IMG/VR virus record: IMGVR_UViG_3300044645_001661
Direction: 5' to 3' (one strand)
DNA length: 64,000 bases
Origin: a virus
Taxonomy: Duplodnaviria > Caudoviricetes
Part shown: piece after piece, positions 1 to 64,000 of the stretch
Position numbering within the stretch: the first letter of the stretch is position 1
Layout of the letters: each line of letters opens with the position of its first letter
Program-made: the position numbers and the translations under genes
Notes under the pieces: generated by a model
Databases searched by the model: none
What the model saw: the letters and a program-made list of their open reading frames with translations, nothing else
What the model was told of the DNA's origin: nothing

Positions 1-2
1 GT

Positions 3-2174
3 CCTGTTGTAATTACAAATCCAGGAAGTGGATTTACTTCATCAAACCCACCAGAGGTTATTTTTGATGATCCATTAAGTTATTCTAATATACCATTAAT
101 TTATTCTTCAGATTCTCCACCAAATGGAATTGGAACTGGTGCTGTTGTCGATGTTGTAGTTGGACAGGGATCTAGTGTAATTAATTTTGAATTTAAGAAT
201 TATGGATATGCTTATGGGCAAGGAGATATTTTAACAATCCCTGTAGGTGGTTTAACGGGAATACCATCATCTCCTGGATTACCATTTAATCAGTTTAAAG
301 TATTGGTAGATTCTACATATAGATCTAAGTTTTCTGGATGGAATGTTGGTGATTTCCTAGTATTAGATAATATTGACCAATTCTTTAATGGAAGAAGAAG
401 ATTATTCCCATTAAGTATTAATGGTGAAAGAATATCATTCTTCGCAAGACAAAACTCTGGCATCGATCTACAGTCTAATCTTTTAGTATTTGTAAATGAT
501 ATTTTACAAACTCCTGGAGAAGGATATACCTTCACTGGGGGTAGCGTTTTAAGATTTAGTGAAGCACCTAGAGGGGGAGTTTCTGGAATTTCAACGAGAG
601 GTGATAGATGTAAATTATTAATTTATACTGGAACACAAACTATTGACGTTAAACAGGTAGACGTTTTACCTACAGTTAAAATTGGTGATGAAGTTCAACT
701 TTATAATGATACAGATGAAACTTTAAATCAAGATGAAAGATTAGTAATTGATATAAGTGCAGCAGATACAATTATTACTAACAACTATGCTGGTCAAGGT
801 GTTGTATCTGATGAATTATATGAAAGACCAATCAGTTGGTGTAAACAAACAGTAGATAAAATAATTGACGAAAATGAAGTAGCAAAAGATAGAATTTATT
901 ATGAACCTGCAATTATACCAACAACAAATATTTTACATAATGTTGGATTAGGATCAACTGCAATTTTTGTATCTTCACTAAGACCATTTTTTGATTATCC
1001 TCTAGAAGGTATAGCAATTGATGAGAAAACTACAATAGAGTTAGTCTCTCAAGAAGATTTGATTACTGCTACTGCAGAATCTATAATTTCTGTAGGAGGA
1101 ACTGTATCTTCAATATCAGTAACAAATCCTGGATTTGGATATACTATTGCACCAACAGTAACTATACAGTCTCCTGGATATGCTACATCAGTATCTTCGC
1201 CTGCTACTGGAATTGCATCAATTTCTCCTAGTGGAATAGTTACATCAATTCAAGTTAGTTTTGCTGGAACTGGATATGTTTATGGTCCAGTAGAAGCATT
1301 ATCAATTTCAGCACAAGGTCTAGGATTCCCAAGAATTGATGCTTTAACTAACAAGTTTATTAAAGCTAAATTAAAATCAAAAACTGGAATTGGTGTTAAT
1401 GCTACTGCTACCATCACTTTAAATCCATTTACTTATAATATTACGACACTAGAAATAACTGATGGTGGATATAATTATCAGCTTGGAGATCAATTATTTA
1501 TAGATACCTTTGATAATGTTGGATTGGCATCAACACAAAGAAAATATGCTTTGACCAATCCTATGGAATTTACGGTGTCTGCTATTAAACCTCCAGTTGT
1601 TTTAATATCACCTCCAGCTAGAAAAAATGAATCTATATTCTCAGTTACTTATTCTGGAGACTATGGAAATATAGTTGGTATTGGAACAACAAATGTTGGT
1701 ATTACTACAGGAGTACAATTTGATTTTTATATTCCACTAAATTCAGTTTTAAGAAGAGATTATTCTATATTTACTTCTGGTATTCAAACAGGACAATATT
1801 TTGTTGTTACAGATTCATCTATAGGGAATTCATCTGTATCTCTAACATCTTCAAATAATATATTGGGAATTGGTTCAACATGTTTAGATAATGTATATGA
1901 AGTTATATCAACATCTTTAGTTAATAGATACATTCCTTCTGATGGAATAACCACCAGTGTTGTTAGAGTAGTAACAAAAATTTCCAATTATAATGGTCTT
2001 ACTGGAATAGCTTCTACAGCATTCTATGGAAATTATAGTTGGGGTAGAATAGATACTCCAATTAGAACAAGACCAATTGAATTTAATACTCAAACAAATC
2101 AATTTGTTGGATTATCATCAAATCCAATAGTAAGAAGAGCATTCCCATTAAAATATCTTGGGTACATTGTTTAA
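3..2174 (+). CDS. C-terminal part of a large virion structural/baseplate protein (gp7 position); 5'-truncated by the window
   Basis: The frame of ORF 303..2174 is open back to base 3 (PVVITNPGSGFTSSNPPEVIFDDP...), so the gene starts upstream of the window. It carries Gly/Thr/Ser-rich NxGxGY modules and lies directly upstream of gp8. Confidence 0.7.
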   Translation, partial: PVVITNPGSGFTSSNPPEVIFDDPLSYSNIPLIYSSDSPPNGIGTGAVVDVVVGQGSSVINFEFKNYGYAYGQGDILTIPVGGLTGIPSSPGLPFNQFKVLVDSTYRSKFSGWNVGDFLVLDNIDQFFNGRRRLFPLSINGERISFFARQNSGIDLQSNLLVFVNDILQTPGEGYTFTGGSVLRFSEAPRGGVSGISTRGDRCKLLIYTGTQTIDVKQVDVLPTVKIGDEVQLYNDTDETLNQDERLVIDISAADTIITNNYAGQGVVSDELYERPISWCKQTVDKIIDENEVAKDRIYYEPAIIPTTNILHNVGLGSTAIFVSSLRPFFDYPLEGIAIDEKTTIELVSQEDLITATAESIISVGGTVSSISVTNPGFGYTIAPTVTIQSPGYATSVSSPATGIASISPSGIVTSIQVSFAGTGYVYGPVEALSISAQGLGFPRIDALTNKFIKAKLKSKTGIGVNATATITLNPFTYNITTLEITDGGYNYQLGDQLFIDTFDNVGLASTQRKYALTNPMEFTVSAIKPPVVLISPPARKNESIFSVTYSGDYGNIVGIGTTNVGITTGVQFDFYIPLNSVLRRDYSIFTSGIQTGQYFVVTDSSIGNSSVSLTSSNNILGIGSTCLDNVYEVISTSLVNRYIPSDGITTSVVRVVTKISNYNGLTGIASTAFYGNYSWGRIDTPIRTRPIEFNTQTNQFVGLSSNPIVRRAFPLKYLGYIV

Positions 2175-2180
2175 TAAATA
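2174..2180 (+). promoter_or_regulatory. T4-type late promoter core (ATAAATA)
   Basis: ATAAATA lies 22 nt upstream of the gp8 start; the T4 gp55 consensus is TATAAATA. Confidence 0.6.
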
Positions 2181-2202
2181 GAACAAAATAAGCTAATAGG
2201 CA

Positions 2203-3786
2203 ATGTCTGCAATTATAACTGATCAATTGAGAATTAAAAATGCTAGATCATTTATAAATGAAATTAGATCTAGTGATAATTCATATTATACATTTATTGG
2301 TCTACCTAATGCGTCGGAAATAAGTTCTACTTGGGATTCATATCCACCACCACCAAAAGATAGTTTTAATGAACAAAATGACTATTGGGATAGTGTCATA
2401 GCATTAAAAAAAATTGGGGTCGATGATGTAAGGCCCGTTGTTAGAAGAATCCCTTGGGTTTCTGCTACAATTTATGATATGTATCGTCACGATATAACAA
2501 GAACTAATCTTTCTAGACCATCGAATAAAACTAGTTTATATTCTTCAAATTTTTATGTAGTTAATAGTGAATATAGAGTTTATATTTGTTTAAATAACGG
2601 AGTAGATCCAGAAAATCCAAATGGAAGACCTTCATTGGATGAGCCAAAATTTACAGATTTGGAACCAAGATCTGCTGGTATTAGTGGTGATGGTTATATT
2701 TGGAAATACTTATTTACAATTAGTCCAAGTGATGTAATTAAATTTGATTCTATTAATTTTATACCATTACCAGTAGACTGGGAATCAAATAGCGATTATG
2801 CTTCAGTAAGAAATAATGCTTTAAGTAGTGGTCAAATAAAAATTGCTACTATTACTAATAGAGGATTTTTAGTTGGACCCCCAAATACTACATATTCTAG
2901 AGTTCCTATAAAGGGAGATGGATTTGGTGCAGAAGCAACAATAGTAGTAAATAATGATTCTAAGGTAGAATCAATTACTATTACTAATGGTGGAACTGGA
3001 TATACTTATGGATCAGTTGATTTAATTGGTGGCAATGTTCCATTAGGCAATACTACTCCAACATTTGATGTCATTATTCCACCGAATAATGGCCATGGTT
3101 ATGATGTTTATAAAGAACTTGGATCTACAAATGTTTTAATCTATTCTAGAATAGAAAATAATGATCAAAATCCAGATTTTGTTACTGGAACTAAAATTGC
3201 TAGAATTGGTATAGTAGAAAATCCAAATTCATTTGAATCAAATACTATTTTATCTGACGATAGAGCCAGTAGTGTTTATGCTTTAATGTTAAAGGGATTA
3301 AGTCCAAACACTGATGACTATAAAATAACAACTTTTCAACCTAACGCTGTTATAACTCAAACAATTGGAACTGGTGTAACTGCTGTTGGAAAAGTTATAT
3401 CTTACGACCAAGCAACTGGTGTTTTGAGATATTGGCAAGATAGATCTATGGTTGGATTTAATACTGATGGAACCCAAAATCAGTCTCCAAGATATGGATT
3501 TCAAATAAATCGTTTTACTGCAAATGTTTCTGGTTCTGGGTCATTAAGAATTGTTGGTGGCAATAAAGATTTGTATATAGATTCTGGATTTGGATCAGAA
3601 AACAATCCTGGTATAAGTACTGTCATAAATAATAAAACATATTATTTGGGTCAAACTTTTATTGATGGGATATCAAATCCAGAGGTTCAAAAATATTCTG
3701 GAAATATTCTTTATGTTGACAATAGACCTTCCATAACAAGATCTATAAACCAAAGAGAAGATATTAAAGTAGTGTTGCAATTCTAA
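2203..3786 (+). CDS. gp8: Baseplate wedge subunit gp8
   Basis: MSAIITDQLRIKNA start, YDMYRHD, YVVNSEYRVYICLNN, DGYIWKYLFTI and C-terminal YVDNRPSITRS..QREDIKVVLQF are typical of gp8; synteny fits. Confidence 0.9.
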   Translation: MSAIITDQLRIKNARSFINEIRSSDNSYYTFIGLPNASEISSTWDSYPPPPKDSFNEQNDYWDSVIALKKIGVDDVRPVVRRIPWVSATIYDMYRHDITRTNLSRPSNKTSLYSSNFYVVNSEYRVYICLNNGVDPENPNGRPSLDEPKFTDLEPRSAGISGDGYIWKYLFTISPSDVIKFDSINFIPLPVDWESNSDYASVRNNALSSGQIKIATITNRGFLVGPPNTTYSRVPIKGDGFGAEATIVVNNDSKVESITITNGGTGYTYGSVDLIGGNVPLGNTTPTFDVIIPPNNGHGYDVYKELGSTNVLIYSRIENNDQNPDFVTGTKIARIGIVENPNSFESNTILSDDRASSVYALMLKGLSPNTDDYKITTFQPNAVITQTIGTGVTAVGKVISYDQATGVLRYWQDRSMVGFNTDGTQNQSPRYGFQINRFTANVSGSGSLRIVGGNKDLYIDSGFGSENNPGISTVINNKTYYLGQTFIDGISNPEVQKYSGNILYVDNRPSITRSINQREDIKVVLQF

Positions 3787-3792
3787 CAGACC

Positions 3793-6700
3793 ATGCCAAA
3801 AGAAACTAATTTAAATGTATCTCCATATTTTGATGATTTTGATTTAGAAAAACAATATTATCAAGTTCTTTTTAAACCAGGATTACCTGTACAGGCAAGA
3901 GAATTAACATCTTTACAATCAGTATTACAAAATCAGATTGAACAGGTAGGTAATCATTTATTTAAAGAAGGGTCTGTTGTAATACCTGGTCAAATTAACT
4001 ATAATAATACTCTCTTTGCGGTAGAAGTTGAGTCGGAATATCTTGGTATTCCTTTTGCTAGTTATGCACAGCAATTACTAGGAAAAATAATAAAGGGTGA
4101 AAATTCTAACGTAAACGCAAAAATAATTTTAATATTAGGACCAGAATTTTCAGATAGAGGTTATCATACAATTTACATAAATTATCTCAGTGCTGGAACT
4201 GATGAAAAGCAGTCATTTGATAATGGAGAAACATTATTACTACAAGAAAATTTAGTATTAAATAATTTAAATTTCCAATCTGGTCAAGGATTTGCTATTG
4301 CTGCACCTACAGATTGTACTAGCACTGGATCTGCTGTATTTTTGTCAGAAGGAATTTATTTTCTTAGAGGTTCTTTCGTTAAAGTTAATGAACAAGTATT
4401 AGTATTAGATCCCCATGCAAACAATCCTTCATATAGAGTTGGATTTGAAATCTTAGAAGAAGTAGTAACCTCTTCACAAGATCAATCGCTGAATGATAAT
4501 GCTAAAGGATTTAATAACTATGCTGCACCAGGAGCAGATAGATTAAAGATAACGGCAACTTTAGCAAAAAAACCTTTAGATTCAGAGAAAAACGAAAATT
4601 TCATAGAAATTTTAATAGTAAGAAACGGATTTGTTTCTCATATTAATGAAACACCAGAATATAATGTAATAGTAGATGAACTTGCAAGAAGAACATTTGA
4701 TCAGTCTGGGGATTTTTATGTAAAACCATTTTCAATAGTTTCTAGAGAATCTTTAAATGATGGAAAAGGTAATAATGGTATTTTTAATTCCAATCAATTA
4801 ACTTATGGAAGTTTAACACCTAGTTCGAATTTAGGTGTTTATAAAATATCACCAGGAAAAGCATTTATTAAAGGTTACGAAGTAAACGTAAAAGGAGTTA
4901 CTTTTTTAGACTTTGAAAAAACAAGAACTACAAAAACTTTAGAAAATCAAAAAATAAACTTTATTACTGGACCAACTTTAACTTTAAATAGAGTTTTTGG
5001 AGCACCAAAGATTGGTTTTGGAACTGATACTACAATTAGTTTAAGAGATAGAAGGATAGGTGCTGCACATTCAATCTCTTCAGGTAAAGAGATTGGAGTT
5101 GCTAGAGTATATGATTATGCTTTAGAATCTGGTTCATATTCTTCAATTGATCAAAATTTAAATGAATGGGATATTGCACTTTATGATATACAAACTTATA
5201 CTGAAATTACATTAAATGAACCAATAACATTATCAACACCAACTTTCATTGAAGGAAAATCTAGTGGTGCTACCGCATATTTAAGATATAACACCACTAC
5301 TGGAATTGTAACTGCATATAATGGACAAGGTAACTTCATTTTTGGTGAAAAATTAGTATTTAATGGATTAGAGGGTAATAGAGTTGCAACCGCAATTACT
5401 GCGTATAGTATTGATGATGTAAAATCTTTATATTCTTTGGTTGGTTCTGGTGTAACTTTTAATTCTGATGTTAAACCACAATTAAAAGCTTCATATGGTC
5501 AAGTTATAATAACACCAAAATCTGGTACTGCACCAGGAATTTGTACAGTAACATCAAATGACTTGGTATTTTTAAATGTCGTGAAACCTGGAGACTTGGT
5601 TTCATTTACAAACCCAGGAATTAATAATTCACAATTAAAAACTTTTGCTAGAATTGAAAGTGTAATTGATGATTATAATATAATAATCTCTGGAATTACT
5701 ACAGTATCCAATATTTGTGATGGTGGATTACCAACATCCCAAATTACTCCTGTAGATTTTTCTATTTTAAAATCCAAATTCCAATCATCATCTGATAATA
5801 CATTATATACACCATTACCAAAAAAGTGGATATCTAATGTTAGTCTCACAAATTCTAATTTAACAATTAGAAAAGAATTTAATGTAACTATTACAGCAAA
5901 TACAACTAATACTATTCAAGCAGATGAGGACGAATTCTTCTTACCATTTGATGAAGAAAGATATGTTTTAGTTAATTCTTCTGGATATATTGAGCCATTG
6001 ACTCCAGATAAATTCAGATACACTAATGGAAATAGAGAAATTAGAATTTTTGGATTAAATGGTGTTGGATCAGCAAGACTAATAGCAACATTAGAAAAAA
6101 TAAACATCAAAAATAAAGTAAAAAATGTAAATAGAGTAAACTCTATAATTATTGATAAATCTAAATTTGCACAATCTGGAATTGGATCCACTACTTTAAA
6201 TGATGGTTTATCATATGGAAGTTATGGATATGGTCTACGTGTACAAGATAAAGAATTGTGCCTTTTAGTTCCAGATGTAACTAAAGTTTATGGTATTTTT
6301 GAATCATCTGATACTACAAATCCAAAGTTACCAAGAATATCATTATTCAATCTAAATGGTCCAACTGGAAGAGTTGATGACTTAATAGTTGGTGAAGAAT
6401 TTATTGGAAAGGAAAGTGGTGCTATTGGTATTTTTGTAAGTAAGTTTGATAGTTTAAACTTAGAATTCATTTATTTAAATGAATTAAGATTTAAATTAAA
6501 TGAATCAGTAGAGTTTAAAGAAACCAAAATTAGTGGTGTTATTAATGCATTTTTTGATGGAGACTCAAATATTACAAACCGTTATCTATTAGATAGTGGA
6601 CAAAAAGAAACTATTTGTGATTATTCAAAACTAATTAGACTTGCTGATAATAAAGAACCAAAGAAAAAAATAAGAATTATATTCGAATCTTCACAATATT

Positions 6701-9700
6701 CTTCTTCTGACAGTGGAGATTTAACCACAGTATCTTCATATGATCAAATTAATTATTGCGACTTGCCTCTTATTAATAATAATACTAGACTGACTGATAT
6801 TTTAGATATTCGTCCAAGAGTATTACCTTTTAATCCTTCTTCTAGTACTTCACCATTTGAATTTTTTGGTAGAACTTTTTCGGAAGCAAATAATTCATCT
6901 AAAAATATAATAGCATCAGATGAATCAATTACATTAACATATTCATTCTATCTACCAAGAATAGATAAAATTTATCTAAACAAAAATAGAAAGTTTCAAT
7001 TGATTAATGGAATTCCTTCAGAAAATCCATTACCTCCAATTCCAATTGATGATTCATTAGAAGTTGCTACCATAAATCTACCACCATATATCTGCAATGC
7101 CAACTCTCTAGATATATCATTAAAGCAGCATAAGCGTTATAGAATGCAAGATGTTGCTCAACTTGAAGATAGAATTAGAAATCTAGAATATTATACTGCA
7201 CTATCATTATTAGAAACAAATACTGAAAACTTATTTGTTCCAGATAGAAATGGATTGTCTAGATTTAAGTCTGGAATTTTTGTAGATAATTTCTCTACTA
7301 GAAATTCTCAGGTAAAAATAGGACCAGTAAAAAATAGTATAGACCCAGAAAATTTAGAGTTAAGACCATCACCTTTTACTACAGAAATTGATTTACAATT
7401 AGGGTCTAAGTCGTTAATTGGAATTGGAACTACAGCATCTCCAATTGCAGATACAAAATTTGTAAATGATTTAGTTGGTAATAATGTAAGAAGAACAGGT
7501 CAATTACTCACAATTGATTATGACGAAGTTGTAGAAATAAAACAACCTTTTGCAACAAGAGTTGAAAATGTAGTGCCTTATTTGGTGACTTCTTATAGAG
7601 GAACTATTGAATTATTCCCATCATCAGATATTTGGATAGACCAGGTAAGATTAGAACCACAAAGATTAGAACTGGATCTGTATACAGAATCTAGAGAAGA
7701 ATTAATACATTCTGGATTTGACCCACAAACAGGTTTAACCCCAGTAACTTGGGATGCTTGGGAAGCTACTTGGACTGGCAGTACATCAACTATTCAAAAC
7801 GCCGCAAACTTTGTAGGATCATCATCCCAACAAATTGGAAGAACAATAACTACAACAAATACATTCCAAAATGTTCAAACAACTACTGTAACAAGAACAG
7901 GTACTGAGACTAGATCTGGAACACAATTAAAGTTATCAGAACAAGTTGATGTTGTTAATGAAGGTGATAGAGTTGTTAGCACCTCAGTTATCCCATTCAT
8001 GAGGTCAAGAAACATTGAATTTACTGGTAAATCATTTAAACCTTTTACAAGAATATACACATTTTTTGATGGTGTAGATGTAAATAAGTTTGTTTTACCA
8101 AAACTTATTGAAATTCAAATGGTGACTGGCAAATTTAATGTCGGTGAACTTATAACTGGTAGAATGTCAACTGGATCTGAAACTGAAATCAATAGTTCTA
8201 CTCCATTTATTACATTTAGAGTTGCAAAATCAAATCATAAGTATGGTCCTATTGCAAATCCATTAGATACCTTTACAGTAAGTCCATATAATCAATCATA
8301 TACAATTCCAGAAGAATATTCTAGTTCTTCAATTTTACTTAATGTTGATACTGCTTCATTATCAGATATGACGCAAGGTTTGTATAGAGGATTTATACAA
8401 ACAGGTATGAGATTAAGGGGAGAACAAGGTGAAGCTATTGTAACAAATGTTCGTTTGTTTACTGATAATGTAGGTACAATTATTGGTTCATTCTTTATTC
8501 CAAACCCAAATATCATATCAAATCCATCTTTTGAAACTGGAATTAAGTTATTTAAACTAACAAGTAGTTCCACAAACAGTTCTGTTGGTGGAGTAGTTAG
8601 AACTGATGGAGAAGAGCAGTATTTTGCTCAAGGTACGATTAATAATCAACAAGAAACTATTAGAACAACTAGAAAACCCAGATTTGATGAAGAAACAGTA
8701 AGTGAATCTAGGGGTGCTACAGATGTTCAAACTAGCACTGCTGTATCCACATTTACAACTGTTACTACTATAACACTACCTCCACCTCCTCCACCCGCCC
8801 CACCATGGGGAGGAGACCCACTGGGGCAATCATTCTTTATTACTAATAGTACAGGAGTTTTTGTAACAGCACTAGATGTATTCTTCAATACTAAAGACGA
8901 TACTCTTCCAGTAACAGTTCAACTTAGACCTGTTGTTAATGGAGTTCCTTCTACAGACATATATCCTTTTAGTGAAGTTGTTATTGAAGCTAAAGATGTT
9001 ATTACATCTTCAGATGCATCATTACCAACTAAAGTAATATTCCCATCACCGATTTATTTAAATCCTAATTCAGAAAATGCTATTGTATTATTGTCACAAT
9101 CTTATGAATATACTGCATGGATTTCCAGAATGGGTGAAATTGATATCGGAACATTATCTCAACCAGAATCTAGACAAGTTTTAGTTTCTGCTCAACCAAT
9201 GCTTGGATCTCTATTCAAGTCTCAAAACGGATCTACTTGGACACCAAGCCAATATGAAGACTTGAAATTTAATTTATACTCTGCAAGATTTAAAGGACAA
9301 AATGGATCTATAACATTTTATAATCCAGACTTGTCAGAGGGTAATGCACAAATTGCAAAACTTTTAAAAGATTCTTTAGAATTTAATTCTAGAAAAATAA
9401 TTGTAACTTTAAATGATACTGTAGATGTTTCTGCAGTAGATTTAGGAAATACTGTAATACAATTGAACAACACCGCTACAGCAAATTATGTTGGTGCTGG
9501 TGGTTCTGCTTCTGGAAATCTTAAAATTGTCAATGCTGGTATAGGATATACCCCATCAAATGGATCATCATTTACATTTACAAATGTTCCATTAGTTTCT
9601 TCTACTGGAACTGGAAAAAATGCTACGGCAAATATTACAATTGGAACTGTTAGTGGTCTTAGTGGTGTTGCAATTGCTGCAACTATTTCAAATGGAGGAT

Positions 9701-11301
9701 CTGGATATCAAATTGGTGACATCTTAACTGCAGAGCAAATTGGAACACAATCTCTTGGTAGAAATTTACAATTATCACTGACAAATATTTCAGGAATAAA
9801 TGAATTAATTCTGGATCAAGTCCAAGGAGAGTTTAAAGTTAATGGTGCCATGCCAATTCAGTATGTTGATAGTGTTGCTGGAATTACAACTATATTAACA
9901 ACTTCTAGTTCAAATGCATTAATAACTGATGTTGAATTGTATTCTCTAGAGACTGATGGACTGCATATTAAAGTGAATCATAAAAATCATGGTATGCATT
10001 CTGAAATTAATAGGGTTCAAATTAGTAATATTGATACAGATATAATCCCAACAACATTAACTACAGACTATACAAATTCAGAAACTGGTAGTATTAGTAT
10101 TGCAAGCACAGTATCATTTACTACTTTTGAGAATGTTTCTGTTGCATCAACAAATCCTGGATATGTTTTAATCGATAATGAAGTAATTTCTTACACTGGT
10201 GTTGGTAATGGTCAATTAATAGGAATAACTAGAGGTATTGATCAGACAAGATCTTATAATTATTCATCAGGTTCAATAGTTAAAAAATATGAATTAAATG
10301 GAGTTTCATTAAGAAGAGTCAACAAAACTCATGATTTACAAGATGCTCTTGTTCAAAGACCAGTAGGATTAGATTATTATTATATTAAACTCGACATGTC
10401 TTCAAATGGAACTGATAGAAATAGTGGTTCTGGATTTGAAAAATTATATATTAATGACACCAAATCAACAGGAGGTAACTCTATAAGTGCTTCCCAAAAT
10501 ATACAATATGAAATAGCAAGACCAATAGTTCAAACATTAGTTTTATCTGAAACTAACATTCGTTCTTCCATTAAAACTACAACTGGAACTAGTATTGATG
10601 GTGGTGAAGTATCATTTATTGAATCCGAAATACTTCCATTAAATATATCAGAAAATACTTATTTTGATACTCCACGAATAGTAGCATCGAAGGTCAATGA
10701 ACTGGATAAATTAAATAGTTTACCAGGAAATAAATCATTAAGTGTAACTTTCAACCTATCAACTTTAAATAATACTGTTTCACCAGTAATCGATTTAGAT
10801 AGAGTTGGATTAATTTTAACAACAAATAGAGTAAATAATGCCATTGATGATTATATTAATGATAGTAGAACTTCTTCAATATTAGAAGATCCAACGGCAT
10901 TTATTTACACCAATAAACTAATTGGTCTTGAAAATTCTGCATCCTCTATTAAAATTTTATTATCTGGTTATGTAAATGTCTTTAGTGAAATTAGAGCATT
11001 CTACACTATTTCAAATACATTACAATCCAATCCAATTTACTATCCTTTCCCAGGATATAATAATTTGGACGTAAATGGAAACGTAATTGATATCTTTAAC
11101 AGTGATGGATTACCTAATAAATTAGTACCTAAAACAGATGTACTTGGATTTGGTAGTCGTGAAATAGTCTTTAAAGATTATGAATTCTTTATTGATGATT
11201 TACCAGAATTTAGATATTTTGGTATAAAGTTAATAGGAACGTCTACTAATCAGGCACATCCTCCAAGAATAAAAGACTTACGTGTAATTGCTTTAGCTTA
11301 A
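3793..11301 (+). CDS. Large virion structural protein, VrlC/DUF4815-like (2502 aa)
   Basis: MPKETNLNVSPYFDDF, LFKPGLPVQARELTSLQS, APGADRLKI, RFKSGIFVDNF, DPLGQSF and terminal PPRIKDLRVIALA; follows gp8 as in cyanomyoviruses. Confidence 0.85.
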   Translation: MPKETNLNVSPYFDDFDLEKQYYQVLFKPGLPVQARELTSLQSVLQNQIEQVGNHLFKEGSVVIPGQINYNNTLFAVEVESEYLGIPFASYAQQLLGKIIKGENSNVNAKIILILGPEFSDRGYHTIYINYLSAGTDEKQSFDNGETLLLQENLVLNNLNFQSGQGFAIAAPTDCTSTGSAVFLSEGIYFLRGSFVKVNEQVLVLDPHANNPSYRVGFEILEEVVTSSQDQSLNDNAKGFNNYAAPGADRLKITATLAKKPLDSEKNENFIEILIVRNGFVSHINETPEYNVIVDELARRTFDQSGDFYVKPFSIVSRESLNDGKGNNGIFNSNQLTYGSLTPSSNLGVYKISPGKAFIKGYEVNVKGVTFLDFEKTRTTKTLENQKINFITGPTLTLNRVFGAPKIGFGTDTTISLRDRRIGAAHSISSGKEIGVARVYDYALESGSYSSIDQNLNEWDIALYDIQTYTEITLNEPITLSTPTFIEGKSSGATAYLRYNTTTGIVTAYNGQGNFIFGEKLVFNGLEGNRVATAITAYSIDDVKSLYSLVGSGVTFNSDVKPQLKASYGQVIITPKSGTAPGICTVTSNDLVFLNVVKPGDLVSFTNPGINNSQLKTFARIESVIDDYNIIISGITTVSNICDGGLPTSQITPVDFSILKSKFQSSSDNTLYTPLPKKWISNVSLTNSNLTIRKEFNVTITANTTNTIQADEDEFFLPFDEERYVLVNSSGYIEPLTPDKFRYTNGNREIRIFGLNGVGSARLIATLEKINIKNKVKNVNRVNSIIIDKSKFAQSGIGSTTLNDGLSYGSYGYGLRVQDKELCLLVPDVTKVYGIFESSDTTNPKLPRISLFNLNGPTGRVDDLIVGEEFIGKESGAIGIFVSKFDSLNLEFIYLNELRFKLNESVEFKETKISGVINAFFDGDSNITNRYLLDSGQKETICDYSKLIRLADNKEPKKKIRIIFESSQYSSSDSGDLTTVSSYDQINYCDLPLINNNTRLTDILDIRPRVLPFNPSSSTSPFEFFGRTFSEANNSSKNIIASDESITLTYSFYLPRIDKIYLNKNRKFQLINGIPSENPLPPIPIDDSLEVATINLPPYICNANSLDISLKQHKRYRMQDVAQLEDRIRNLEYYTALSLLETNTENLFVPDRNGLSRFKSGIFVDNFSTRNSQVKIGPVKNSIDPENLELRPSPFTTEIDLQLGSKSLIGIGTTASPIADTKFVNDLVGNNVRRTGQLLTIDYDEVVEIKQPFATRVENVVPYLVTSYRGTIELFPSSDIWIDQVRLEPQRLELDLYTESREELIHSGFDPQTGLTPVTWDAWEATWTGSTSTIQNAANFVGSSSQQIGRTITTTNTFQNVQTTTVTRTGTETRSGTQLKLSEQVDVVNEGDRVVSTSVIPFMRSRNIEFTGKSFKPFTRIYTFFDGVDVNKFVLPKLIEIQMVTGKFNVGELITGRMSTGSETEINSSTPFITFRVAKSNHKYGPIANPLDTFTVSPYNQSYTIPEEYSSSSILLNVDTASLSDMTQGLYRGFIQTGMRLRGEQGEAIVTNVRLFTDNVGTIIGSFFIPNPNIISNPSFETGIKLFKLTSSSTNSSVGGVVRTDGEEQYFAQGTINNQQETIRTTRKPRFDEETVSESRGATDVQTSTAVSTFTTVTTITLPPPPPPAPPWGGDPLGQSFFITNSTGVFVTALDVFFNTKDDTLPVTVQLRPVVNGVPSTDIYPFSEVVIEAKDVITSSDASLPTKVIFPSPIYLNPNSENAIVLLSQSYEYTAWISRMGEIDIGTLSQPESRQVLVSAQPMLGSLFKSQNGSTWTPSQYEDLKFNLYSARFKGQNGSITFYNPDLSEGNAQIAKLLKDSLEFNSRKIIVTLNDTVDVSAVDLGNTVIQLNNTATANYVGAGGSASGNLKIVNAGIGYTPSNGSSFTFTNVPLVSSTGTGKNATANITIGTVSGLSGVAIAATISNGGSGYQIGDILTAEQIGTQSLGRNLQLSLTNISGINELILDQVQGEFKVNGAMPIQYVDSVAGITTILTTSSSNALITDVELYSLETDGLHIKVNHKNHGMHSEINRVQISNIDTDIIPTTLTTDYTNSETGSISIASTVSFTTFENVSVASTNPGYVLIDNEVISYTGVGNGQLIGITRGIDQTRSYNYSSGSIVKKYELNGVSLRRVNKTHDLQDALVQRPVGLDYYYIKLDMSSNGTDRNSGSGFEKLYINDTKSTGGNSISASQNIQYEIARPIVQTLVLSETNIRSSIKTTTGTSIDGGEVSFIESEILPLNISENTYFDTPRIVASKVNELDKLNSLPGNKSLSVTFNLSTLNNTVSPVIDLDRVGLILTTNRVNNAIDDYINDSRTSSILEDPTAFIYTNKLIGLENSASSIKILLSGYVNVFSEIRAFYTISNTLQSNPIYYPFPGYNNLDVNGNVIDIFNSDGLPNKLVPKTDVLGFGSREIVFKDYEFFIDDLPEFRYFGIKLIGTSTNQAHPPRIKDLRVIALA

Positions 11302-11302
11302 A

Positions 11303-11533
11303 ATGAACAATCACTATTTAAAAGTTGAAGGTCATAATCATTTAGTTAGAGATGTGCAATCAAATGCCATAATAAACACAAATAAAGAAGGTTATCAATC
11401 CTACAAGTCTTTAAAAAATTCAAAAGAACGTGAGAAATGTAGGATTGATAACATTGAAAATGATTTAAATAGTCTAAAGTCAGATTTAGATGAAATTAAA
11501 TCATTATTGAGGGCAATTGCAAATGGATCCTGA
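11303..11533 (+). CDS. Small hypothetical protein with C-terminal coiled coil
   Basis: 76-aa ORF tightly packed after the VrlC-like gene, with a heptad-like C-terminus (LNSLKSDLDEIKSLL). Confidence 0.75.
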   Translation: MNNHYLKVEGHNHLVRDVQSNAIINTNKEGYQSYKSLKNSKEREKCRIDNIENDLNSLKSDLDEIKSLLRAIANGS

Positions 11534-11696
11534 CAAAATTTTTTTAACAGATTTTAACAAATCTTTTGAATATGAGAAAATATCTAGAGATATAGATAAT
11601 ATAGATGATATTGAGTATTTAAAAAAACTTGCAAAATCATATATTAAATTATACTTTCAACAACAAGAAGTTATAGTAAATTTGGGGCAGTTGTAA
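11523..11696 (+). CDS. Small hypothetical protein (57 aa, not in ORF track)
   Basis: Hand translation MDPDKIFLTDFNKSFEYEKISRDIDNIDDIEYLKKLAKSYIKLYFQQQEVIVNLGQL*; it fills the gap up to the gp13 start. Confidence 0.7.
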   Translation: MDPDKIFLTDFNKSFEYEKISRDIDNIDDIEYLKKLAKSYIKLYFQQQEVIVNLGQL

Positions 11697-11697
11697 A

Positions 11698-12537
11698 ATG
11701 GCACAACCAGCATCACGACAACAATTAATAGATTATTGCAAGAGAAAACTTGGTTACCCAGTTTTAGAAATTAATGTTGCAGATGAGCAAATTGATGATC
11801 TTGTTGATGATGCTATACAATTTTTTCAAGAGAGACATTTTGATGGTGTCTCTCAAATGTATTTAAAATATCAAGTAACCCAGGGAGACATTGATAGAGG
11901 TAGAGCAAAAATGGGTGGAGTTGGTATTGCAACAACTTCAGCAACTACAAATATTGCGGGGACTCCAACAACATTTAATTACTTTGAAAGCAGTAATTAT
12001 TTACAAGTTCCACCATCAATAATTGGAATTAATAAAATTTTCCACTTTGAAGGATCTAATAGTATTTCTAGTGGAATGTTTAGTATAAAATATCAATTAT
12101 TTTTAAATGATATTTACTATTGGGGGTCTACAGAACTTTTAACATATTCAATGGTTAAAAGATATCTTGAAGACATTGACTTTTTATTGACAACTCAAAA
12201 GCAAATAAGATTTAATCAAAGAATGGATAGATTATATCTAGACATTGATTGGGCAAGTTTAAAAGCAGGAGAATTTATAATAATTGATTGTTATAGGGCA
12301 TTAGATCCCAATGATTATAGTAGAGTATGGAATGATTCGTTCTTAAAACCATATTTAACATCACTTATCAAAAAGCAATGGGGTCAAAATTTAATTAAAT
12401 TCCAAGGTGTAAAATTACCAGGTGGAATAGAATTAAATGGAAGACAAATGTATGATGACGCTCAAAGAGAGATTGATGAGATTATGAATAAGATGTCATC
12501 TACATATGAATTACCACCACTAGACATGATCGGGTAA
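11698..12537 (+). CDS. gp13: Neck protein gp13
   Basis: RQQLIDYCKRKLGYPVLEINV, ERHFDG, KQWGQNLIKFQGVKLPGGIELNG, PPLDMIG. Confidence 0.92.
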   Translation: MAQPASRQQLIDYCKRKLGYPVLEINVADEQIDDLVDDAIQFFQERHFDGVSQMYLKYQVTQGDIDRGRAKMGGVGIATTSATTNIAGTPTTFNYFESSNYLQVPPSIIGINKIFHFEGSNSISSGMFSIKYQLFLNDIYYWGSTELLTYSMVKRYLEDIDFLLTTQKQIRFNQRMDRLYLDIDWASLKAGEFIIIDCYRALDPNDYSRVWNDSFLKPYLTSLIKKQWGQNLIKFQGVKLPGGIELNGRQMYDDAQREIDEIMNKMSSTYELPPLDMIG

Positions 12538-12543
12538 ACCAAA

Positions 12544-13929
12544 ATGGCATTAAATCCATTCTTTCTCCATGGTTCTATAGGTGAAAAAAATCTTATTCAA
12601 GATTTGGTAAATGAACAATTAAGAATGTACGGTGTTGAAATTTATTATATACCGAGAAGTTATATTAATGAAAAAACTATTATAGAAGAAGTTTCAAAAT
12701 CTGAGTTTAAATATGCAGTTCCATTAGAAGCATATGTGGAAACTTATGAAGGATATAGTGGAGCTGGAACATTACTTTCAAAATTCGGAGTTCAAGAATT
12801 AGATGATCTTACGTTAACAATATCAAAAGAAAGATATGAATTGGCAGTAAAACCATTAATTCATGATAAAGAAAGTATGAAGTTGACGGATAGACCAAAA
12901 GAAGGTGATTTAATTTATTTTCCTCTTGGTGATAGATTATTTGAAATAAAATATGTTGAACACGAAAAACCATTTTATCAACTTCAAGGCAGTTATACTT
13001 ACGAATTGCGTTGTGAACTATTTGCATATAATAATGAATTGGTAGATACCAATATAGATTTTATTGATGATAATGTTGAATCAGAAGGTTATAATTTATT
13101 TTATCAAATGGTTGGATTTGGATCTACTGCATCCGCTATAACTTCTACAATTAATGGTGGAGTTACAAGAGTTAATTTATTAAATAGAGGATCTGGATAT
13201 ACTAATGTACCTTCAGTAGGATTTTCATCAGCACCAAATAATGGGTTAACTGCTGTTGGAATTGCATCTATGATTTCTGGTATTATAGATTTTTGTGAAC
13301 CAAATCCAGATTTATCTAGAGTACAAGCAGTTAATATTGTAAATCCTGGATATGGATATACAGTTGCTCCTCAAGTCTCATTTATTGGTGGTGGTGGATC
13401 TGGTGCTAGAGCAACATCAGTAATTGGAAATGGTGTAGTTGGAATAATTACCATAATGAATGGTGGATCTGGATATTTAAACCCACCAACTGTTACTTTT
13501 ACTGGAATTTCTACAATACAAGCATCAGCAAAAGCAGTTATAAATTCTAGTGGAACAGTAACACAAATTCTAATAACCAATGGTGGTTTAGGATATCAAT
13601 CAACACCAACAATTACAATTTCATCCCCAGAAAGTATAGTTGGATACGGAACATATATATTTAATGAGATTGTAGTTGGAAGTTCTAGTAGTATTACTGC
13701 CAGAGTAAAATCTTGGAATGGTATAACTAAAATTTTAGAATTATCTAAAATTACTGGATCATTTAATTCTGGTGAAAATTTAGTTGGGCAAGAATCTGGT
13801 GCAACATACAGAATTAAGTCACTAAATACTGATAATAGCAATGATGGATTTGCTCAAAATCAAGTTATTCAAGACGAAGCAAATCAAATAATAGATTTTA
13901 GTGAATCAAATCCATTTGGAACCCCATAA
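12544..13929 (+). CDS. gp14: Neck protein gp14 with internal Gly-rich module insertion
   Basis: MALNPFF, EQLRMYGVEIYYIPR, PKEGDLIYFPL, FEIKYVEHEKPFYQL and C-terminal DFSESNPFG. Confidence 0.9.
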   Translation: MALNPFFLHGSIGEKNLIQDLVNEQLRMYGVEIYYIPRSYINEKTIIEEVSKSEFKYAVPLEAYVETYEGYSGAGTLLSKFGVQELDDLTLTISKERYELAVKPLIHDKESMKLTDRPKEGDLIYFPLGDRLFEIKYVEHEKPFYQLQGSYTYELRCELFAYNNELVDTNIDFIDDNVESEGYNLFYQMVGFGSTASAITSTINGGVTRVNLLNRGSGYTNVPSVGFSSAPNNGLTAVGIASMISGIIDFCEPNPDLSRVQAVNIVNPGYGYTVAPQVSFIGGGGSGARATSVIGNGVVGIITIMNGGSGYLNPPTVTFTGISTIQASAKAVINSSGTVTQILITNGGLGYQSTPTITISSPESIVGYGTYIFNEIVVGSSSSITARVKSWNGITKILELSKITGSFNSGENLVGQESGATYRIKSLNTDNSNDGFAQNQVIQDEANQIIDFSESNPFGTP

Positions 13930-13950
13930 TAAAATTTTTAAATTTCCAAT

Positions 13951-14958
13951 ATGTTTGATCACTTTTACCACGAAATTCTTAGAAAGACTATTGTAGCATT
14001 TGGTACGCTATTTAATGGTATAACTGTAGAAAGAAAGGATAATAATAACACTGTCGATTCGGTAATAGAAGTTCCTTTAGCTTATGGTCCAACTCAAAAG
14101 TTTTTGGCTCGCTTAGAACAAGAACCAAATTTGAACAAACCAGTTCAAATAACATTACCAAGAATGTCTTTTGAATTTGTTGGATTGCGTTATGATACTG
14201 CAAGAAAATTAGCACCAACACAATCATTTGTAGCAACAATAAGAACAGATAATACTGATTTAAGAAAGGCATATATGCCAGTTCCATATAATATGGATTT
14301 TGAGCTATCTATTATGACATTATTGAATGATGATATGCTTCAAATTGTAGAGCAAATATTGCCATATTTTCAACCTTCATACAATTTATCTATAGATTTA
14401 GTATCAAGTATTGGAGAAAAAAGAGATATTCCTATAACATTAGAAAATATTTCTATGCAGGATAATTATGAAGGTGATTATTCTGTGAGAAGATCTTTAA
14501 TTTATACTTTAAAGTTTACAGCAAAGACTTACCTTTTTGGTCCAATTTCTGGGTCAGAATCGGCAAAAGATATTATCAAAAAAGTTTCTCTTGGTCTTTC
14601 ATCTGGAGAATATGGAGACACTCCAAGAAGAAATGTTGTTTATACCGTTGAACCAAAGGCAACTAAAAATTATACAGGTGACATTGCAACAAATATTGTC
14701 GATAATATTAATGAAGAAGATACTATTATAAATGTTCAAGATAGTTCTGAAATTCCAGTCAATTCTTATATAACAATAAATAATGAAACATTATTTGTAA
14801 AATCAAATTCCAATAACACTTTAATTGTTGTTAGAGGATCTTATAATACTATTTCAACTGAACATGTATCTGGAAGTGCTGTCAAGTTGATAACATCTGA
14901 AGATAATTCATTAGTAAATAAGAATGATAATTTTGGATTTGATGGTTCTATTGATTAA
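13951..14958 (+). CDS. gp15: Tail sheath stabilizer/terminator gp15
   Basis: FYHEILRKTIVAFGTLFN, VPLAYGPTQKFLARL, LPRMSFE, QIVEQILPYFQP. Confidence 0.92.
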   Translation: MFDHFYHEILRKTIVAFGTLFNGITVERKDNNNTVDSVIEVPLAYGPTQKFLARLEQEPNLNKPVQITLPRMSFEFVGLRYDTARKLAPTQSFVATIRTDNTDLRKAYMPVPYNMDFELSIMTLLNDDMLQIVEQILPYFQPSYNLSIDLVSSIGEKRDIPITLENISMQDNYEGDYSVRRSLIYTLKFTAKTYLFGPISGSESAKDIIKKVSLGLSSGEYGDTPRRNVVYTVEPKATKNYTGDIATNIVDNINEEDTIINVQDSSEIPVNSYITINNETLFVKSNSNNTLIVVRGSYNTISTEHVSGSAVKLITSEDNSLVNKNDNFGFDGSID

Positions 14959-14966
14959 ATTTAAAA

Positions 14967-15404
14967 ATGGCAGAAAAATTTACCGACTTAGAAAGTGCTT
15001 TTGATGTAGAGACTGAGATTATTCACACAGAAAATACGTTAAAGGAAATAAAAAATATTGCAAAAGAAGTTGCAGAATTAAATAACGATGTCAGAAAAGA
15101 TTATGAATATACAAGAGGAAATCTTTATTCAATAATTGAAAAGGGTCAAGAAGCATTGAATAGTGCTTTAGAATTAGCTCAAGATGGTGGGCAACCTAGA
15201 GCATATGAAGTTGTTGGGCAACTAATAAAAAATGTATCGGATGCCACAGATAAATTATTGGATTTGCAAAAAAAATTAAAAGATATTGAAGATAATAGCC
15301 AAATAAAATCACAAACTAATGTGACTAATAATGCACTTTTTATTGGATCTACTGCAGAGTTATCTAAATTCTTAAAATCTAATAAAAACAACGAAAATAC
15401 TTAA
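14967..15404 (+). CDS. gp16: Terminase small subunit gp16
   Basis: DYEYTRGNLYSIIEKGQEAL, PRAYEVVGQLIK, NNALFIGSTAEL; synteny between gp15 and gp17. Confidence 0.85.
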   Translation: MAEKFTDLESAFDVETEIIHTENTLKEIKNIAKEVAELNNDVRKDYEYTRGNLYSIIEKGQEALNSALELAQDGGQPRAYEVVGQLIKNVSDATDKLLDLQKKLKDIEDNSQIKSQTNVTNNALFIGSTAELSKFLKSNKNNENT

Positions 15405-15409
15405 TATTT

Positions 15410-15417
15410 TATAAATA
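15410..15417 (+). promoter_or_regulatory. Late promoter TATAAATA
   Basis: Perfect T4 late consensus 20 nt upstream of ORF 15438. Confidence 0.75.
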
Positions 15418-15437
15418 AAGAAAAGTATCATCAAAAA

Positions 15438-17195
15438 ATGAAAAAGTTGTCTGAAGACCACAAAGAAATTGCAAGTGGTAAAAGAAAAGATGATGAAGGA
15501 TATATGGCTCGCAATGAAATGGATGCTATTGAGAGATCCATTAATAAATTAAGAAAGGTTATAAAAAAAAGCGATACTCAACTTCCAGCTTGGGTTCAAT
15601 CTAAAATTACTAAAGCGGCAGATTATATTGATACTGCTGCAGAATATCTCCAAAGTGATGAAAGTGTGGATGAAGAAGTAAGTGCAACAATTAATACACA
15701 AAAACATAAAGAAGCAAGAAAGCAAGAAAAAATTCGTGGTTTGGCAAAAAGTTCCAATCCAAATGAAGCACAAGTTGCAAAATCAAAATTAAGACCTTCT
15801 GCTTCCGTATCTTTGCCAAGTTTTAAAAAAGAAGAAATTTCTCTAGTACAAAAAATTCTTGGTGAAGAAAAATGTGGTAACGGGATGTATTGGTGTAACA
15901 CTGATAAAGTATGTAAACCCCTACCAGACGGGTTTAAAGTAAACGGTCAAAAGAAAAAACCAACAGAGGTTGGTATTGGTAAACCAGTTGCTGAGGCAAT
16001 GGGTTGTAATCACACCAAAAAAGGAAAATCATGTCCAGTTCATGGAAAAGATGACTGTGCAATGAAGGAAGAAATAGATCCAAAAGGTCCAGTTAAATCA
16101 TACAAATCACCAGAAGAAATTGCTAAAAAGCATGGGGTTTCACTTGAAACAATACAAAAACAACTTAAGATTGGAATTAAAGTAGAAGGTGAGCACACAT
16201 CAAATAAAACATCAGCAAGAATTACCGCATTACAACATTTAGATGAGGTTCCAGATTACTACACTAAACTTAAAAAAGTTGAAAAGAAATCTAATACAAA
16301 TGAAAGTGTTACAATTGAAGATATGTTCGGTAACACATTCGTTGAATTCATTGATTTAATTACACCCCAAGATGTTATAGATGAAGCAAAACTTCAATTT
16401 ACTCGTCGTGCTGCTGGAAGATTAGATGGTGTAAAAAAAACTGGTGAAGAAAAAGCATTAAACAAAGCAAATAGATTAAGCAATTCACAAAATCCTAAAG
16501 ACCGCCAGAGAGCAAATAAAATTCGCAAAACTGCAAAAACAGTTGCTGATAGAGATGCTGCACAAGCAGGTTCTGATGCAAGACAAGAATTATATCGTAG
16601 ACAGCAGAGAAGGGCAAATGATCTTGCTAAACAATTGATGCAAAAAGAGGATATTGAAGAAGCAGTCAGAATTCCATCACAAAATGGTCAGTTAATGGTA
16701 ATTATGTTTACTTGGAGAGGTAAATCTTATTCGTTAAGAATGTTCTTCCCTCAAATAAAAGTACCTTCAAGAAAGGAGGTTGAATATGAATTGCAAAAAG
16801 TTTACCCAGAAGCAAAAGTTCTACACGCTCAAATAACAGATTTGAGACCTGGTGGAGATCCTATTGTTCAAGTTCAAAATTCACCATCAAAAAATTATCT
16901 ATTAAATAACAAGACTATTGGTGAAGAATTAGAAGAAGATTGGCAGTCAGTAAATCGTAAAGATAAGACTGATGGATTAAGTCAAAAAGCAGTTGATGCA
17001 TATCGCAAAGAAAATCCAGGTTCAAAGTTACAAACTGCAGTAACTGAAAAAAAGCCTGAGGGCAAAAGGGCTGATCGCCGTAAGTCCTTTTGCCGCAGAA
17101 TGAAAGGTATGAAATCAAAATTGACTTCTGCCGAAACTTCAAGAGATCCAGATAGCAGAATAAACAAAGCATTAAGACGTTGGAATTGTAATTAA
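15438..17195 (+). CDS. Modular hypothetical protein (585 aa), candidate internal head polyprotein
   Basis: A string of unrelated small basic modules (LPAWVQSKIT, Cys-rich, CPVHG, DUF5661-like EHT...HLDE.PDYY, C-terminal RRKSFC.RM.G...WNC) joined by acidic xxEE linkers. Confidence 0.7.
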   Translation: MKKLSEDHKEIASGKRKDDEGYMARNEMDAIERSINKLRKVIKKSDTQLPAWVQSKITKAADYIDTAAEYLQSDESVDEEVSATINTQKHKEARKQEKIRGLAKSSNPNEAQVAKSKLRPSASVSLPSFKKEEISLVQKILGEEKCGNGMYWCNTDKVCKPLPDGFKVNGQKKKPTEVGIGKPVAEAMGCNHTKKGKSCPVHGKDDCAMKEEIDPKGPVKSYKSPEEIAKKHGVSLETIQKQLKIGIKVEGEHTSNKTSARITALQHLDEVPDYYTKLKKVEKKSNTNESVTIEDMFGNTFVEFIDLITPQDVIDEAKLQFTRRAAGRLDGVKKTGEEKALNKANRLSNSQNPKDRQRANKIRKTAKTVADRDAAQAGSDARQELYRRQQRRANDLAKQLMQKEDIEEAVRIPSQNGQLMVIMFTWRGKSYSLRMFFPQIKVPSRKEVEYELQKVYPEAKVLHAQITDLRPGGDPIVQVQNSPSKNYLLNNKTIGEELEEDWQSVNRKDKTDGLSQKAVDAYRKENPGSKLQTAVTEKKPEGKRADRRKSFCRRMKGMKSKLTSAETSRDPDSRINKALRRWNCN

Positions 17196-17209
17196 AAATA
17201 GGTTTTATT

Positions 17210-18856
17210 ATGGCTGATCATTATCTTGGTAATCCGCTTTTAAAAAAAGCGAATACTGCCCTCGAATTTACTCAAGATCAAATTATAGAATTTGCTCGTT
17301 GTCAAGACGATCCAATTTATTTTGCAAAAAATTATATTCAAATTGTTACTTTGGATTATGGTTTGCAACCGTTCAAACCATATCTATTTCAAGAAACAAT
17401 GATTGAAAGATTTCATAATCATAGATTTAATGTATGTAAACTACCAAGACAGTCTGGAAAATCTACAATTGTTGTATCTTATCTTTTACATTATGCAATT
17501 TTTAATGATAACGTAAATATAGCAATTCTTGCTAACAAAGCATCTACTGCTAAAGATCTTTTAGATCGTTTACAAACTGCTTATGAGAACCTCCCAAAGT
17601 GGTTACAGCAGGGAGTAATGACATGGAATAAAGCATCTTTGGAGTTAGAAAATGGATCAAAAATTATTGCTGCTTCTACATCAGCATCAGCAGTTCGTGG
17701 TGGATCATACAACATCATCTTCCTCGACGAATTTGCTTTTATTCCCAACCATATTGCTGATCAGTTTTTCAGTTCAGTTTATCCTACTATTTCTTCTGGT
17801 AAAAATACCAAGGTAATTATTGTTTCCACCCCTCACGGGATGAATCATTTTTATAAAATTTGGCATGATGCTGAACGTAAAAAGAATGAATATATTCCAA
17901 CAGAAGTTCATTGGAGTGAAGTTCCTGGTAGAGATGAAAAATGGAAAGAGCAAACTATTGCGAACACTAGTGAACAACAGTTTAAGGTCGAATTTGAATG
18001 TGAATTTTTAGGATCTGTTGATACGTTAATTTCACCAAATAAACTTCGTAATTTAGTTTATGAAGCACCAAGATTAAGAAGTGGTGGTTTGGATGTTTTT
18101 GAAGATTGTAAAGATGAACACAATTATGTAATTTCTGTTGACGTTGCCAGAGGTGTTGGTAGTGACTATTCTGCTTTTGTTGTTATAGACATAACACAAT
18201 TTCCACATAAGGTAGTAGCAAAATATAGAGACAATCAAATAAAACCAATGATATTTCCAAGTATAGTTCATGAAGTGGCAAAGAGTTATAATGATGCGTA
18301 TGTTTTATGTGAAGTTAATGATGTTGGAGATCAAGTAGCATCAATTCTTCATTATGATTTAGAGTATCAAAATGTTTTAATGTGCTCTATGAGAGGTAGG
18401 GCAGGTCAAATTGTTGGACAAGGATTTTCTGGGAAGAAAACTCAACTAGGCGTTAAAATGTCTAAAACTGTTAAAAAAGTTGGGTGTCTTAACTTAAAAA
18501 CACTGGTAGAGGAAGATAAACTATTCTTTAATGACTATGACATTATTAGTGAATTGACTACTTTCATTCAAAAATCAAATTCGTTTGAAGCGGAAGATGG
18601 ATGTAACGATGATTTGGCAATGTGTCTTGTAATTTATGCATGGTTAGTTGTACAAGACTACTTTAAAGAATTAACAGATCAGGATGTAAGAAAAAAATTA
18701 TACGATGAGCAAAAAAATCAAATAGAACAAGATATGGCACCCTTTGGGTTTATAGTTGATGGTATAAATGATCAATCATCATTTGTAGATAATACTGGAG
18801 ATAGATGGTATACCGATGAATATGGTGATATGTCACATATGTGGGACTATATGTAA
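17210..18856 (+). CDS. gp17: Terminase large subunit gp17
   Basis: Walker A PRQSGKST, Walker B IIFLDEFAF, VSTPHG, nuclease motifs VDVARG and DDLAM. Confidence 0.97.
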   Translation: MADHYLGNPLLKKANTALEFTQDQIIEFARCQDDPIYFAKNYIQIVTLDYGLQPFKPYLFQETMIERFHNHRFNVCKLPRQSGKSTIVVSYLLHYAIFNDNVNIAILANKASTAKDLLDRLQTAYENLPKWLQQGVMTWNKASLELENGSKIIAASTSASAVRGGSYNIIFLDEFAFIPNHIADQFFSSVYPTISSGKNTKVIIVSTPHGMNHFYKIWHDAERKKNEYIPTEVHWSEVPGRDEKWKEQTIANTSEQQFKVEFECEFLGSVDTLISPNKLRNLVYEAPRLRSGGLDVFEDCKDEHNYVISVDVARGVGSDYSAFVVIDITQFPHKVVAKYRDNQIKPMIFPSIVHEVAKSYNDAYVLCEVNDVGDQVASILHYDLEYQNVLMCSMRGRAGQIVGQGFSGKKTQLGVKMSKTVKKVGCLNLKTLVEEDKLFFNDYDIISELTTFIQKSNSFEAEDGCNDDLAMCLVIYAWLVVQDYFKELTDQDVRKKLYDEQKNQIEQDMAPFGFIVDGINDQSSFVDNTGDRWYTDEYGDMSHMWDYM

Positions 18857-18868
18857 AGTAACAATTTA

Positions 18869-18875
18869 ATAAATA
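18869..18875 (+). promoter_or_regulatory. Late promoter core ATAAATA
   Basis: In the intergenic gap upstream of gp18; a GGAG Shine-Dalgarno precedes the ATG. Confidence 0.65.
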
Positions 18876-18910
18876 TTTTGTAGAGCAAAACTGAGATTAC
18901 GGAGAAAAAC

Positions 18911-21679
18911 ATGGCGACTCCTCAATTATCTCCTGGTATATTAGTCAGGGAAGTTGATTTAACTGTCGGGAGAGCTGAAAATGTATTAGATAATATTGGT
19001 GCTTTAGCTGGTCCTTTCGAAATTGGCCCAGTTAATGAACCAATCAATATCACTACAGAGCAAGAGTTACTTAATACTTTTGGTAAACCATCTAGTTCTG
19101 ATAACCAATATGAGTATTGGTTGTCCGCATCATCATTTTTATCCTATGGTGGTGTTTTAAAAGTAGTAAGAACCGATGGATCTACTTTAAGTAACGCTAA
19201 TGCTGGAGTTGCGGCATCAGTTACAACTACAAAAATTAAGAATTTCGACGACTATAATTCAAACTTTTTAGATGCTGCAAATAATTTTTATTTTGCAGCA
19301 AAAAATCCAGGTTCATGGGCAAATGGATTAAAAGTTTGTGTAGTAGACGATAAAGCAGACCAAATTGTTGGTATTGCAACTACAGTATTAGCAAATGTTA
19401 ATATTCAAGTTGGTTATGGTGTTACAGTAGATCTTAGTGGAGAAGTTCTTCCAGGAATTGGAACAACTTCAGTATTCCAAGGATATCTAAAAGGTATTAT
19501 TACTGACACCGTTGATAATATTAGGGGTGGATCAGTAATTTACGTTAAAATTATTTCTAGAGTCTCTACAGGCGGAACTGAATATCCAATTAGTTATGCA
19601 GAAAATAATGTATTGAATTCTATCGTAGAAGGAAGTAAATTGTCCATTGTGGACAACAACGGTGCGGTTGTATCAGATAAAGACTCTATAGGTGAGGTTG
19701 GTATAACCACGTTTACATCAATTAATGGACAACAGGATGAAGTTTATACTGGAGTAGGTGCTACCTCTTCAGGATCTGGAACTCAAGCAACATTTACCAT
19801 TACTAGAAACAGTAGTGATGGTGGTGTTCTTTCAGCTGCAGTTGTAAATCCTGGTGTTGGATATTCAACTGGAGATTCAGTAACCATTGCTGGAAGTGAT
19901 GTTGGTGGATTTAATCTAACTAATGGTGTTATAAGAACTGTCGGATTAACATCATCAACTACAGTTGTAGCAGCTTCAAACGCAACTTACACTGGAGTTG
20001 CTGGAGTAAGTACAGTAGGAACAGGCGTATCCTTCACAATTTATAGAAATGGTAGTGGTGGAATTGGGACAGTATTTGTTGCCAATCAAGGATCAGGATA
20101 TCAAGTTGGAACTGTAATTACTATTCCTGGAACTTCTGTCGGTGGAGTTGCACCAACTGATAACCTAACACTATCAGTTACTGCCCTTAGAGATGACAAA
20201 ATTGTTTTACAAGTATCTGAGGTAGCTTCTAGTATAGTTGCTGGTCTTACCGTTGATTGGTATAGCCAGCAAGTATTAAAATTAGATAATGGCATTGTAT
20301 TTTGGAATACTATTGCTCCTAAACCAGGAACATCACAATATGCATTGGAGAGAAATAGTAGATCAGATGAGATGCACGTTGTCGTTGTAGACGATTCTGG
20401 ATCTATAAGTGGTGTTAAAGGTAATATCTTAGAAAAGCATCTATTCTTATCAAAAGCAGTTGATGCAATTTCTTCTTCAAATTCTCCAACTAAAATTTGG
20501 TATAAGAATTATCTTGCAAACTTCTCAAGATACATCTATGCTGGAACTAACCCATCAAATGCTTATGATGGATATTGGTTAACAGATCCACAAGCTACAA
20601 TATTTACTTATGGTGCTAATTACACCTCAGACAATTTTGAAACTGATTTTGATCTCTATACCCTAGGTGAAACTGTTTGGGATAGACCAGCACAAGATGC
20701 AATCTTTAGTACAATTGGTCAAGTTACTTATACATTAGCAAATGGTGGTGACTACAGTGCTGGTGGTGGATTAAGATCAAGTCTCCCATATATTATGGAA
20801 TCTTACAATCTATTTGAAAATAGAGATGATATTGCAGTAGATTACTTAATCATGGGTCCAGGTGGAGAATCAATTTCTGAATCACAATCAAAAGCAAATA
20901 GATTAATATCTATTGCAGATTCAAGAAAAGATTGTGTTGCGGTAATATCACCACACAGAGCTGGTGTAGTTGGATTGTTGAATCCAAACGAACAAACAAA
21001 TAACATTATAGAATTCTTTGGTCCATTATCTTCCTCATCATATGCTATTTTTGATAGTGGATATAAGTACATGTATGATAGATTCAATAATGTGTTTAGA
21101 TATATACCATGCAATGGTGATGTAGCTGGTCTGATGTGCAGAACAAATATAGTTGCATATCCTTGGTATTCTCCTGCTGGACAGCAAAGAGGTGTTATTA
21201 AGAATGCAATTAAACTTTCATTCAATCCAAATAAATCACAAAGAGACGCCCTTTATTCTGCAAGAATTAATCCAGTTATTAATCAACCTGGAGTTGGCAT
21301 TATCTTGTTCGGTGATAAAACAGCATTATCTTATGCATCTGCCTTTGATAGAATTAATGTTCGCAGACTATTTTTAACAGTTGAACAGGCATTGGAAAAA
21401 GCTGCTCAGGCACAACTCTTCGAGTTTAACGATCAGATTACAAGAGCAAACTTTGTCAACATCGTTGAACCATACTTACGTGATATTCAGGCAAAGAGAG
21501 GTGTTTATGACTTCCTAGTAATTTGTGATGAAACTAACAACACACCTGATATTATTGATAATAATGAATTCAGAGCTGACATCTTCCTGAAACCAGCTAA
21601 ATCTATCAACTACATTACACTAACCTTTGTTGCTACTAGAACAGGGGTAAGTTTTGAAGAAGTGGCTGGTAGAGTTTGA
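18911..21679 (+). CDS. gp18: Tail sheath protein gp18 (922 aa, enlarged)
   Basis: LSPGILVREVDLT, FDSGYKYMYDRFN, WYSPAG.QRG, FDRINVRRLF, IFLKPAKSINYITLTFVATRTGVSFEE. Confidence 0.95.
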   Translation: MATPQLSPGILVREVDLTVGRAENVLDNIGALAGPFEIGPVNEPINITTEQELLNTFGKPSSSDNQYEYWLSASSFLSYGGVLKVVRTDGSTLSNANAGVAASVTTTKIKNFDDYNSNFLDAANNFYFAAKNPGSWANGLKVCVVDDKADQIVGIATTVLANVNIQVGYGVTVDLSGEVLPGIGTTSVFQGYLKGIITDTVDNIRGGSVIYVKIISRVSTGGTEYPISYAENNVLNSIVEGSKLSIVDNNGAVVSDKDSIGEVGITTFTSINGQQDEVYTGVGATSSGSGTQATFTITRNSSDGGVLSAAVVNPGVGYSTGDSVTIAGSDVGGFNLTNGVIRTVGLTSSTTVVAASNATYTGVAGVSTVGTGVSFTIYRNGSGGIGTVFVANQGSGYQVGTVITIPGTSVGGVAPTDNLTLSVTALRDDKIVLQVSEVASSIVAGLTVDWYSQQVLKLDNGIVFWNTIAPKPGTSQYALERNSRSDEMHVVVVDDSGSISGVKGNILEKHLFLSKAVDAISSSNSPTKIWYKNYLANFSRYIYAGTNPSNAYDGYWLTDPQATIFTYGANYTSDNFETDFDLYTLGETVWDRPAQDAIFSTIGQVTYTLANGGDYSAGGGLRSSLPYIMESYNLFENRDDIAVDYLIMGPGGESISESQSKANRLISIADSRKDCVAVISPHRAGVVGLLNPNEQTNNIIEFFGPLSSSSYAIFDSGYKYMYDRFNNVFRYIPCNGDVAGLMCRTNIVAYPWYSPAGQQRGVIKNAIKLSFNPNKSQRDALYSARINPVINQPGVGIILFGDKTALSYASAFDRINVRRLFLTVEQALEKAAQAQLFEFNDQITRANFVNIVEPYLRDIQAKRGVYDFLVICDETNNTPDIIDNNEFRADIFLKPAKSINYITLTFVATRTGVSFEEVAGRV

Positions 21680-21714
21680 TCTATATTATTTAATTAACGA
21701 AGGAGGATCCTACA

Positions 21715-22317
21715 ATGTCAACTAGAAACATCAGAACAATCACTGATTTTAAATCAAAACTACAAGGTGGAGCAGCCAGACCAAATCTATTTGAAGTATC
21801 TATCCCAACTTTTCCAGCCTCAGTAACTGGATGGGATGATGAAACATTCCAATTTATGTGCAAATCTGCTGCTCTACCAGCTTCTAACGTAGCACCTATC
21901 GATGTTCCATTTAGAGGTCGTATTTTAAAAGTTGCTGGAGACAGAACATTTGATACTTGGACCGTGACTATCATTAATGATGAAGACTTTAAACTAAGAA
22001 CTGCATTTGAGCAGTGGATGAATCAAATTAGTAAATTAGATAATGCTACTGGTGCTACGAGCCCAACATCATATATGGTAAATGCATTTGTCTATCAATT
22101 AGGTAGAGGTGCATCAAGATTTTCGGATGGAAATACCGACAATTTGACTAATACTGCATTAAGAACATATAAGTTCTATGATATCTTCCCAACTAATGTA
22201 TCTCAAATTGATCTTTCTTATGATACTTCAGATACAATTGAAGAATACACCGTAGAATTCCAAGTTCAATGGTGGCAAGCGGAAGGTACTGATCAAACCA
22301 ATACTGAAATTAGATAA
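21715..22317 (+). CDS. gp19: Tail tube protein gp19
   Basis: GGAARPNLFEV, CKSAALPAS, PFRGRILKVAGDRTFDTWTVT, DTIEEYTVEFQVQWW. Confidence 0.95.
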   Translation: MSTRNIRTITDFKSKLQGGAARPNLFEVSIPTFPASVTGWDDETFQFMCKSAALPASNVAPIDVPFRGRILKVAGDRTFDTWTVTIINDEDFKLRTAFEQWMNQISKLDNATGATSPTSYMVNAFVYQLGRGASRFSDGNTDNLTNTALRTYKFYDIFPTNVSQIDLSYDTSDTIEEYTVEFQVQWWQAEGTDQTNTEIR

Positions 22318-22323
22318 TAAATA
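22317..22323 (+). promoter_or_regulatory. Late promoter core ATAAATA
   Basis: Immediately after the gp19 stop and upstream of gp20. Confidence 0.6.
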
Positions 22324-22351
22324 GTAACAGATTTAGAAGTTTATTTTAGTA

Positions 22352-24013
22352 ATGGCAAAATTATTTGGATTTTCTATAGAGAATAAGGAATCTATCTCAC
22401 CTTCTGTAGTATCCCCCGTCCCTCAAAACAATGAGGACGGGGTTGATCATTATTTAACAAGTGGTTTTTTTGGATCTTATGTAGATATAGAAGGTGTTTA
22501 TAGAACAGAATATGATTTAATTAAAAGATATAGAGAAATGTCACTTCACCCAGAAGTTGATAGTGCCATTGAAGATATTGTTAATGAAGCTATTGTTAGT
22601 GATAGTAACGATACTCCAGTACAAATTGAATTATCTAATTTAAATGCCAGTGATGGATTAAAAAAGAAAATAAGAGAAGAATTTAAAACAATTTTAGATT
22701 TATTAGATTTTGATAAAAAATCTCATGAAATTTATAGGAATTGGTACGTTGATGGAAGACTTTATTATCATAAAGTAATTGATCTAAAAAATCCTCACAA
22801 AGGTATCCAAGAATTAAGATATATTGACGCATTAAAAATGCGTTACATTAGACAATCTGTTAGTAAAAAGAAAAATAATGGTGGAGTTAGGATAAAAAAT
22901 TCTAACGATGAAAATCCAATGGATTATGATTTTCCAGAAATTGAAGAATATTTTGTGTATAATCCCACTGCACAATCTCCAATTGGGTCTATGAATGGAA
23001 GAAATTCCAGTCAAGCAAATTCTGGTATAAAAATTGCAAGGGATGCAATAACTTATTGTACTTCTGGATTAGTAGACAGAAATAAAGGAACTTGTTTATC
23101 TTACTTACATAAAGCAATCAAATCTCTCAATCAACTTCGCATGATTGAAGATAGTCTTGTTATCTACAGGTTATCTCGTGCCCCAGAACGTAGAATTTTT
23201 TATATCGACGTAGGTAATTTACCAAAAATTAAAGCAGAGCAATATTTACGTGACGTTATGATGCGTTATCGTAATAAACTTGTTTATGATGCTAGCACTG
23301 GTGAGATTAGAGATGATAAGAAGTTCATGAGTATGCTTGAGGACTTCTGGTTACCTCGCCGTGAAGGTGGTAGAGGAACTGAAATTACAACTCTTCCAGG
23401 TGGTCAAAACCTTGGTGAAATTACAGATATTAAATATTTCCAAAGTAAATTATATAAATCTTTGAATGTTCCCCCATCAAGAATAGAAGGTGAAGGTGGA
23501 TTTAATCTTGGAAGATCATCTGAAATTTTACGAGATGAACTTAAATTTACCAAATTTGTTGGTAGATTAAGAAGACGTTTTTCTAACATGTTTAATGACA
23601 TGTTAAAAACTCAATTAATACTAAAAAATATCGTAACTCCAGAAGATTGGGAGCAAATGAGTGAGCATATTCAATATGATTTCCTTTATGACAATCACTT
23701 CTCAGAATTAAAAGAAGCAGAATTAATGACTGAAAGGTTAAATATTGCGGCTACTGCTGAACCTTATATTGGTAAATATTATTCTCAAGATTATGTAAGA
23801 CGTAAAATTTTACGCCAAACTGATGAAGAAATTATTGAACAAGATCAACTTATTAAAAAAGAAATTAAATCTGGTATTATTCCAGATCCAAATGCACCAA
23901 TAGATCCAAATACTGGTATGCCTATGGATGCAAGTCAAAATAATATCGATGGTGCATCTGGAAAAGTTCCAATAGAACCAGGAATAAACGCATCAGATAC
24001 AGAAGTTAAGTAA
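22352..24013 (+). CDS. gp20: Portal protein gp20
   Basis: MAKLFGFSI, SLVIYRLSRAPERRIFYIDVGNLPK, MLEDFWLPRREGGRGTEITTLPGG. Confidence 0.97.
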   Translation: MAKLFGFSIENKESISPSVVSPVPQNNEDGVDHYLTSGFFGSYVDIEGVYRTEYDLIKRYREMSLHPEVDSAIEDIVNEAIVSDSNDTPVQIELSNLNASDGLKKKIREEFKTILDLLDFDKKSHEIYRNWYVDGRLYYHKVIDLKNPHKGIQELRYIDALKMRYIRQSVSKKKNNGGVRIKNSNDENPMDYDFPEIEEYFVYNPTAQSPIGSMNGRNSSQANSGIKIARDAITYCTSGLVDRNKGTCLSYLHKAIKSLNQLRMIEDSLVIYRLSRAPERRIFYIDVGNLPKIKAEQYLRDVMMRYRNKLVYDASTGEIRDDKKFMSMLEDFWLPRREGGRGTEITTLPGGQNLGEITDIKYFQSKLYKSLNVPPSRIEGEGGFNLGRSSEILRDELKFTKFVGRLRRRFSNMFNDMLKTQLILKNIVTPEDWEQMSEHIQYDFLYDNHFSELKEAELMTERLNIAATAEPYIGKYYSQDYVRRKILRQTDEEIIEQDQLIKKEIKSGIIPDPNAPIDPNTGMPMDASQNNIDGASGKVPIEPGINASDTEVK

Positions 24014-25799
24014 TTTTAATAAATTTATTTTTTAAAAGACCCTTTCTTCTTAAGATAAAAAGATTATTTTTATCATATCCTATAAAGTCATTATCGATTT
24101 TATAGGATATTTTATTTTTCTCCCAAGTTTCTATATTATATTTTGAGTTTAAAGTTAATGGATATTTTTGATTTTCATTAAAAATAAATTTTTTCTGAAT
24201 ATCAATAATTTCTGAGTCAATTTGTACAATATTTGAGCAATATAACTCAATAAATTCAAATAGTTTTGATTTATTTTTAAATAAGAATTCAAAACTACTA
24301 GCATGTAAAGAATGTCCAGTTTTGGCACCCTGTGTTATCTTCCCAGTCTTGATATAAGTAGAGACAATATTATATATTTCTTGATAATGAACTCCAATGA
24401 ATCCATCATCATTTTTTATACAGTCAAATAAATTATCATAAAATTTTCTATAACTTATATTTAAAATATTAAAGCAATACTTCGATAGCACTTGAGTATA
24501 TCCTGCTATATGCAATTGAACAATCAACCATCCGTACATATAACATTCAATTAATTCATCTGTGGTTAAAGTATCGGTTTTATTAATTAATTCTATACTT
24601 TCTTTTACTTCTGAGTAATCTTTTTCATTAGTGAATGAAACGTAATCCTCTGCTTTGATAGTTTCAATACCATATATTTTTCTAGATAATTCACTGTTCA
24701 ATTCACTGTTACCAAAAACTTGACAAAACCAAACATCAATAGATTCATGTTGCCCAAATTCTAATATTTTAGAGAATCCTTCCTTCCAAGAATCTATAGT
24801 TTCGTTTGGTAATCCTAAAATTAACTCGGTATAAGTTTTTACATCATGCTCTTTACTTTTTTCAATATGAGATGTAATGTTATTAATACTCATATTTTTT
24901 CTTTTAATTGCTTTAAGTGTTGGTTCATTCATACTTTGAACACTTATAGTTACACCTCTACTAATATCTCCAAGTATTTTTGCTATTTCAAAAACTACTT
25001 CTGTAGAATTTTTAGAATATTGCAAATTAACAGATTCTAATTTGCTATTATCAGCAACTTCTCTTATTAATTTTGCTATTTCTAAATCTCTTTCTTTATA
25101 CATTCCAAAATTTGCATCTGCACAAAATATAAATGCAACATTATTATTTTTAATCCATTCAAGATCATTTTTTACACGATCTAGATTAAACATTTTAACT
25201 TTACTATAGGTTAATCCACCCCAATCACAAAAAGTACATGAATGGGGGCACCCTCGATTAGTTTCAATAGTAGAAGCCCAAAGAGTATTTGGATTGTCTT
25301 TTACAATTTGATCAAATACTTTAGATTCATATGGACTTGGAAAGTCTAATTGCTCTATTCTACTTTTTTGATATATTTTTTCTATCGTTTTATTTTGAAT
25401 AATACTAGTTAATAAATCTAAGTAACTTTCTTCACCTTCACCAATTATTACACAATCTATAAATTCATTATCAAGAATTTTCAAAGTTGCTTGTGGTCCA
25501 CCAAATTGAATAATACAGTCTGGAAATTTTTCTTTTATTAGTTTTGATAAAAATAGACAATATTGCTCATTCCAAACGTAACAACTAAAACTGCACACTG
25601 TTGGATTGTCCAATCTTTCCAGTATTTTATCTGGATGCTCTCTTTTAAAGATAATATCTTTTAATACAAAATTGTTTTTTACTTCATCAAATTGATTACA
25701 ATAACTCCATAAACAACCAACACTGTAGGGAAGCCAATATGTGTCTTCATTTCTAATTTCTACAGAATATTGCGGTTGAAATAAATATATATTTTTCAT
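24006..25799 (-). CDS. Cobalamin-binding radical SAM enzyme, copy 2 (downstream copy)
   Basis: N-terminal B12-binding-like region (SFSCYVWN...IQFGGPQ), CxxxCxxC motif ETNRGCPHSCTFCDWGG, DANFG, ELILGLPNET. Confidence 0.85.
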   Translation of the reverse strand: MKNIYLFQPQYSVEIRNEDTYWLPYSVGCLWSYCNQFDEVKNNFVLKDIIFKREHPDKILERLDNPTVCSFSCYVWNEQYCLFLSKLIKEKFPDCIIQFGGPQATLKILDNEFIDCVIIGEGEESYLDLLTSIIQNKTIEKIYQKSRIEQLDFPSPYESKVFDQIVKDNPNTLWASTIETNRGCPHSCTFCDWGGLTYSKVKMFNLDRVKNDLEWIKNNNVAFIFCADANFGMYKERDLEIAKLIREVADNSKLESVNLQYSKNSTEVVFEIAKILGDISRGVTISVQSMNEPTLKAIKRKNMSINNITSHIEKSKEHDVKTYTELILGLPNETIDSWKEGFSKILEFGQHESIDVWFCQVFGNSELNSELSRKIYGIETIKAEDYVSFTNEKDYSEVKESIELINKTDTLTTDELIECYMYGWLIVQLHIAGYTQVLSKYCFNILNISYRKFYDNLFDCIKNDDGFIGVHYQEIYNIVSTYIKTGKITQGAKTGHSLHASSFEFLFKNKSKLFEFIELYCSNIVQIDSEIIDIQKKFIFNENQKYPLTLNSKYNIETWEKNKISYKIDNDFIGYDKNNLFILRRKGLLKNKFIKIT

Positions 25800-27604
25800 T
25801 CATCAATTTTAGATACAGTATTTTTTAGTAATCCCTTTCTTCTTAAAACCCAAAAATCATTTCGTATTGACTCATCTCTTTTATTTGAAACCATTAAACT
25901 TGTTGGTTTATCTTCCCATGTTGTTGTATCAACAGAAGAAGGAATAGTAATAGGATAATCTACCTCAGAGTCATAAACAAAGTTTTTTTGAAGATCCCAA
26001 AATTCATTAGTTATACCACCAAATTTTACCAGAGATTTATCAATTAAGGCAAATACTTCATTCCTATTATTCATAAAAAATGAAAAATCATTAGGAGAAT
26101 TAAATTCTAATGAATGTCCACTTTTATTATCTGGTAAAATTCCCTCTGTTAAGTAATTTTTTACATCGAACTTTAATTTTTGAAAATATTTACCAATTAT
26201 TCCGTTGTCAGTTTGAACCTTTTCAAATATTTCATCATAAAACATCCTATAAGTTATATTTTTATTGTAAAAAAGATATTTTGCTATTAGTTGAGCATAT
26301 CCATTTATATGGAATTGTATTACTGTCCAAGCATACAAATAACTTTCAATTAATTCCGAAGTTGCCATTGAATTAGTTTTATTAACTATCTCAACAATTT
26401 CTTTGAATCCATGATATTCCTTAGGATTAGTGAATGAAATATAGTCATACGCCTTTACTGTTTCAATTCCGTGCATCTTTCTAGAGAATTCACTTCCCAA
26501 TTCACTATTACCAAATAATTGGCAGAACCAAACATCAATCGATTCGTGTTGACCACACTCCAAAACTTTAGATAATCCGTCTTTCCAAGTTTCTAAAGTT
26601 TCCTCGGGTAATGGCAAAATCAGTTCAGTATATGTTTTAACTCCATATTCTTGACTCATTCTCATATGATTAGTCAAATCATTTATATGAAGATTCTTTC
26701 TCTTAATAGCCTTCAAAGTTGGTTGATTCATACTTTGAACGCTAATTGTTATTCCCCTAAGACAATGTTCTTCAAGTATTTTTGCAATTTTAAATACTGC
26801 TTCTGTTGAATTCTTAGCAAATTGTAAAACAACGTCACCAACATTGGTTTCTTTTAATTTGTCTCTGATTATCTCTGCTATAAGTATATCTCGCTCCTTA
26901 TACATTCCAAAATTAGCATCAGCAACAAATAAGTATCCAATATTATTATTTTTTATCCAAGTAATATCATCTTCAACTCTTTTTATATCAAAGTGATCTA
27001 CTTTACTCATAGTAGTTCCACCCCAATCACAAAAAGTACATCTATGAGGGCAACCTCGATTTGTTTCTATAGTTGCAGCCCAAATTACATTTGGATTTTC
27101 CTCGATTATTTTACTAAAAATATTAGATTGATATGGACTAGGATAATCCAGTGTAGATAATCTAGTTCTTTCGTAATATTTTTTTATTTCTTTGTTTTCT
27201 GTAATAGATTTAAGTATATCTAAAAAGTTTTCTTCCCCCTCAGAAATTATTACAGTATCAATAAAATCATTCTCCTCTTGCATTTTTTTAGATGCTTGAG
27301 GTCCACCAAATTCAATAATGCAATTTGGAAATTTTTCTTTTACTAGTTTAGCTATTCCTAGACAATACTGTTCATTCCAAATATAACAACTAAATCCACA
27401 TAAAACAGGATTATCCAATCTTTCTAATATTTTATCTGGATGTTCTCTTTTAAAAATTATATCCTTTAAAATAAAATTATTTTTTACTTCATCAAATTGA
27501 TTACAATAACTCCAAATACATCCAACACTATATGGTATCCAATAATTTTCTTGTTTTCTAACTTCTACAGAATATTGTGGTTGAAATAAATATATGTTTT
27601 TCAT
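25796..27604 (-). CDS. Cobalamin-binding radical SAM enzyme, copy 1 (602 aa from ATG 27604)
   Basis: GFSCYIWN...IEFGGPQ, ETNRGCPHRCTFCDWGG, DANFG, ELILPLPEET. The start is chosen to match its paralog (MKNIYLFQPQYSVE); its stop overlaps the paralog's ATG (ATGA). Confidence 0.85.
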   Translation of the reverse strand: MKNIYLFQPQYSVEVRKQENYWIPYSVGCIWSYCNQFDEVKNNFILKDIIFKREHPDKILERLDNPVLCGFSCYIWNEQYCLGIAKLVKEKFPNCIIEFGGPQASKKMQEENDFIDTVIISEGEENFLDILKSITENKEIKKYYERTRLSTLDYPSPYQSNIFSKIIEENPNVIWAATIETNRGCPHRCTFCDWGGTTMSKVDHFDIKRVEDDITWIKNNNIGYLFVADANFGMYKERDILIAEIIRDKLKETNVGDVVLQFAKNSTEAVFKIAKILEEHCLRGITISVQSMNQPTLKAIKRKNLHINDLTNHMRMSQEYGVKTYTELILPLPEETLETWKDGLSKVLECGQHESIDVWFCQLFGNSELGSEFSRKMHGIETVKAYDYISFTNPKEYHGFKEIVEIVNKTNSMATSELIESYLYAWTVIQFHINGYAQLIAKYLFYNKNITYRMFYDEIFEKVQTDNGIIGKYFQKLKFDVKNYLTEGILPDNKSGHSLEFNSPNDFSFFMNNRNEVFALIDKSLVKFGGITNEFWDLQKNFVYDSEVDYPITIPSSVDTTTWEDKPTSLMVSNKRDESIRNDFWVLRRKGLLKNTVSKIDE

Positions 27605-27627
27605 TTCATTGAACTTTATGTATGTTG

Positions 27628-27642
27628 TATTTATCATAAATA
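27628..27642. promoter_or_regulatory. Divergent back-to-back late promoters TATTTAT-C-ATAAATA
   Basis: Perfect inverted repeat giving ATAAATA on both strands, between the divergent starts at 27604(-) and 27666(+). Confidence 0.7.
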
Positions 27643-27665
27643 TAACAGAATTAAATGATTAAAAA

Positions 27666-27824
27666 ATGGACGAACTTTTAGATATGATTATCTCTGATGA
27701 ATCGCCATCACAAGTCAGCGATAAAATTAAAGAACTTCTTTTTGCCAAATCTGCAGAAAGAATTGAGGCATTAAGACCTACAGCAGGAAATTCATTATTT
27801 GGGAATCAAGAAGAGGTAGGATGA
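27666..27824 (+). CDS. Small head-cluster protein (52 aa, not in ORF track; prohead-core position)
   Basis: Hand translation MDELLDMIISDESPSQVSDKIKELLFAKSAERIEALRPTAGNSLFGNQEEVG*; it occupies the post-portal slot of T4-like phages. Confidence 0.75.
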   Translation: MDELLDMIISDESPSQVSDKIKELLFAKSAERIEALRPTAGNSLFGNQEEVG

Positions 27825-27825
27825 T

Positions 27826-28146
27826 ATGAAATCATTCAAGCAATTTATATCTGAATCAGTTAATATTGCTGGTGATTTTACTGGAAATCTTTATATTAAT
27901 TCCGAAACAGAACAACCTCAGCAAGTAGGAGAAAACTATGTTGCTGATGTTATGTGGCAAGGAAACTTGTATAGATTGGAATTAGTAACCAAATCTGGAT
28001 TGCCCTCAAAACAGGATTTAGGTGAGCAACTTCAAAGACAATATCCTGGAGCAATTGTTCATCAGATTTATCCAGCAGAAGAAAAGAACTTTAACATTAA
28101 AAACGTACAAAGATATCACCCCTCAAAATTAGAATGGATTGATTGA
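27826..28146 (+). CDS. Hypothetical protein with capsid-targeting-like N-terminus (candidate internal head protein)
   Basis: Starts MKSFKQFISE; its C-terminal half resembles a module of ORF 15438. Confidence 0.7.
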   Translation: MKSFKQFISESVNIAGDFTGNLYINSETEQPQQVGENYVADVMWQGNLYRLELVTKSGLPSKQDLGEQLQRQYPGAIVHQIYPAEEKNFNIKNVQRYHPSKLEWID

Positions 28147-28148
28147 TA

Positions 28149-29699
28149 ATGGCTCAGTGGAATATACAAAATCAAGATTATCTAAATCAAGAGAGATCTT
28201 TATTTGAAGTTAATAATATTGCAACTAAAGATGGTCAACCAGTTAGTGTTGACAATCCATTTCCAGTATCTCTTGGAAGTTCTAGCATTACAATTAATGG
28301 TGATATTAGTATTCCTGGAATAGTAACTGTTACAAGTACACCAGAAAATCCAATTCATTCTCATCTAGTAGAAGTAGGAACCAGTAGCACATTAACAGTT
28401 CCATATCTCCCAGTCGGTATTTCAACATTACTGAATACTGTAAGTATTGGAACTACTGGGCAAGTATCAATCAACCTCAATAATTCACCAGTCAGCACCA
28501 CAAATCCATTTCCAGTAACAGCAACTTTTGGAAATCAAACAGATAGTAATAGATTAAAAGTTTCTCCTTTCCAAACAGTTTTCTTTAATACTTTCCAGTA
28601 TGGTAAAGAGACTGATGTTTGGGATGAAAGAATAGTTGGAGTTGGAACCGCAACCTGGAACCAATATTCCAGTAATGTGGTTATGCAAGTAGGTGTTACT
28701 ACTGGAAGTAAAGTTATCAGACAAACCAAGAATGTAATGAGATACATCCCTGGCAGAGGATCGACACTTGCATTTGCAGTTCGTCTTGATAATCCACAGG
28801 TAGGTATTCGTAGAAGATTTGGATTGTTTGATGATAATAATGGTGCTTATTTTGAGGATAATGGAGGAACATATTCGTATGTAATTCGCACCACTACAAC
28901 AGGTATCACCACAGAAATAAGAATTGGTAGAGAAGGTTGGAATGGTGATAAGTTTGATGGTAATGGACCATCTGGTGTAATTGCAGATCCAATCAAACAA
29001 CAGATGATTTCTATTGCTTATGAGTGGTATGGTGCAGGAACTGTAAATTTCGATTGGTTAATGGGTGGTAAGACTGTTAGGAGTCATTCCTTTATTAATT
29101 CAAACACCAATAATTTTGTTTGGTGTTCTACACCATTCCTCCCAATTCGTCTTGAGATTGAGAATATTACTGGTGTTGCAGGAACTCATTACCTTTATCA
29201 GGGTTCTAATTCACTTATTCAAGAGGGAGAGCCAGAAAAACTTGGAGCACTTGTAAGTCAGTCTAATACCATCACGGGAACTACGATGACACTTGCAGAT
29301 ACATTTTATCCCATCATAAGTTTGCGACTTAAACCAACCGCATTACAAGCAGTATTACTTTTGAGATCTTTACAAGCAGTAACGAATGATAATACTAATG
29401 TGTATTGGAAACTTTTAGAGAATGCAACATTAACTGGTGCAAACTGGATAAATCACGCAAATCCAGATTCATTTGCTCAGTATGATATTTCTGCAACTTC
29501 ATATTCTAACGGTAGAGATATTCTTTCTGGATTTACTATTTCTGGTGGTTCTTCTTTAACAGATATTGATAGACTTGCAGACTTACAACTTGGAAGGTCT
29601 GGTATTGGGACAATCAGTGACATTTACACTCTTGTTTGTGCAAGTCCTAATACTAACAAAAAAGCACTTGCAGTATTGAACTGGATTGAACAGAGATAA
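28149..29699 (+). CDS. Probable virion structural protein
   Basis: MAQWNIQNQDYLNQERSLFEV start (ATG 28149), beta-rich T/S/G/V composition, two NPFPV repeats; lies in the head cluster. Confidence 0.6.
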   Translation: MAQWNIQNQDYLNQERSLFEVNNIATKDGQPVSVDNPFPVSLGSSSITINGDISIPGIVTVTSTPENPIHSHLVEVGTSSTLTVPYLPVGISTLLNTVSIGTTGQVSINLNNSPVSTTNPFPVTATFGNQTDSNRLKVSPFQTVFFNTFQYGKETDVWDERIVGVGTATWNQYSSNVVMQVGVTTGSKVIRQTKNVMRYIPGRGSTLAFAVRLDNPQVGIRRRFGLFDDNNGAYFEDNGGTYSYVIRTTTTGITTEIRIGREGWNGDKFDGNGPSGVIADPIKQQMISIAYEWYGAGTVNFDWLMGGKTVRSHSFINSNTNNFVWCSTPFLPIRLEIENITGVAGTHYLYQGSNSLIQEGEPEKLGALVSQSNTITGTTMTLADTFYPIISLRLKPTALQAVLLLRSLQAVTNDNTNVYWKLLENATLTGANWINHANPDSFAQYDISATSYSNGRDILSGFTISGGSSLTDIDRLADLQLGRSGIGTISDIYTLVCASPNTNKKALAVLNWIEQR

Positions 29700-29702
29700 T
29701 TA

Positions 29703-29709
29703 ATAAATA
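29703..29709 (+). promoter_or_regulatory. Late promoter core ATAAATA
   Basis: Intergenic, upstream of ORF 29736 and gp21. Confidence 0.6.
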
Positions 29710-29735
29710 ACTAATAAAGTCTTTATTATATAATA

Positions 29736-30005
29736 ATGCAAGTAACAAAACCACTTTCTATAGAAACTGATTTAGCAACTTCTTCTGGTGCTGGAACAAG
29801 TATACTTTCTGCAACATGCGTAAGATTATATAATGGAGCTGGTGCAGCAACTACAATTGCAATTTCAGCATCTGTTGGGGCGAGTGCATCTTATTCATTT
29901 ACTTTACCATCTGGTGCTGTTGAATTTATACAAAAATTACCCACTGATATTATCTGGGCTTCAGCATCATCTATAAAAGTAACAAAAGTAGGATTTACTA
30001 ACTAA
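29736..30005 (+). CDS. Small hypothetical protein upstream of gp21
   Basis: 89-aa ORF with late promoter; beta-rich (CVRLYN, FTLPSGAVEFIQK). Confidence 0.7.
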   Translation: MQVTKPLSIETDLATSSGAGTSILSATCVRLYNGAGAATTIAISASVGASASYSFTLPSGAVEFIQKLPTDIIWASASSIKVTKVGFTN

Positions 30006-30010
30006 GAAAA

Positions 30011-30661
30011 ATGAAACTTATCAGAGAAGAAATCGAAAAGGTAGAACTTATCACCGAAGATGTTGGTGGTAAAAAACAAATGTATATCCAAGGTGTATTC
30101 CTCCAAAGCGAAACAGTTAATCGTAATGGTAGAATGTATCCTTTTTCGATTATGGAAAGAGAAGTAAATCGTTATAATGAAAATTATGTTAAAAAAGGTA
30201 GGGCATTAGGAGAACTTGGTCATCCAGATGGTCCTACAGTAAATCTCGATAGAGTTTCTCATAAAATTACTGAATTAAAGCAAAGTGGTAATAATTTTGT
30301 AGGTAAGGCACAAATCTTATCAACTCCAATGGGAAAAATTGCAGCATCTCTTCTTAAGGATGGGGTAACTCTTGGTGTTTCATCCCGTGGTATTGGTTCT
30401 CTAAGAGAAAACAATAAAGGATATAAAGAAGTTGGTGAAGACTTCATGCTTGCAACTGCAGCTGATATTGTTGCTGATCCTTCTGCACCTGATGCTTTTG
30501 TTCAAGGCATTATGGAAGGCAAAGAATGGATTTGGGATGGTGGAATTCTCCGCGAAAAACTCGCAGAAAACACCAGAAGAAAAATTAATAATTTGGTTGA
30601 ACAAAGAAGACTAGAAGAGAATAAAATTGAGTTATTTAATGAATTTTTAAATTCATTATAA
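30011..30661 (+). CDS. gp21: Prohead protease gp21
   Basis: NRNGRMYP, ALGELGHPDGPTVNLDRVSH, LGVSSRGIGSL, ADIVADPSAPDAFV. Confidence 0.97.
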   Translation: MKLIREEIEKVELITEDVGGKKQMYIQGVFLQSETVNRNGRMYPFSIMEREVNRYNENYVKKGRALGELGHPDGPTVNLDRVSHKITELKQSGNNFVGKAQILSTPMGKIAASLLKDGVTLGVSSRGIGSLRENNKGYKEVGEDFMLATAADIVADPSAPDAFVQGIMEGKEWIWDGGILREKLAENTRRKINNLVEQRRLEENKIELFNEFLNSL

Positions 30662-30681
30662 TATCTTAAATTTAGATTTTA

Positions 30682-30692
30682 ATAAATAAATA
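30682..30692 (+). promoter_or_regulatory. Two overlapping late promoter cores (ATAAATAAATA)
   Basis: Upstream of gp22; a GGAG Shine-Dalgarno precedes ATG 30729. Confidence 0.6.
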
Positions 30693-30728
30693 TAGATTAA
30701 ATTAATAAAGGTTAATCGGAGAGTTCAA

Positions 30729-31955
30729 ATGTCTCGTGGTAAAAATTTACAAGAAATGGAAGCAGGCACTAAGCAATCCAGAACCGCTGTCAATGCTGGT
30801 GCAAAGGCAGGGGATGCAATGCAGAAGCTAGCACCTGGAGCAGTTGCTGGCCAAACTGGCAGCTGGGAAGATCTTGGTGGTCCTACTCCAGAAAACTATC
30901 GTTCTGACGATAGCTCTGCAGAGTTAAAGACTCCAGGAAAAACTTTACAACAAGTAAAAAATATTGTAAATAAAGGTGCTAAGGCTGCTGATCCAATGAA
31001 GGGTCTTAAAAAAAGTGAAGCAGTAAAGGAAGATGAGGATCTAGAAGACGAAGATCTAATTGAAGAAGAAATTGAAGAAGATAATGAATTTGATGAAGAA
31101 ATTGAAGAAGAAGTAGTTTCTGAAGCTTCTAAAGAAGAAGAAGACGAAGAAGAGGAAGAGGAAGAAGAGGAAGATGATGAGGAAGAGGAAGAGGAAGACA
31201 AGAAAATGAAGAAAGAAGAGTTTGACATCGAAGAAGATGTCAATGCTCTTTTAAATACTGGCGATGAAGAAGAACTCTCCGAAGAGTTTAAAGAAAAAGC
31301 AAAAGTAGTTTTTGAATCTGCACTCAGATCAAAAGTCTCTGAAATCAAGGAAGAACTTGAAGTTCAATATGAGCAGAGACTTATTGAAGAAGTAGATGCT
31401 ATTAAGGCATCACTTGAGGAAAGAATTGATTCTTACCTTGAGTATGTTTCTGAAGAGTGGATTTCAGAAAACGAATTAGCAATTGAGCACGGTCTCAAGA
31501 CCGAAATGACCGAATCATTCCTTCAAGGAATGAGAGGTCTTTTTGAAGAACATTATGTATCAATCCCTGAAGATAAATATGATGTGTTAGAGAGCATGGT
31601 AGAAAAACTTGATGACATGGAGACAAAACTCAACGAGCAAATTGAGAAAAATATCCATCTAAACAATCGTCTCGCAGAGTCGGTTGCAAATGGAATCTTT
31701 GATGAAATTTCTGAAGGTCTAGCACTATCTCAGAAAGAGAAGCTCGCTTCACTTGCCGAAAGTGTTGAGTTTGAAGGTGACGCAGAATATCGTGAGAAAT
31801 TGGAGACTTTGAAGGAATCATACTTCCCTTCAAGATCTACATCTCCACAGGCAAAAACTGAAACACTTTCTGAAGGAGTAGACGTTGCAACTGAGTATCA
31901 CTCAGATTCGATGAATGCTTACCTGAGAACTCTTTCAGCAGTTGCTAAAAAGTGA
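30729..31955 (+). CDS. gp22: Prohead core scaffold protein gp22
   Basis: EDLGGPTPENYR, long acidic tract, LSEEFKEKAKVVFESAL, YLEYVSEEW, KLETLKESYF; lies between gp21 and gp23. Confidence 0.92.
   Translation: MSRGKNLQEMEAGTKQSRTAVNAGAKAGDAMQKLAPGAVAGQTGSWEDLGGPTPENYRSDDSSAELKTPGKTLQQVKNIVNKGAKAADPMKGLKKSEAVKEDEDLEDEDLIEEEIEEDNEFDEEIEEEVVSEASKEEEDEEEEEEEEEDDEEEEEEDKKMKKEEFDIEEDVNALLNTGDEEELSEEFKEKAKVVFESALRSKVSEIKEELEVQYEQRLIEEVDAIKASLEERIDSYLEYVSEEWISENELAIEHGLKTEMTESFLQGMRGLFEEHYVSIPEDKYDVLESMVEKLDDMETKLNEQIEKNIHLNNRLAESVANGIFDEISEGLALSQKEKLASLAESVEFEGDAEYREKLETLKESYFPSRSTSPQAKTETLSEGVDVATEYHSDSMNAYLRTLSAVAKK
31075..31200 (+). repeat. Low-complexity GAA/GAG poly-Glu/Asp tract inside gp22
   Basis: Encodes EEEDEEEEEEEEEDDEEEEEED. 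Confidence 0.8.
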
Positions 31956-32009
31956 ATTTAATATTATTCAAATAAAACACAATTACACTTAGAAAAAGGT
32001 AAAAAGCAA

Positions 32010-33419
32010 ATGTTCCAATCCGAGCATCTGCAGGAAAAGTGGGCACCACTTCTCGACTATGATGGTCTTGATCCTATCAAAGATTCACATAGAAGAGCTG
32101 TAACCGCTGTCCTGCTCGAAAACCAAGAAAAATTCTTAAGAGAGCAATCTGCTTTCTCAAATGGTCTATTAACCGAAACCCCAACCAATGCAGGTAATGC
32201 TGCTGGTGCATCTGGTGGTTTTTCAGGTTCCGCAACTGCAGGTGGTCCTGTAGCAGGTTTTGACCCCGTTCTGATCTCTCTGATCAGACGTGCAATGCCT
32301 AACTTAGTTGCATATGATCTTGCTGGTGTTCAGCCAATGAGCGGTCCTACTGGACTCATCTTTGCAATGCGTTCACGCTACAACGATCAGTCTGGCACCG
32401 AATCCCTGTTCAACGAAGCAGATACTGCATTCTCTGGTCAGAATTCTGGTATCGGTCTAACCGCAGCATCTGACGTTACTGCTGGTATGGGTACTACTAC
32501 CCAGTATGGTTCAAACCCAGGTCTTCTTAACCCTGTTGGTACTGGTGCATCCACTGGTTCTGCTGGTTATAACGTTGGTCAGGGTATGTTCACTGGAGAT
32601 TCTGAGAATCTCGGTAACGGTGCTGAGAACCAGTTTAACGAAATGGCATTCTCAATCGAGAAAGTCCTCGTTGAAGCAAAGTCAAGAGCACTCAAAGCTG
32701 AGTACTCCTTAGAACTCGCACAAGACCTCAAGGCAATCCACGGTCTAAACGCAGAAGCAGAACTTGCTAACATTCTCTCTACTGAGATCCTCGCTGAGAT
32801 CAACAGAGAAGTTATCAGAACCATCTATAAGGTTGCTGAGCAAGGTGCTGCTGTTAACACTGCTACCGCTGGTGTATTTGACCTTGACGTTGACTCCAAC
32901 GGTCGTTGGTCAGTTGAGAAGTTCAAGGGTCTCCTCTTCCAGATCGAGCGTGATGCTAACGCAATCGCACAAAGAACTCGTAGAGGTAAGGGTAACGTTA
33001 TCATGTGTTCTGCTGACGTTGCTTCTGCTCTCAGCATGGCTGGTGTACTAGATTACACCCCTGCTCTGAATGCAAACCTCAACGTTGACGACACTGGTAA
33101 CACCTTCGCTGGTGTTCTTCTCGGTAAGTTCCGCGTATATATCGATCCATATTCAGCAAACGTATCTGCTAACCAGTACTACGTTGTTGGTTATAAGGGT
33201 TCTTCCCCTTATGATGCAGGTCTGTTCTATTGCCCTTACGTTCCTCTCCAAATGGTTCGTGCCGTTGGTGAGAACACCTTCCAGCCTAAGATTGGCTTTA
33301 AGACCAGATACGGTCTTGTTGCTAACCCATTTGCTGAAGGAACCACTCAAGGTCTCGGCAGACTTCAAGTTAACGCAAACCGTTACTACAGAAGAGTTCA
33401 AATCAAGAACCTTATGTGA
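32010..33419 (+). CDS. gp23: Major capsid protein gp23
   Basis: DPVLISLIRRAMPNLVAYD..GVQPM.GPTGLIFAMR, KSRALKAEYSLELAQDLKAIHGL, FQPKIGFKTRYG; LLTE prohead-protease-like site near the N-terminus. Confidence 0.98.
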   Translation: MFQSEHLQEKWAPLLDYDGLDPIKDSHRRAVTAVLLENQEKFLREQSAFSNGLLTETPTNAGNAAGASGGFSGSATAGGPVAGFDPVLISLIRRAMPNLVAYDLAGVQPMSGPTGLIFAMRSRYNDQSGTESLFNEADTAFSGQNSGIGLTAASDVTAGMGTTTQYGSNPGLLNPVGTGASTGSAGYNVGQGMFTGDSENLGNGAENQFNEMAFSIEKVLVEAKSRALKAEYSLELAQDLKAIHGLNAEAELANILSTEILAEINREVIRTIYKVAEQGAAVNTATAGVFDLDVDSNGRWSVEKFKGLLFQIERDANAIAQRTRRGKGNVIMCSADVASALSMAGVLDYTPALNANLNVDDTGNTFAGVLLGKFRVYIDPYSANVSANQYYVVGYKGSSPYDAGLFYCPYVPLQMVRAVGENTFQPKIGFKTRYGLVANPFAEGTTQGLGRLQVNANRYYRRVQIKNLM

Positions 33420-33441
33420 TCACTGGTCACATTTATCAAGG

Positions 33442-33465
33442 GGGACCCGAAAGGGTCCCTTTTTT
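33442..33465 (+). terminator. Intrinsic terminator after gp23
   Basis: GGGACCC-GAAA-GGGTCCC stem with GNRA loop, followed by TTTTTT. Confidence 0.9.
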
Positions 33466-33468
33466 ATT

Positions 33469-33475
33469 CTAAATA
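33469..33475 (+). promoter_or_regulatory. Late promoter variant CTAAATA
   Basis: Directly after the terminator, 11 nt before the gp3 ATG. Confidence 0.55.
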
Positions 33476-33486
33476 GTTAAAAAACC

Positions 33487-34050
33487 ATGGCAGTCGGAAA
33501 CGCTTTTAGTAACCAAATACAAAATAGAAACTTTTTATCTTCTGTAGGTTTTAAGTTTACATTAACTAGGGCACGAAAAGTTTCATTTTTCTCCAATTCT
33601 GCAAATGTTCCAGGATTAAGTCTTGGTGTTGCTCAACAACCAACATATTTAAAGGATATTGATATTCCTGGAGATAAGATGGTTTTTGAAGATTTTAATC
33701 TTAGATTTATTGTCGATGAAAATCTTGAAAATTACATGCAAATTCAAAATTGGATGAGAGGTCTTGGTTACCCAGAATCATTGAACGAAATTTATAAATT
33801 ACAAAAACAAGAAACCAATTTGAATACTTCTTTGACTAAACAAATGAACATTTATTCAGATGGCACTTTACAAGCATTGAATAGTAATAATCGTGTTCAA
33901 TTTGAAGTTGTATTTAAAGATATGTTCCCATATTCATTATCTGCTTTAGAATTTGATTCTACAAATCCAGATGTTGAATACTTTACAGCAGAAGTATCAT
34001 TCAAGTATACTATCTACAATATATTAGATGCTAGTGGAAATAAACTATGA
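33487..34050 (+). CDS. gp3: Tail completion/sheath stabilizer gp3
   Basis: NRNFLSSVGFKF, ANVPGLSLG, FIVDENLENYMQI.NWMRGLG, SLSALEFD. Confidence 0.85.
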   Translation: MAVGNAFSNQIQNRNFLSSVGFKFTLTRARKVSFFSNSANVPGLSLGVAQQPTYLKDIDIPGDKMVFEDFNLRFIVDENLENYMQIQNWMRGLGYPESLNEIYKLQKQETNLNTSLTKQMNIYSDGTLQALNSNNRVQFEVVFKDMFPYSLSALEFDSTNPDVEYFTAEVSFKYTIYNILDASGNKL

Positions 34051-34484
34051 TCATTGACCTTGAAATGATTCAAAAAATGTGGGAAGAAGATTCTAAAATT
34101 GACATGGATAATTTACATACAGAATCAACAAACATTCCAGTTTTACATGCAAAATACTTTGACTTATATAACAATATTATTCTATTAAAGAAAAAAGCAG
34201 AGCAGCAGAGAAAAAATATTAGGCATGAGAGATATGAATATTTTACTGGTAAAGCAGATCCAGATGTTTATATAGAAAATCCATTCCCCAAAAAAATTAG
34301 AGACAAAGATACTTTACAAAAATATCTAGATGCTGATGAGAAATTGTCTCAAATTAGTTTAAAAATAGACTATTACGAAACTGTTATAAATTACTTAGAG
34401 AGTATTCTTAAAGTAATTCAGAACAGAACTTACCAAATTAAGAATGCCATCGAATTTTTAAAATTCCAGGCAGGTTATGGTTGA
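34047..34484 (+). CDS. uvsY: Recombination mediator UvsY
   Basis: WEEDSKID.DNLHTES..IP.LHAKY, YLDADE, IQNRTYQIKNAIEF; upstream of uvsW. Confidence 0.85.
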   Translation: MIIDLEMIQKMWEEDSKIDMDNLHTESTNIPVLHAKYFDLYNNIILLKKKAEQQRKNIRHERYEYFTGKADPDVYIENPFPKKIRDKDTLQKYLDADEKLSQISLKIDYYETVINYLESILKVIQNRTYQIKNAIEFLKFQAGYG

Positions 34485-35949
34485 TAAATTTGATCTAATA
34501 ATTTCTAAATCCAACGAAGTTTATTTAAAAATAGAATGTGAACCACACATTGAATATGAACTTCGTGATCACTTTAAATTTGAAGTACCGAATGCAAAAT
34601 TCATGCCCCAATATAGGGGCAGAAATTGGAATGGGGAAATTCATCTATTCGACATGAGAACCAAGCAGCTCTACATAGGTCTGTTGGATAGATTAATTTC
34701 TTTTTGTAAAAACTATGGATATAATTATAAATTTGTAGAGAATAAATTCTATGGATTACCTTTTGAGGTAAACGAAGAAATTACTCTTGAAGGCGTTAAA
34801 GGATATATGCAATCTATTTGTTCTCATTCTCCGAGAGATTATCAAATAGATGGAGTATGTGATGCGTTAAAGCATAATCGAAGACTATTGATAAGTCCCA
34901 CAGCATCAGGCAAATCTCTGATGATTTATTCTCTAGTAAGATACTATGTGAGTAAACACGAAAAAATACTTTTAGTTGTTCCAACGACATCTCTTGTAGA
35001 GCAAATGTACAAGGATTTTCAGGATTATGGTTGGGATGCTGAGTCATACTGTCACCGAATTTATTCTGGTAGAGAAAAGACAAACGAACATCCTGTTACT
35101 ATTACTACTTGGCAATCTGTATATAAATTGGAACGTTCATTCTTTGAAGATTATGGTGTAATTATAGGTGATGAAGCTCATTTATTCAAGAGCAAATCAC
35201 TTATTGAAATCATGACTAAACTTCATCATGCAAAATATAGATTTGGATTTACTGGAACTTTAGATGGAACACAAACTCATAAATGGGTTCTTGAAGGTTT
35301 ATTTGGACCATCATATAAAGTTACAAGAACTGCAGAATTAATGGAAAAAGGACATGTATCTAAATTAGATATTAGATGTCTTGTATTAAAGCATACTCCT
35401 CAAACTTTTGAAACCTATGAAGATGAGGTTCAATTTATTATATCTCATGAAAAAAGAAATAATTTTATTAAAAATTTAGCTTTAGATTTAAAAGGTAATA
35501 CTCTTATATTATTTTCTAGAGTTGAAAGTCATGGACTTCCTTTATACGAACTAATTAATAAAAACAAAAAAGAAAATCGTAAAGTATTTTTTGTTCATGG
35601 AGGAATTGATACTGAAGAGAGGGAACAAGTTAGAGAAATAACAGAACGAGAGGATGATGCAATTATTGTTGCTTCATATGGTGTATTTTCTACTGGAATA
35701 AATATTAGAAACCTCCATAATGTTATTTTTGCATCCCCAAGTAAATCTAGAGTTCGCAATCTTCAAAGTATTGGTAGAGTTTTAAGGAAGGGTAAAAATA
35801 AAACAAAAGCAATGCTTTATGATATTTCCGATGATTGCACTCACAAGTCAAGAAAAAACTACACGTTAAATCATTTAATAGAAAGAATTAAAATTTATAA
35901 TGAAGAAAACTTTAACTACGAAATAATTACTATCAATTTAGCACAATGA
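34477..35949 (+). CDS. uvsW: SF2 helicase UvsW
   Basis: SPTASGKS, IIGDEAH, GFTGT, ASYGVFSTGINI, LQSIGRVLR. Confidence 0.95.
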   Translation: MVDKFDLIISKSNEVYLKIECEPHIEYELRDHFKFEVPNAKFMPQYRGRNWNGEIHLFDMRTKQLYIGLLDRLISFCKNYGYNYKFVENKFYGLPFEVNEEITLEGVKGYMQSICSHSPRDYQIDGVCDALKHNRRLLISPTASGKSLMIYSLVRYYVSKHEKILLVVPTTSLVEQMYKDFQDYGWDAESYCHRIYSGREKTNEHPVTITTWQSVYKLERSFFEDYGVIIGDEAHLFKSKSLIEIMTKLHHAKYRFGFTGTLDGTQTHKWVLEGLFGPSYKVTRTAELMEKGHVSKLDIRCLVLKHTPQTFETYEDEVQFIISHEKRNNFIKNLALDLKGNTLILFSRVESHGLPLYELINKNKKENRKVFFVHGGIDTEEREQVREITEREDDAIIVASYGVFSTGINIRNLHNVIFASPSKSRVRNLQSIGRVLRKGKNKTKAMLYDISDDCTHKSRKNYTLNHLIERIKIYNEENFNYEIITINLAQ

Positions 35950-36347
35950 TGGAAGAAGATTTTTATGCAACAATTAAATTAAAAAATGGAGAAGAAATAT
36001 ACGCAAAAGTATCTCCATGTTTTGAAGAACATAAAACTATGCTTTTAGTAACAAATCCAATTACTGTTTCTGAAGTAAAAACAAGAGCTGGTGTTTCTGG
36101 ATATAAATTAGAATCTTGGTTAAAAACAAGTAAAGATGATATGTTATTAATTGATATGAATGATGTACTAACAATTAGTGAATCTAAAGATATTGATATG
36201 ATCATCATGTATCAAAATTATGTAAGACAGTCAAAAGACTATGGGAGTGACTATCCAAGTAGAAAAAAGATTAATAGAAAAATGGGATATATCTCTAATG
36301 TTAATGATGCTAAAGAGATATTAGAAAAGCTCTATAAGAATAGTTAG
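35946..36347 (+). CDS. Hypothetical protein between uvsW and gp55
   Basis: 133-aa ORF coupled to uvsW; the N-terminus looks like a small beta-barrel (IKLKNGEEIYAKV...NPITV). Confidence 0.75.
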   Translation: MMEEDFYATIKLKNGEEIYAKVSPCFEEHKTMLLVTNPITVSEVKTRAGVSGYKLESWLKTSKDDMLLIDMNDVLTISESKDIDMIIMYQNYVRQSKDYGSDYPSRKKINRKMGYISNVNDAKEILEKLYKNS

Positions 36348-36375
36348 ATATATTATTTTCAAACCTAACAAAGGT

Positions 36376-36404
36376 ATTCTATCGATATTCTGAGGTAGTG
36401 TCAA
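36376..36404 (-). promoter_or_regulatory. Antisense sigma70-type promoter TTGACA-N17-TAGAAT
   Basis: Plus strand shows ATTCTA at 36376-81 and TGTCAA at 36399-404 with a 17-nt spacer. Confidence 0.65.
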
Positions 36405-36406
36405 GT

Positions 36407-36435
36407 TTGTAGTTATTTTCCATAGATGGTATAAT
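36407..36435 (+). promoter_or_regulatory. Sigma70-type promoter for gp55 (TTGTAG-N17-TATAAT)
   Basis: TATAAT at 36430-35 preceded by TGG; TTGtag lies 17 nt upstream. Confidence 0.6.
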
Positions 36436-36463
36436 TGATATACATATTAAATTAGGTATTCTT

Positions 36464-36961
36464 ATGATAACTACAAATACTATGACTAAAAGAAAAAGGT
36501 CAGTTCATTATGTTAACAATAAAGATTTTTTGGCAGCATTGATTGAATATAAAAAAGAAATTGCTGCAGCTCAAGATAGAGGAGATCCAAAACCACGAAT
36601 AACGAATTACTTAGGAGAATGCTTCTTAAAGATCGCAACTCACCTATCTTTTAAACCTAATTTTGTCAACTATATTTTTAAAGATGACATGATTTCTGAT
36701 GGTATTGAAAATTGTGTTCAATACATTCATAATTTCAATCCAGAGAAGTCACAAAATCCATTTGCTTACTTTACTCAGATTATTCACTATGCATTTCTGA
36801 GAAGAATTCAAAAGGAAAAGAAGCAGTTGGAGATTAAGAATAAAATTCTTGAAAGAACTGGATATGATGAAGTCTTCTTTGATGACAATCATATTGACGG
36901 AATGAATTATTCTGACTATAATAGTATTAAGGATAGTATTCATTCTAAAACAAGGTACTGA
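36464..36961 (+). CDS. gp55: Late-transcription sigma factor gp55
   Basis: HYVNNKDFL, YLGECFLKIATHLS.KPNF.NY, DMISDGIENC, NPFAYFTQIIHYAFLRRIQKEKKQ. Confidence 0.95.
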   Translation: MITTNTMTKRKRSVHYVNNKDFLAALIEYKKEIAAAQDRGDPKPRITNYLGECFLKIATHLSFKPNFVNYIFKDDMISDGIENCVQYIHNFNPEKSQNPFAYFTQIIHYAFLRRIQKEKKQLEIKNKILERTGYDEVFFDDNHIDGMNYSDYNSIKDSIHSKTRY

Positions 36962-38001
36962 TGCGTGTAGCAATAATTACAGACCAACATTTTGGTGCTC
37001 GTAAAAACTCTAAATTATTTCATGATTATTTTTTAAAATTTTATAATGATGTATTTTTTCCTACAATAGAAAAGGAAGGAATAACAACAATTATTGATAT
37101 GGGGGATACCTTTGATAGCCGAAAGGGTATTGACTTTGCTGCTTTAGCATGGGCAAAAGATAATTATTATGATAAATTGGAGTCTTTAGGATGCCAGGTT
37201 TACACGGTAGTTGGAAATCATACAGCTTATTATAAGAATACCAATCAATTAAACGCTGTTGATTTGCTTCTAAGAGAATATAAGAATGTGAGGGTAATAT
37301 CTGAATCTGAACATATTAAAATAGGGAAACAAAATATATTGTTTATTCCATGGATAAATTCTGAAAATGAAAAAATTACTTATGATGTAATTAATAAAAG
37401 TAATTCTAAAATTGCAATGGGTCATTTAGAATTGAATGGATTTTCTCCCTATAAGGGTCATATAATGACATCTGGGCATGATAGTCAAATATTCGATAAA
37501 TTTACTAGAGTATTTTCTGGTCATTATCACACTAGATCAAATAACGGGAAGATATATTATTTGGGAAATCCTTATGAATTATATTTAAATGATTATAATG
37601 ATACTAGAGGATTTCATTTATTGGATTTAGATACTTTAGAATTAACATCTATTGATAACCCATATAGAATGTTTTATTCTATCTTTTATGAAGATACTGA
37701 TCCTCAATTATTTGATGCTAGGCAATATGAAAATAAAATAGTAAAGTTGATTATTAGAAAAAAAACTGACCCTAAAAAGTTTGATAAATTTCTAGATAAA
37801 TTATATTCGGCAAATATTGCAGAAATTAAAATAGTAGAAAGTTTTAAAATAGAAGAAGAAATCCAAATAGATGAATTGGAATCTGAAGATACGGTTTCTT
37901 TACTTAATAGATACGTTGAAGATTCTGATCTAGTGTTAGATAAAAACATACTTAAAGGAATTATTCAAAATATATACAAAGAGGCTTGTGAGATGATTTA
38001 A
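36961..38001 (+). CDS. gp47: Recombination nuclease gp47 (SbcD/Mre11-like)
   Basis: Metallophosphoesterase motifs ITDQHFG, DMGDTFD, VGNH, GHLE, SGHYH. Confidence 0.93.
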   Translation: MRVAIITDQHFGARKNSKLFHDYFLKFYNDVFFPTIEKEGITTIIDMGDTFDSRKGIDFAALAWAKDNYYDKLESLGCQVYTVVGNHTAYYKNTNQLNAVDLLLREYKNVRVISESEHIKIGKQNILFIPWINSENEKITYDVINKSNSKIAMGHLELNGFSPYKGHIMTSGHDSQIFDKFTRVFSGHYHTRSNNGKIYYLGNPYELYLNDYNDTRGFHLLDLDTLELTSIDNPYRMFYSIFYEDTDPQLFDARQYENKIVKLIIRKKTDPKKFDKFLDKLYSANIAEIKIVESFKIEEEIQIDELESEDTVSLLNRYVEDSDLVLDKNILKGIIQNIYKEACEMI

Positions 38002-38271
38002 ATGTTTATTCTAACAATAGAAGGAAAAGAAGACGAAGGTGCCTATTCTGTAATAAATGAAGATGGAGAGCAAATACTATATCTTTTTGAACAAGAAGAT
38101 GATGCAGTTAGATTTGCTATGATGTTAGAAGAAATGAATTATCCATCTATGCACGTTATTGAAATTGATGACGATATCATAATAAAAACTTGTGAAATGA
38201 ACGATTATCAATATGCAATAATTACTGAAAACGATATTGTAATTCCCCCTCAAGAAAATGATCTTATTTGA
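38002..38271 (+). CDS. Small acidic hypothetical protein between gp47 and gp46
   Basis: 89-aa ORF filling the gap and overlapping the gp46 start. Confidence 0.7.
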   Translation: MFILTIEGKEDEGAYSVINEDGEQILYLFEQEDDAVRFAMMLEEMNYPSMHVIEIDDDIIIKTCEMNDYQYAIITENDIVIPPQENDLI

Positions 38272-39967
38272 AAAAATTAAGTATAAAAACTTTTTAAGTA
38301 CTGGAAATCAATTTACAGAAGTATCTTTTGTAGGAAGTCCAACTACTTTAATAATTGGAAATAACGGTGCTGGTAAAAGTACCATGTTGGACGCCCTGAC
38401 TTTTTCTTTGTTTGGTAAATCCTTCAGGGGTGTAAATAAACCACAATTAATCAATTCTATAAATGAGAAAGATTGTGTTGTAGAAGTTGAATTTACAATT
38501 GGATCTAATAAATGGAAAGTTGTTAGAGGAATTAAACCATCTATATTTGAAATTCATAGAAATGGTAAAATTTTAAATCAAGACTCTGCATCAACTGATC
38601 AACAAAAATGGTTGGAACAAAACGTTCTTAAAATGAACTATAAGTCTTTTACTCAAATTGTTATTTTGGGTAGTAGCAGTTTTGTCCCTTTCATGCAACT
38701 TTCTGCTGCCCATCGCAGAGAAGTAATTGAAGATCTACTTGACATTAAAATTTTCTCGTCAATGAATACTTTAGTTAAAGAAAAGATTCGTTCTGTAAAG
38801 GATGAAGTTAAAGTTCTTGAATTAAAAAAAGAATCTTTTCAAGATAAAGTTAATATGCAAGAAAATTTTATTGAAGAACTTGAAAATCGTGGTAAAGAAA
38901 GTATTAAAAATAAAAAGGAAAAGATTTCTCAACTTCTTAATGAAGAAAAAGATTTAATTGGTGTATCTGAGGCAAAAACTGAAGAAATTCAACTAATACA
39001 AAAGCACTTAGAAACTTATATTGGAGCAACAGACAAACTTCGTAAGTTAGGTAATTTGAAAGGTAAAATATCTCAAAAGGTATCTACCATTACTAAAGAA
39101 CATAAGTTTTTTACAGAGAATACGGTTTGTCCTACCTGTACTCAAGATATTGATGAGACTTTCAGAATAAATAGAATTAACGACGCTCAAAATAAAGCAA
39201 AAGAGTTGCAATCTGGTTATCAAGAACTAGAGCAGGCAATTAAAGAGGAAGAAGAGCGAGAGCGTCAATTTACCGCTCTATCTACTGAAATCACAGAACT
39301 AACGAATGGCATTTCTCAAAACAATACTAAGATCTCTGGATGCCAAAGACAAATCCGAGATCTTGAAAATGAAATTCAAGTTATTACCAAGAACCTTGAG
39401 AATAGAAATTCTGAACATGAGAAGTTAGAAGAATACAGGAACAATCTAACTGATATACTAAATGATTTAGATTCTATAAAACAAAAAATTAATTACTATG
39501 ATTATATCTACAGTCTTCTAAAAGATGGTGGTGTTAAAACAAAAATTATTAAAAAATATTTGCCACTCATTAATCAGCAAGTAAATCGTTATTTGCAAAT
39601 GATGGATTTTTATATTAACTTTAATTTAGATCAAGAATTTTCTGAATCTATTAAATCACCAATTCATGAAGATTTTTCATATACTTCTTTTAGTGAAGGT
39701 GAAAAAATGAGAATTGATCTTGCTCTTCTTTTTACTTGGAGAGAAATTGCTAAAATAAAAAATTCTTTAAACTGCAATATTATAATTTTTGATGAAACAT
39801 TTGATTCTTCCTTAGATGGATTTGGTACAGATGAATTTTTAAAGATTATTAGATATGTAATCAAAGATGCAAATGTATTTGTTATTTCTCATAAAGAAGG
39901 TATGAGAGATAAATTTAACAACGTAATTAGATTTGAAAAAATAAAAGGATTTAGTAGGGCAGTTTAA
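38258..39967 (+). CDS. gp46: Recombination ATPase gp46 (SbcC/Rad50-like)
   Basis: GNNGAGKST, CPTC zinc hook, coiled coils, signature FSEGEK, Walker B/D-loop IIFDETFDSSLD. Confidence 0.95.
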   Translation: MILFEKIKYKNFLSTGNQFTEVSFVGSPTTLIIGNNGAGKSTMLDALTFSLFGKSFRGVNKPQLINSINEKDCVVEVEFTIGSNKWKVVRGIKPSIFEIHRNGKILNQDSASTDQQKWLEQNVLKMNYKSFTQIVILGSSSFVPFMQLSAAHRREVIEDLLDIKIFSSMNTLVKEKIRSVKDEVKVLELKKESFQDKVNMQENFIEELENRGKESIKNKKEKISQLLNEEKDLIGVSEAKTEEIQLIQKHLETYIGATDKLRKLGNLKGKISQKVSTITKEHKFFTENTVCPTCTQDIDETFRINRINDAQNKAKELQSGYQELEQAIKEEEERERQFTALSTEITELTNGISQNNTKISGCQRQIRDLENEIQVITKNLENRNSEHEKLEEYRNNLTDILNDLDSIKQKINYYDYIYSLLKDGGVKTKIIKKYLPLINQQVNRYLQMMDFYINFNLDQEFSESIKSPIHEDFSYTSFSEGEKMRIDLALLFTWREIAKIKNSLNCNIIIFDETFDSSLDGFGTDEFLKIIRYVIKDANVFVISHKEGMRDKFNNVIRFEKIKGFSRAV

Positions 39968-39980
39968 AAAGTGGCACAAT

Positions 39981-40006
39981 GATCGTCTAACAGGCGATCT
40001 TTTTTT
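39981..40006 (+). terminator. Hairpin plus T-run after gp46 (terminator-like, embedded in a promoter cassette)
   Basis: GATCGTCT-AAC-AGGCGATC followed by a T-run. Confidence 0.6.
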
Positions 40007-40035
40007 GTATTATATGCTCACACGAAACAAATCAA

Positions 40036-42219
40036 ATGCCTGTCTCCCACGAAATCAAGTCTCAACTTGCCAAACTGCTTGCCACTGAGGATCTCGTTGT
40101 CGAGCACAAAAAAGTTTCTACTGCTTGTTTTAATGTTCATACTCGCGTCTTGACTCTTCCTCTTTGGGAAAAGGCAAGCAATCTTGTATATGATCTTCTT
40201 GTAGGGCATGAAGTGGGTCATGCTCTTTTTACGCCAGATGAAGACTGGACTAAAACTGTAAAAGTTCCTACTCAGTTTGTGAATGTTGTTGAAGATGCAC
40301 GAATTGAAAAATTAATGAAACGTAAGTATGCTGGACTTGCTAAAACTTTCTTTAATGGGTATAAAGAACTAAATGAAGAAGATTTCTTTCAAATTGATGA
40401 TGAAGATATCTCTTGTTTTAATCTTGCAGATCGCTCTAACCTTTATTTTAAAATTGGTAATTTTGTAACTATTGATTTTAACTCGGAAGAAAAGCAAATC
40501 ATTGATTTGATTTCTGCAACTGAAACTTTTGCAGATACCTTAATTGCTGCAGAAGAACTTTACAAATATTGTAAAAAAGAAAAAGAACAACAGCAAAAAG
40601 TTGCTGATTTTGATTCTCATGATCAACAAGGAGATTCTCAGTCACCCGCTAATGAAATTGTAGAGACTAATGACTCATCTTCTGAACAAGACGGTGAAAG
40701 TGATAATTCTCAACCTCAAGAAAAGGAAGGTAATGGTGGGACTGCCCAAGGTGATCAGACTTCAGTAAATAATACTAGTGAAGAAAGTGAACCTGAAATT
40801 CGTACCGCAGATTCATTTGAAGATAAAATTCGGGATCTTGTAAATGATGACGGATACGATAATGTTTACGTTGAAATTCCTAAAGTAAATCTTGAAACTA
40901 TTATTGGTAAAAATTATGATGTTCATAAAGATATTAGCGAATCTTTTTGTCATCAACAAAAAATTCATCAAGAACATGCTCAAGCATCTGGATATTCTTC
41001 CATAAATCTCTACAGAGATGTTGATATTGAGTTTAACAAGTTTAAGTTTTCTGCTCAAAAAGAAGTCAATTATCTTGTGAAAGAGTTTGAGTGTCGTAAA
41101 GCTGCGGATCAGTATGCTCGTGCTTCAACTGCTCGCACTGGTATTCTCGATACTGCTCGTCTTCATACCTACAAGTATAATGAAGATCTATTTAAGAAGG
41201 TTTCTGTGATTCCTGACGGTAAAAATCATGGTCTGGTATTTGTACTGGATTGGAGTGGTTCTATGGCTGATGTAATAGTGGATACATGTAAACAACTCTT
41301 TAATCTTGTGTGGTTTTGTAAAAAAGTTTCTATTCCTTTTGATGTTTATGCCTTTACAAATGAATGGCGTCGTGGGGAATATGATTATGAAACTGGTCGC
41401 TATAGTGCCGCAGATCGTACTCCTCATTACCAGAAAAAAGAGGGCTTGCTTTGTGTAGATGAAACTTTTTCTATGATGAATATCCTTACCAGTAAAGTTT
41501 CTGGTAAAGAATTGGAACGACAAATGTTGAATATTTGGCGTCTTGCTTCATGCTTTAAAAATTCTTATCGTTGTGCATATACATATCCTCCTCGTTTGAG
41601 TCTCTCTGGTACTCCTTTAAATGAATCATTGATTGCACTTCATCAAATTCTTCCCAAATTTCAAAAAGAAAACAAACTTCAAAAGGTTCAATGTATTGTT
41701 TTGACTGATGGTGAAGCAAATCAACTTGTTTATCATAAAGAAGTAAAGCGTAATTGGGAAAAAGATCCTTTTATTGGTGTTGGATATGTTAGCCCTCAAA
41801 GTACATTTCTTCGTGATCGTAAACTTGGATCTACTTATAAATTTGGTTCTGGATATCATGAGTTTACCGATGTTCTTCTTAATAATTTAAAGAACAAATT
41901 TTCCTCCACTAACTTTATTGGTATTCGTGTACTTGAAGGTCGCAATGTAAATCGTTTTATTAATCTATATCACAATTCTTGTGATGAAGATTATACAAAG
42001 ATTCAAAATGATTGGAAGAAATTGAAGAGTTTTACTATTACTAACTCTGGTTATGATGCATATTTTGGTATGTCTTCAACTGCACTCTCTCAAGATAGTG
42101 AATTTGAAGTTAAAGAAGACGCAACTAAATCTCAAATCAAGTCTGCATTTGTTAAGTCATTGAAGACTAAAAAACTAAATAAAAAAGTTCTTGGTGAATT
42201 TATCTCTTTGGTAGCATGA
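40036..42219 (+). CDS. HEXXH metallopeptidase-like plus VWA domain protein (often labelled CobT-like)
   Basis: LVGHEVGHAL, NVVEDARIE, acidic linker, MIDAS-like VLDWSGSM, SGTPL, LTDGE. Confidence 0.8.
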   Translation: MPVSHEIKSQLAKLLATEDLVVEHKKVSTACFNVHTRVLTLPLWEKASNLVYDLLVGHEVGHALFTPDEDWTKTVKVPTQFVNVVEDARIEKLMKRKYAGLAKTFFNGYKELNEEDFFQIDDEDISCFNLADRSNLYFKIGNFVTIDFNSEEKQIIDLISATETFADTLIAAEELYKYCKKEKEQQQKVADFDSHDQQGDSQSPANEIVETNDSSSEQDGESDNSQPQEKEGNGGTAQGDQTSVNNTSEESEPEIRTADSFEDKIRDLVNDDGYDNVYVEIPKVNLETIIGKNYDVHKDISESFCHQQKIHQEHAQASGYSSINLYRDVDIEFNKFKFSAQKEVNYLVKEFECRKAADQYARASTARTGILDTARLHTYKYNEDLFKKVSVIPDGKNHGLVFVLDWSGSMADVIVDTCKQLFNLVWFCKKVSIPFDVYAFTNEWRRGEYDYETGRYSAADRTPHYQKKEGLLCVDETFSMMNILTSKVSGKELERQMLNIWRLASCFKNSYRCAYTYPPRLSLSGTPLNESLIALHQILPKFQKENKLQKVQCIVLTDGEANQLVYHKEVKRNWEKDPFIGVGYVSPQSTFLRDRKLGSTYKFGSGYHEFTDVLLNNLKNKFSSTNFIGIRVLEGRNVNRFINLYHNSCDEDYTKIQNDWKKLKSFTITNSGYDAYFGMSSTALSQDSEFEVKEDATKSQIKSAFVKSLKTKKLNKKVLGEFISLVA

Positions 42220-42401
42220 AACAAAAATTTCCTTTTGATCACGTAGTAAAATACGATACCAAAGAAGTTTGGATTGTTTGTAATAGTGTAACTACTGCTT
42301 TAGGTATTTCCGCATTAGTTAAAAAATACTATCCTGGTTATACTGGACGCATTGCAAGCGAACAATATTTAAGTCAACTGAAAAACCAGTTGGCAAACTG
42401 A
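42216..42401 (+). CDS. Small hypothetical protein
   Basis: 61-aa ORF with ATGA coupling to the upstream gene. Confidence 0.6.
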   Translation: MKQKFPFDHVVKYDTKEVWIVCNSVTTALGISALVKKYYPGYTGRIASEQYLSQLKNQLAN

Positions 42402-42466
42402 CCACTGACTGGATCTCAGATCCAAATTTGACCTTATAATTATTCAGTTGAAACAAACACCTCATT

Positions 42467-43582
42467 ATGACTCTCTCCTCTGACTACATCCGCACTTCCC
42501 TTCAAAACCTCTATGGTAATAACATCACTAGTGCTGATGTTCGTGCCTGGTGTAGTATGAATGGTTCAAACTATCAAACCGTAAGTAATAAAATCTATCA
42601 ATACAAAACTGGACATGGCAAATGGAATCTTGAAGTGACTCAACAAAAAGTAGAAGAAATCGAACGCACTTTTCAAGCACCTGCCGTGGTCCCTCCTGTA
42701 GAACAAAATCTTATCCCAGAAAAAGATGATACCTTCGTCAAGTTTGGTAACTTTAACGATATTAAACGCATTATTCAGTCCCGTCTCTTTTATCCTACGT
42801 TCATTACGGGTCTTTCGGGTAATGGTAAAACGTTTTCTATTGAACAAGCGTGTGCTCAATTGGGTCGTGAATTGATTCGTGTCAACATTACGATTGAGAC
42901 TGACGAAGATGATTTGATTGGTGGATTTCGTCTTGTTGATGGTAGTACTGCTTGGCACAACGGACCTGTGATTGAAGCACTTGAGCGTGGTGCTGTTCTG
43001 CTGCTGGATGAGATCGATCTTGCTTCTAACAAGATTCTGTGCCTCCAATCTATTCTTGAAGGTAAAGGTGTATTCCTTAAGAAGATTGGTCGTTGGGTAA
43101 AACCTGCTTCTGGTTTTAATGTTTTTGCTACTGCTAACACTAAAGGCAAAGGTAGTGATGATGGTCGTTTTATCGGAACCAACGTTCTTAATGAGGCATT
43201 CCTCGAACGATTCCCTGTAACTTTTGAACAGTCCTATCCTTCTCCCGCGACTGAGCAGAAGATCCTTGAAGGTATCGCTCTCGATCTTGGTGTGGAAGAC
43301 CGCGACTTCTGTAAGCGTCTGGTTGACTGGGCAGACATCATTCGCAAGACCTTCTTTGATGGTGGTATTGAGGAAATTATCAGCACCCGTCGTCTGGTTC
43401 ACATCATTCGTGCCTACAGCATCTTCCAAGATAAAGCAAAGGCAATCCAAGTTTGTGTGAACCGCTTTGATGATGAAACCAAGCAAGCATTCCTTGAACT
43501 TTATGATAAAGTGGATGCTGATTTCAAGATGCCTGAGGGTGAGCATGTAACTTACGATCTTGACCAGAAGGCTCCTTTTTGA
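42467..43582 (+). CDS. MoxR-type AAA+ ATPase (cyanophage 'CobS-like')
   Basis: Walker A GLSGNGKT, Walker B LLLDEID, ATANTKGKG, NEAFLERF, ISTRRLVH. Confidence 0.85.
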   Translation: MTLSSDYIRTSLQNLYGNNITSADVRAWCSMNGSNYQTVSNKIYQYKTGHGKWNLEVTQQKVEEIERTFQAPAVVPPVEQNLIPEKDDTFVKFGNFNDIKRIIQSRLFYPTFITGLSGNGKTFSIEQACAQLGRELIRVNITIETDEDDLIGGFRLVDGSTAWHNGPVIEALERGAVLLLDEIDLASNKILCLQSILEGKGVFLKKIGRWVKPASGFNVFATANTKGKGSDDGRFIGTNVLNEAFLERFPVTFEQSYPSPATEQKILEGIALDLGVEDRDFCKRLVDWADIIRKTFFDGGIEEIISTRRLVHIIRAYSIFQDKAKAIQVCVNRFDDETKQAFLELYDKVDADFKMPEGEHVTYDLDQKAPF

Positions 43583-43588
43583 TATAAT
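43560..43588 (+). promoter_or_regulatory. Sigma70-type promoter TTGACC-N17-TATAAT
   Basis: Near-consensus hexamers with a 17-nt spacer, overlapping the end of the AAA ATPase gene. Confidence 0.75.
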
Positions 43589-43592
43589 TGTG

Positions 43593-43620
43593 GGAGGTAA
43601 ATCTACCTCCTTTTATTTTT
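43593..43620 (+). terminator. Intrinsic terminator after the AAA ATPase
   Basis: GGAGGTA-AATC-TACCTCC followed by TTTTATTTTT. Confidence 0.75.
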
Positions 43621-43643
43621 TTAAACTTTTACCATGAATTGTT

Positions 43644-44201
43644 ATGTCTGAAATTCCCGACAAAAATAAAAATTTTAATTCTGTCTATAGTGATTTTTTA
43701 ACGACTGGAGAATCTTATATCTCGTCTGATACTATTTCCTTTACTGGATCTGGACTTTATGGTGGGATGAGTGATCAATCGTACTGGGAAAATGATGGAA
43801 TTAGTCTCACTGGTAATCCTTCTACTATTGGTGAAGATCATATTACCTTAAATCCACCAAGTTTTAAGAATCAATCTCAAACACAAACTGAATCTCAAAA
43901 TCATTTTTGGAAATTTGGTGAAGGGAAAACTCTTAAAGCAGTAGAAGATTATATTGTCAGTACGTATAAGGCACATTACGCATCTGATAGTTCTAAAGTT
44001 CAAGTTCTTGATATTATTGATGCCATTGGTGATGGTGTTCCATTCTGTAGAGATAACTTGATTAAATACTCTTCTCGTTTTGGCAAAAAAGATGGAATGT
44101 CTCGTCTTGATGCATTAAAGATTATTCATTACGGAATTCTTCTTTATAATTTTGCTGGATTTAATAATGAAACTTCGAAATCAAACTATGAAACTTTCTG
44201 A
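43644..44201 (+). CDS. Hypothetical protein with C-terminal DUF3310 / T7 gp1.7-like domain
   Basis: HY...VQVLDIIDAIGDGVPFCRDNLIKY.SRFGKKDG..RLDALKIIHY resembles the nucleotide-kinase-like DUF3310 family. Confidence 0.55.
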   Translation: MSEIPDKNKNFNSVYSDFLTTGESYISSDTISFTGSGLYGGMSDQSYWENDGISLTGNPSTIGEDHITLNPPSFKNQSQTQTESQNHFWKFGEGKTLKAVEDYIVSTYKAHYASDSSKVQVLDIIDAIGDGVPFCRDNLIKYSSRFGKKDGMSRLDALKIIHYGILLYNFAGFNNETSKSNYETF

Positions 44202-44853
44202 TAAAACTTTGACTCTACTGAAGAATTTTTCTTCCATCAATCAATCTATTTTGTTTAAGCAGGGTAATTCTCTCCGTACAATTTCTGTAATGAAGAATAT
44301 TTTAGCTGAAGCAACCATAGAGGAAGAATTTACCAAAGACTTTGGTATCTATGATCTGAATCAATTCTTAAATGGGATGAATTTGCATCAAAATGCAGAA
44401 CTTGATTTTCAAAACAATGGATATGTTGTTATTAAAGAAGGAAAATCACGTTCTAAGTATTTCTTTGCAGATCCTAATGTAATTATTACTCCTCCAGAAA
44501 AAGACATTGTTCTTCCTAGCGAAGATGTATCCTTTACGCTTGACACTAAAGAACTTGATAAACTTCTAAAAGCCGCTGCAATTTATCAACTTCAGGATCT
44601 GTCTGTAATCGGTGAAGCAGGAGTTGTCAAATTAGTGGTTCGTGATAAAAAGAACGATACTTCTAATGATTTCTCTGTAATTGTTGGTGAAACTGAAGAT
44701 GAGTTCTCGTTTAATTTTAAAGTAGAGAACATTAAGATTCTTCCTGGTAATTATGAGGTAGTTATTTCACGTAAACTTTTGTCACGATTCAAAAATACTG
44801 GGTTTGATGTGACGTATCATATTGCTCTGGAACCTGATTCTACATTTGGTTAA
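44188..44853 (+). CDS. gp45: Sliding clamp gp45
   Basis: MKLSDKTLTLLKNFSSINQSI, FGIYDLNQFL, YFFADP, FKVENIKILPGNY, YHIALEPDS. The likely start is ATG 44188. Confidence 0.93.
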   Translation: MKLSDKTLTLLKNFSSINQSILFKQGNSLRTISVMKNILAEATIEEEFTKDFGIYDLNQFLNGMNLHQNAELDFQNNGYVVIKEGKSRSKYFFADPNVIITPPEKDIVLPSEDVSFTLDTKELDKLLKAAAIYQLQDLSVIGEAGVVKLVVRDKKNDTSNDFSVIVGETEDEFSFNFKVENIKILPGNYEVVISRKLLSRFKNTGFDVTYHIALEPDSTFG

Positions 44854-45365
44854 TGAACATTTTTGTTACTTCTCCCTGGCCTGCTGAGAGTGCTACTTGC
44901 CTTCCTGACAAACACATCGTCAAAATGCCCTTAGAGTGCTGTCAGATGCTCTCTATCGTTGCTTCTGACAAGTGGGGACATGGATACGGCACTCTTCCCA
45001 AGGCAGATGGAACCCCATACAAGACCGAAAAAGGAGCATTCCGTAATCATCCCTGTACTAAATGGGCAATGGAAAGCATTCACAATGCTTACTGGTTAAT
45101 TAAGTGGGGTTTAAATTTATCTGATGAATATTGTTTGAGATATAACAAAACACATTCATGTTATAAAACTCTTGTTGATGCGTACTATTTGTTTCCAAAG
45201 GGTAAAATAACAGAAGTAACACCATTTGCTCGTGCTATGCCAGATGAGTATAAACTTGACACAAGCATTGACACTTTTACTGCTTACAAGATGTATATTT
45301 CGTCCAAACCTTGGGTTGCATCTAATTATCTTCGTATGCCAGAACGCAAACCTGATTGGGTATAA
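44853..45365 (+). CDS. Pyrimidine-dimer DNA glycosylase (DenV)-like protein
   Basis: MNIF...A..LPDKHIVKMPLECCQMLS, NHPCTKW, TPFARAMPDEYK, YKMY...K, W..R.P.W. Confidence 0.6.
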   Translation: MNIFVTSPWPAESATCLPDKHIVKMPLECCQMLSIVASDKWGHGYGTLPKADGTPYKTEKGAFRNHPCTKWAMESIHNAYWLIKWGLNLSDEYCLRYNKTHSCYKTLVDAYYLFPKGKITEVTPFARAMPDEYKLDTSIDTFTAYKMYISSKPWVASNYLRMPERKPDWV

Positions 45366-45370
45366 ACATT

Positions 45371-46009
45371 ATGGGTAAAAGATCACCTAATGCACAAAGA
45401 TTAACTCCTTGTATGCCTCCATTATTGGAAGAAGAAACTAAACCATTATCTAGAAAAATTGGAGATACTAATTTTGGAGGATCTTCGTGTGAAAATATTG
45501 TAAAATCATATTTTCTTTCCAAACAAATTAATATTGCAGAACCACATGTTGATAATGGTGTAGATCTACTCATAGAAAAACCAGGAGAAGGTTGGGTTAG
45601 AAGTCAAGTTAAAAAAGTTGTTTATCAATTCAAACTTGACTATAATCACAAAAAAAATTTTAATAAAGAAATTTATAGGAGTAGATTTAGATTTAGTTTT
45701 CAGGGGGGATGTTCTTCTATGAGAAAACAGAGGACACCTAAAGAAATTGATTATTTTCATCATGTTCTTCTAACACCATATAGACAATTAATTTGGGAGA
45801 CCCCATCATCTTTAATTCCTTTAAGAAAAGATGGATCATTCATTAGTGGAAAGGATCCAGTTATTGATAGAGATAATTGGAAAAGATTAAAATCAGATAT
45901 TGATTTTAATCAAATGCTATTGTATAGTAAATATGACCCTATCATCTTTAAAACTTATCCAGAGTTTTTCTTAAAAGATGAACAAATTACAATTGATAAC
46001 TTTTTTTAA
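45371..46009 (+). CDS. Putative PD-(D/E)XK endonuclease (free-standing, homing-like)
   Basis: E...PHVDNGVDLLIEK...RSQVKK gives a D-(x)n-Q-x-K nuclease core; inserted between gp45 and gp44. Confidence 0.5.
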   Translation: MGKRSPNAQRLTPCMPPLLEEETKPLSRKIGDTNFGGSSCENIVKSYFLSKQINIAEPHVDNGVDLLIEKPGEGWVRSQVKKVVYQFKLDYNHKKNFNKEIYRSRFRFSFQGGCSSMRKQRTPKEIDYFHHVLLTPYRQLIWETPSSLIPLRKDGSFISGKDPVIDRDNWKRLKSDIDFNQMLLYSKYDPIIFKTYPEFFLKDEQITIDNFF

Positions 46010-46011
46010 TT

Positions 46012-46956
46012 ATGGCAAGTGAATTTCTTTTTGTAGAGAAATACCGTCCTCAAGTGATTGAGGATTGTATTCTTCCTGATGATACTAAAAAAACATTTAA
46101 GGAGTTTGTAGAGAAAGGAGAGATTCCGAATCTTCTTCTTGCAGGACCTCCTGGTATTGGTAAAACTACCATTGCAAAAGCATTGTGTAACGAACTGGGA
46201 GCAGACTATTATGTTATCAACGGATCCGACGAAGGGCGTTTCCTGGATACTGTACGGAACCAAGCAAAGAACTTCGCTTCGACCGTCTCACTTACGGGAT
46301 CTTCTAAACACAAAGTCATCATCATCGATGAAGCTGATAACACAGGGAACGACGTACAACTCTTACTACGGGCGAATATTGAGGCATTTTATAACAACTG
46401 TCGATTCATCTTCACCTGTAATTACAAAAACAAAATTATTGAACCTCTTCATTCCCGTTGTGCAGTCATTGACTTTACAATCAAAGGAAAGCAACGAGTA
46501 CAACTTGCAGGGAATTTCTTTCAAAGGTTACAATTTATCCTCGATCAAGAAAAGATTGAGTACGATCAAAAAGTCGTTGCGGAACTCGTATCAAAACACT
46601 TTCCCGATTTTCGACGTGTTTTAAACGAAATCCAGAGGTATTCTACTAGTGGTAAAATTGATTCTGGAATTCTTGCATCTTTCTCTGACATCTCTGTAAA
46701 TGAACTTATCAAGAATCTTAAGGAAAAGAATTTTACCGAAGTACGCAAGTGGGTGGTCTCCAACTTGGATAACGATTCCTCTAGTTTACTTCGCAGGGTT
46801 TATGACGCCTGTTATGATTGCCTTTCATCCCAATCTATCCCTGCTGCCGTTCTTATTATTGCTAAGTATCAATACCAATGTGCGTTCGTTGCTGATCAGG
46901 AAATTAACCTCTTAGCAGCACTAACTGAAATTATGTGTGAATGTGAATTTAAATAG
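46012..46956 (+). CDS. gp44: Clamp loader large subunit gp44
   Basis: FVEKYRP, GPPGIGKTT, IIIDEAD, FIFTCN, LHSRC, DFRR.LNE.QRY, DQEINL. Confidence 0.95.
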   Translation: MASEFLFVEKYRPQVIEDCILPDDTKKTFKEFVEKGEIPNLLLAGPPGIGKTTIAKALCNELGADYYVINGSDEGRFLDTVRNQAKNFASTVSLTGSSKHKVIIIDEADNTGNDVQLLLRANIEAFYNNCRFIFTCNYKNKIIEPLHSRCAVIDFTIKGKQRVQLAGNFFQRLQFILDQEKIEYDQKVVAELVSKHFPDFRRVLNEIQRYSTSGKIDSGILASFSDISVNELIKNLKEKNFTEVRKWVVSNLDNDSSSLLRRVYDACYDCLSSQSIPAAVLIIAKYQYQCAFVADQEINLLAALTEIMCECEFK

Positions 46957-46968
46957 GAGAAAATTAAA

Positions 46969-47256
46969 ATGAATGTAAAACTTATTCGTATGTCTTCTGG
47001 TGAAGATATTATTTGTGACCTGATTGAAGAATCCGATAGTGAAATTTCAATTTGTGATCCTATTGTTGCTGTTCCAGCAGGAAATGGTCAAATTGGATTT
47101 GCTCCATGGTCACCTTTAATTGATAAAAATGTAAAAAAATTAAATATCAATAAAAAATTTGTTGTTTATATTACAGAAACAACTGATAGAATGGTCCAGG
47201 AGTATACTTCCATGTTCAGTAATATTATTACTCCCAGTAAACAATTGCAACTTTGA
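46969..47256 (+). CDS. Small hypothetical protein (Sm-like barrel pattern)
   Basis: MNVKLIRMSSGEDII...PW.P; GGAG Shine-Dalgarno. Confidence 0.65.
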   Translation: MNVKLIRMSSGEDIICDLIEESDSEISICDPIVAVPAGNGQIGFAPWSPLIDKNVKKLNINKKFVVYITETTDRMVQEYTSMFSNIITPSKQLQL

Positions 47257-48101
47257 TGAAATCTCTTAAAACTCCCCTTCGCTATCCTGGTGGCAAGTCT
47301 CGTGCTTGTGAAAAGATGGGACCTTACTTCCCAGACCTACGAAACTATGATGAGTTTCGTGAACCATTTATTGGTGGTGGAAGTGTTGCAATCTATATCA
47401 CTAAAAAGTATCCTAGTTTAGATATTTGGGTGAATGATCTTTATGAACCCCTTGTAAACTTCTGGCAACAACTCCAGATGTTTGGAAATGACCTGAAGAA
47501 TGAATTGGTTGACTGTAAAGTTGCTTACAATACTCCTGAACTTGCGAGAGAACTTTTTCTCAAATCAAAGGAACATGTAAATGAAAAAGCGATATCAAGT
47601 CTTGATCGTGCTGTTGCTTTCTATATTGTCAATAAATGTTCATTCTCTGGTCTCACAGAAAGTTCGTCATTTTCTGCTCAAGCATCACAAAGCAATTTTT
47701 CATTGCGAGGAATTGAGAAACTGCCAGAATATTCAAAACTAATTTCCAAGTGGCGTATAACTAATTACTCTTATGATTATCTGATGGATGGAAACAAAGG
47801 TGCTTTTATGTATCTCGATCCTCCTTATGATATTAAGGATAATCTCTATGGGAACAAAGGATCAATGCACAAAGGATTTGATCACGATCTTTTTGCTATT
47901 GATTGCAATTCTAATACTAATATGGATATGTTGGTAAGTTATAATACGGACCAACTCGTAAAGGATCGTTTTAAGAACTGGAATGCTGCTGAGTTTGATC
48001 TGACTTATACAATGCGTTCTGTAGGTGAATATATGCGTGAGCAAAAACAACGTAAAGAATTATTATTGATGAATTATGAAATGCCAAGTAACATTGTATA
48101 A
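47256..48101 (+). CDS. dam: DNA adenine methyltransferase (Dam/D12 class)
   Basis: LRYPGGKS, EPFIGGGSV, WVNDL, catalytic YLDPPY. Confidence 0.85.
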   Translation: MKSLKTPLRYPGGKSRACEKMGPYFPDLRNYDEFREPFIGGGSVAIYITKKYPSLDIWVNDLYEPLVNFWQQLQMFGNDLKNELVDCKVAYNTPELARELFLKSKEHVNEKAISSLDRAVAFYIVNKCSFSGLTESSSFSAQASQSNFSLRGIEKLPEYSKLISKWRITNYSYDYLMDGNKGAFMYLDPPYDIKDNLYGNKGSMHKGFDHDLFAIDCNSNTNMDMLVSYNTDQLVKDRFKNWNAAEFDLTYTMRSVGEYMREQKQRKELLLMNYEMPSNIV

Positions 48102-48219
48102 AGCAGGAACTGTTTTTAAAGAAGAAGTTATTGCTAAAGATTATCAAGATGCCAGACAAGTTGCACTTGCACGTAATCCAAATGCTAAAGTTATAGGCGT
48201 TACCGCTGTATTCAAATGA
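48076..48219 (+). CDS. Small hypothetical protein (47 aa, not in ORF track)
   Basis: Hand translation MKCQVTLYKAGTVFKEEVIAKDYQDARQVALARNPNAKVIGVTAVFK*; ATGA-coupled to gp62. Confidence 0.65.
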   Translation: MKCQVTLYKAGTVFKEEVIAKDYQDARQVALARNPNAKVIGVTAVFK

Positions 48220-48602
48220 ATTATGAACTTAAAGATTGGTTAAACTCTATTAATCAAACTAAAATTAATTTGATGGATGAAAATCCAGAATCAGTAAGAG
48301 AATATGCACCTTATATTATTAATAAGTGTTTTTCTGGACATATTGATTCTATTTTATTTGCAAATGAAATGAATAAGTTACATCATCTTGATAAAGATAT
48401 GCAATATTCATTTTATATAAATACTCTGAGGAAGCGAAAGAGATTTTCTCCTTGGCTCCGAAAGGATAAGGTCAAAGATTTAGAATGTGTTAAACGTTAC
48501 TATGGTTATAGTAATGAAAAAGCATCCCAGGCTTTGAATATTTTATCAAAATCACAACTCGATTTTATTAAACAACGACTTGATATTGGCGGAACAAAAT
48601 GA
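48216..48602 (+). CDS. gp62: Clamp loader small subunit gp62
   Basis: LKDWLNSINQTK, PYIINKCFS, FANEMN, QYSFYINTLRKRKRF, YYGYSNEKA. Confidence 0.9.
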   Translation: MNYELKDWLNSINQTKINLMDENPESVREYAPYIINKCFSGHIDSILFANEMNKLHHLDKDMQYSFYINTLRKRKRFSPWLRKDKVKDLECVKRYYGYSNEKASQALNILSKSQLDFIKQRLDIGGTK

Positions 48603-49039
48603 CTACTCAAACTATCGAACCCCAAGTAAATTGGACACCTGATATGATGGTGGAAGTTATTCTTAATGAACCTGATGATTTTCTGAAAGTTCGTGAGACT
48701 TTAACCCGTATCGGAGTGGCATCTAGAAAGGAGAAAAAACTCTATCAAAGTTGCCATATTTTGCATAAGCAAGGTAGATATTATATTACTCACTTTAAAG
48801 AACTGTTTGCACTTGATGGTAAACATGCAAATCTTACTGTAAATGATGTTCAGCGTCGTAATCGTATCGCTCGATTACTCTCTGATTGGGGATTGATTAC
48901 CATTGTTAATGCGGATTCAATCCTAGATATTGCACCTCTCAATCAAATTAAAGTTCTTTCATACAAAGATAAAGGTGATTGGATTTTAGAGCAAAAGTAT
49001 AATATTGGATCTAAAAAAGGTAAAACTCAGGAAGATTGA
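48599..49039 (+). CDS. regA: Translational repressor RegA
   Basis: EPDDFLKVRETLTRIGVAS, LYQSCHILHKQGRYYITHFKELF.LDG, W.LE.KYNIG. Confidence 0.95.
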   Translation: MTTQTIEPQVNWTPDMMVEVILNEPDDFLKVRETLTRIGVASRKEKKLYQSCHILHKQGRYYITHFKELFALDGKHANLTVNDVQRRNRIARLLSDWGLITIVNADSILDIAPLNQIKVLSYKDKGDWILEQKYNIGSKKGKTQED

Positions 49040-49068
49040 TACATATTTTAAGAGTTCGGAATATACCT

Positions 49069-49105
49069 AAAATCGGTTCGGTTTTACACCGTTCCGATTT
49101 TTTTT
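49069..49105 (+). terminator. Terminator-like hairpin after regA
   Basis: AAAATCGG/CCGATTTT stem, inner CGGT/ACCG stem, followed by a T-run. Confidence 0.65.
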
Positions 49106-49181
49106 ATTTTTGATATATAATAATTGAGGATGCCATAATGGGTCCACAAAACACAAACTCGCTTTAAAAGGAGCTACTATA

Positions 49182-49622
49182 ATGACCAACCTTGCAACAT
49201 CTAGGTTTACACATGCGGATCTTCCTGCCTTGATGGATAGGATTACTCGCAACAGTATTGGAATGGACGAATATTTTGATCGTCTATTTCATTTACATGA
49301 AACGACTTCTAACTATCCTCCATACAATTTAGTTCAAGTCAGTAATGTGGAATCAAGATTAGAACTTGCACTTGCAGGATTTAAAAAGAAAGAGGTTTAT
49401 GTCTATACACAAGATGGGAAACTTTTTGTTGAAGGACAAAAAGAAGATAAAGAATCCAATACCAACTACGTCCATAAGGGACTGGCTCAACGATCTTTCA
49501 AAAGAGCGTGGACAATGGCGGATGATACAGAAGTTGCAGATGTATCATTTGAAGATGGACTCCTCTCTATCAATCTGAGAAAGATTATTCCAGATCATCA
49601 CAAACGTAAAGATTATCTCTAA
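49182..49622 (+). CDS. hsp20: Small heat-shock protein Hsp20
   Basis: IGMDEYFDRL, NYPPYNL, LELALAGF, YVHKGLAQRSFKRAW, FEDGLLSI; AGGAG Shine-Dalgarno. Confidence 0.95.
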   Translation: MTNLATSRFTHADLPALMDRITRNSIGMDEYFDRLFHLHETTSNYPPYNLVQVSNVESRLELALAGFKKKEVYVYTQDGKLFVEGQKEDKESNTNYVHKGLAQRSFKRAWTMADDTEVADVSFEDGLLSINLRKIIPDHHKRKDYL

Positions 49623-49625
49623 ATA
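49619..49625 (+). promoter_or_regulatory. Late promoter variant CTAAATA
   Basis: Overlaps the hsp20 stop, upstream of micro-ORF 49649. Confidence 0.5.
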
Positions 49626-49648
49626 ATTAAAATTGTTTAGAGATGTAA

Positions 49649-49828
49649 ATGAAAACCTTTCAGCAATTTATTGCAGAGATTAAAACTATAAGTTTTAAAA
49701 TGGCAAAACCTCATAAAATTTATAATAAGGGTAGAGTGACTAATGTTGGTGCTGGTAGGGCAGTTCCAAAAAGATCTGCATCTAGTGCTGGAGGTGATGG
49801 TGGAGATGGTGGTGGTGATGGTGAATAA
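49649..49828 (+). CDS. 59-aa basic micro-protein with capsid-targeting-like N-terminus (not in ORF track)
   Basis: Hand translation MKTFQQFIAEIKTISFKMAKPHKIYNKGRVTNVGAGRAVPKRSASSAGGDGGDGGGDGE*. Confidence 0.7.
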   Translation: MKTFQQFIAEIKTISFKMAKPHKIYNKGRVTNVGAGRAVPKRSASSAGGDGGDGGGDGE

Positions 49829-49864
49829 ATAGAATTGGCTACCCCAAATATCGTCGGTGCTATC

Positions 49865-49903
49865 AAAGGGAGTTCTGGCAAAATCCAGATTGACTCCCTT
49901 TTT
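49865..49903 (+). terminator. Extended hairpin/terminator whose 3' arm carries a -35 box
   Basis: AAAGGGAGT-TCTGG-caaaat-CCAGA-ttg-ACTCCCTTT; TTGACT at 49890-95 and TGcTATAAT at 49909-17. Confidence 0.65.
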
Positions 49904-49947
49904 ATTTGTGCTATAATTTTAGTAAAAAGTTTTATTTAAAAATAATT

Positions 49948-50301
49948 ATGTCTATTAAATTGGCAGTAGTAAAAACAGGTGAACAGATTATTGCAAAAGT
50001 TGAAGAAATGATCCTTGACAATAGAGTAGTTGGATATTTCTTAGTAAAACCATGTGTAGTAAAAATTACAGAATTAAACCTTAATAAAGAAACTGGTGGG
50101 GCATCATTTGATATTAAACTTTCCCCGTGGATACCTTTAGGTAAAGGAATTAGATTTCCAGTTCCAACTGACTGGATAGTTACTCTTTCTGAACCAGTAG
50201 ATGAACTTAAATTGATGTATCAAACTGATATTTTAAGAACTACTGAAGAAGTCGAAGAACAAAATATAGTTTTAAAAGATAATTGTGAGGAGTGTCAATA
50301 A
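49948..50301 (+). CDS. Hypothetical protein (Sm-like barrel pattern)
   Basis: MSIKLAVVKTGEQIIAKVEE...LSPWIPL...WIVTLSEP; likely start ATG 49948. Confidence 0.7.
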   Translation: MSIKLAVVKTGEQIIAKVEEMILDNRVVGYFLVKPCVVKITELNLNKETGGASFDIKLSPWIPLGKGIRFPVPTDWIVTLSEPVDELKLMYQTDILRTTEEVEEQNIVLKDNCEECQ

Positions 50302-50567
50302 TGATTAAGTTATTAGTATTTTTAGATAATACTGTTTTAATATCAAAAATTGAGGAATCTCCATCTGAACTTGGAGAACCAGATTGTAAACTAAGTAATC
50401 CATTTGAAGTTAAAAAACCTCAAATTGATGGAATGGCACCAACTTTAGAATCTTGGTTAAGTGGGTATACTAAACAAAATGAATTTATGATTCACTCGGA
50501 TAAAATCTTGACTATTGCCGATCCCACTGCTAGACTGATCGAACTATACGAAGAATTGACGAAATAA
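50301..50567 (+). CDS. Hypothetical protein upstream of gp43
   Basis: MIKLLVFLDNTVLISKIEE...GEPDCKLSNPF...SDKILTIADP; coupled to gp43. Confidence 0.7.
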   Translation: MIKLLVFLDNTVLISKIEESPSELGEPDCKLSNPFEVKKPQIDGMAPTLESWLSGYTKQNEFMIHSDKILTIADPTARLIELYEELTK

Positions 50568-53062
50568 TGAGGTTTTACACCAACGTTCAGATGGTCGGGG
50601 ATCAATTTCTTGTTCGTGGTTATGAAAATGGAAATCATTTCATGATCCGTGAGAAATTTGCCCCGACTCTTTTTGTGCCTTCAAATAAAAAAACTAACTA
50701 TAAAACCTTAAATGGTGAATATGTAGAAAAAATTCATCCAGGTTTTGTTCGTGATTGTAGGGAGTTTATAAAAAAATATGATGGTGTAGAGGGATTTAAA
50801 ATTTACGGAAATGAGAGGTATATCTATCAATATATCTCAGAAAATTATTCTGAGGATGAAATTAAATTTGATATTAGTAAAATCAAATTAATGACCTTAG
50901 ATATTGAGGTTGCATCAGAAAATGGATTTCCTGATGTAGAAAATGCTGCAGAAGAAGTTCTACTTATTACTTTGCAGGATTATACAACCAAGGAAATTAT
51001 TACTTGGGGTATGGGACCATTTAAGCATAATCGCAATAAAGTTACATATCGACAATTTAACAACGAATACGATCTTTTAAATGATTTTATTCATTGGTGG
51101 ATGGATAATACTCCAGAAGTTGTGACTGGGTGGAACAGTAAACTTTATGATATTCCATACCTAGTTCGTCGTTTAGATCGTGTTCTTGGTGAAAAGTTAA
51201 TGAAACGTATGTCGCCGTGGGGTCTGGTGACTGAGGATGAAGTTTATATTTCTGGTCGTAAAAATATTTCTTATGATATTGGAGGCATCTCTCAGTTAGA
51301 CTATCTTGACCTTTATAAAAAATTCACTTACAAGGCACAGGAATCATACAGACTTGATTATATTGCCGAAGTTGAACTTGGCCAGAAAAAACTGGACCAC
51401 TCTGAGTTTGATACGTTCAAGGACTTCTATACCAAAGGTTGGCAGAAGTTTGTGGAATACAACATCATCGACGTAGAACTTGTTGACCGTTTGGAAGACA
51501 AGATGAAATTGATTGAACTTGCACTTACTATGGCATATGACGCCAAAGTAAACTATGAGGATGTATTTTCTCAGGTTAGGATGTGGGACACTATCATTTA
51601 CAACTATCTCAAAAAGAGAAATATTGTAATTCCTCCAAATGAAAGATCTGATAAAGATTCCAAATATGCTGGTGCTTATGTGAAAGAACCAATTCCTGGT
51701 GCTTATGATTGGGTTGTGAGTTTTGACCTTAACTCACTGTATCCACACCTTATTATGCAATATAATATTTCTCCAGAAACTCTTTTAGATAATCGCCACC
51801 CTACAGTAAATGTAGATAAAATTCTTAATAAAGAATTATCATTTGACTCATATAAAGATTTTGCGGTATGTGCAAATGGGGCAATGTATCGAAAAGACGT
51901 TCGTGGATTTCTTCCCGAACTTATGGAGAAAATTTATACTGAACGTGTGGTATTTAAGAAAAAAATGCTTGCTGCGGAACAGGAATATGAAAAGAAAAAT
52001 ACGAAAGAGTTGGAAAAAGAGATTGCAAGATGCAATAACATCCAAATGGCGAGGAAGATTCAACTTAACTCTGCTTATGGTGCTATCGGCAATCAGTACT
52101 TTCGTTATTTTAAATTAGCAAATGCTGAAGCTATTACATTATCAGGACAGGTTTCTATTCAGTGGATTATGAATAAGATGAACGCCTATCTGAACAAAAT
52201 TCTTAAGACAGGAGATGTTGATTATGTTATTGCTTCAGATACTGATTCTCTTTATATTAATATGGGTCCTTTGGTTGAAAATGTATTCAAAGGAAGAGAA
52301 AAAACTACTCAAGGCATTGTTTCATTCCTTGATAAGGTCTGTCAAGTGGAATTTGAAAAATATATTGAAAGTTCTTACCAAGAATTGGCTGAATATGTAA
52401 ATGCTTATGAGCAAAAAATGTTTATGAAGCGTGAATGTGTTGCTGAACGTGGAATTTGGACTGCTAAAAAACGTTATATTCTTAATGTTTGGGATAGTGA
52501 AGGTGTTCGATATGAAGAACCTAAACTTAAAATTAAGGGTATTGAGGCAATTAAATCTTCTACTCCAGCTCCATGTAGAAAAATGTTTAAAGATGGGTTT
52601 AAGATAATGATGAGTGGGACAGAAGATGATGTTATTGAATATATTGATGAATGTAGAACGTTATTTAAAACTCTTCCTCCAGAACAAATTGCATTTCCAA
52701 GAAGTGCATCTGATGTTCGTAAATATCGATCATCATCAGACATTTATATAAAGGGTACACCTGTTCATATTCGTGGAGCATTATTGTTCAATCATTATAT
52801 TAAAGAAAAAAAATTAACTAATAAATATTCTCTTATTGGTAATGGTGAAAAGGTAAAATTTATTTACTTAAAAAAACCCAATATTATTAGAGAAAATATT
52901 ATATCGTTCATACAAGAATTTCCAAAAGAATTGGGTCTTGACAAGTATATTGACTATGACTTACAATTTGAGAAGGCTTTTTTGGAACCATTTAGATCTA
53001 TTTTAGATGCTATTGGGTGGCAAGTCGAAAAAATAAATACCTTAGAATCTTTTTTCACATGA
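50567..53062 (+). CDS. gp43: DNA polymerase gp43 (family B)
   Basis: Exonuclease motifs DIEV, GWNSKLYD, YNIID; polymerase motifs SFDLNSLYPH, KIQLNSAYG, SDTDS, KKRY. Confidence 0.98.
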   Translation: MRFYTNVQMVGDQFLVRGYENGNHFMIREKFAPTLFVPSNKKTNYKTLNGEYVEKIHPGFVRDCREFIKKYDGVEGFKIYGNERYIYQYISENYSEDEIKFDISKIKLMTLDIEVASENGFPDVENAAEEVLLITLQDYTTKEIITWGMGPFKHNRNKVTYRQFNNEYDLLNDFIHWWMDNTPEVVTGWNSKLYDIPYLVRRLDRVLGEKLMKRMSPWGLVTEDEVYISGRKNISYDIGGISQLDYLDLYKKFTYKAQESYRLDYIAEVELGQKKLDHSEFDTFKDFYTKGWQKFVEYNIIDVELVDRLEDKMKLIELALTMAYDAKVNYEDVFSQVRMWDTIIYNYLKKRNIVIPPNERSDKDSKYAGAYVKEPIPGAYDWVVSFDLNSLYPHLIMQYNISPETLLDNRHPTVNVDKILNKELSFDSYKDFAVCANGAMYRKDVRGFLPELMEKIYTERVVFKKKMLAAEQEYEKKNTKELEKEIARCNNIQMARKIQLNSAYGAIGNQYFRYFKLANAEAITLSGQVSIQWIMNKMNAYLNKILKTGDVDYVIASDTDSLYINMGPLVENVFKGREKTTQGIVSFLDKVCQVEFEKYIESSYQELAEYVNAYEQKMFMKRECVAERGIWTAKKRYILNVWDSEGVRYEEPKLKIKGIEAIKSSTPAPCRKMFKDGFKIMMSGTEDDVIEYIDECRTLFKTLPPEQIAFPRSASDVRKYRSSSDIYIKGTPVHIRGALLFNHYIKEKKLTNKYSLIGNGEKVKFIYLKKPNIIRENIISFIQEFPKELGLDKYIDYDLQFEKAFLEPFRSILDAIGWQVEKINTLESFFT

Positions 53063-53256
53063 CAAATAAAAATAATAAAGATGATGAATCTAAAAAAGAT
53101 AAATGGAACAGGGGATTAGATATATTTGTCGAATCAGTATATAAAGCTGATAGCGAACTTAGGCAGTGTGCTCACGATCAAAAATGTTTTCATGAATTGA
53201 TGGATGTTCGTGAAAATATTTTACAATATTTAAAAACTTTACGGTGGAATGATTAA
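53059..53256 (+). CDS. Small hypothetical protein
   Basis: MTNKNNKDDESKKDKWNRGLDIFVESV...LRWND*; ATGA-coupled to gp43. Confidence 0.65.
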   Translation: MTNKNNKDDESKKDKWNRGLDIFVESVYKADSELRQCAHDQKCFHELMDVRENILQYLKTLRWND

Positions 53257-53420
53257 TGGATTTGCCTATTAATGATGAAGAATTGAATACTATTGTTAAA
53301 GCAATGACTCTTGGTGGGGATACTGCTTTATATCAAAAACTTAAACTTGTGAAGGAACTAAGAGAACAGGGACTTCCTTATAAAAAAATACTTCGTGAAG
53401 AATACGGGATGGTGGCATGA
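53256..53420 (+). CDS. Small hypothetical protein (54 aa, not in ORF track)
   Basis: Hand translation MDLPINDEELNTIVKAMTLGGDTALYQKLKLVKELREQGLPYKKILREEYGMVA*; TAATG coupling. Confidence 0.65.
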   Translation: MDLPINDEELNTIVKAMTLGGDTALYQKLKLVKELREQGLPYKKILREEYGMVA

Positions 53421-53548
53421 TGATTAAACTGAATTATTATATTAAAGAGTTTCCAAACACAACACTTTTTAAGTTTTTTAAAACTGAAGAGGCAGTAGAG
53501 ATGTTTAAATCTCAACATTCAGATTATGTTTTTATTGGAGATAAGTGA
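53417..53548 (+). CDS. Small hypothetical protein (43 aa, not in ORF track)
   Basis: Hand translation MMIKLNYYIKEFPNTTLFKFFKTEEAVEMFKSQHSDYVFIGDK*; coupled on both sides. Confidence 0.55.
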   Translation: MMIKLNYYIKEFPNTTLFKFFKTEEAVEMFKSQHSDYVFIGDK

Positions 53549-54549
53549 TGGACTTTCTTAAAGATATTGTAAAAGAAATTGGTGGTGAGTATACACAACT
53601 TGCTTCTGATATTAATGAGACTGAAACTTATGTTGATACGGGTTCATACATTTTTAATGCACTGGTTTCAGGTAGTGTATTTGGTGGTGTATCTGGGAAT
53701 AAGATTACTGCTATTGCTGGAGAGTCTTCTACTGGAAAGACTTTTTTCTCTCTCGCCGTGGTTAAGAACTTTCTTGATACTCATCCCGATGGTTACTGTC
53801 TCTACTTTGACACTGAGGCTGCTATTACTAAATCTTTGATTGAATCTCGTGGAATTGATACTTCTCGTCTTGTGGTTGTCAATGTTGTTACTATTGAAGA
53901 GTTTCGTGGAAAGGCACTCAAAGCAGTAGACCTGTACTTAAAAAAACCTGAAGGAGAACGCAGACCGTGCATGTTTGTGTTAGACTCTTTAGGAATGCTT
54001 TCGACTGAGAAAGAAATCACTGATGCACTCAACGATAAACAAGTTCGTGACATGACTAAATCGCAACTTGTTAAAGGTGCATTCCGAATGTTAACTCTTA
54101 AACTAGGACAGGCAAATGTTCCACTCATTGTCACAAATCATACATACGATGTCATCGGAGCTTACGTACCAACGAAAGAAATGGGTGGAGGTTCTGGACT
54201 CAAATACGCAGCAAGTACGATCATTTATCTCAGCAAAAAGAAAGAGAAGGATGGAACAGAAGTGGTCGGCAATATTATCAAAGCTAAGACTGCTAAATCA
54301 CGTTTGAGTAAGGAGAACAAAGATGTTGAAGTCCGTTTGTATTATGATGAGCGGGGCCTTGATCGTTACTATGGTCTTTTGGAACTTGGTGAGATTGGTG
54401 GACTCTGGAAGAATGTAGCAGGACGCTATGAGATGGATGGTAAGAAAATTTATGCTAAGCAAATTCTTGCAAACCCAGAGGAATACTTTACTGAAGAAGT
54501 AATGCAAAAACTTGATGAGATTGCAAGGGAAGAGTTTAGTTACGGTTGA
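53548..54549 (+). CDS. uvsX: RecA-like recombinase UvsX
   Basis: AGESSTGKT, LYFDTE, FVLDSLGML, DMTK, NHTY, MGGGSG..YAAS. Confidence 0.95.
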   Translation: MDFLKDIVKEIGGEYTQLASDINETETYVDTGSYIFNALVSGSVFGGVSGNKITAIAGESSTGKTFFSLAVVKNFLDTHPDGYCLYFDTEAAITKSLIESRGIDTSRLVVVNVVTIEEFRGKALKAVDLYLKKPEGERRPCMFVLDSLGMLSTEKEITDALNDKQVRDMTKSQLVKGAFRMLTLKLGQANVPLIVTNHTYDVIGAYVPTKEMGGGSGLKYAASTIIYLSKKKEKDGTEVVGNIIKAKTAKSRLSKENKDVEVRLYYDERGLDRYYGLLELGEIGGLWKNVAGRYEMDGKKIYAKQILANPEEYFTEEVMQKLDEIAREEFSYG

Positions 54550-54571
54550 TTATTTTTTATGGTTCTTATAA

Positions 54572-55948
54572 ATGGAAAGTGTTGAACTTACAGTTTTAAA
54601 AAATTTAATATTTAATGAAGACTATTCTCGAAAAGTAATACCTTTTATAAATCTAGAATATTTTGAAGATAATTCCCAAAAAATTATTTTTGAAGAAACT
54701 GTAAAATTTATTTTAAAATATAATTCTCAAATTACAACAGAATCTCTTTTAATTGAAATATCTAATAGAAAAGATATAAATGAAAGTGATATTAAATCTT
54801 TAACTTCTTTAATTAATTCATTCGATTATCAACCATCCGATCAAAAGTGGTTAATTGACATCACTGAAAAATGGTGTAGAGATCGTGCCATTTATTTGGC
54901 TTTGATGGAATCAATTTATATTGCTGATGGTAAAGATGAAAAGAAGAACCGAGATGCTATTCCTTCAATTTTATCTGACGCTTTAGCAGTATCTTTTGAT
55001 AATAATATTGGTCATGATTATCTATTAAATTATGAAGAACGATATGATTATTATCATAGGAAAGAAGATAAAATAGAGTTTGATTTAGAATATTTTAATA
55101 AAATTACTAAAGGAGGACTCCCCAATAAAACTTTGAATATTGCTTTGGCAGGAACTGGTGTTGGTAAATCTCTTTTTATGTGTCATGTGGCATCTTCGGT
55201 TTTAGTTCAAGGTAAAAATGTGTTGTACATTACTCTTGAAATGGCAGAAGAAAAAATTGCCGAAAGAATTGATGCTAATTTATTGAATGTTCCTATTCAA
55301 CAATTGTCAGAATTGCCAAAAGCAATGTTTGAAAGTAAAGTTAATACACTTGCAAATAAGACACAAGGATCTTTAATCATTAAAGAGTATCCAACTGCTT
55401 CTGCACATTCTGGTCACTTCAAGGCACTTCTTAATGAACTTGCTCTTAAGAAATCATTTAGACCTGATATTATTTTTATTGACTACCTTAATATTTGTGC
55501 TTCCTCTAGGCATAAGGCAAATAGCTCTGTCAATTCTTATTCGTATATTAAGTCAATTGCAGAAGAACTTCGCGGTTTGGCAGTGGAATTCAATGTTCCC
55601 ATTGTCTCTGCTACCCAGACTACCCGCAGTGGTTATGGCAACTCTGATGTTGAACTTACTGATACTAGTGAGTCCTTTGGTCTCCCTGCTACTGCTGATC
55701 TTATGTTTGCCCTTATTAGCACTGAAGAGTTGGAGAATTTAGGTCAAATTATGGTTAAACAATTGAAGAATCGTTATAATGATCCAACAATTTATAAGCG
55801 GTTTATTGTTGGTATTGATAGGGCAAAAATGAGATTGTATGATTGTGAACAATCTGCTCAAAATGATATCGTTGATAATACTGAGTATTCAGAATCTAAT
55901 GAAGATAAAACATTAAAAAAAGAAAAATTTAATGGGTTTAAATTTTAA
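54572..55948 (+). CDS. gp41: Replicative helicase gp41
   Basis: AGTGVGKS, YITLEMAE, IFIDYLNI, SATQTTRSG, SESFGLPATAD, QLKNRY. Confidence 0.95.
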   Translation: MESVELTVLKNLIFNEDYSRKVIPFINLEYFEDNSQKIIFEETVKFILKYNSQITTESLLIEISNRKDINESDIKSLTSLINSFDYQPSDQKWLIDITEKWCRDRAIYLALMESIYIADGKDEKKNRDAIPSILSDALAVSFDNNIGHDYLLNYEERYDYYHRKEDKIEFDLEYFNKITKGGLPNKTLNIALAGTGVGKSLFMCHVASSVLVQGKNVLYITLEMAEEKIAERIDANLLNVPIQQLSELPKAMFESKVNTLANKTQGSLIIKEYPTASAHSGHFKALLNELALKKSFRPDIIFIDYLNICASSRHKANSSVNSYSYIKSIAEELRGLAVEFNVPIVSATQTTRSGYGNSDVELTDTSESFGLPATADLMFALISTEELENLGQIMVKQLKNRYNDPTIYKRFIVGIDRAKMRLYDCEQSAQNDIVDNTEYSESNEDKTLKKEKFNGFKF

Positions 55949-55956
55949 TATTGTTT

Positions 55957-55987
55957 GGTAAAGAATTATATGTTCTTTACCTTTTTT
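55957..55987 (+). terminator. Intrinsic terminator after gp41
   Basis: GGTAAAGAA-ttatatg-TTCTTTACC 9-bp stem followed by TTTTTT. Confidence 0.8.
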
Positions 55988-55993
55988 ATTACC

Positions 55994-56001
55994 TATAAAT
56001 A
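55994..56001 (+). promoter_or_regulatory. Late promoter TATAAATA heading the glyco-modification operon
   Basis: Perfect T4 late consensus just after the terminator, 24 nt before ATG 56026. Confidence 0.8.
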
Positions 56002-56025
56002 AAATCACGAATAAAAATATAATTG

Positions 56026-57105
56026 ATGAAAAAATTATTTAAAATATTGACAAGTGAAAGAGTTGAATATAATAAAAAAAGTATAAAAATTTTTGATATG
56101 TTGAGATATTCATCCCATATTAGTAATATTTTGGAAAGTGACAAAAATAATTATATTAAAAATATGTGTTTATTTTTGGGAAAAAAAATAAGTAATAATA
56201 CAATCTTTTTTATTGATGATGAGAAATTTGAGCAGCAATACGAAAAACTTGAAGTATTTTTTGAGTTTATAAAAAGAATAGATGCTAAAAATAAAAATAT
56301 AATTTATATTGTAAAAACACAAATATTTGCAGACTATTTTGAAAAGTATGGAATAAAAAATTATATATTTGAACCATTATTGGAAGTTATTAATTTTTAT
56401 TATGGGTCTTTCAGAATAAGAAAATCTTTAGTAGGTGATAAAATAAAAGATGTATCATTTTGTTCATTGAATGGTACAAAAAATCAAGTTAGAGAATTTC
56501 TATTGTATAGATTAAATGATTATAATTTGTTACCTGAGGGATATGTTACTGCATGTGGACAATTTTTTCTCGATTTAAATGGTGAAGTCAAAAACCATAT
56601 ATTTGAAGATAAATTTTTTGATAAATTTTATTATGATGAAGGTCATAAATATTATCAAGATAAAAATTTAGTAAATATTCTTTATATTGATAAAAATATT
56701 CCAGGAAATATTTTTTTAACTGTGGAGTCATTTAATTACGATAAAATAGAAGAATCATTAAGACCACTATATACTGAAAAAACTTCTACTCCATTTTTAA
56801 CAAAAAGATTGCCTTTAATTATTGGATATATGAATATTATTGAAAATCTTAAAATGGATGGGTTTGATATGTTTGATGATATAATTGATTATGAATATGA
56901 TAAAATTGATCACATGGACTATCAAAAAAAAGTTGATCTTTGTATAAAAAATAATTCACATATTCTTAAACATAATAATTTTTATGATAATCCAGAAATT
57001 GATGAGAGATTGGAATACAATAAAAAACATTATAATGTGTGGGTAGAAAATAAAATTTTAAACTTTGAATCTAATATAGAAGAAAAATTAAAGTTATTTG
57101 TTTAG
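56026..57105 (+). CDS. Hypothetical protein, possibly GT-B/GT10-like glycosyltransferase
   Basis: C-terminal VES...LYTEKTSTPFLTKRLPLIIG...GFDMFDDIIDYEYD resembles the TEK motif region of GT10-like enzymes; a weak by-eye match. Confidence 0.45.
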   Translation: MKKLFKILTSERVEYNKKSIKIFDMLRYSSHISNILESDKNNYIKNMCLFLGKKISNNTIFFIDDEKFEQQYEKLEVFFEFIKRIDAKNKNIIYIVKTQIFADYFEKYGIKNYIFEPLLEVINFYYGSFRIRKSLVGDKIKDVSFCSLNGTKNQVREFLLYRLNDYNLLPEGYVTACGQFFLDLNGEVKNHIFEDKFFDKFYYDEGHKYYQDKNLVNILYIDKNIPGNIFLTVESFNYDKIEESLRPLYTEKTSTPFLTKRLPLIIGYMNIIENLKMDGFDMFDDIIDYEYDKIDHMDYQKKVDLCIKNNSHILKHNNFYDNPEIDERLEYNKKHYNVWVENKILNFESNIEEKLKLFV

Positions 57106-57112
57106 ATATATT

Positions 57113-57643
57113 ATGGAAGATAAATTTATTACTGGTAAAATAGATAGTAATTTAATTGGGGATTTTAAAAATATAGATTATCCTGGAAGAAGGCAATTTA
57201 GGGATGATGAAACTGTTGAGAGGTGGAAAAATCTTGGGCATTTGTATGTAAATTATACTGGATTTATTCGTGAAGAATATAGAGGTCTACCTGATTGGTG
57301 TAATTTAGTACTTGATGAAATAAAAAATCAATTAAAAATTTATAATATTTCTTGCTCTCTATATCGTATGCCTCCAGGAACAATAATGCCAGAACATAAA
57401 GATGCATATTTGAATTATAAAAAAATATTTAAAATAGATGATGTGAATAATATTTGTAGAGTATTAGTATTTTTGGATGATTGGAAATCTGGGCATTATT
57501 TTGAATTGAATGATAATCCAGTGATACAATGGAAATCTGGAGATTACTACATGTGGACTGGAGAAACACCACACATTGCTGCTAATATTGGAAGAGAAAA
57601 TAGATATACAATGCAGATAACTGGAACTATTGATCATGGATGA
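57113..57643 (+). CDS. 2OG-Fe(II) oxygenase
   Basis: MPPGTIMPEHKD (HxD), distal PHIAAN His, and a 2OG-binding Arg in RYTMQIT. Confidence 0.75.
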   Translation: MEDKFITGKIDSNLIGDFKNIDYPGRRQFRDDETVERWKNLGHLYVNYTGFIREEYRGLPDWCNLVLDEIKNQLKIYNISCSLYRMPPGTIMPEHKDAYLNYKKIFKIDDVNNICRVLVFLDDWKSGHYFELNDNPVIQWKSGDYYMWTGETPHIAANIGRENRYTMQITGTIDHG

Positions 57644-58361
57644 AAGAAGAGCCGTTATAGATGAGTTAGTAAAAAATTATCCTAATTACTGCTCAACCTT
57701 TACATTTAAATTGAAAAAAGGTATACCTGGAGAAGTAATACACAAAGAGGGTTTTGTTAACTGTTATATGGATGTAAAAAATTATCTTATTTACATGCAT
57801 ATTGATAAGTGTGCGAGTACATCAATAACTACTGCACTAAGAGATCAAAAACCATATTTTGTAAAAATGGATGATATTCCAAAATCTGAAGAATTTGCTA
57901 AACTTTTGGTCCAAAAAGAATATACATTTTTTACTGCAGTTAGAGATCCAATTTCTAGATGGATGTCTGGATTGAATGAATTTATGTGTAGATATAGACC
58001 TCCAATTAATTATGTTATTGAACAACTTAAAAATAAAAAATATGTTTTTGATGAGCATACCGCACCACAACATTTGTTTTTAAGATTATGTTTAGAAAAT
58101 AATGGAAATCTTATTTGTGTAAAAATGGATTCTGATATGGAATTTAAAATTAATGATGTTATTAGGTGTTCTTTAAAAAATGAATTTATGCGTGAAAAAT
58201 ATATCCCACTTAAAATTCCACAATTAAGGAGTTCAAAATATTTTATACCAAATTATATAAGTGTATGTAAAAAAATGTATGAAGTTTATGTAAAAAATGA
58301 TCCTGAAGAATTTAATAAATTATATAAAATTGATTTTGATTTATACAATAATGCACTATGA
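57636..58361 (+). CDS. Sulfotransferase (family 2-like)
   Basis: 5'-PAPS loop YMHIDKCASTSI and 3'-PAPS motif FTAVRDPISRWMS, plus H..PQ. Confidence 0.7.
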   Translation: MDERRAVIDELVKNYPNYCSTFTFKLKKGIPGEVIHKEGFVNCYMDVKNYLIYMHIDKCASTSITTALRDQKPYFVKMDDIPKSEEFAKLLVQKEYTFFTAVRDPISRWMSGLNEFMCRYRPPINYVIEQLKNKKYVFDEHTAPQHLFLRLCLENNGNLICVKMDSDMEFKINDVIRCSLKNEFMREKYIPLKIPQLRSSKYFIPNYISVCKKMYEVYVKNDPEEFNKLYKIDFDLYNNAL

Positions 58362-58960
58362 ATAGTTTCGATACCGTAAAGAAATTAGAAGAATTAATAG
58401 CAAACTTTTTTGGATCACCATATGCAGTTGCAACTGATTGTTGTACCCATGCTATAGAATTGTGTTTAAGATATGAAAAGTATGACAATATTGAAATTCC
58501 AGAACAAACGTACATTTCAATTCCATTTACTGCAGAAAAACTTAATTTAAAATGGTCTTGGAAAAAAAATTATACCTGGCATGATCATTATTACATTTGG
58601 AATACAAATATAATAGATGCGGCTGTTTTTTGGGAACGGAATGGATATATACCAAAAACATATATGTGTTTAAGTTTTCAGTATAAAAAACATTTAAATC
58701 TTGGTAAAGGTGGCATGATACTATTAGACAATTATGATGCTTATACTGATCTTAAAAAAATGGTTTATGATGGTAGAGAATCTGATAAACCATGGGGAGA
58801 ACAGAACATTAAAACAATAGGATATCACTACTACATGACACCAGAAACTGCTGAAACTGGTATACATAAGTTTGAAGAAGTATCTTCTATGAAACCAAAA
58901 AGATGGAGTTATCTTAATTATCCATTTTTACCTAGTATGGATGTATTTAAAAAATTATGA
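58358..58960 (+). CDS. Short DegT/DnrJ/EryC1/StrS-type PLP aminotransferase
   Basis: YAVATDCCTHAIELCL, IDAA, SFQYKKHL.LG.GGMIL (PLP lysine region), GYHYYM; only 200 aa. Confidence 0.7.
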   Translation: MNSFDTVKKLEELIANFFGSPYAVATDCCTHAIELCLRYEKYDNIEIPEQTYISIPFTAEKLNLKWSWKKNYTWHDHYYIWNTNIIDAAVFWERNGYIPKTYMCLSFQYKKHLNLGKGGMILLDNYDAYTDLKKMVYDGRESDKPWGEQNIKTIGYHYYMTPETAETGIHKFEEVSSMKPKRWSYLNYPFLPSMDVFKKL

Positions 58961-59835
58961 ATTTAGATAATAAATTAAAAGGATTACCTCCAATATTTTA
59001 CCTAAATCTGGATCACAGAACAGATAGAAAGGAATATATGGAAGGGCAATTTAAAGAAAGAGGTATAACAGATTATACTAGAATATCAGCATCTCGATTT
59101 GCTACATCTAAAATTGATGAATGGGGGCATAGATTAGATTTGATGTTATTGGCTAAATCTGATGCATCTATCGTAATGAATCAGTTTACTACAATAATTG
59201 ATTGGTATAATTCTGGTATATCAGAAACTTGTATAATAATGCAAGATGATCTCAGTTTAGAATTAATTGATTATTGGATGTTTGATTGGGAAACAATTGT
59301 AAAAAGTTTGCCATATAATTGGGATTGTGTTCAATTTTATCATTGTCATAATGAAGAAATGCGTATGCACTTACATAAAAGAAGTTATGGAAGCTCATCT
59401 GCTGCTTGTTATATGATTAATAGATGGTACGCAGAAAAATTAATTAAATTGCACTTGCAACCAGATAATTCATTCAAACTTAAAAATAATTTAAAAGATG
59501 TAAGTGTTCCTAAAGAGTGTTATAGTAGTGATGATTTTCTATTATATCAAATTGGTGTAAGTTATAGTTTACCAATTTTGTGTTTGAATCAAAGACTTTC
59601 TCAAACTCCCGATAACAAATTGCAGGAAGATGAAACTGATGAAGACTATGATCCAGTAATAAGCATATATCATAATAAAATTCATGATATACTTGCTAGT
59701 ACATGTGTGAGAAGATGGTGGGAGAATGAAAGTTCAAAATATAAAGCGGAAGATATTTTAAGTTACGGTGGTTCAATCCATAGAAAAATGATCGTTCCTA
59801 TTCCTAAATTTAACAGAAAGGTACTTCCAAAATGA
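58957..59835 (+). CDS. GT25-like glycosyltransferase paralog 1
   Basis: YLNLDHRTDRKEYME, RISA, IIMQDD, LPYNWDCVQF. Confidence 0.65.
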   Translation: MNLDNKLKGLPPIFYLNLDHRTDRKEYMEGQFKERGITDYTRISASRFATSKIDEWGHRLDLMLLAKSDASIVMNQFTTIIDWYNSGISETCIIMQDDLSLELIDYWMFDWETIVKSLPYNWDCVQFYHCHNEEMRMHLHKRSYGSSSAACYMINRWYAEKLIKLHLQPDNSFKLKNNLKDVSVPKECYSSDDFLLYQIGVSYSLPILCLNQRLSQTPDNKLQEDETDEDYDPVISIYHNKIHDILASTCVRRWWENESSKYKAEDILSYGGSIHRKMIVPIPKFNRKVLPK

Positions 59836-60695
59836 ATATAGAATTAAATAAATTAAAAACAATAGGATTTCCCAAAGTTTTTTATTTGAATGCGGATTCT
59901 AGACCAGATAGGGGAAATTATATAGAATCATGTTTTGAAAAATGGGGAATAGAACGATACGAAAGAATTCCTACAAGTAGATATACTCCAACCAATTATC
60001 ATGAATGGGAAGATTTAATTTTAGATGATAATATTTTACAAACTCCAGAGGAAATATCTAAAACTATCAATCATTTAAAAACAATAATTGATTGGTATGA
60101 TAATGGGGATGAAGAATATTGTATAATAATGGATGATATTATTGATATTAACTCAATAGATACTTGGATGTTTGATTGGGAAACTCTATATAAAAATCTT
60201 CCATATAATTGGGATTGTGTGCATCTATTCTTTTATAGTAATAGAACTATTAATATGCACCTAAAACCAAAAGACGATGATACTAAGGGTGTGTATTGTT
60301 ATATGATAACACGACAATTTGCTAAAAAAATTAAACAACTTCATTATGTTGATGATAAGTTTAAATTTTTTGTTAATACTAGAAATTTAAAACTACCAGA
60401 ATATAAGTATGGATCTCTAGAATCATTTTTATTTGATTTGGGTATAACCTATACATTGCCCGTATTTTATTTGAGTCTAAAATATTTTGGTGAACCTAAA
60501 GAATTGGAAGATATTTTATGTAAACTTTCTTCGGAATCTATTGAGTTTTGGTGGAAAATAAAGTCTAAAGAATTTTCCATGCAAGAATTTTTCTCATACA
60601 ATAAAAGATATGATTGGAAAATGGAAGTTCTTTTTGACGTAAAAGAAAAACAAGTATATATGGATAAAGTTGAAAAAATAATGTTATGGATTTAA
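59832..60695 (+). CDS. GT25-like glycosyltransferase paralog 2
   Basis: YLNADSRPDR, NHL, IIMDD, LPYNWDCVHL. Confidence 0.65.
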   Translation: MNIELNKLKTIGFPKVFYLNADSRPDRGNYIESCFEKWGIERYERIPTSRYTPTNYHEWEDLILDDNILQTPEEISKTINHLKTIIDWYDNGDEEYCIIMDDIIDINSIDTWMFDWETLYKNLPYNWDCVHLFFYSNRTINMHLKPKDDDTKGVYCYMITRQFAKKIKQLHYVDDKFKFFVNTRNLKLPEYKYGSLESFLFDLGITYTLPVFYLSLKYFGEPKELEDILCKLSSESIEFWWKIKSKEFSMQEFFSYNKRYDWKMEVLFDVKEKQVYMDKVEKIMLWI

Positions 60696-61540
60696 AGAAC
60701 AAATTAAAAAATATGCCGAAAGTCTATTATTTTAATTTGGATAATAGAACTGATAGAAAAAAATATATGGAAAAACAATTTGATAGGTGGGGCATAACCT
60801 ATCAAAGAATATCTGGAACAAAATACTTAGCATCAAAAAATAAAGAATGGAATCATTTAATTATTGATGTAAAAAATTATAAGTTATTAGTTCCAATTGC
60901 AGCTAATGCAATATCTCATTTGGAATTTTTGAAGAAATGGTATGAAGAAACAACAGATCCATATGTTCTGTTGATGGAAGATGATTATGATTTAAACTTG
61001 ATACAATATTGGCATTTTGATTGGGATTACTTGATGTCAAGATTGCCATATGATTGGGATTGCTTGCAACTAGGATTTGAAAATCCAATAGGGATACCTT
61101 TTTATCTTCATCCGATGGCAACCTCTCATGATTTTGGTCCATGTTTACTTAGTAGAGATTATGTTTATAAATTAATCTCATTACACTGTGTCGGTGATAA
61201 GTACAAGTTAATTAATACAATATCCAATGGTGCCTGGAATGCAGAAGAAGGTGGATGTGGTTCTGGAACGGTAGATTATTTTATATGCCACTGTGGAAAA
61301 ACCTATTCTATACCTTTAATAACAATAAATCCAACATTCGGTAGTTTCGAAAATAATAGTCTACTTCAAAAACTCTATAGAAATAATGGGGATGTAATGG
61401 CTAGAAATACATATTATTATTGGTGGCAAAATGAAAGAGATAAATTTACCTTAGATGATTTTTTTACTTATGGTAAAAAATATGACCGTAAGATGATATT
61501 GGATCAAAATAAATATGGAAACTATAGACCTAGAAAATAA
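60686..61540 (+). CDS. GT25-like glycosyltransferase paralog 3
   Basis: YFNLDNRTDRKKYME, ISHL, LLMEDD, LPYDWDCLQLG. Confidence 0.75.
   Translation: MDLKNKLKNMPKVYYFNLDNRTDRKKYMEKQFDRWGITYQRISGTKYLASKNKEWNHLIIDVKNYKLLVPIAANAISHLEFLKKWYEETTDPYVLLMEDDYDLNLIQYWHFDWDYLMSRLPYDWDCLQLGFENPIGIPFYLHPMATSHDFGPCLLSRDYVYKLISLHCVGDKYKLINTISNGAWNAEEGGCGSGTVDYFICHCGKTYSIPLITINPTFGSFENNSLLQKLYRNNGDVMARNTYYYWWQNERDKFTLDDFFTYGKKYDRKMILDQNKYGNYRPRK
60974..61062 (+). repeat. 89-bp perfect direct repeat, copy 1 (in GT paralog 3)
   Basis: Identical base-for-base to 63513..63601. Confidence 0.9.
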
Positions 61541-62420
61541 ATTAAGGGGATTCCCCCATGTATATTATTTTAATCTCGATCAAAAAACTGATCGTAAAAA
61601 GTACATGGAAACCCAATTTGATCGTTGGGGTATAGAATATACTAGAATGTCATCTAACATATATTCTATATGGAATTATGACGATTGGACTACAAATAAG
61701 GTAACTGGTGACAAAAGTGATACCGATCAAAGACTTTATGCCCCAGCAATGATGCATTTTGAGTTATTTAAAAGGTGGTTACATGATACAGACGAAGAAT
61801 ATATTCTTGTAATGGAAGATGATTATGATTTAAGTTTAATCGAATATTGGCATTTTGATTGGAATTATTTGATGTCTAAATTGCCTTATGATTGGGATTG
61901 TATTCAATTGGGATTTGAGACTTCAAATGTAATATCATTTTACCTTCATCCAGTAAAAGAAGATTATTCATTTGGACCATGTTTATTTAAAAGAGAATAT
62001 GTAGAAAAACTTTTAAGACTTCATTCTGAAGGATTTAAATATAGATTTGATTTTAACATTTCCAATTGTCATTGGAGAGATAGAAGAAATTATAAAAATG
62101 CTGCAGGTTCTTTAGAATATTTTATGTGTCAATCTGGAAGAACGTATTCAATTCCTTTAATCGCTTTAAATCCTTATTTTAGTTTTTGGTATTATAAGGA
62201 TAAATGGATACCAAAGTCTTACTTTCAAATGTGCTATGATTCTTATTATGATTGGTGGCAAAATGATAGAGACAAATTCACTTTAGATGATTTTTTTACT
62301 TATGGAAAGGTAAATGATAAAATTATGGAAAGAAATCTAGAATATTGTGACACTAAATATTTTGAAGAAAAGACCAAAGTATGTAGAGAAAAATTTTTGA
62401 AAGAATATGGATTTAAGTAA
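61515..62420 (+). CDS. GT25-like glycosyltransferase paralog 4
   Basis: YFNLDQKTDRKKYME, MHF, LVMEDD, LPYDWDCIQLG. Confidence 0.75.
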   Translation: METIDLENKLRGFPHVYYFNLDQKTDRKKYMETQFDRWGIEYTRMSSNIYSIWNYDDWTTNKVTGDKSDTDQRLYAPAMMHFELFKRWLHDTDEEYILVMEDDYDLSLIEYWHFDWNYLMSKLPYDWDCIQLGFETSNVISFYLHPVKEDYSFGPCLFKREYVEKLLRLHSEGFKYRFDFNISNCHWRDRRNYKNAAGSLEYFMCQSGRTYSIPLIALNPYFSFWYYKDKWIPKSYFQMCYDSYYDWWQNDRDKFTLDDFFTYGKVNDKIMERNLEYCDTKYFEEKTKVCREKFLKEYGFK

Positions 62421-63207
62421 TAAGTTATTCGGAATACCAAAAGTATATTATTTTAATTATGATGAGCATAAAAATAGAAATTACCATATGGACAGAAATC
62501 TTGGTAATTTGAAAGTTGCTAATTATGAAAAAGTTTCAGCATCAAAATATACTTCTAAAAATTATGAAGATTGGAAAAATTTGATTATTGATGTTGAGAA
62601 TTATAAATTAACTCCAAATATTGCTGGATATGCAATTACTGTATTGGAATTTTTAAAAAGATGGTTAGAAGAAACTGATGAACCAGAATTAATTATAACA
62701 AAAGATACTATTGATTTTGATTTAATTGAATACTGGAAATTTGATTGGAATTATTTAAAATCCAGACTTCCTTATGATTGGGATTGTATTCAACTTGGAT
62801 TTGAAAATTCTCAGTATATACCATTTTATTTACATCCAATACTTCCTTCTAGTACTTTTGGTCCATCACTTCTCAATAGACACTATGTTAAAAAAATAGT
62901 TAAATTGCATTGTGTTGGAGATCAATATAAGTTGAATAATTATATTGCAAATATGTATTTCAGTGGACAATCTGGAACAGTTGATTATTTTATTGGACAT
63001 AATGGCAATACATACTCAATGCCACTATTCCCTAATAAACCAGAATTTTTTGACAAGAATACTAAAAAGTATGTTTTAGTTTACATTTGTAAAAATGCAT
63101 ATCATGAATGGTGGAAGCGAGAAAGTGGCAAATTTAATTTGGATGAGATATTTACTTATGGAAAATATAATGATATTGGAATGGTAAAAAAACTTCGTAA
63201 AAAATAA
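62407..63207 (+). CDS. GT25-like glycosyltransferase paralog 5 (degenerate motifs)
   Basis: YFNYDEHKNR, IITKDT in place of MEDD, LPYDWDCIQLG. Confidence 0.65.
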   Translation: MDLSNKLFGIPKVYYFNYDEHKNRNYHMDRNLGNLKVANYEKVSASKYTSKNYEDWKNLIIDVENYKLTPNIAGYAITVLEFLKRWLEETDEPELIITKDTIDFDLIEYWKFDWNYLKSRLPYDWDCIQLGFENSQYIPFYLHPILPSSTFGPSLLNRHYVKKIVKLHCVGDQYKLNNYIANMYFSGQSGTVDYFIGHNGNTYSMPLFPNKPEFFDKNTKKYVLVYICKNAYHEWWKRESGKFNLDEIFTYGKYNDIGMVKKLRKK

Positions 63208-63215
63208 TTAAAATT

Positions 63216-64000
63216 ATGAACATTAATTTGTCAAACAAACTAAAAGGACTGCCACACATCTATTATGTAAATTTGGATAATAGATCTGATAGAAAAAAAT
63301 ATATGGAGTCCCAGTTTGATTTTTGGAGAATAAAAGATTACACTAGAGTATCTTCTTCAAAATACTTAGCATCTGAATCTGAATCTTGGGCAAATAAAGT
63401 TATTGATGGGAGCATAAAAAATCTATCATCATATGTTGTTGGTAATGCAATAACACACTTAGAACTTTTAAAAGATTGGGTTAATAATTCTAGTGATGAA
63501 TATGTCATTTTAATGGAAGATGATTATGATTTAAACTTGATACAATATTGGCATTTTGATTGGGATTACTTGATGTCAAGATTGCCATATGATTGGGATT
63601 GTATTCAATTGGGATTTGAATCAAAAGAATTTATTCCATTCTTTTTACATCCTAAATTGAGACATAGTTATTTTGGTCCTATTATGATTACTAGAGAGTA
63701 TGCTAAAAAAATATTGCGATTGCATTGTGTCGGTGAAGACAAATATAGTTTAGATAAATTAATTGCTGATTATAATTTTAAAGTTTGTTCTACTTCTGTA
63801 GATTACTTTATGGGACATACTGGCAGAACGTACTCTATTCCATTAATAACTACAAATGTTGATCTAGGTAGCACTGAAAGTGATATACAAATAGAAAGAA
63901 GACATCATGTTAAATCTAGAGCCGCATACTATTATTGGTGGATGAAGAGAAGTATGAAGTATAATCTAGATGAATTTTTTACCTATGGAAAACCAAATGA
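63216..64000 (+). CDS. GT25-like glycosyltransferase paralog 6 (3'-truncated by the window; not in ORF track)
   Basis: Hand translation MNINLSNKLKGLPHIYYVNLDNRSDRKKYME...ITHL...ILMEDDY...LPYDWDCIQLG; open to the window end. Confidence 0.75.
   Translation, partial: MNINLSNKLKGLPHIYYVNLDNRSDRKKYMESQFDFWRIKDYTRVSSSKYLASESESWANKVIDGSIKNLSSYVVGNAITHLELLKDWVNNSSDEYVILMEDDYDLNLIQYWHFDWDYLMSRLPYDWDCIQLGFESKEFIPFFLHPKLRHSYFGPIMITREYAKKILRLHCVGEDKYSLDKLIADYNFKVCSTSVDYFMGHTGRTYSIPLITTNVDLGSTESDIQIERRHHVKSRAAYYYWWMKRSMKYNLDEFFTYGKPN
63513..63601 (+). repeat. 89-bp perfect direct repeat, copy 2 (in GT paralog 6)
   Basis: Identical base-for-base to 60974..61062. Confidence 0.9.

Follow-up and report, generated by a model that had tools for sequence, protein, structure and literature searches.

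Glycans of virus particles can be tailored by enzymes that the viruses themselves encode: the capsid glycans of chlorovirus PBCV-1 carry methylated sugars, and glycosylated capsids occur in mycobacteriophages. Systems of this type combine virus-encoded glycosyltransferases with sugar-tailoring enzymes, are expressed with the structural genes and use ordinary SAM O-methyltransferases; we know of no viral glycan described as C-methylated by radical, B12-dependent chemistry. Cobalamin-dependent radical SAM methylases come mainly from cellular antibiotic, lipid, pigment and cofactor pathways. TokK and ThnK are sequential methylases of carbapenem C6 (PDB: 7kdx, 7kdy), CysS is the iterative O-alkyl methylase of cystobactamid (PDB: 9n1b-d), and the CysS/KedN5 subgroup makes branched alkyl groups by repeated methylation. 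The substrates of TokK, ThnK and CysS are pantetheine-linked antibiotic intermediates, none of them sugars. Cultured cyanomyoviruses possess glycan islands (S-SCSM2R ORF302-310, S-SM2, P-SSM2) with a GT25-like family, a DegT-like gene of ~200 aa and 2OG oxygenases; the island of S-SCSM2R was described as 'antibiotic synthesis genes' by its authors, who left the reason for its presence unclear (PMC12801897).

The window, a stretch of 64,000 nucleotides, derives from an uncultured T4-like cyanophage of lake water whose genome includes psbA and psbD. The features of the radical SAM locus are:

22352-24013, portal gp20, one flank of the radical SAM pair
24006-24013, convergent 8-nt overlap of the stops of the downstream radical SAM gene and portal gp20, with no space for a terminator
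24006-25799, minus strand, downstream paralogue (P0001), 597 aa, predicted TokK/CysS-like cobalamin-dependent radical SAM enzyme; cobalamin (Cbl) domain ~aa 1-165, radical SAM core ~166-400, C-terminal domain ~401-597
25227-25250, cluster motif CPHSCTFC of P0001 (aa 184-191)
25796-25799, minus strand, ATGA start/stop overlap, putative translational coupling of the two genes
25796-27604, minus strand, upstream paralogue (P0002), 602 aa (613 aa if the open frame is followed to ATG 27637)
27029-27052, cluster motif CPHRCTFC of P0002
27628-27642, palindrome TATTTAT-N-ATAAATA, predicted back-to-back T4-type late promoter cores
27628-27634, minus strand, ATAAATA that would serve the radical SAM pair
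27636-27642, plus strand, ATAAATA that would serve the small head gene at 27666

The other flank of the pair consists of small prohead genes, protease, scaffold and MCP, and every other credible gene in the window is on the plus strand. The initial annotation had described two paralogous, ATGA-coupled proteins of about 600 aa with intact CxxxCxxC motifs, encoded by very AT-rich DNA on the minus strand of an otherwise plus region between portal gp20 and the prohead genes. All of this stands: the open reading frames (597 and 613 aa) are present and 58% identical over their full length, both motifs and the overlap at 25796-25799 are as described, and the GC content of the pair is 26.9% compared with 33.0% for the genome (within the lowest 1.5% of 3.6-kb segments). 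The extent first given for the pair, up to 27637/27642, has to be corrected. The upstream gene likely starts at ATG 27604 (M12 of the longer frame), from which the product reads MKNIYLF..., an N-terminus like that of P0001, and 27628-27642 would be the promoter palindrome and non-coding.

A late promoter had also been proposed for the pair, and the sequence is consistent with it. A T4-type late motif, TATAAATA-like (NATAAATA), lies shortly upstream of the upstream gene, and GATAAATA ends 24 nt ahead of ATG 27604. The motif is rare in the window (24 observed, 49 expected) with only two copies on the minus strand, and many of the plus-strand copies directly precede gene starts. In relatives, ATAAATA is kept upstream of the cassette; it is found in 27 of the 35 distinct upstream regions examined, in most of the cassette-bearing ones as TATTTAnnATAAATA.

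Both proteins match Pfam Radical_SAM (PF04055) with 55.9 and 52.5 bits [cut-off 29.5 (E ~1e-14)]. The initial assignment to class B radical SAM enzymes with an N-terminal B12-binding-like domain is upheld; the Pfam B12-binding model scores 22-24 bits with both proteins, below its gathering score of 32.1, yet the N-terminal residues 21-165 align end to end and without large gaps with the Cbl domain of TokK, and the predicted fold agrees. In a phmmer search of solved structures with P0001, TokK ranks first (E 7.7e-68, over residues 21-483) and CysS second (E 3.5e-37); sequence similarity to TokK weakens past residue 483. The AF2 model of P0001 (pLDDT 90.4, pTM 0.90) superimposes on cobalamin-bound TokK (PDB: 7kdx) over all three domains, including the third, large C-terminal one (TMq 0.86-0.88, 633-677 alignment columns), and on CysS with TM 0.75-0.77; OxsB, TsrM and AprD4 give only ~0.5. 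The cysteines of the CxxxCxxC motif, the GGP and GEGE motifs and two tryptophans are invariant in an alignment of 30 family members. Trp76 of P0001 (SCYVWN context) corresponds to W76 of TokK and W75 of CysS beneath the cobalt, and Trp193 (FCDWG) to the active-site W215 of TokK. Both proteins are thus predicted, from sequence and model, to be TokK/CysS-type cobalamin-dependent (class B) radical SAM enzymes. HpnP, GenK, Fom3 and PoyC, which had been offered as reference enzymes, give way to TokK, ThnK, CysS and KedN5, iterative methylases of sp3 carbons, as the nearest characterized proteins. Arg280 of TokK, which binds the carbapenam carboxylate, is replaced by Asn in P0001 and Val in P0002, so the phage enzymes are not TokK/ThnK orthologues, their substrate must differ and that of TokK gives no guide to it.

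The best NCBIfam model for both proteins is the KedN5 family NF033712 (165.4 and 159.3 bits, cut-off 700; profile positions 61-403 of 624). The hopanoid models HpnR and HpnJ score 35-51 bits (cut-offs 650 and 578) and the model of RiPP C-methyltransferases (TIGR03975) 42-43 bits (cut-off 282); identities as hopanoid, BchE, PhpK or RiPP methylases were ruled out on such scores, far under the cut-offs. PHROGs has no family for P0001 or P0002.

By sequence, the pair appears to be an old duplication whose copies are non-redundant. In the tree, downstream (92/88) and upstream (99/97) proteins form separate orthologous clades within a single 100/100 clade; P0002 belongs to the upstream clade, nearest to the 'third' copies of loci L023 and L041. 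Identity between the paralogues falls from 72% in the Cbl domain to 35% in the C-terminal domain, the most diverged, and in TokK and CysS this domain takes part in substrate binding. Purifying selection on both paralogues is strong (dN/dS 0.04-0.08; ~0.05-0.08 among downstream orthologues); the upstream clade has the higher rate of evolution and the greater variety, with dN/dS of up to 0.24 between subtypes. The two ancient clades and the divergence on the substrate side speak against redundancy of the two copies.

The pair is kept at the same site in ~45 IMG/VR contigs of uncultured phages, and more than 3,400 homologous proteins occur in metagenomes. In about 30 of the ~45 cassettes the first gene is GT25-like, with 4-nt overlaps connecting it to the pair; in L003, for example, GT25, upstream and downstream genes are linked in this way. 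Pfam gave no matches for the partner genes of L003 (306 aa and 220 aa) or for the small head genes, and PDB profile searches gave noise only; the 306-aa family was recognized as GT25-like solely via its paralogues in the window. The 220-aa partner has weak cupin/2OG-oxygenase fold matches (TM 0.3-0.4) and an invariant HxD...H. In single-copy viral outgroups the radical SAM gene is coupled to an NDP-sugar dehydratase/epimerase, with DegT-like, GT1 and 'sporadic carbohydrate cluster' genes nearby. The type of DegT-like 200-aa gene present in the window lies near the single-copy radical SAM gene of L045 and also in L162, which has DegT-like and NTP-transferase genes, and a fused double enzyme is located among GT2 and DegT genes. 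On co-occurrence with GT25, sulfotransferase and DegT genes, the check proposed at the outset, GT25-like genes are coupled to the pair in relatives and DegT-like genes lie near the outgroups; in the window itself no sugar gene adjoins the pair.

Searching the phage collection with the 3.6-kb stretch (blastn) returned nothing and with P0001 (tblastn) only two gut-phage records of 22-25% identity, so the pair has no close homologue among cultured phages; nor did a literature search find a characterized phage function for a pair of this kind, in keeping with what had been stated. The best cellular relative, L062 at 39% identity, is a lone gene next to a fragment of a transposase and to ilv genes, a setting that gives no hint of function. 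For 11 cellular relatives (30-39% identity), the Pfam assignments of 84 neighbouring genes are heterogeneous: sugar genes are present in about three of the 11, and the other contexts include RiPP exporters, P450 and TPP enzymes. No cyanobacterial homologue is present among the 80 best cellular loci; as cellular identity also stays at or below 39%, the pair was not copied from a host pathway, and a host-derived AMG is ruled out.

The sugar genes of this phage lie elsewhere in the window, which also contains a CobS-like gene:

42467-43582, plus strand, CobS-like AAA+ gene (AAA_5 and CbbQ_C; TIGR01650 73 bits, far under cut-off)
56023-58960, plus strand, head of a glycan-tailoring island, beginning with a 360-aa unknown
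57098-57643, plus strand, Asp/Asn-hydroxylase-like gene
57630-58361, plus strand, sulfotransferase
58358-58960, plus strand, DegT-like 200-aa gene
58957-64000, plus strand, six GT25-like glycosyltransferase paralogues in tandem
60686-61540, plus strand, GT25-like gene matching Pfam Glyco_transf_25 (29.1 bits, GA 24)
61515-62420, plus strand, GT25-like gene, orthologue of the pair-coupled GT25 of relatives and sister to all cassette-linked GT25 genes (100/99)

The island (56023-64000) has the same GC content as the radical SAM pair, 26.9%. This shared composition, together with the orthology to the coupled GT25 of relatives, suggests a functional tie between the GT25 array and the pair. The phage genome also encodes Gmd, an Fcl-like gene, GT6, GT11 and GT4. 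The CobS-like AAA+ gene may support cobalamin supply and is not specific to the cassette; CobS_N (PF12556) is absent from the genome.

Since relatives tie the pair to sugar-building genes, a sugar made by the phage is the most likely substrate. The reading we lean towards, with somewhat better than even confidence, is that the pair are active, non-redundant Cbl- and [4Fe-4S]-dependent C-methylases that are expressed late and sequentially C-methylate a sugar or glycan made by the phage. Transcription would start late from a gp55-type ATAAATA promoter, the mirror of that of the neighbouring head gene. By analogy with the TokK/ThnK/CysS/KedN5 family, one SAM would methylate cob(I)alamin; a second SAM, cleaved at the cluster, would yield a 5'-deoxyadenosyl radical that abstracts hydrogen from an unactivated sp3 carbon, and the substrate radical would accept the methyl group from methylcobalamin. 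Gene linkage points to a sugar as substrate, in the form of a nucleotide-sugar or already glycan-borne, presumably built by the phage's own GT25-like array, DegT-like protein, sulfotransferase and Gmd/Fcl. The paralogues could act at different positions or in successive steps to give methyl or longer branched alkyl groups, and the host would supply (pseudo)cobalamin, SAM and reductant; PMC5816740 gives pseudocobalamin as the form made by most cyanobacteria. The glycan might be carried by the virion, by the envelope of the host or by some other structure. A bolder version, possible but rather doubtful, has two to three specialised B12 enzymes and a dedicated GT25 produce glycan sugars on which radical chemistry has placed C-methyl groups or longer branched alkyls (ethyl or isopropyl, like those made by TokK and CysS); the product would be exposed on virions or infected cells, and phage fitness would depend on host pseudocobalamin.

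The location of the pair between portal and prohead-core genes, with a bidirectional late promoter in common, might instead reflect its substrate, a virion protein or peptide, such as a head or core protein, C-methylated much as the MCR glutamine methylase or PoyB/PoyC act on peptides. Peptide methylases are indeed known among B12 radical SAM enzymes and one, MgmA, is among the fold matches, but only at rank 9 (TMq 0.44 compared with 0.88 for TokK), and the score of TIGR03975 is far too low. The cassette travels with a glycosyltransferase and without a precursor-peptide-like gene, single-copy outgroups sit in sugar islands distant from structural genes, and the insertion site is a gap after gp20 that is empty in S-SM2; we consider this explanation quite unlikely. 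Late hypermodification of a base or sugar, on nucleotides or packaged DNA near the packaging genes, is very improbable: the conserved cassette lacks any nucleotide-metabolism, glycosylase, transferase or DpdA-like gene, its conserved partner is a GT25-like enzyme and the nearest enzymes target sp3 carbons of small molecules, against which stand the late-type promoter, the position next to the portal and terminase module, and a GTP cyclohydrolase I gene in the gene string of the single-copy homologue (L045 and L047). Of the targets named initially (virion proteins, glycans or packaged DNA), the GT25 coupling in relatives and the NDP-sugar genes of outgroups thus favour sugar or glycan; direct modification of virion protein or DNA is without support.

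Auxiliary or secondary metabolism on a host small molecule apart from glycans (a pantetheine- or carrier-linked metabolite, lipid, pigment or cofactor) would fit the pantetheinylated substrates of TokK, ThnK and CysS, the often natural-product-like neighbourhoods of cellular relatives (P450, halogenase, YcaO, C39 exporters) and the outlying composition of the pair, common for acquired genes. We think it unlikely, given that no viral locus has a carrier protein, PKS/NRPS or CoA-ligase gene, that hopanoid, BchE and PhpK models score far under their cut-offs, and that the 80 best cellular loci include no cyanobacterial homologue (top cellular identity 39%). Some class B radical SAM enzymes are not methylases, and the faster, more varied upstream clade (dN/dS above) might indicate that cobalamin is used for rearrangement, ring contraction or dehydration (cf. 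OxsB, AprD4) or that one of the paralogues assists the other without catalysing. Fold and hallmark tryptophans (two) are those of the methylase subgroup (TM 0.75-0.88 to TokK/CysS, ~0.5 to OxsB and AprD4), and all cluster cysteines and purifying selection are retained in both paralogues, which makes non-methyl chemistry, or a non-catalytic copy, highly unlikely.

In contigs of uncultured T4-like cyanophages, the phage proteins make up a clade of their own that is strongly conserved (cellular relatives at or below 39% identity) and, judged by promoter sequence and position, belongs to the late, structural part of the gene programme. If their substrate is indeed a sugar, they would add a new tailoring step to phage-made glycans, provide testable chemistry for the poorly understood GT25 islands of cyanomyoviruses and make phage reproduction reliant on the host supply of Fe-S, SAM and (pseudo)cobalamin; sugar C-methylation by such enzymes is known for no cultured phage. 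Branched-alkyl glycans, if made, would be a new viral glycan chemistry and would tie the B12 economy of lakes and oceans to phage infection. For enzymology, the two proteins would be useful as new and compact additions to the iterative-methylase subgroup.

Among cyanophages, the island at 56-64 kb is the counterpart of the glycan islands of cultured cyanomyoviruses; these lack a TokK-like B12 enzyme (tblastn of the phage collection), and the only radical SAM protein of S-SCSM2R is small (266 aa) and annotated as SkfB/NifB/PqqE family. CysS, the second-best match in sequence and fold, has the Trp under the cobalt in common with the phage enzymes. Unlike CysS/KedN5, the phage pair is without an aminobenzoate, naphthonate or carrier-protein context, and the C-terminal sequence on the substrate side is not conserved. 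With TokK and ThnK the phage enzymes have the three-domain layout in common (Rossmann cobalamin domain, radical SAM core and C-terminal domain), including the large C-terminal domain that was described as distinct to TokK, at ~22-24% identity to TokK in structural alignment. Whereas TokK and ThnK belong to a beta-lactam cluster, the phage enzymes form a conserved pair that, in relatives, lies by glycosyltransferase and NDP-sugar genes.

The window corresponds to the reverse strand of G000:C1:78672-142671, within a 148.8 kb IMG/VR record that is ~77% complete. The phage is a T4-like cyanomyovirus whose portal shares 79% identity with the portals of Synechococcus phages S-SCSM1 and S-SM2; the genome encodes both psbA and psbD, and DNA of the phage recurs in 20 lake-water metagenomes. 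The genes for the two B12-dependent radical SAM proteins, P0001 and P0002, are the sole credible minus-strand genes in the window:

22352-24013, plus strand: portal, preceded by terminase, sheath and tube genes on the same strand
24006-25799, minus strand: P0001, downstream paralogue, 597 aa
25796-27637, minus strand: P0002, upstream paralogue, 613 aa as an open frame, 602 aa from ATG 27604
beyond the pair, plus strand: 52-aa gene, phrog_1742, virion protein, 89-aa gene, gp21 protease, scaffold, MCP
40036-43582: 727-aa gene, then a CobS-like AAA+ gene (AAA_5 + CbbQ_C; TIGR01650 only 73 bits)

The initial annotation described tandem minus-strand paralogues, coupled by ATGA and strongly AT-rich, between the portal and the prohead genes. 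The gene calls bear this out: the proteins are 58% identical, their genes are joined by an ATGA overlap, and the pair has 26.9% GC vs 33.0% for the genome (lowest 1.5% of windows). The stop of P0001 meets the portal stop head-on with an 8-nt overlap. Elsewhere, a 326-aa antisense ORF (42566-43546) inside the CobS-like gene is probably spurious, and a 2502-aa ORF (3793-11301) precedes the neck and tail genes.

Both proteins match Pfam Radical_SAM over threshold and B12-binding under threshold. Among NCBIfam models the KedN5 family, which comprises methylcobalamin-dependent C-methyltransferases, scores best (165 bits vs a cut-off of 700), and PHROGs holds no family matching either protein. A search of solved structures with P0001 returned TokK (E 7.7e-68, residues 21-483) and CysS (E 3.5e-37). 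An AF2 model built from 30 homologues (pLDDT 90.4, pTM 0.90) superimposes on all three domains of cobalamin-bound TokK with TMq 0.86-0.88 and on CysS with 0.75-0.77; OxsB, TsrM, MiaB and AprD4 reach only 0.4-0.5. In TokK, Trp76 sits 3.8 Å beneath the cobalt, and ThnK and CysS are the only other characterized methylases that have Trp76 and Trp215 (10.1101/2021.07.10.451909). The SCYVWN and FCDWG contexts of P0001 are identical to those of TokK; the radical SAM family alignment (A3) shows no variation at either Trp, at the three Cys or in GGP and GEGE.

A large protein database contains >3,400 homologues, the best 120 of which are 51-100% identical, many on long contigs; clustering at 50% leaves 1,100 representatives with E < 1e-30. 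Blastn and tblastn of the phage collection found no close homologue in cultured phages, and cultured S-SM2 has gp20, two small genes and gp21 with no insertion between them. The tandem pair occupies the same site, on the opposite strand between the portal and the small prohead genes, in ~45 of the 54 IMG/VR loci retrieved. Among the best 80 cellular loci identity is at most 39%, and none is cyanobacterial.

All pair members form one clade (100/100). Since this divides into a downstream clade containing P0001 (92/88) and an upstream clade holding P0002 and occasional third copies (99/97), the duplication predates these phages, with both copies retained. Within subtypes dN/dS is 0.04-0.08. P0001 and P0002 are 72% identical in the cobalamin domain, 66% in the radical SAM core, 44% over residues 401-480 and 35% in the C-terminal domain, and thus diverge most in the domain that forms the substrate channel in TokK and CysS (10.1101/2021.07.10.451909; PMC12846815). 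A third paralogue of 529 aa lies 5' of the GT25 gene in three relatives (L022, L023 and L041; e.g. L023 3839-5428) and groups with P0002 (100/99).

A 15-nt palindrome, TATTTAT-N-ATAAATA, at 27628-27642 places ATAAATA on each strand. T4-type late promoters have the consensus TATAAATA and those of cyanophages NATAAATA. ATAAATA is rarer in the window than expected (24 copies vs 49), and many plus-strand copies immediately precede the starts of genes, those of sheath, portal and scaffold among them. The minus strand has just two, one of which ends 24 nt before ATG 27604. Translation from this ATG begins MKNIYLFQPQYS; because this N-terminus matches that of P0001, 27604 is the likely start of P0002. 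Among 35 distinct upstream regions, from cassette-bearing relatives and three single-copy loci, 27 contain ATAAATA, in most cassette-bearing ones as TATTTAnnATAAATA. The pair would therefore be transcribed late. Conservation of the bidirectional palindrome 5' of the cassette in cassette-bearing phages (L003-L057) suggests that the cassette gained its promoter as a mirror image of the one already serving the small head gene. P0001 and P0002 are very probably active, non-redundant B12 radical SAM C-methylases expressed late in infection.

In ~30 cassettes a ~300-aa gene lies 5' of the pair, joined through 4-nt overlaps. Its family (alignment A1) carries a DDYD motif; this genome encodes seven paralogues, of which six lie in tandem at 58957-64000. 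The genome has two glycan islands:

56023-64000, plus strand: glycan island, 26.9% GC as in the pair; headed by a 360-aa gene without assigned family and by Asp/Asn-hydroxylase-like, sulfotransferase and DegT-like 200-aa genes, then six tandem GT25-like genes, the last running past the window end
G000:C1:45.6-56 kb, outside the window: second glycan island (L158)

Pfam Glyco_transf_25 matches the array paralogues, one above threshold (29.1 bits vs 24), and the second-island copy at 45.9 bits. The gene at 61515-62420 is sister to all cassette-linked GT25-like copies (100/99), a tree position that mirrors that of P0001 in its own clade. The second island encodes an SLH-domain protein (292 aa), GT25, GT4/GT1, a HAD and nucleotidyltransferase fusion, GT6, GT11, an Fcl-like (GDP-fucose-synthase-like) protein, GDP-mannose 4,6-dehydratase (Gmd) and a viperin/MoaA-like radical SAM protein of only 270 aa; both an SLH protein encoded by a phage and blood-group-type GT6/GT11 are unusual. 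A conserved 220-aa gene lies between portal and cassette in 28 loci (L003 11724-12386, minus strand, and 27 others; alignment A2) and was not found in this genome. Its product keeps H74-x-D76...H168 invariant and weakly matches cupin/2OG-oxygenase folds, and may be an oxygenase that works with the cassette.

In the viral outgroups that have a single copy (47-50% identity), its gene overlaps one for an extended-SDR NDP-sugar dehydratase/epimerase; close by or directly adjoining are a GT1 gene, a gene for a ‘sporadic carbohydrate cluster’ 2OG-oxygenase/LIC12192 fusion and again the DegT-like 200-aa gene. A relative at 51% identity (L162) has DegT-like, nucleotidyltransferase and PNP_UDP genes. 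GTP cyclohydrolase I belongs to one co-directional run of genes with the SDR and single-copy B12 radical SAM genes in L047 (588-3984), where it overlaps the SDR start, and in L045 (8001-11709); a pterin or 7-deazaguanine link and mere adjacency are candidate readings. Two TokK-like modules are naturally fused in P0134 (1283 aa; L061 8001-11852), among genes for GT2, DegT and additional B12 radical SAM enzymes. A second such double fusion is P0141 (1271 aa). The fusions hint that paired enzymes work together.

This gene linkage tips the balance slightly towards a sugar or glycan as the substrate of the pair. Against it stand the mixed gene contexts of the cellular relatives, the indirectness of the sugar link within the window itself, and the pantetheinylated substrates of characterized relatives (10.1101/2021.07.10.451909; PMC12846815).

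Full-text literature searches turned up no account of cyanophage B12 radical SAM enzymes, in keeping with the earlier statement that such a pair is not known to have a characterized function in a T4-like phage. The closest report is a GT25/DegT-like/small-radical-SAM island in S-SCSM2R, termed ‘antibiotic synthesis genes’, its presence unexplained (PMC12801897). The pair is a phage-specific form of a known enzyme class in a new genetic setting, and its chemistry is probably conventional for that class. With CysS it shares the fold and the Trp beneath cobalt, confirmed there as Trp75 (PMC12846815). With TokK it shares the three-domain fold and equivalents of Trp76 and Trp215, but differs at Arg280, which in TokK holds the carbapenam carboxylate and is Asn or Val in the pair. 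Because fold and Trp residues are kept and Arg280 is replaced, the pair belongs to the TokK/CysS structural subgroup, yet is orthologous to no characterized member.

Follow-up and report, generated by a model that had tools for sequence, protein, structure and literature searches.

Clusters of glycosyltransferase genes in the cultured cyanophages P-SSM2, S-SCSM1 and S-SCSM2R have been labelled "LPS / cell-wall synthesis and modification", and modification of the host surface is the standard reading of such clusters (PMC12801897, PMC7824862). Mycobacteriophages are described as encoding glycosyltransferases that glycosylate virions (Freeman et al. 2023, as cited in PMC12619734 and PMC12801897). 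The stretch of DNA analysed here, 64,000 nucleotides long and called the window below, comes from an uncultured T4-like lake cyanomyophage, which shares with the three cultured cyanophages GT25 arrays, NDP-sugar epimerases and dehydratases, GT11, GT2 and GT4. With S-SCSM2R it has in common the GT25s, a half-size DegT-like protein (mini-DegT, 56% identical), an amidinotransferase (66%) and a small radical SAM (rSAM) protein (44%). Unlike the cultured clusters, the tailoring system is divided here among three loci, its operon has its own terminator and late box in the window lineage, and the phage possesses a B12-rSAM pair and a 220-aa module protein that the cultured cyanophages lack. As in mycobacteriophage virion glycosylation and the glycan machinery of giant viruses, so far as the citing articles outline them, soluble phage-encoded glycosyltransferases lie in or near the structural block and the genes are apparently expressed late; the enzyme families differ, however, the tailoring set is much larger, and the system is known here from genes alone.

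It is judged probable, at about 60%, that the rSAM pair and an operon adjacent to the helicase gene gp41 form a single phage-encoded system for tailoring a sugar or oligosaccharide, and the odds that a third cluster, outside the window, is part of it are put above even. A first-pass annotation had described two large non-core enzyme cassettes as AT-rich, paralog-expanded and translationally coupled, and all of this holds. The remainder of the window consists of structural or replication genes, a cobS-like gene and a Dam methylase gene, with no further enzyme cassette; both cassettes have 26.9% GC, versus 32.8% elsewhere in the window; and gene overlaps are seen in both. The features of the first cassette, located between the portal gene gp20 and the head-core genes, are:

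24006..25799, minus strand: B12-dependent rSAM protein "B", 597 aa (Pfam, motif, AlphaFold model)
25796..27604, minus strand: B12-dependent rSAM protein "A", 602 aa from its likely start (identity to B, motif)
27628..27642, no strand assigned: palindrome TATTTAT-C-ATAAATA, 15 nt (sequence)

The two rSAM genes overlap by 4 nt and their products are 58% identical. The open reading frame of A extends to 27637, but Met12 at 27604 is taken as its start because the N-terminus there matches that of B, both beginning with MKNIYLFQPQYSVE. Protein B, the conserved, gp20-proximal copy (60-64% identical within its orthologous clade in relatives), matches the Pfam Radical_SAM family at 55.9 bits and a B12-binding domain at 22.2 bits, under the cut-off of that family; A belongs to a long-branched clade and is the faster-evolving copy. 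Both contain a CxxxCxxC motif (at residue 184 of B and residue 196 of A). The best NCBIfam match is to the KedN5 family (165 bits, where the family requires 700), and the AlphaFold model of B (pLDDT 87) aligns from end to end with TokK (7kdx) at a TMq of 0.86 and with CysS at 0.75. Both proteins are cobalamin-dependent enzymes of the TokK/CysS type, and their cluster motifs are intact. They share the three-domain fold and the CxxxCxxC motif with the C-methyltransferases TokK/ThnK and CysS/KedN5 (PDB 7kdx, 9n1c), but are just 20-25% identical to the solved structures, occur in a phage, where they form a conserved tandem pair, and neighbour sugar enzymes rather than carbapenem or polyketide genes. 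The substrates of TokK and CysS are pantetheine-linked small molecules, not sugars, which counts against a sugar pathway. That the cassettes are independent, with the rSAM pair methylating, for example, a protein of the head or core, or else a lipid or cofactor, and the GT25 of relatives performing a separate single-step function, is considered unlikely: although the position between portal and prohead genes could suggest a head-protein substrate, and some class B rSAMs methylate proteins (MgmA is among the fold matches, with a TMq of 0.44), the best structural matches are to small-molecule methylases.

The second cassette is a plus-strand operon that begins at 56023, downstream of gp41, and in which most genes overlap by 4-26 nt. 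It and the elements relevant to its expression are:

36464..36961, plus strand: gp55-like late sigma factor (Sigma70_r2 23.1 bits, just below the cut-off of 24; position)
55957..55981, plus strand: intrinsic-terminator-like hairpin after gp41, a 10-pair stem followed by TTTTTT
55994..56001, plus strand: perfect T4-type late box TATAAATA, 22 nt ahead of the first gene of the operon
56023..57105, plus strand: first operon gene, 360 aa, 20.8% GC, present in the closest relatives only
57098..57643, plus strand: cupin / Asp-Arg-hydroxylase-like protein (Hyd), 181 aa (PF05118 19.9 bits, cut-off 22.6)
57630..58361, plus strand: sulfotransferase-like protein, 243 aa (PF03567 Sulfotransfer_2 25.0 bits, cut-off 22)
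58358..58960, plus strand: mini-DegT, sugar aminotransferase-like, 200 aa (PF01041 52.8 bits)
58957..59835, plus strand: GT25-like member 1 (PF01755 17.7 bits, below the cut-off; paralogy)
59832..60695, plus strand: GT25-like member 2 (no Pfam match; 31-35% identical to other members)
60686..61540, plus strand: GT25 member 3 (PF01755 29.1 bits, over the cut-off of 24)
61515..62420, plus strand: GT25-like member 4 (below the Pfam cut-off; ortholog of the rSAM-linked GT25 of relatives)
62407..63207, plus strand: GT25-like member 5 (no Pfam match; paralogy; orthogroup conserved)
63216..64000, plus strand: GT25-like member 6, ending at 64034, past the window (PF01755 21.7 bits, below the cut-off)

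The enzymes proposed from the first reading of the operon were recovered with some qualification. The sulfotransferase stands, whereas the "DegT aminotransferase" is a half-size protein: in profile comparison with the PDB, perosamine synthase and ArnB are matched in two segments, about 80 residues and the entire C-terminal domain being absent, although the SFxxKK lysine motif is invariant and the model has the large-domain fold of sugar aminotransferases (TMq 0.62-0.67). The presumed 2OG oxygenase, Hyd, does not reach its Pfam cut-off, but His100, Asp102 and His159 are invariant across 10 homologs, and most of the 36 mini-DegT loci hold Hyd together with the amidinotransferase. For the first gene, Pfam and NCBIfam give no match, and the sole lead is a weak Atlas match to GT10 at 0.80. 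The GT25 array is a genuine set of six tandem paralogs (58957-64034, 26-52% identical), although three members fall short of the Pfam cut-off and another two (59832, 62407) have no Pfam match. All six orthogroups are conserved in a fixed order, including that of member 1, kept in relatives L067 and L071, and that of member 2; member 3 has homologs in 98 cyanophage records, and the MEDDYD motif of member 4 is invariant. Past the window edge come further operon genes, for a StrB1-like amidinotransferase (64065-65039), with an invariant Cys in its FHC motif, and for an NDP-sugar dehydrogenase (65036-66259; Pfam and NCBIfam).

The amidinotransferase profile matches StrB1 inosamine-phosphate amidinotransferase (PDB 1bwd) over its full length (E 5e-81), but differs from the StrB1 cyclitol pathway in sitting in operons with half-size DegT-like and cupin proteins. 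Such enzymes, together with DegT-like proteins, parallel those of aminoglycoside pathways, which also contain B12-rSAM C-methylases and carbamoyltransferases. The homologs in S-SCSM2R were named "antibiotic synthesis genes" by its authors (PMC12801897), as would suit a soluble, aminoglycoside-like guanidino-glycoside, rather than a surface glycan, that might affect host translation or competing phages. This is highly improbable, as the conserved array of six GT25 orthogroups suggests a longer oligosaccharide, and the cassettes showed no gene for a cyclitol synthase, an exporter or self-resistance. Still further down the scale of probability is the hypermodification of phage DNA bases with glycans by the glycosyltransferases and tailoring enzymes. 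Phages with DNA-hypermodifying glycosyltransferases are known (among the work cited in PMC12619734), and the S-SCSM2R authors raised the possibility (PMC12801897), but neither a ThyA-family hydroxymethylase nor a C5 DNA methylase was found in the 77%-complete genome, and a TET/JBP search gave no match, nor did its control. To our knowledge, GT25 is not a family of DNA glycosyltransferases.

The connection between the cassettes, of which the first-pass annotation saw no direct trace in sequence, is supplied by relatives. Among 50 T4-like loci with the rSAM pair found in IMG/VR, the pair lies between gp20 and gp21 in all 50, and a GT25 gene heads the rSAM operon in 28, many of which share one ancestral arrangement and are not independent events. 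These rSAM-linked GT25s are 42-49% identical to the 61515-62420 product and nest inside its orthogroup (support 100/99 and 98/94). Where the GT25 is rSAM-linked, the array of that lineage has five members and is missing exactly the 61515 orthogroup (L067/L099), whereas the window lineage has a 61515-type GT25 in the array and none beside the rSAMs. Thus, 61515-62420 is, by orthology, the gene linking the two cassettes, and its complementary placement argues against their independence. In a second lineage, a 124,874-bp contig bears both cassettes, separated by about 37 kb as in the window (two records equated by equal length and a "JGI+NCBI" label, without overlapping sequence). In non-T4 contigs, single-copy sister rSAMs (47-50% identical) directly follow an NDP-sugar epimerase gene and also adjoin homologs of mini-DegT, Hyd and the amidinotransferase; more distant B12-rSAMs (24-36% identical) flank this trio in 11 further loci of at least three layouts, one with FkbM methyltransferase, carbamoyltransferase and twitch-rSAM genes. 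Such recurrence in unrelated phage contexts likewise argues against independence and, with the co-operonic GT25s, favours the one-pathway proposal. Phylogenetic profiling, which had been suggested as a check, gives a divided answer: the cassettes are linked in relatives, but no B12-rSAM homolog was found in any cultured cyanophage, including the 98 records with GT25 and S-SCSM2R, in which the operon type is present as a whole, with GT25 array, mini-DegT and amidinotransferase. This absence favours independent cassettes; it also means that the glycan can be made without these rSAMs, which are therefore an optional add-on and not an obligate part.

In the tailoring system proposed here, the rSAMs would add one or more C-methyl groups, possibly ethyl or isopropyl, to a sugar, free or nucleotide-bound; the modified sugar would then be transferred or handled by the 61515-type GT25, and the remaining GT25s may extend an oligosaccharide also bearing amino/guanidino, uronic and sulfate groups. 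The DegT-like protein, StrB1-like amidinotransferase, NDP-sugar dehydrogenase, sulfotransferase and cupin hydroxylase-like protein are modifiers of NDP-sugar type. Transcription of the rSAM module would be late, starting from the conserved NATAAATA box within the head-gene block, and the operon would also be late in the window lineage. The palindrome at 27628..27642 yields one NATAAATA box per strand, pointing toward the rSAM pair and toward a 52-aa ORF and head genes; the rSAM box (GATAAATA, 27628-35, minus strand) is within the called ORF, upstream of the Met12 start. ATAAATA is rarer than expected overall (24 matches versus 49), but 8 of 22 plus-strand copies precede a gene start by no more than 60 nt (P = 8e-6), and TATAAATA occurs 4 times in 64 kb, against 13 expected. 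The gp55-like factor, encoded after UvsW as in T4-like cyanophages, would read these boxes. Late boxes do head both cassettes, as first noted, but only that of the rSAM module is conserved, standing ahead of the leading GT25/rSAM operon gene at 38 of the 40 loci from relatives. The terminator-like hairpin, shortly before the operon box, is restricted to the window lineage (L063-L065), where it is predicted to insulate the operon from replication genes. The operon box is not conserved in relatives L066-L075, in which the operon abuts gp41 and is contiguous with UvsX; thus, co-timing of the cassettes is not conserved.

The claim that the glycan is built on the particle gained no direct support: no acceptor motif was found, the late promoter of the operon is lineage-specific, and the literature reads such clusters otherwise. 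The reported Thr/Ser richness of structural proteins is limited to tail and fibre proteins (Ser+Thr 17-20%, where the genome averages 12.9%); in the major capsid protein the value is 12.8%. High Ser+Thr is usual in tail and fibre proteins and is no signal of glycosylation. All relatives share the supposed inserted surface modules, the 922-aa sheath among them, and gp23 (469 aa, versus 467-472 aa in relatives), unlike in mycobacteriophages as described in the citing articles, has no C-terminal acceptor extension. Virion surface proteins are a tentative choice of target, held at well under even odds, and a host envelope glycan is put slightly lower still; the rest of the probability goes to other acceptors or to unlinked cassettes. 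For the host envelope, where the product of the same linked pathway would remodel an LPS/O-antigen-like or cell-wall glycan, speak the role of characterised bacterial PF01755 members in LPS biosynthesis (Pfam family description), the contiguity of the operon of relatives with replication genes and its lack of a late box there, the SLH-domain protein with an N-terminal hydrophobic segment encoded by the last gene of the second glyco cluster, and the published labels (PMC12801897, PMC7824862), although no test in any cyanophage was found in the articles consulted. Late expression of the rSAM/GT25 module from a conserved box in the head block fits exclusion poorly, however, and the window's cassette genes encode soluble enzymes, with no membrane protein, flippase, polymerase or lipid-carrier priming enzyme among them. 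If the host envelope is nevertheless the target, the purpose of the modification would be superinfection exclusion or the prevention of progeny re-adsorption to debris.

The window lies in a 148,843-bp IMG/VR record (completeness about 77% by CheckV), a lake-water assembly of a T4-like cyanomyophage. Its major capsid protein shares 83% identity with the homolog in Synechococcus phage S-B05. The sequencing runs containing the stretch are of lake-water DNA only, from no fewer than 15 studies, with no RNA run listed. The structural genes run from fibre-like giants through terminase, sheath and tube to portal gp20, which is followed on the opposite strand by two genes for B12-dependent radical SAM (rSAM) proteins and, beyond these, by a 52-aa ORF, a phrog_1742 protein, a virion protein, protease gp21, scaffold gp22 and capsid gp23. 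Next comes a replication block (UvsY/UvsW, a gp55-like factor, gp47/46, a cobS-like AAA protein, gp45/44/62, Dam, RegA, Hsp20, DNA polymerase, UvsX and gp41), and an operon of sugar-related enzymes (the glyco operon) that begins at 56023 is the final unit in the window. One gene of the replication block, located between the two cassettes, may bear on cobalamin supply for the B12-dependent rSAMs:

42467-43582, plus strand: cobS-like AAA protein (AAA_5 + CbbQ_C, 371 aa).

cobS is also frequent in cyanomyophages that have no B12-dependent rSAMs.

The rSAM ORFs (copy B, 24006-25799; copy A, 25796-27637; both on the minus strand) overlap by 4 nt and encode proteins that are 58% identical. The start of the upstream copy A is most likely Met12 at 27604, because the N-terminus from that residue equals that of its paralog. 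Both proteins carry the cluster motif CxxxCxxC (GCPHSCTFC at residue 184 of B, GCPHRCTFC at residue 196 of A), and C184, C188 and C191 are invariant across 22 rSAM homologs. Both match the Radical_SAM and B12-binding families of Pfam, the latter with just 22-24 bits against a cut-off of 32.1; despite this score, an N-terminal Rossmann-type cobalamin-binding domain is found by superposition of an AlphaFold model (pLDDT 87) on cobalamin-bound TokK (7kdx), which extends over the full length (about 630 alignment columns, TMq 0.86). The same model gives a TMq of 0.75 with CysS. The nearest named family, KedN5 (NCBIfam NF033712), is matched with 165 and 159 bits against a cut-off of 700 and over residues 64-385 and 76-397 only, which places the pair outside it. 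From sequence and model together, the pair is predicted to consist of cobalamin-dependent radical SAM enzymes of the iterative C-methylase type that belong to no named family. In a phylogenetic tree with single-copy genes of non-T4 contigs as the outgroup, the rSAMs form two old clades, a conserved copy B and a fast-evolving copy A. Three B12-rSAM genes occupy the site between gp20 and gp21 in five relatives' IMG/VR loci (L020, L022, L023, L031 and L041), and in four of these the third copy is upstream of a GT25 gene. No match to the rSAM region was obtained by blastn among 50,697 phage records, nor any B12-rSAM homolog by tblastn among cultured cyanophages, and a literature search for cobalamin-dependent radical SAM enzymes in cyanophages returned no paper describing them.

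The genes of the glyco operon overlap by 4-26 nt. A GT10 assignment for its 360-aa first gene was rejected, the Atlas match (0.80) being at chance level, and there was no other lead. The product of 57098-57643 (Hyd), annotated in the first pass as a 2-oxoglutarate oxygenase, is a cupin resembling Asp/Arg hydroxylases, with invariant His, Asp and His residues but a score under the Pfam cut-off, so that the call is to be narrowed; the sulfotransferase (57630-58361) is narrowly above its cut-off. The DegT aminotransferase call for 58358-58960 (mini-DegT) is sustained by a DegT/DnrJ/EryC1/StrS Pfam score of 52.8 bits (cut-off 19.8) and by a lysine motif aligned with the PLP-lysine region of perosamine synthase, in which S106, F107, K111, G118 and G119 are invariant among 13 homologs and K110 is nearly so. 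It likewise needs narrowing, for the protein has 200 aa against the two-domain 360-390 aa or so of the family, with some 80 large-domain residues and the entire C-terminal domain missing. This short form is conserved (194-209 aa in 13 aligned homologs, mean column identity 66%). Mini-DegT constitutes a conserved family of its own, found in 36 IMG/VR loci (L063-L098) that belong to T4-like cyanophages as well as to large phages unrelated to them, and its gene almost always adjoins that of a StrB1-like amidinotransferase.

The six tandem genes that follow (58957-64034) are paralogs with 26-52% identity. Only 60686-61540 passes the PF01755 (GT25) cut-off of 24 bits (29.1), three copies scoring 17.7-21.7 and two being matchless, and all six are clear paralogs of this one gene. 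An acidic DxD-type motif, MEDDYD, is invariant in the sequences checked residue by residue, namely those of 60686, of the orthogroup of 61515-62420 (the 61515-type GT25, fourth in the array) and of the rSAM-linked copies described below. The operon continues past the window end with the gene listed here and an NDP-sugar dehydrogenase:

64065-65039, past the window end: StrB1-like amidinotransferase (PDB 1bwd, E 5e-81, profile positions 3-319).

The homology of this protein to StrB1/AGAT-type enzymes is full-length, with a conserved catalytic cysteine (H315 and C316 are invariant). Among cultured phages, homologs were found besides S-SCSM2R, a cyanophage with a similar operon, only in Campylobacter myophages (CPt10, CP20, vB_CcoM-IBB_35 and others; records H92-H100), at 24-25% identity over the full length. 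The first-pass description of both cassettes as AT-rich, translationally coupled and paralog-expanded was largely right, given these overlaps and identities and a GC content of 26.9% in both cassettes compared with 32.8% in the remaining window. The glycan chemistry proposed there, which was methylated, aminated and sulfated, needs guanidino and uronic groups added.

Evidence that the two cassettes belong together comes from gene order and orthology in relatives. IMG/VR contains 54 rSAM-relative loci, 50 of them T4-like, and in all 50 of the latter the rSAM genes occupy the opposite strand in the interval from gp20 to gp21. A GT25 gene of about 300 codons heads the rSAM operon in 28 loci. A GT25 tree that included S-SCSM2R rows did not resolve and was replaced by one using array orthologs of two other lineages, in which six orthogroups are resolved and all rSAM-linked GT25s fall inside that of 61515-62420 (support 100/99 and 98/94). 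The lineage with a 61515-type GT25 in its rSAM operon has a five-member array without exactly that orthogroup, and the window lineage has the gene in its array and none beside its rSAMs. A 124,874-bp contig, whose NCBI and JGI+NCBI records are presumed to be one because their lengths are equal, carries both the rSAM operon and the amidinotransferase of the five-member array, separated by about 37 kb much as they are in the window genome. Five rSAM-module IMG/VR contigs (43-65 kb) end short of gp41 and say nothing on the glyco operon. About 30 rSAM loci also encode a 220-aa protein (for example L010:6603-7265, minus strand, in a relative's locus), which is absent from the window phage; its gene comes after gp20 on the structural strand, convergent with the rSAM operon. 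His74, Asp76 and His168 of this protein are invariant and resemble a cupin triad, and no Pfam or PDB match or cultured-phage homolog was found. Its comparison with the Hyd family by hhalign gave a probability of 5.6%, and an Atlas match to Asp_Arg_Hydrox (0.89) is a lead only.

Independent neighbourhoods of a similar kind were found as well. The single-copy outgroup rSAM genes directly follow an NDP-sugar epimerase gene and lie beside homologs of mini-DegT, Hyd and the amidinotransferase. Across the 36 loci of the mini-DegT scan, the mini-DegT/amidinotransferase/Hyd trio is kept both in T4-like phages and in phages unrelated to them, with one locus on a 364-kb contig. In 11 of the loci a B12-rSAM of greater divergence (24-36% identity) flanks the trio, and the layouts number three or more; one such cluster adds genes for an FkbM methyltransferase, a carbamoyltransferase and a twitch-rSAM. 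Together with a small rSAM homolog in the S-SCSM2R operon, these repeated neighbourhoods indicate that the association of rSAM and sugar genes is recurrent and no single accident. GT25 genes are present in 98 cyanophage records, and S-SCSM2R has a GT25 array, mini-DegT (56%) and the amidinotransferase (66%) without a B12-rSAM; the rSAMs are therefore judged, from gene content, to be dispensable for this type of operon. The first-pass proposal that both cassettes form one pathway is supported by gene order and by the orthology of the 61515-type GT25, but is weakened by the case of S-SCSM2R, and we put its probability at roughly 60%.

Boxes of the T4-type late (gp55-dependent) class precede both cassettes in this genome, as had been noted from sequence:

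22 nt ahead of 56023, plus strand, after a terminator hairpin at 55957-81: late box TATAAATA, perfect.
27628-35, minus strand, 24 nt ahead of the corrected rSAM start: late box GATAAATA, a promoter position given the Met12 start.

The GATAAATA box is half of a 15-nt palindrome, the other half of which gives CATAAATA pointing to the head genes. A 52-aa ORF (27666-27824, plus strand) lies directly 3' of this plus-strand box and keeps its position in the closest relatives (loci L005, L006 and L008), and small ORFs of 51-76 aa fill the same position ahead of gp21 in other lineages. ATAAATA is rarer overall than expected (24 copies against 49), yet of its 22 copies on the plus strand 8 fall in the 60 nt ahead of a gene start, a zone that makes up 5% of positions (P = 8e-6); thus the box marks real promoter positions. 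Of 40 loci, 38 retain the rSAM box. The glyco-operon box is present in the window lineage only, the operon of relatives starting 0-6 nt after gp41 with no box or an internal one only, and the predicted common late timing of the cassettes is therefore not a conserved property. A AATAAATA box at 61508-61515 (plus strand) ends at the initiation codon of the 61515-type GT25. In L067, a relative's locus that lacks this gene, a GATAAATA box occupies the corresponding gap of the array; these boxes could be a trace of the GT25 gene relocating along with its late box.

Further sugar genes are found about 23 kb beyond the window, in a second cluster located on the genome stretch L059 (22.7-33 kb past the window end):

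L059:667-10939: small rSAM, GDP-mannose 4,6-dehydratase, epimerase, GT11, GT6 and DUF7796 protein.
L059, more members of the cluster: phosphoglucomutase-nucleotidyltransferase fusion, GT4, seventh GT25, and SLH-domain protein with an N-terminal hydrophobic segment.

The small rSAM is the one with a homolog (44% identical) within the S-SCSM2R glyco operon. It was considered as viperin-like and given no family assignment, its best match scoring 49.6 bits against a cut-off of 180. Farther on are two paralogs with 30% mutual identity (130239-132041 and 139377-140963 in window-frame numbering; 66.2 and 75.4 kb past the window end), whose homolog in L086, a relative's locus, is a carbamoyltransferase (Carbam_trans_N + Carbam_trans_C) inside a B12-rSAM/mini-DegT cluster.

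The target of such a glycan was sought among the encoded proteins. Abundant Thr/Ser motifs in the structural proteins had been noted in the first pass alongside the proposal of a decorated particle, and this richness turned out to be generic: Ser and Thr make up 17-20% of tail and fibre proteins and 12.8% of gp23, with a genome mean of 12.9%. No acceptor tail or motif specific to virion glycosylation was found in the sequence, nor any membrane segment in a cassette protein within the window. Collagen-like repeats were searched for and none was found, which leaves collagen-type hydroxylysine glycosylation without a substrate here. Glycosylation of DNA is weakly disfavoured, as the genome, about 77% complete, showed no genes of the ThyA family or for C5-methylases; a TET/JBP search is uninformative, its control having given no match either. 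Two papers (PMC12801897, PMC7824862) read cyanophage glycosyltransferase clusters as modifying the host surface, itself a putative role. The virion is proposed as the glycan target only tentatively, as less likely than not.

Glycan gene clusters were already known in cyanophages, with putative roles; the new elements are that the 61515-type GT25 of the array is orthologous to the rSAM-linked copies, with complementary placement in the two lineages, and that rSAMs recur with the mini-DegT/amidinotransferase/Hyd trio. With a genetic link between rSAMs and sugar enzymes, a set of odd genes becomes a pathway open to assay, and the 61515-type GT25 is named as one candidate rSAM partner for enzyme assays; for the near-universal cyanophage cobS-like gene, of which the window has one copy, cobalamin supply may be a role. 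A fuller account, which we consider unlikely as a whole, is that in cyanophages of a clade widespread in lakes and the ocean the TokK-like B12-rSAMs make C-alkylated (methyl to isopropyl) sugars that, with the guanidino-forming amidinotransferase, the sulfotransferase and six dedicated GT25s, yield a late-assembled, defined oligosaccharide on virion proteins; if true, no earlier particle glycan of a bacteriophage would be known to be tailored by radical chemistry. If the virion is the target, virion glycosylation would reach from mycobacteriophages to abundant aquatic phages, affecting adsorption, grazing and stability; if it is the host surface, the finding would be relevant to the remodelling of receptor landscapes by phages in lakes.

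Follow-up and report, generated by a model that had tools for sequence, protein, structure and literature searches.

Sequence-based prediction of a strongly conserved 12-gene sugar-chain-building cassette in a freshwater T4-like cyanophage

Why a T4-like phage should carry a long block of sugar-transferring and sugar-tailoring genes directly behind its primase-helicase, and to which acceptor the sugars would be attached, is the question raised by the last 8 kb of the window, i.e. the 64,000 nucleotides of viral record IMGVR_UViG_3300044645_001661 analysed here. The original prediction was of a late-transcribed, undescribed pathway yielding a sulfated amino-sugar glycan for virion proteins or the host surface. 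Comparison with related loci points to a freshwater T4-like cyanophage whose 12-gene cassette is strongly conserved and should build a sugar chain. gp41 is 82% identical in amino acid sequence to that of S-SRM01, in which mazG directly adjoins gp41, and 77% to that of P-SSM2. The transcription unit is 10.7 kb long with 13 genes, ORF1 through mazG, 12 of which form the island between gp41 and mazG; the window covers its first 8 kb.

36464-36961, gp55
54572-55948, +, gp41, DnaB-like primase-helicase, last gene of the upstream replication transcript
55957-55987, +, intrinsic-terminator-like hairpin and T6 run (10-bp stem, 3 G-C pairs, 5-nt loop)
55994-56001, +, T4-type late promoter core TATAAATA, 24 nt upstream of the ATG at 56026
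56026-57105, +, ORF1, 359 aa, 20.7% GC, first gene of the unit
57098-57643, +, Fe(II)/2-oxoglutarate (2OG) oxygenase, double-stranded beta-helix, 176-181 aa
57630-58361, +, family-2 (carbohydrate-type) sulfotransferase, ~241 aa (PF03567 25.0, cut-off 22)
58358-58960, +, minimal DegT/DnrJ/EryC1/StrS-type PLP sugar aminotransferase, 200 aa, large domain only (PF01041 52.8 bits)
58957-59835, +, GT25-like glycosyltransferase paralogue a (phrog_2835 1.5e-40; clade support 100/100; dN/dS 0.026)
59832-60695, +, GT25-like paralogue b, most divergent (phrog_2835 2e-36; clade support 100/100; dN/dS 0.085)
60686-61540, +, GT25-like paralogue c (PF01755 29.1, cut-off 24; phrog_2835 2.8e-45; clade support 100/98; dN/dS 0.020)
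61515-62420, +, GT25-like paralogue d, missing in part of the related islands (dN/dS 0.021)
62407-63207, +, GT25-like paralogue e, acidic motif K-D-T-I-D in place of E-D-D-Y-D (dN/dS 0.041)
63216-64000, +, GT25-like paralogue f, truncated at the window edge (whole gene to 64034 in extended coordinates)
64065-65039 (extended coordinates, beyond the window edge; L008:14962-15936:-), StrB1-type amidinotransferase
65036-66259 (extended coordinates, beyond the window edge), NDP-sugar 6-dehydrogenase
66307-66717 (extended coordinates, beyond the window edge), mazG
66724-66742 (extended coordinates), terminator 3' of mazG

Enzymes of the island

The prediction of an operon of enzymes that build and tailor sugars is borne out, its genes being co-directional and tightly packed, as is its description as a very AT-rich run of nearly all overlapping ORFs: neighbours overlap by 4-26 nt or stand 8-47 nt apart, and GC content is 20.6% in 56001-57000 and 25-31% over the rest, compared with 31-34% upstream. 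A check for NDP-sugar enzymes downstream of the window finds the amidinotransferase and the nucleotide-sugar dehydrogenase, then mazG and a terminator. None of the cassette products has a membrane segment (highest 19-residue-window mean hydropathy <= 1.37), and all are predicted to be soluble enzymes.

The oxygenase, whose true start is probably the ATG at 57113, scores below threshold against Pfam AspH PF05118 (19.9, cut-off 22.6), but its fold agrees with the assignment (AF2 model pLDDT 78.8; Foldseek matches to AsqJ, AndA and P. putida P4H, E about 1e-7), as does an HxD..H..R motif invariant in 10 orthologues. The sulfotransferase passes its Pfam threshold, and its K60-x-x-S63-T64-S65 and R105-D106-P107..R110..S113 motifs are invariant in 7 orthologues. 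The aminotransferase, found in 74 of 80 related loci, is likewise above threshold although only 200 aa long; its profile matches perosamine synthetases and other sugar aminotransferases (E about 1e-9), Lys111 (in SFQxKKH..GxGG) and Asp87 are invariant, but at half the usual size it may serve a different role. The amidinotransferase, with StrB1 as its best solved match (E = 5e-59), keeps its catalytic residues (FDAAN, HIDT, GGFHC), and the dehydrogenase its GGAC.

Where at least six GT25-like genes had been claimed there are exactly six, all matching phrog_2835 (1e-34 to 1e-50), with only one of them passing the Pfam GT25 threshold. In the tree each one forms a separate clade together with its orthologues in six further islands (support at least 100/98), so that the six are ancient orthologous groups. 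Their best solved match is weak, at E = 0.001 over the N-terminal 95 residues, to Mimivirus R655, a putative collagen glycosyltransferase (PMC9546862); a search for collagen-like repeats found none.

For ORF1 the earlier GT-like label is unsupported: it has no Pfam, PHROG or NCBIfam match, its single-sequence fold reaches pLDDT 36, and its nearest named Atlas cluster is GT10 at 0.80, a score that often arises by chance. With six homologues only among 5.8 billion proteins, the same site in L010, L011 and L172 and also L173 (41% identity, 5 nt after the gp41 stop), and dN/dS of 0.11, ORF1 is a lineage-restricted gene.

Transcription signals ahead of the cassette

The strong terminator that was said to end the replication transcript is present as a hairpin at 55957-55981 with arms GGTAAAGAAT and ATTCTTTACC, followed by TTTTTT (RNA fold -12.7 kcal/mol, z = -5.5; 0 of 200 shuffles equally stable), although with merely 3 G-C pairs it may be an RNA-stability element instead of a full stop. 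The perfect TATAAATA seen at 55994 is an exact match, and it is avoided elsewhere in the window, since 4 copies are observed against ~13 expected from shuffles. Over the whole 148.8-kb record the coding strand is favoured 14:2 for TATAAATA and 55:5 for ATAAATA; 27 of the 55 coding-strand ATAAATA copies are intergenic, although only ~8% of the record is non-coding, and these typically lie 18-40 nt from the following ORF. Five of the 14 TATAAATA copies lie directly 3' of a hairpin and T-run, as at 55957-56001, the five modules having no common sequence. The octamer is that of T4 late promoters (gp55/gp33/gp45), and gp55 is encoded in the window. The motif is a real signal in this phage, and a credible gp55-type late promoter heads the cassette. 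A hairpin and promoter module at the border of a hyperplastic insertion likewise characterizes the mobile promoter/stem-loop cassettes of T4-type phages reportedly described by Arbiol, Comeau and Krisch in 2010; those are said to carry early promoters, whereas the one here is of late type.

In this lineage alone a ~70-nt terminator and late-promoter module precedes the unit, so transcription here should depend on gp55. The terminator after gp41 is common only to the closest relatives, L010 and L011, and in 28 of 30 related islands with a gp41 junction the first cassette gene starts at -21 to +17 nt relative to the end of gp41, unless a different ORF intervenes, and the junction has no terminator or ATAAATA. 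The argument from late timing to a virion or surface target therefore does not generalise, the wiring being peculiar to this lineage; nor would late timing rule out DNA modification, since Mu mom is a late gene that modifies DNA. The cassette would in most relatives be read through from the gp41 replication operon. As the replication genes of cultured cyanomyoviruses are middle genes (PMC7238727, PMC5082946) and the cassette adjoins gp41 in most relatives, it is apparently normally wired to the middle class.

The part of the original prediction that set aside DNA-precursor supply is supported, such a role being unlikely, and the related idea that amino-, guanidino- or sulfate-bearing sugars are placed on phage DNA bases, cf. 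T-even glucosylation and base J, is highly improbable. It draws on the position of the cassette within the uvsX-gp41-...-mazG replication operon of most relatives, and on the resemblance of a 2OG oxygenase plus GT-A transferase to base J logic, in which the oxygenase acts first and a GT-A transferase follows. However, searches of this record turned up no ThyA-family dCMP/dUMP hydroxymethylase, TET/JBP oxygenase or C5-methyltransferase, and those of the complete S-SCSM2R genome no ThyA-family hydroxymethylase or TET/JBP oxygenase (sole TET/JBP match 15.6 bits, cut-off 34.9), so that no genes for DNA hydroxymethylation were detected in either; the oxygenase resembles small-molecule and prolyl hydroxylases rather than TET/JBP; and six transferases with sulfation are without precedent on DNA. 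A review moreover sees no evidence of DNA modification or glycosylation by cyanomyoviruses (PMC2984593).

Distribution and known relatives

The order AspH-like oxygenase, sulfotransferase, DegT, GT25a-f, amidinotransferase and UDP-glucose-dehydrogenase-like gene (UGDH) between gp41 and mazG recurs in ~35 metagenomic phage loci at 40-97% amino acid identity, and the amidinotransferase is encoded in 181 IMG/VR stretches. Among 50,697 GenBank phage records the amidinotransferase occurs in S-SCSM2R only, and a single GT25-like gene in 98 cyanophage records. Cellular amidinotransferase homologues are at most 40% identical and have no further cassette genes within 10 kb, and in a sample of 301 genomes drawn from the class to which one cyanobacterial MAG belongs the GT25-like profile matches a single genome; by these sequence comparisons the island is shown to be a phage-specific cassette, long inherited. 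Purifying selection on the cassette is strong throughout (every gene has a dN/dS of 0.02-0.16, with gp41 comparable at 0.04).

The possibility that such DNA is a stuffer without function, or consists of LPS genes of host origin in decay kept for headful packaging, has been raised for cyanophage LPS clusters (PMC3037559) and would suit an AT-rich region at a hyperplastic position; selection and synteny effectively refute it here, as every ORF is intact, dN/dS is low, order and orthology are kept over dozens of diverged phages, and catalytic residues are invariant.

To call the pathway undescribed was an overstatement. LPS-like clusters of large cyanomyoviruses have been known since 2005-2010; those of P-SSM2, S-SM2 and S-SSM7 are likewise nucleotide-sugar and glycosyltransferase blocks in hyperplastic regions of T4-like cyanophages (PMC3037559, PMC2984593), from which this cassette differs in its gp41-mazG position, its six ancient GT25 paralogues and its aminotransferase-amidinotransferase pair. 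A 2025 paper assigns the homologues in Synechococcus phage S-SCSM2R to "cell wall" and "antibiotic synthesis" genes, handling them separately and not recognising a single pathway (PMC12801897). There ORF301-310 form one co-directional block with homologues of the amidinotransferase (66% amino acid identity), the minimal DegT-like enzyme (56%), the GT25-like enzymes (30-44%) and the small 2OG oxygenase (28%), but in another order and genome place, without the sulfotransferase, which is limited to the gp41-mazG version, or the UDP-sugar dehydrogenase, and with an added GT2 gene and large P4H-type oxygenase.

Predicted chain and acceptor

The product of the cassette should be a sugar chain decorated with amino/guanidino and sulfate groups. 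A nucleotide sugar would be oxidised by the UDP-glucose-dehydrogenase-like enzyme, a substrate hydroxylated or oxidised by the 2OG oxygenase, a keto sugar converted to an amino sugar by the minimal DegT-type enzyme and the amine to a guanidine by the amidinotransferase with arginine as donor, following the logic of streptidine synthesis; sulfate would be added by the sulfotransferase, and sugars one by one by the six non-redundant GT25-like GT-A transferases. The amidinotransferase and dehydrogenase, which lie beyond the window edge, shift the expected chemistry to a guanidino or uronic sugar. Since no lipid-carrier gene, flippase, polymerase or further membrane protein is encoded in the cassette, chain assembly would take place in the cytoplasm, straight on the acceptor.

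The streptidine branch of streptomycin (StsC-type enzyme and StrB1, PDB 1bwd) uses the same two families, and the cassette amidinotransferase aligns with StrB1 over its full length and keeps the Asp-His-Cys triad; for a cyclitol, however, the cassette has neither an inositol-phosphate synthase nor a dehydrogenase or kinase, and its aminotransferase is half-size. A free glycoside with guanidino or amino groups, similar to an aminoglycoside or an osmolyte, acting on host or competitors and attached to no macromolecule, would fit this pairing, as well as the NodU/TobZ-type carbamoyltransferase added in a rearranged version of the cassette, the "antibiotic synthesis genes" label of the S-SCSM2R authors (PMC12801897), and the DegT, oxygenase and amidinotransferase trio that is the most constant core, sometimes with few GT genes nearby (L085-L087). 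It is nevertheless improbable: the cassette contains neither a cyclitol synthase nor a kinase or exporter, and cellular amidinotransferase loci lack every other cassette gene. Four to six glycosyltransferases, each conserved on its own, are also a large number for a small glycoside, and more than known aminoglycoside pathways employ. The presence of GT-A transferases and a sulfotransferase as partners indicates a sugar rather than a cyclitol acceptor.

The account as a whole, a lineage-specifically rewired, long-inherited phage cassette that builds a sugar chain most likely on virion proteins, is given a probability of about 45%. The phage's own virion proteins, probably tail-fibre-like, are tentatively the likeliest acceptor, and here gene linkage lends the original virion-glycosylation proposal an independent support that its timing argument did not. 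In the rearranged cassette, also found in isolate S-SCSM2R, two paralogous tail-fibre-like genes stand just upstream on the same strand (Atlas clusters "Tail fiber protein family", near Gp10_C and Collar, scores 0.92-0.98), each with a (T/G)ATAAATA motif upstream, and the GT25 genes are separated from them by a P4H-type 2OG oxygenase; the string persists through rearrangements in ~30 loci. BLAST finds no homologues of these tail-fibre-like genes in the present 77%-complete record. Because of this link to late-promoter tail-fibre-like genes, virion-protein glycosylation is favoured over host-envelope remodelling.

As a comparison, a DegT-type aminotransferase, GT25-like R655 and hydroxylases occur together in mimivirus. 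In the virion glycosylation systems of mycobacteriophages (capsid and tail; Freeman et al. 2023, cited in PMC12801897), chloroviruses and mimivirus (PMC9546862), soluble virus-encoded transferases are reported to assemble glycans in the cytoplasm, bypassing host export; the cassette differs in that its enzymes, in most relatives, are not beside structural genes. A separate observation that runs against a virion acceptor is that most gp41-mazG islands are wired to the middle-class replication operon, at a stage that precedes virion protein synthesis.

In bacteria, GT25 enzymes serve as lipo-oligosaccharide transferases that likewise have no membrane segments and act at the inner side of the membrane, so the solubility of the products does not exclude a lipid acceptor. 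Decoration of the infected cyanobacterium's lipid A-core, of a different glycolipid or of a polymer on its cell surface, with export by host machinery, is unlikely, though a serious candidate; it would mean superinfection exclusion, progeny kept from adsorbing to debris, or grazer evasion. PF01755/GT25 is by name the bacterial LOS beta-1,4-galactosyltransferase family, lipid hydroxylases occur among PF05118 relatives (LpxO belongs to this family), and the fold search returns the ornithine-lipid hydroxylase OlsC. Cyanophage "LPS clusters" have also traditionally been read in terms of envelope remodelling (PMC2984593, PMC3037559, PMC12801897), and middle-class wiring in most relatives would leave hours for surface change (PMC5082946). 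Against it, the cassette encodes neither a phosphoglycosyl transferase to initiate synthesis nor a flippase, polymerase, ligase or other membrane protein, the GT25-like family is almost missing in the sampled cyanobacterial genomes, and the rearranged version is tied to tail-fibre-like genes. The cassette is moreover nearly invariant over freshwater and marine phages while picocyanobacterial surface glycans are hypervariable (PMC2984593); one cassette-bearing phage infects 20 strains of both Synechococcus and Prochlorococcus (PMC12801897).

Source genome and boundaries of the transcription unit

The window corresponds to the minus strand of an IMG/VR virus record of 148,843 bp whose completeness is put at 77%. 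Its gp41 helicase shares 82% amino acid identity with the gp41 of the freshwater Synechococcus phage S-SRM01 and 77% with that of P-SSM2, which assigns the source phage to the T4-like cyanomyoviruses. Near-identical DNA is present in 20 lake-water metagenomes, and among the sequencing runs listed for a 9.5-kb stretch and for one gene none is of RNA; megablast with the 8.1-kb stretch that follows the helicase gene found no match among GenBank phages. Two signals lie between gp41 and the first ORF of this stretch:

55957-55987, + strand: hairpin followed by T6, with a 10-bp stem, directly 3' of the gp41 stop (55948); -12.7 kcal/mol, z = -5.5
55994-56001, + strand: late promoter core, a perfect TATAAATA, 12 nt past the end of the stem and 24 nt 5' of the first ORF's ATG

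The first is a stable stem-loop followed by a U-run, as in an intrinsic terminator, with only 3 G-C pairs in its stem. For the second, a T4-type gp55-dependent late promoter was defined as TATAAATA (in cyanophages NATAAATA, the accepted cyanomyovirus motif) standing as the sole promoter element a few tens of nucleotides 5' of a gene (PMC2984593); its 24-nt distance to the ATG agrees with a genome-wide spacing of 18-40 nt. The motif is a real signal in this genome and not a chance word of AT-rich DNA, since the window holds 4 copies against ~13 expected from shuffles. In the whole record TATAAATA occurs 14:2 and ATAAATA 55:5 on the coding versus the other strand, and 27 of the 55 ATAAATA copies are intergenic in a record whose non-coding share is ~8%, with another 8 at most 40 nt from the next start. 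The late sigma factor gp55 is itself encoded at 36464-36961 of the window (phrog_234 "late sigma transcription factor", E = 3.8e-68). At the sequence level the predicted terminator and late promoter ahead of the operon are thus borne out, as is the AT-rich, tightly packed run of ORFs that follows, with GC contents of 20.7-29.5% and overlaps of 4-26 nt or gaps of 8-47 nt.

A hairpin and T-run directly precede TATAAATA in 5 of its 14 copies in the record, so that "terminator then late promoter" is a house style of the phage. In coordinates that carry the window numbering past 64000 into the parent record, such modules, with differing stems, stand at borders of gene blocks at 66724-66755, 72680-72713, 79330-79364 and 124590-124627; their build is reminiscent of the mobile promoter/stem-loop cassettes known from T4-type phages, with the difference that here a late promoter is carried. 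A AATAAATA at 61508-61515 lies within the 3' end of the transferase gene GT25c and reaches the ATG of GT25d; that leaves too little distance for it to serve GT25d in the usual geometry, and it is probably due to chance.

Past the window edge the unit adds three genes, encoding a StrB1-type amidinotransferase, a UDP-glucose-dehydrogenase-like enzyme and the conserved cyanophage MazG, and its first strong terminator is found directly 3' of mazG (66724-66742), with TATAAATA next. In S-SRM01 mazG adjoins gp41, and the twelve genes between the two here are therefore a 10.3-kb insertion. An 11/12 sigma70-type match (TTGACT-17-TATAAT) at 64024-64052 (15949-15977 on the minus strand of the parent-record locus L008) occupies the 30 nt that separate GT25f from the amidinotransferase gene, and three further 11/12 matches are found at ~64819, 66048 and 67443; these may serve the distal genes as internal promoters of the early or middle class.

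Enzymes of the cassette

The original prediction of a glycan-tailoring operon proposed reading the downstream DNA for NDP-sugar enzymes, and on sequence grounds it is supported; the two enzymes found there, the amidinotransferase and the dehydrogenase-like protein, extend it by a guanidino-sugar logic and a putative supply of uronic acid. The amidinotransferase aligns over its full length with StrB1 (PDB 1bwd; E = 4.7e-59, residues 5-323), and its Asp-His-Cys triad (FDAAN, HIDT, GGFHC) aligns with that of StrB1 and is invariant in 11 orthologues; with full-length homology and triad it falls in the AGAT/StrB1/SxtG/HsvA family. Among GenBank phages the only other group bearing such an enzyme comprises T4-like phages of Campylobacter (CPt10, CP20, vB_CcoM-IBB_35 and others), whose distant homologues are 24% identical over the full length. 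UDP-glucose/GDP-mannose dehydrogenases combine an N-terminal NAD domain, a central domain that bears the catalytic cysteine and a C-terminal UDP-binding domain. The dehydrogenase-like enzyme passes the thresholds of PF03721 and PF00984, keeps the catalytic cysteine in its GGAC motif and matches phrog_9148 (4e-95); it gives no match to the C-terminal PF03720, and its TIGR03026 score of 144.7 is below the cut-off of 189.8. A short second UDP-sugar-dehydrogenase-like gene (253 aa), 26-28% identical to the island's enzyme, lies 5' of the cassette in three relatives of one sub-lineage (L012, L013 and L015, ~1460-2220).

Within the window the assignments differ in firmness. ORF1 (359 aa) had been called GT-like, a label that finds no support: it matches no family, has 6 homologues among 5.8 billion proteins, and yields a single-sequence AlphaFold model with a pLDDT of only 36, because of which it is left without a functional assignment. 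The small 2OG/Fe(II) oxygenase scores 19.9 bits against PF05118 (aspartyl/asparaginyl beta-hydroxylase), below the gathering threshold of 22.6, and retrieves nothing from profile or sequence searches of solved structures; its modelled DSBH fold (pLDDT 78.8) and invariant HxD..H..R place it in the broader Fe(II)/2OG DSBH superfamily, in keeping with its prediction as an oxygenase. The sulfotransferase is likewise upheld, passing PF03567 (family 2; 25.0 bits vs 22) with invariant K-x-x-S-T-S and R-D-P..R..S, which we take to be the 5'-PSB and 3'-PB PAPS-binding motifs; the same searches of solved structures returned no relative. The predicted PLP aminotransferase stands in part. The protein passes PF01041 (52.8 vs 19.8), finds sugar aminotransferases in a PDB profile search (E = 2e-9), and keeps the PLP-binding lysine (K111) and the pyridine-nitrogen aspartate (D87) in 10 orthologues, but at 200 aa (195-212 aa in all orthologues) it is half the length of the canonical two-domain DegT form (~360-390 residues) and lacks the C-terminal domain as well as a portion of the large one. 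It is best filed as DegT-derived rather than as a canonical member of the DegT/DnrJ/EryC1/StrS family.

Where at least six GT25-like genes had been counted there are exactly six (GT25a-f), all matching phrog_2835 (1e-34 to 1e-50). Only paralogue c exceeds the PF01755 gathering threshold of 24 (29.1), the others scoring 20.9-21.7, 17.7 or giving no match, and these matches span only positions 1-98 of the 199 in the profile. One aspartate of E-D-D-x-D is invariant in all six paralogues and 38 homologues, and paralogues b and e retain D-x-x-D; a putative DxD-type metal/nucleotide-sugar motif of GT-A enzymes is present. When 56 GT25-like proteins are placed in a maximum-likelihood tree, each paralogue forms its own clade (support 100/98 or better) with orthologues from six other islands, which argues that the array is old and that its copies have not been homogenised. 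Among solved structures the sole, weak match of the GT25-like profile is Mimivirus R655 (E = 0.001).

Distribution, selection and promoter wiring

The amidinotransferase is encoded on 181 IMG/VR stretches, and mapping of the island proteins onto 80 fetched loci of these reveals two architectures. In type 1 (~35 loci, 40-97% amino acid identity) the present gene order is found between gp41 and mazG, and variation is limited to ORF1, which is rare, and paralogue d, which is missing in some. Type 2 (~30 loci and the isolate S-SCSM2R) lies elsewhere in the genome and is ordered as 3-4 GT25-like genes, the DegT-like gene, the oxygenase, the amidinotransferase, 1 GT25-like gene and a NodU-type carbamoyltransferase that replaces the sulfotransferase. 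Relative to the closest relative, dN/dS is 0.02-0.16 across all island genes and 0.04 for gp41; constraint on the amidinotransferase (0.035) and on five of the six GT25-like transferases (0.02-0.04) matches that on the helicase, with paralogue b at 0.085. Stuffer DNA has been raised as a possibility for cyanophage clusters (PMC3037559) and is set aside here on these dN/dS values and the old orthologous array. Recent capture from a host is likewise rejected, since the amidinotransferase homologues of 80 cellular loci are at most 40% identical and none is accompanied by another cassette gene, and since the GT25-like profile matches in 1 of 301 sampled genomes from the class (a label that is inferred) of a cyanobacterial MAG. 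The cassette is, as judged from these comparisons, an old, strongly selected and phage-specific pathway. "Undescribed", as the original prediction had it, applies in part: LPS-like clusters of cyanomyoviruses are already known, and a 2025 paper places the S-SCSM2R homologues under two unrelated headings and proposes no function for them (PMC12801897); what appears to be new is that the genes form a single conserved cassette specific to phages, that it comes in two architectures and that its six-fold transferase array is ancient.

The promoter arrangement is far less conserved than the genes. Among 30 loci that cover the end of gp41 as well as the first cassette gene, the hairpin, TATAAATA and ORF1 are shared only by the two nearest relatives. 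In 21 the distance from the gp41 stop to the start of the oxygenase gene is -21 to +17 nt (e.g. TAATATG), and in 7 (L014, L023-L025, L041, L042 and L046) another ORF of 539-947 nt, differing among these loci, is inserted exactly at that stop; the junction is an insertion hot spot. In none of these 21 + 7 loci is ATAAATA found between gp41 and the first cassette gene, nor is a promoter-positioned copy found within up to 3.9 kb upstream. Arrival of terminator and promoter together with ORF1 as one moron was considered and rejected, as in a further relative, L173, the start of an ORF1 homologue (41% identity) lies 5 nt past the gp41 stop with neither signal. In cultured cyanomyoviruses the genes for replication and nucleotide metabolism belong to the middle class (PMC5082946, PMC7238727); the ancestral wiring of the cassette would therefore be middle-class read-through, and the insulated late wiring a recent change in the source lineage. 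A temporal class for the P-SSM2 GT25-like gene was not found in PMC7238727. Type-2 operons start behind (T/G)ATAAATA motifs, and the cassette has therefore come under late-type promoters on more than one occasion. The argument that late timing points to virion proteins or the host surface and away from DNA is weakened and not general, and a caution follows for such reasoning: a promoter present in a single genome may reflect recent rewiring, and relatives should be checked before function is inferred from timing.

Acceptor of the predicted glycan

Bacterial LPS, O-antigen and capsule clusters include an initiating polyprenyl-phosphate transferase, a flippase or ABC transporter, and a polymerase or ligase. 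The cassette differs in that none of these families is found among its products, which also contain no membrane segment (19-mer mean hydropathy never >1.37). This argues for assembly in the cytoplasm, where the chain would be built straight onto its acceptor. The host envelope as that acceptor is less probable than a virion protein; decoration of the host, if true, would bear on superinfection and grazing. Release of the product as a free glycoside is rather improbable. Transfer to DNA is most improbable of all, as its prerequisites appear to be missing: no ThyA-type hydroxymethylase, TET/JBP or C5-methyltransferase is found in the source record (77% complete), and neither hydroxymethylase nor TET/JBP in the complete S-SCSM2R genome or two other cassette-bearing records. 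A collagen-like acceptor was rejected, as (G-X-Y) runs of at least 6 are absent from the whole 148.8-kb record.

The strongest pointer to an acceptor comes from type 2, where a conserved string of genes, spaced by 3-38 nt, lies directly upstream of the cassette and shares its strand (L061:2430-5624 and ~30 other loci):

type-2 string, same strand: two tail-fibre-like paralogues of 170-180 aa, each behind a late motif, with SHTHP/HSHP motifs
type-2 string, same strand: Cys-rich protein of 114 aa, 82-95% identical in the main type-2 loci and 55-73% in rearranged ones
type-2 string, same strand: acidic protein of 170 aa
type-2 string, same strand: double 2OG oxygenase of 389 aa with two 2OG-oxygenase domains, one of P4H type

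In the Atlas the two paralogues fall in "Tail fiber protein family" clusters near Gp10_C and Collar (scores 0.92-0.98), and the linkage of string and cassette is kept through rearrangements in ~30 loci. tblastn of the source record found none of the type-2 tail-fibre-like genes. It is this linkage, together with the weak match to R655 (PMC9546862), that favours, by association, glycosylation of tail-fibre-like virion proteins; a virion protein is the most probable target, at somewhat short of even odds. Virus-encoded virion glycosylation systems are defined by a shown virion glycan that needs viral transferases; for the cassette the evidence is indirect and consists of the linkage to late tail-fibre-like genes in type 2.

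The full scheme, to which a probability of roughly 0.3 is given, is a phage-specific pathway in which an amino sugar would be amidinated from arginine to a guanidino sugar, and 4-6 GT25-like enzymes would assemble an oligosaccharide, sulfated in type 1 and carbamoylated in the other version, directly on a tail-fibre-like virion protein that is perhaps hydroxylated before glycosylation. If true, T4-like phages would here have their first virion glycosylation system, and no guanidino-sugar glycoconjugate would precede this one; the system would be found widely among cyanophages of fresh water and the sea, and decoration of tail fibres would probably bear on adsorption or host range. Cyanomyoviruses kill a large share of the picocyanobacteria in oceans and lakes, and the "LPS-like" genes of their large genomes have gone twenty years without explanation. 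The cassette, with its unusual predicted chemistry of amidino transfer onto a sugar, is carried by at least 181 environmental phage contigs and by one cultured isolate of unusually broad host range, S-SCSM2R, through which the question is directly testable.

In the source phage the genes 3' of mazG also lie behind late motifs. One of them, at 72749-73519 in extended coordinates (L008:6482-7252:-), follows a terminator and TATAAATA and encodes a 256-aa Ser/Thr/Ala/Gly-rich protein whose C-terminal part is conserved in type-1 relatives and whose Atlas neighbour is the "Tail fiber protein family" (0.95), making it a possible acceptor candidate.
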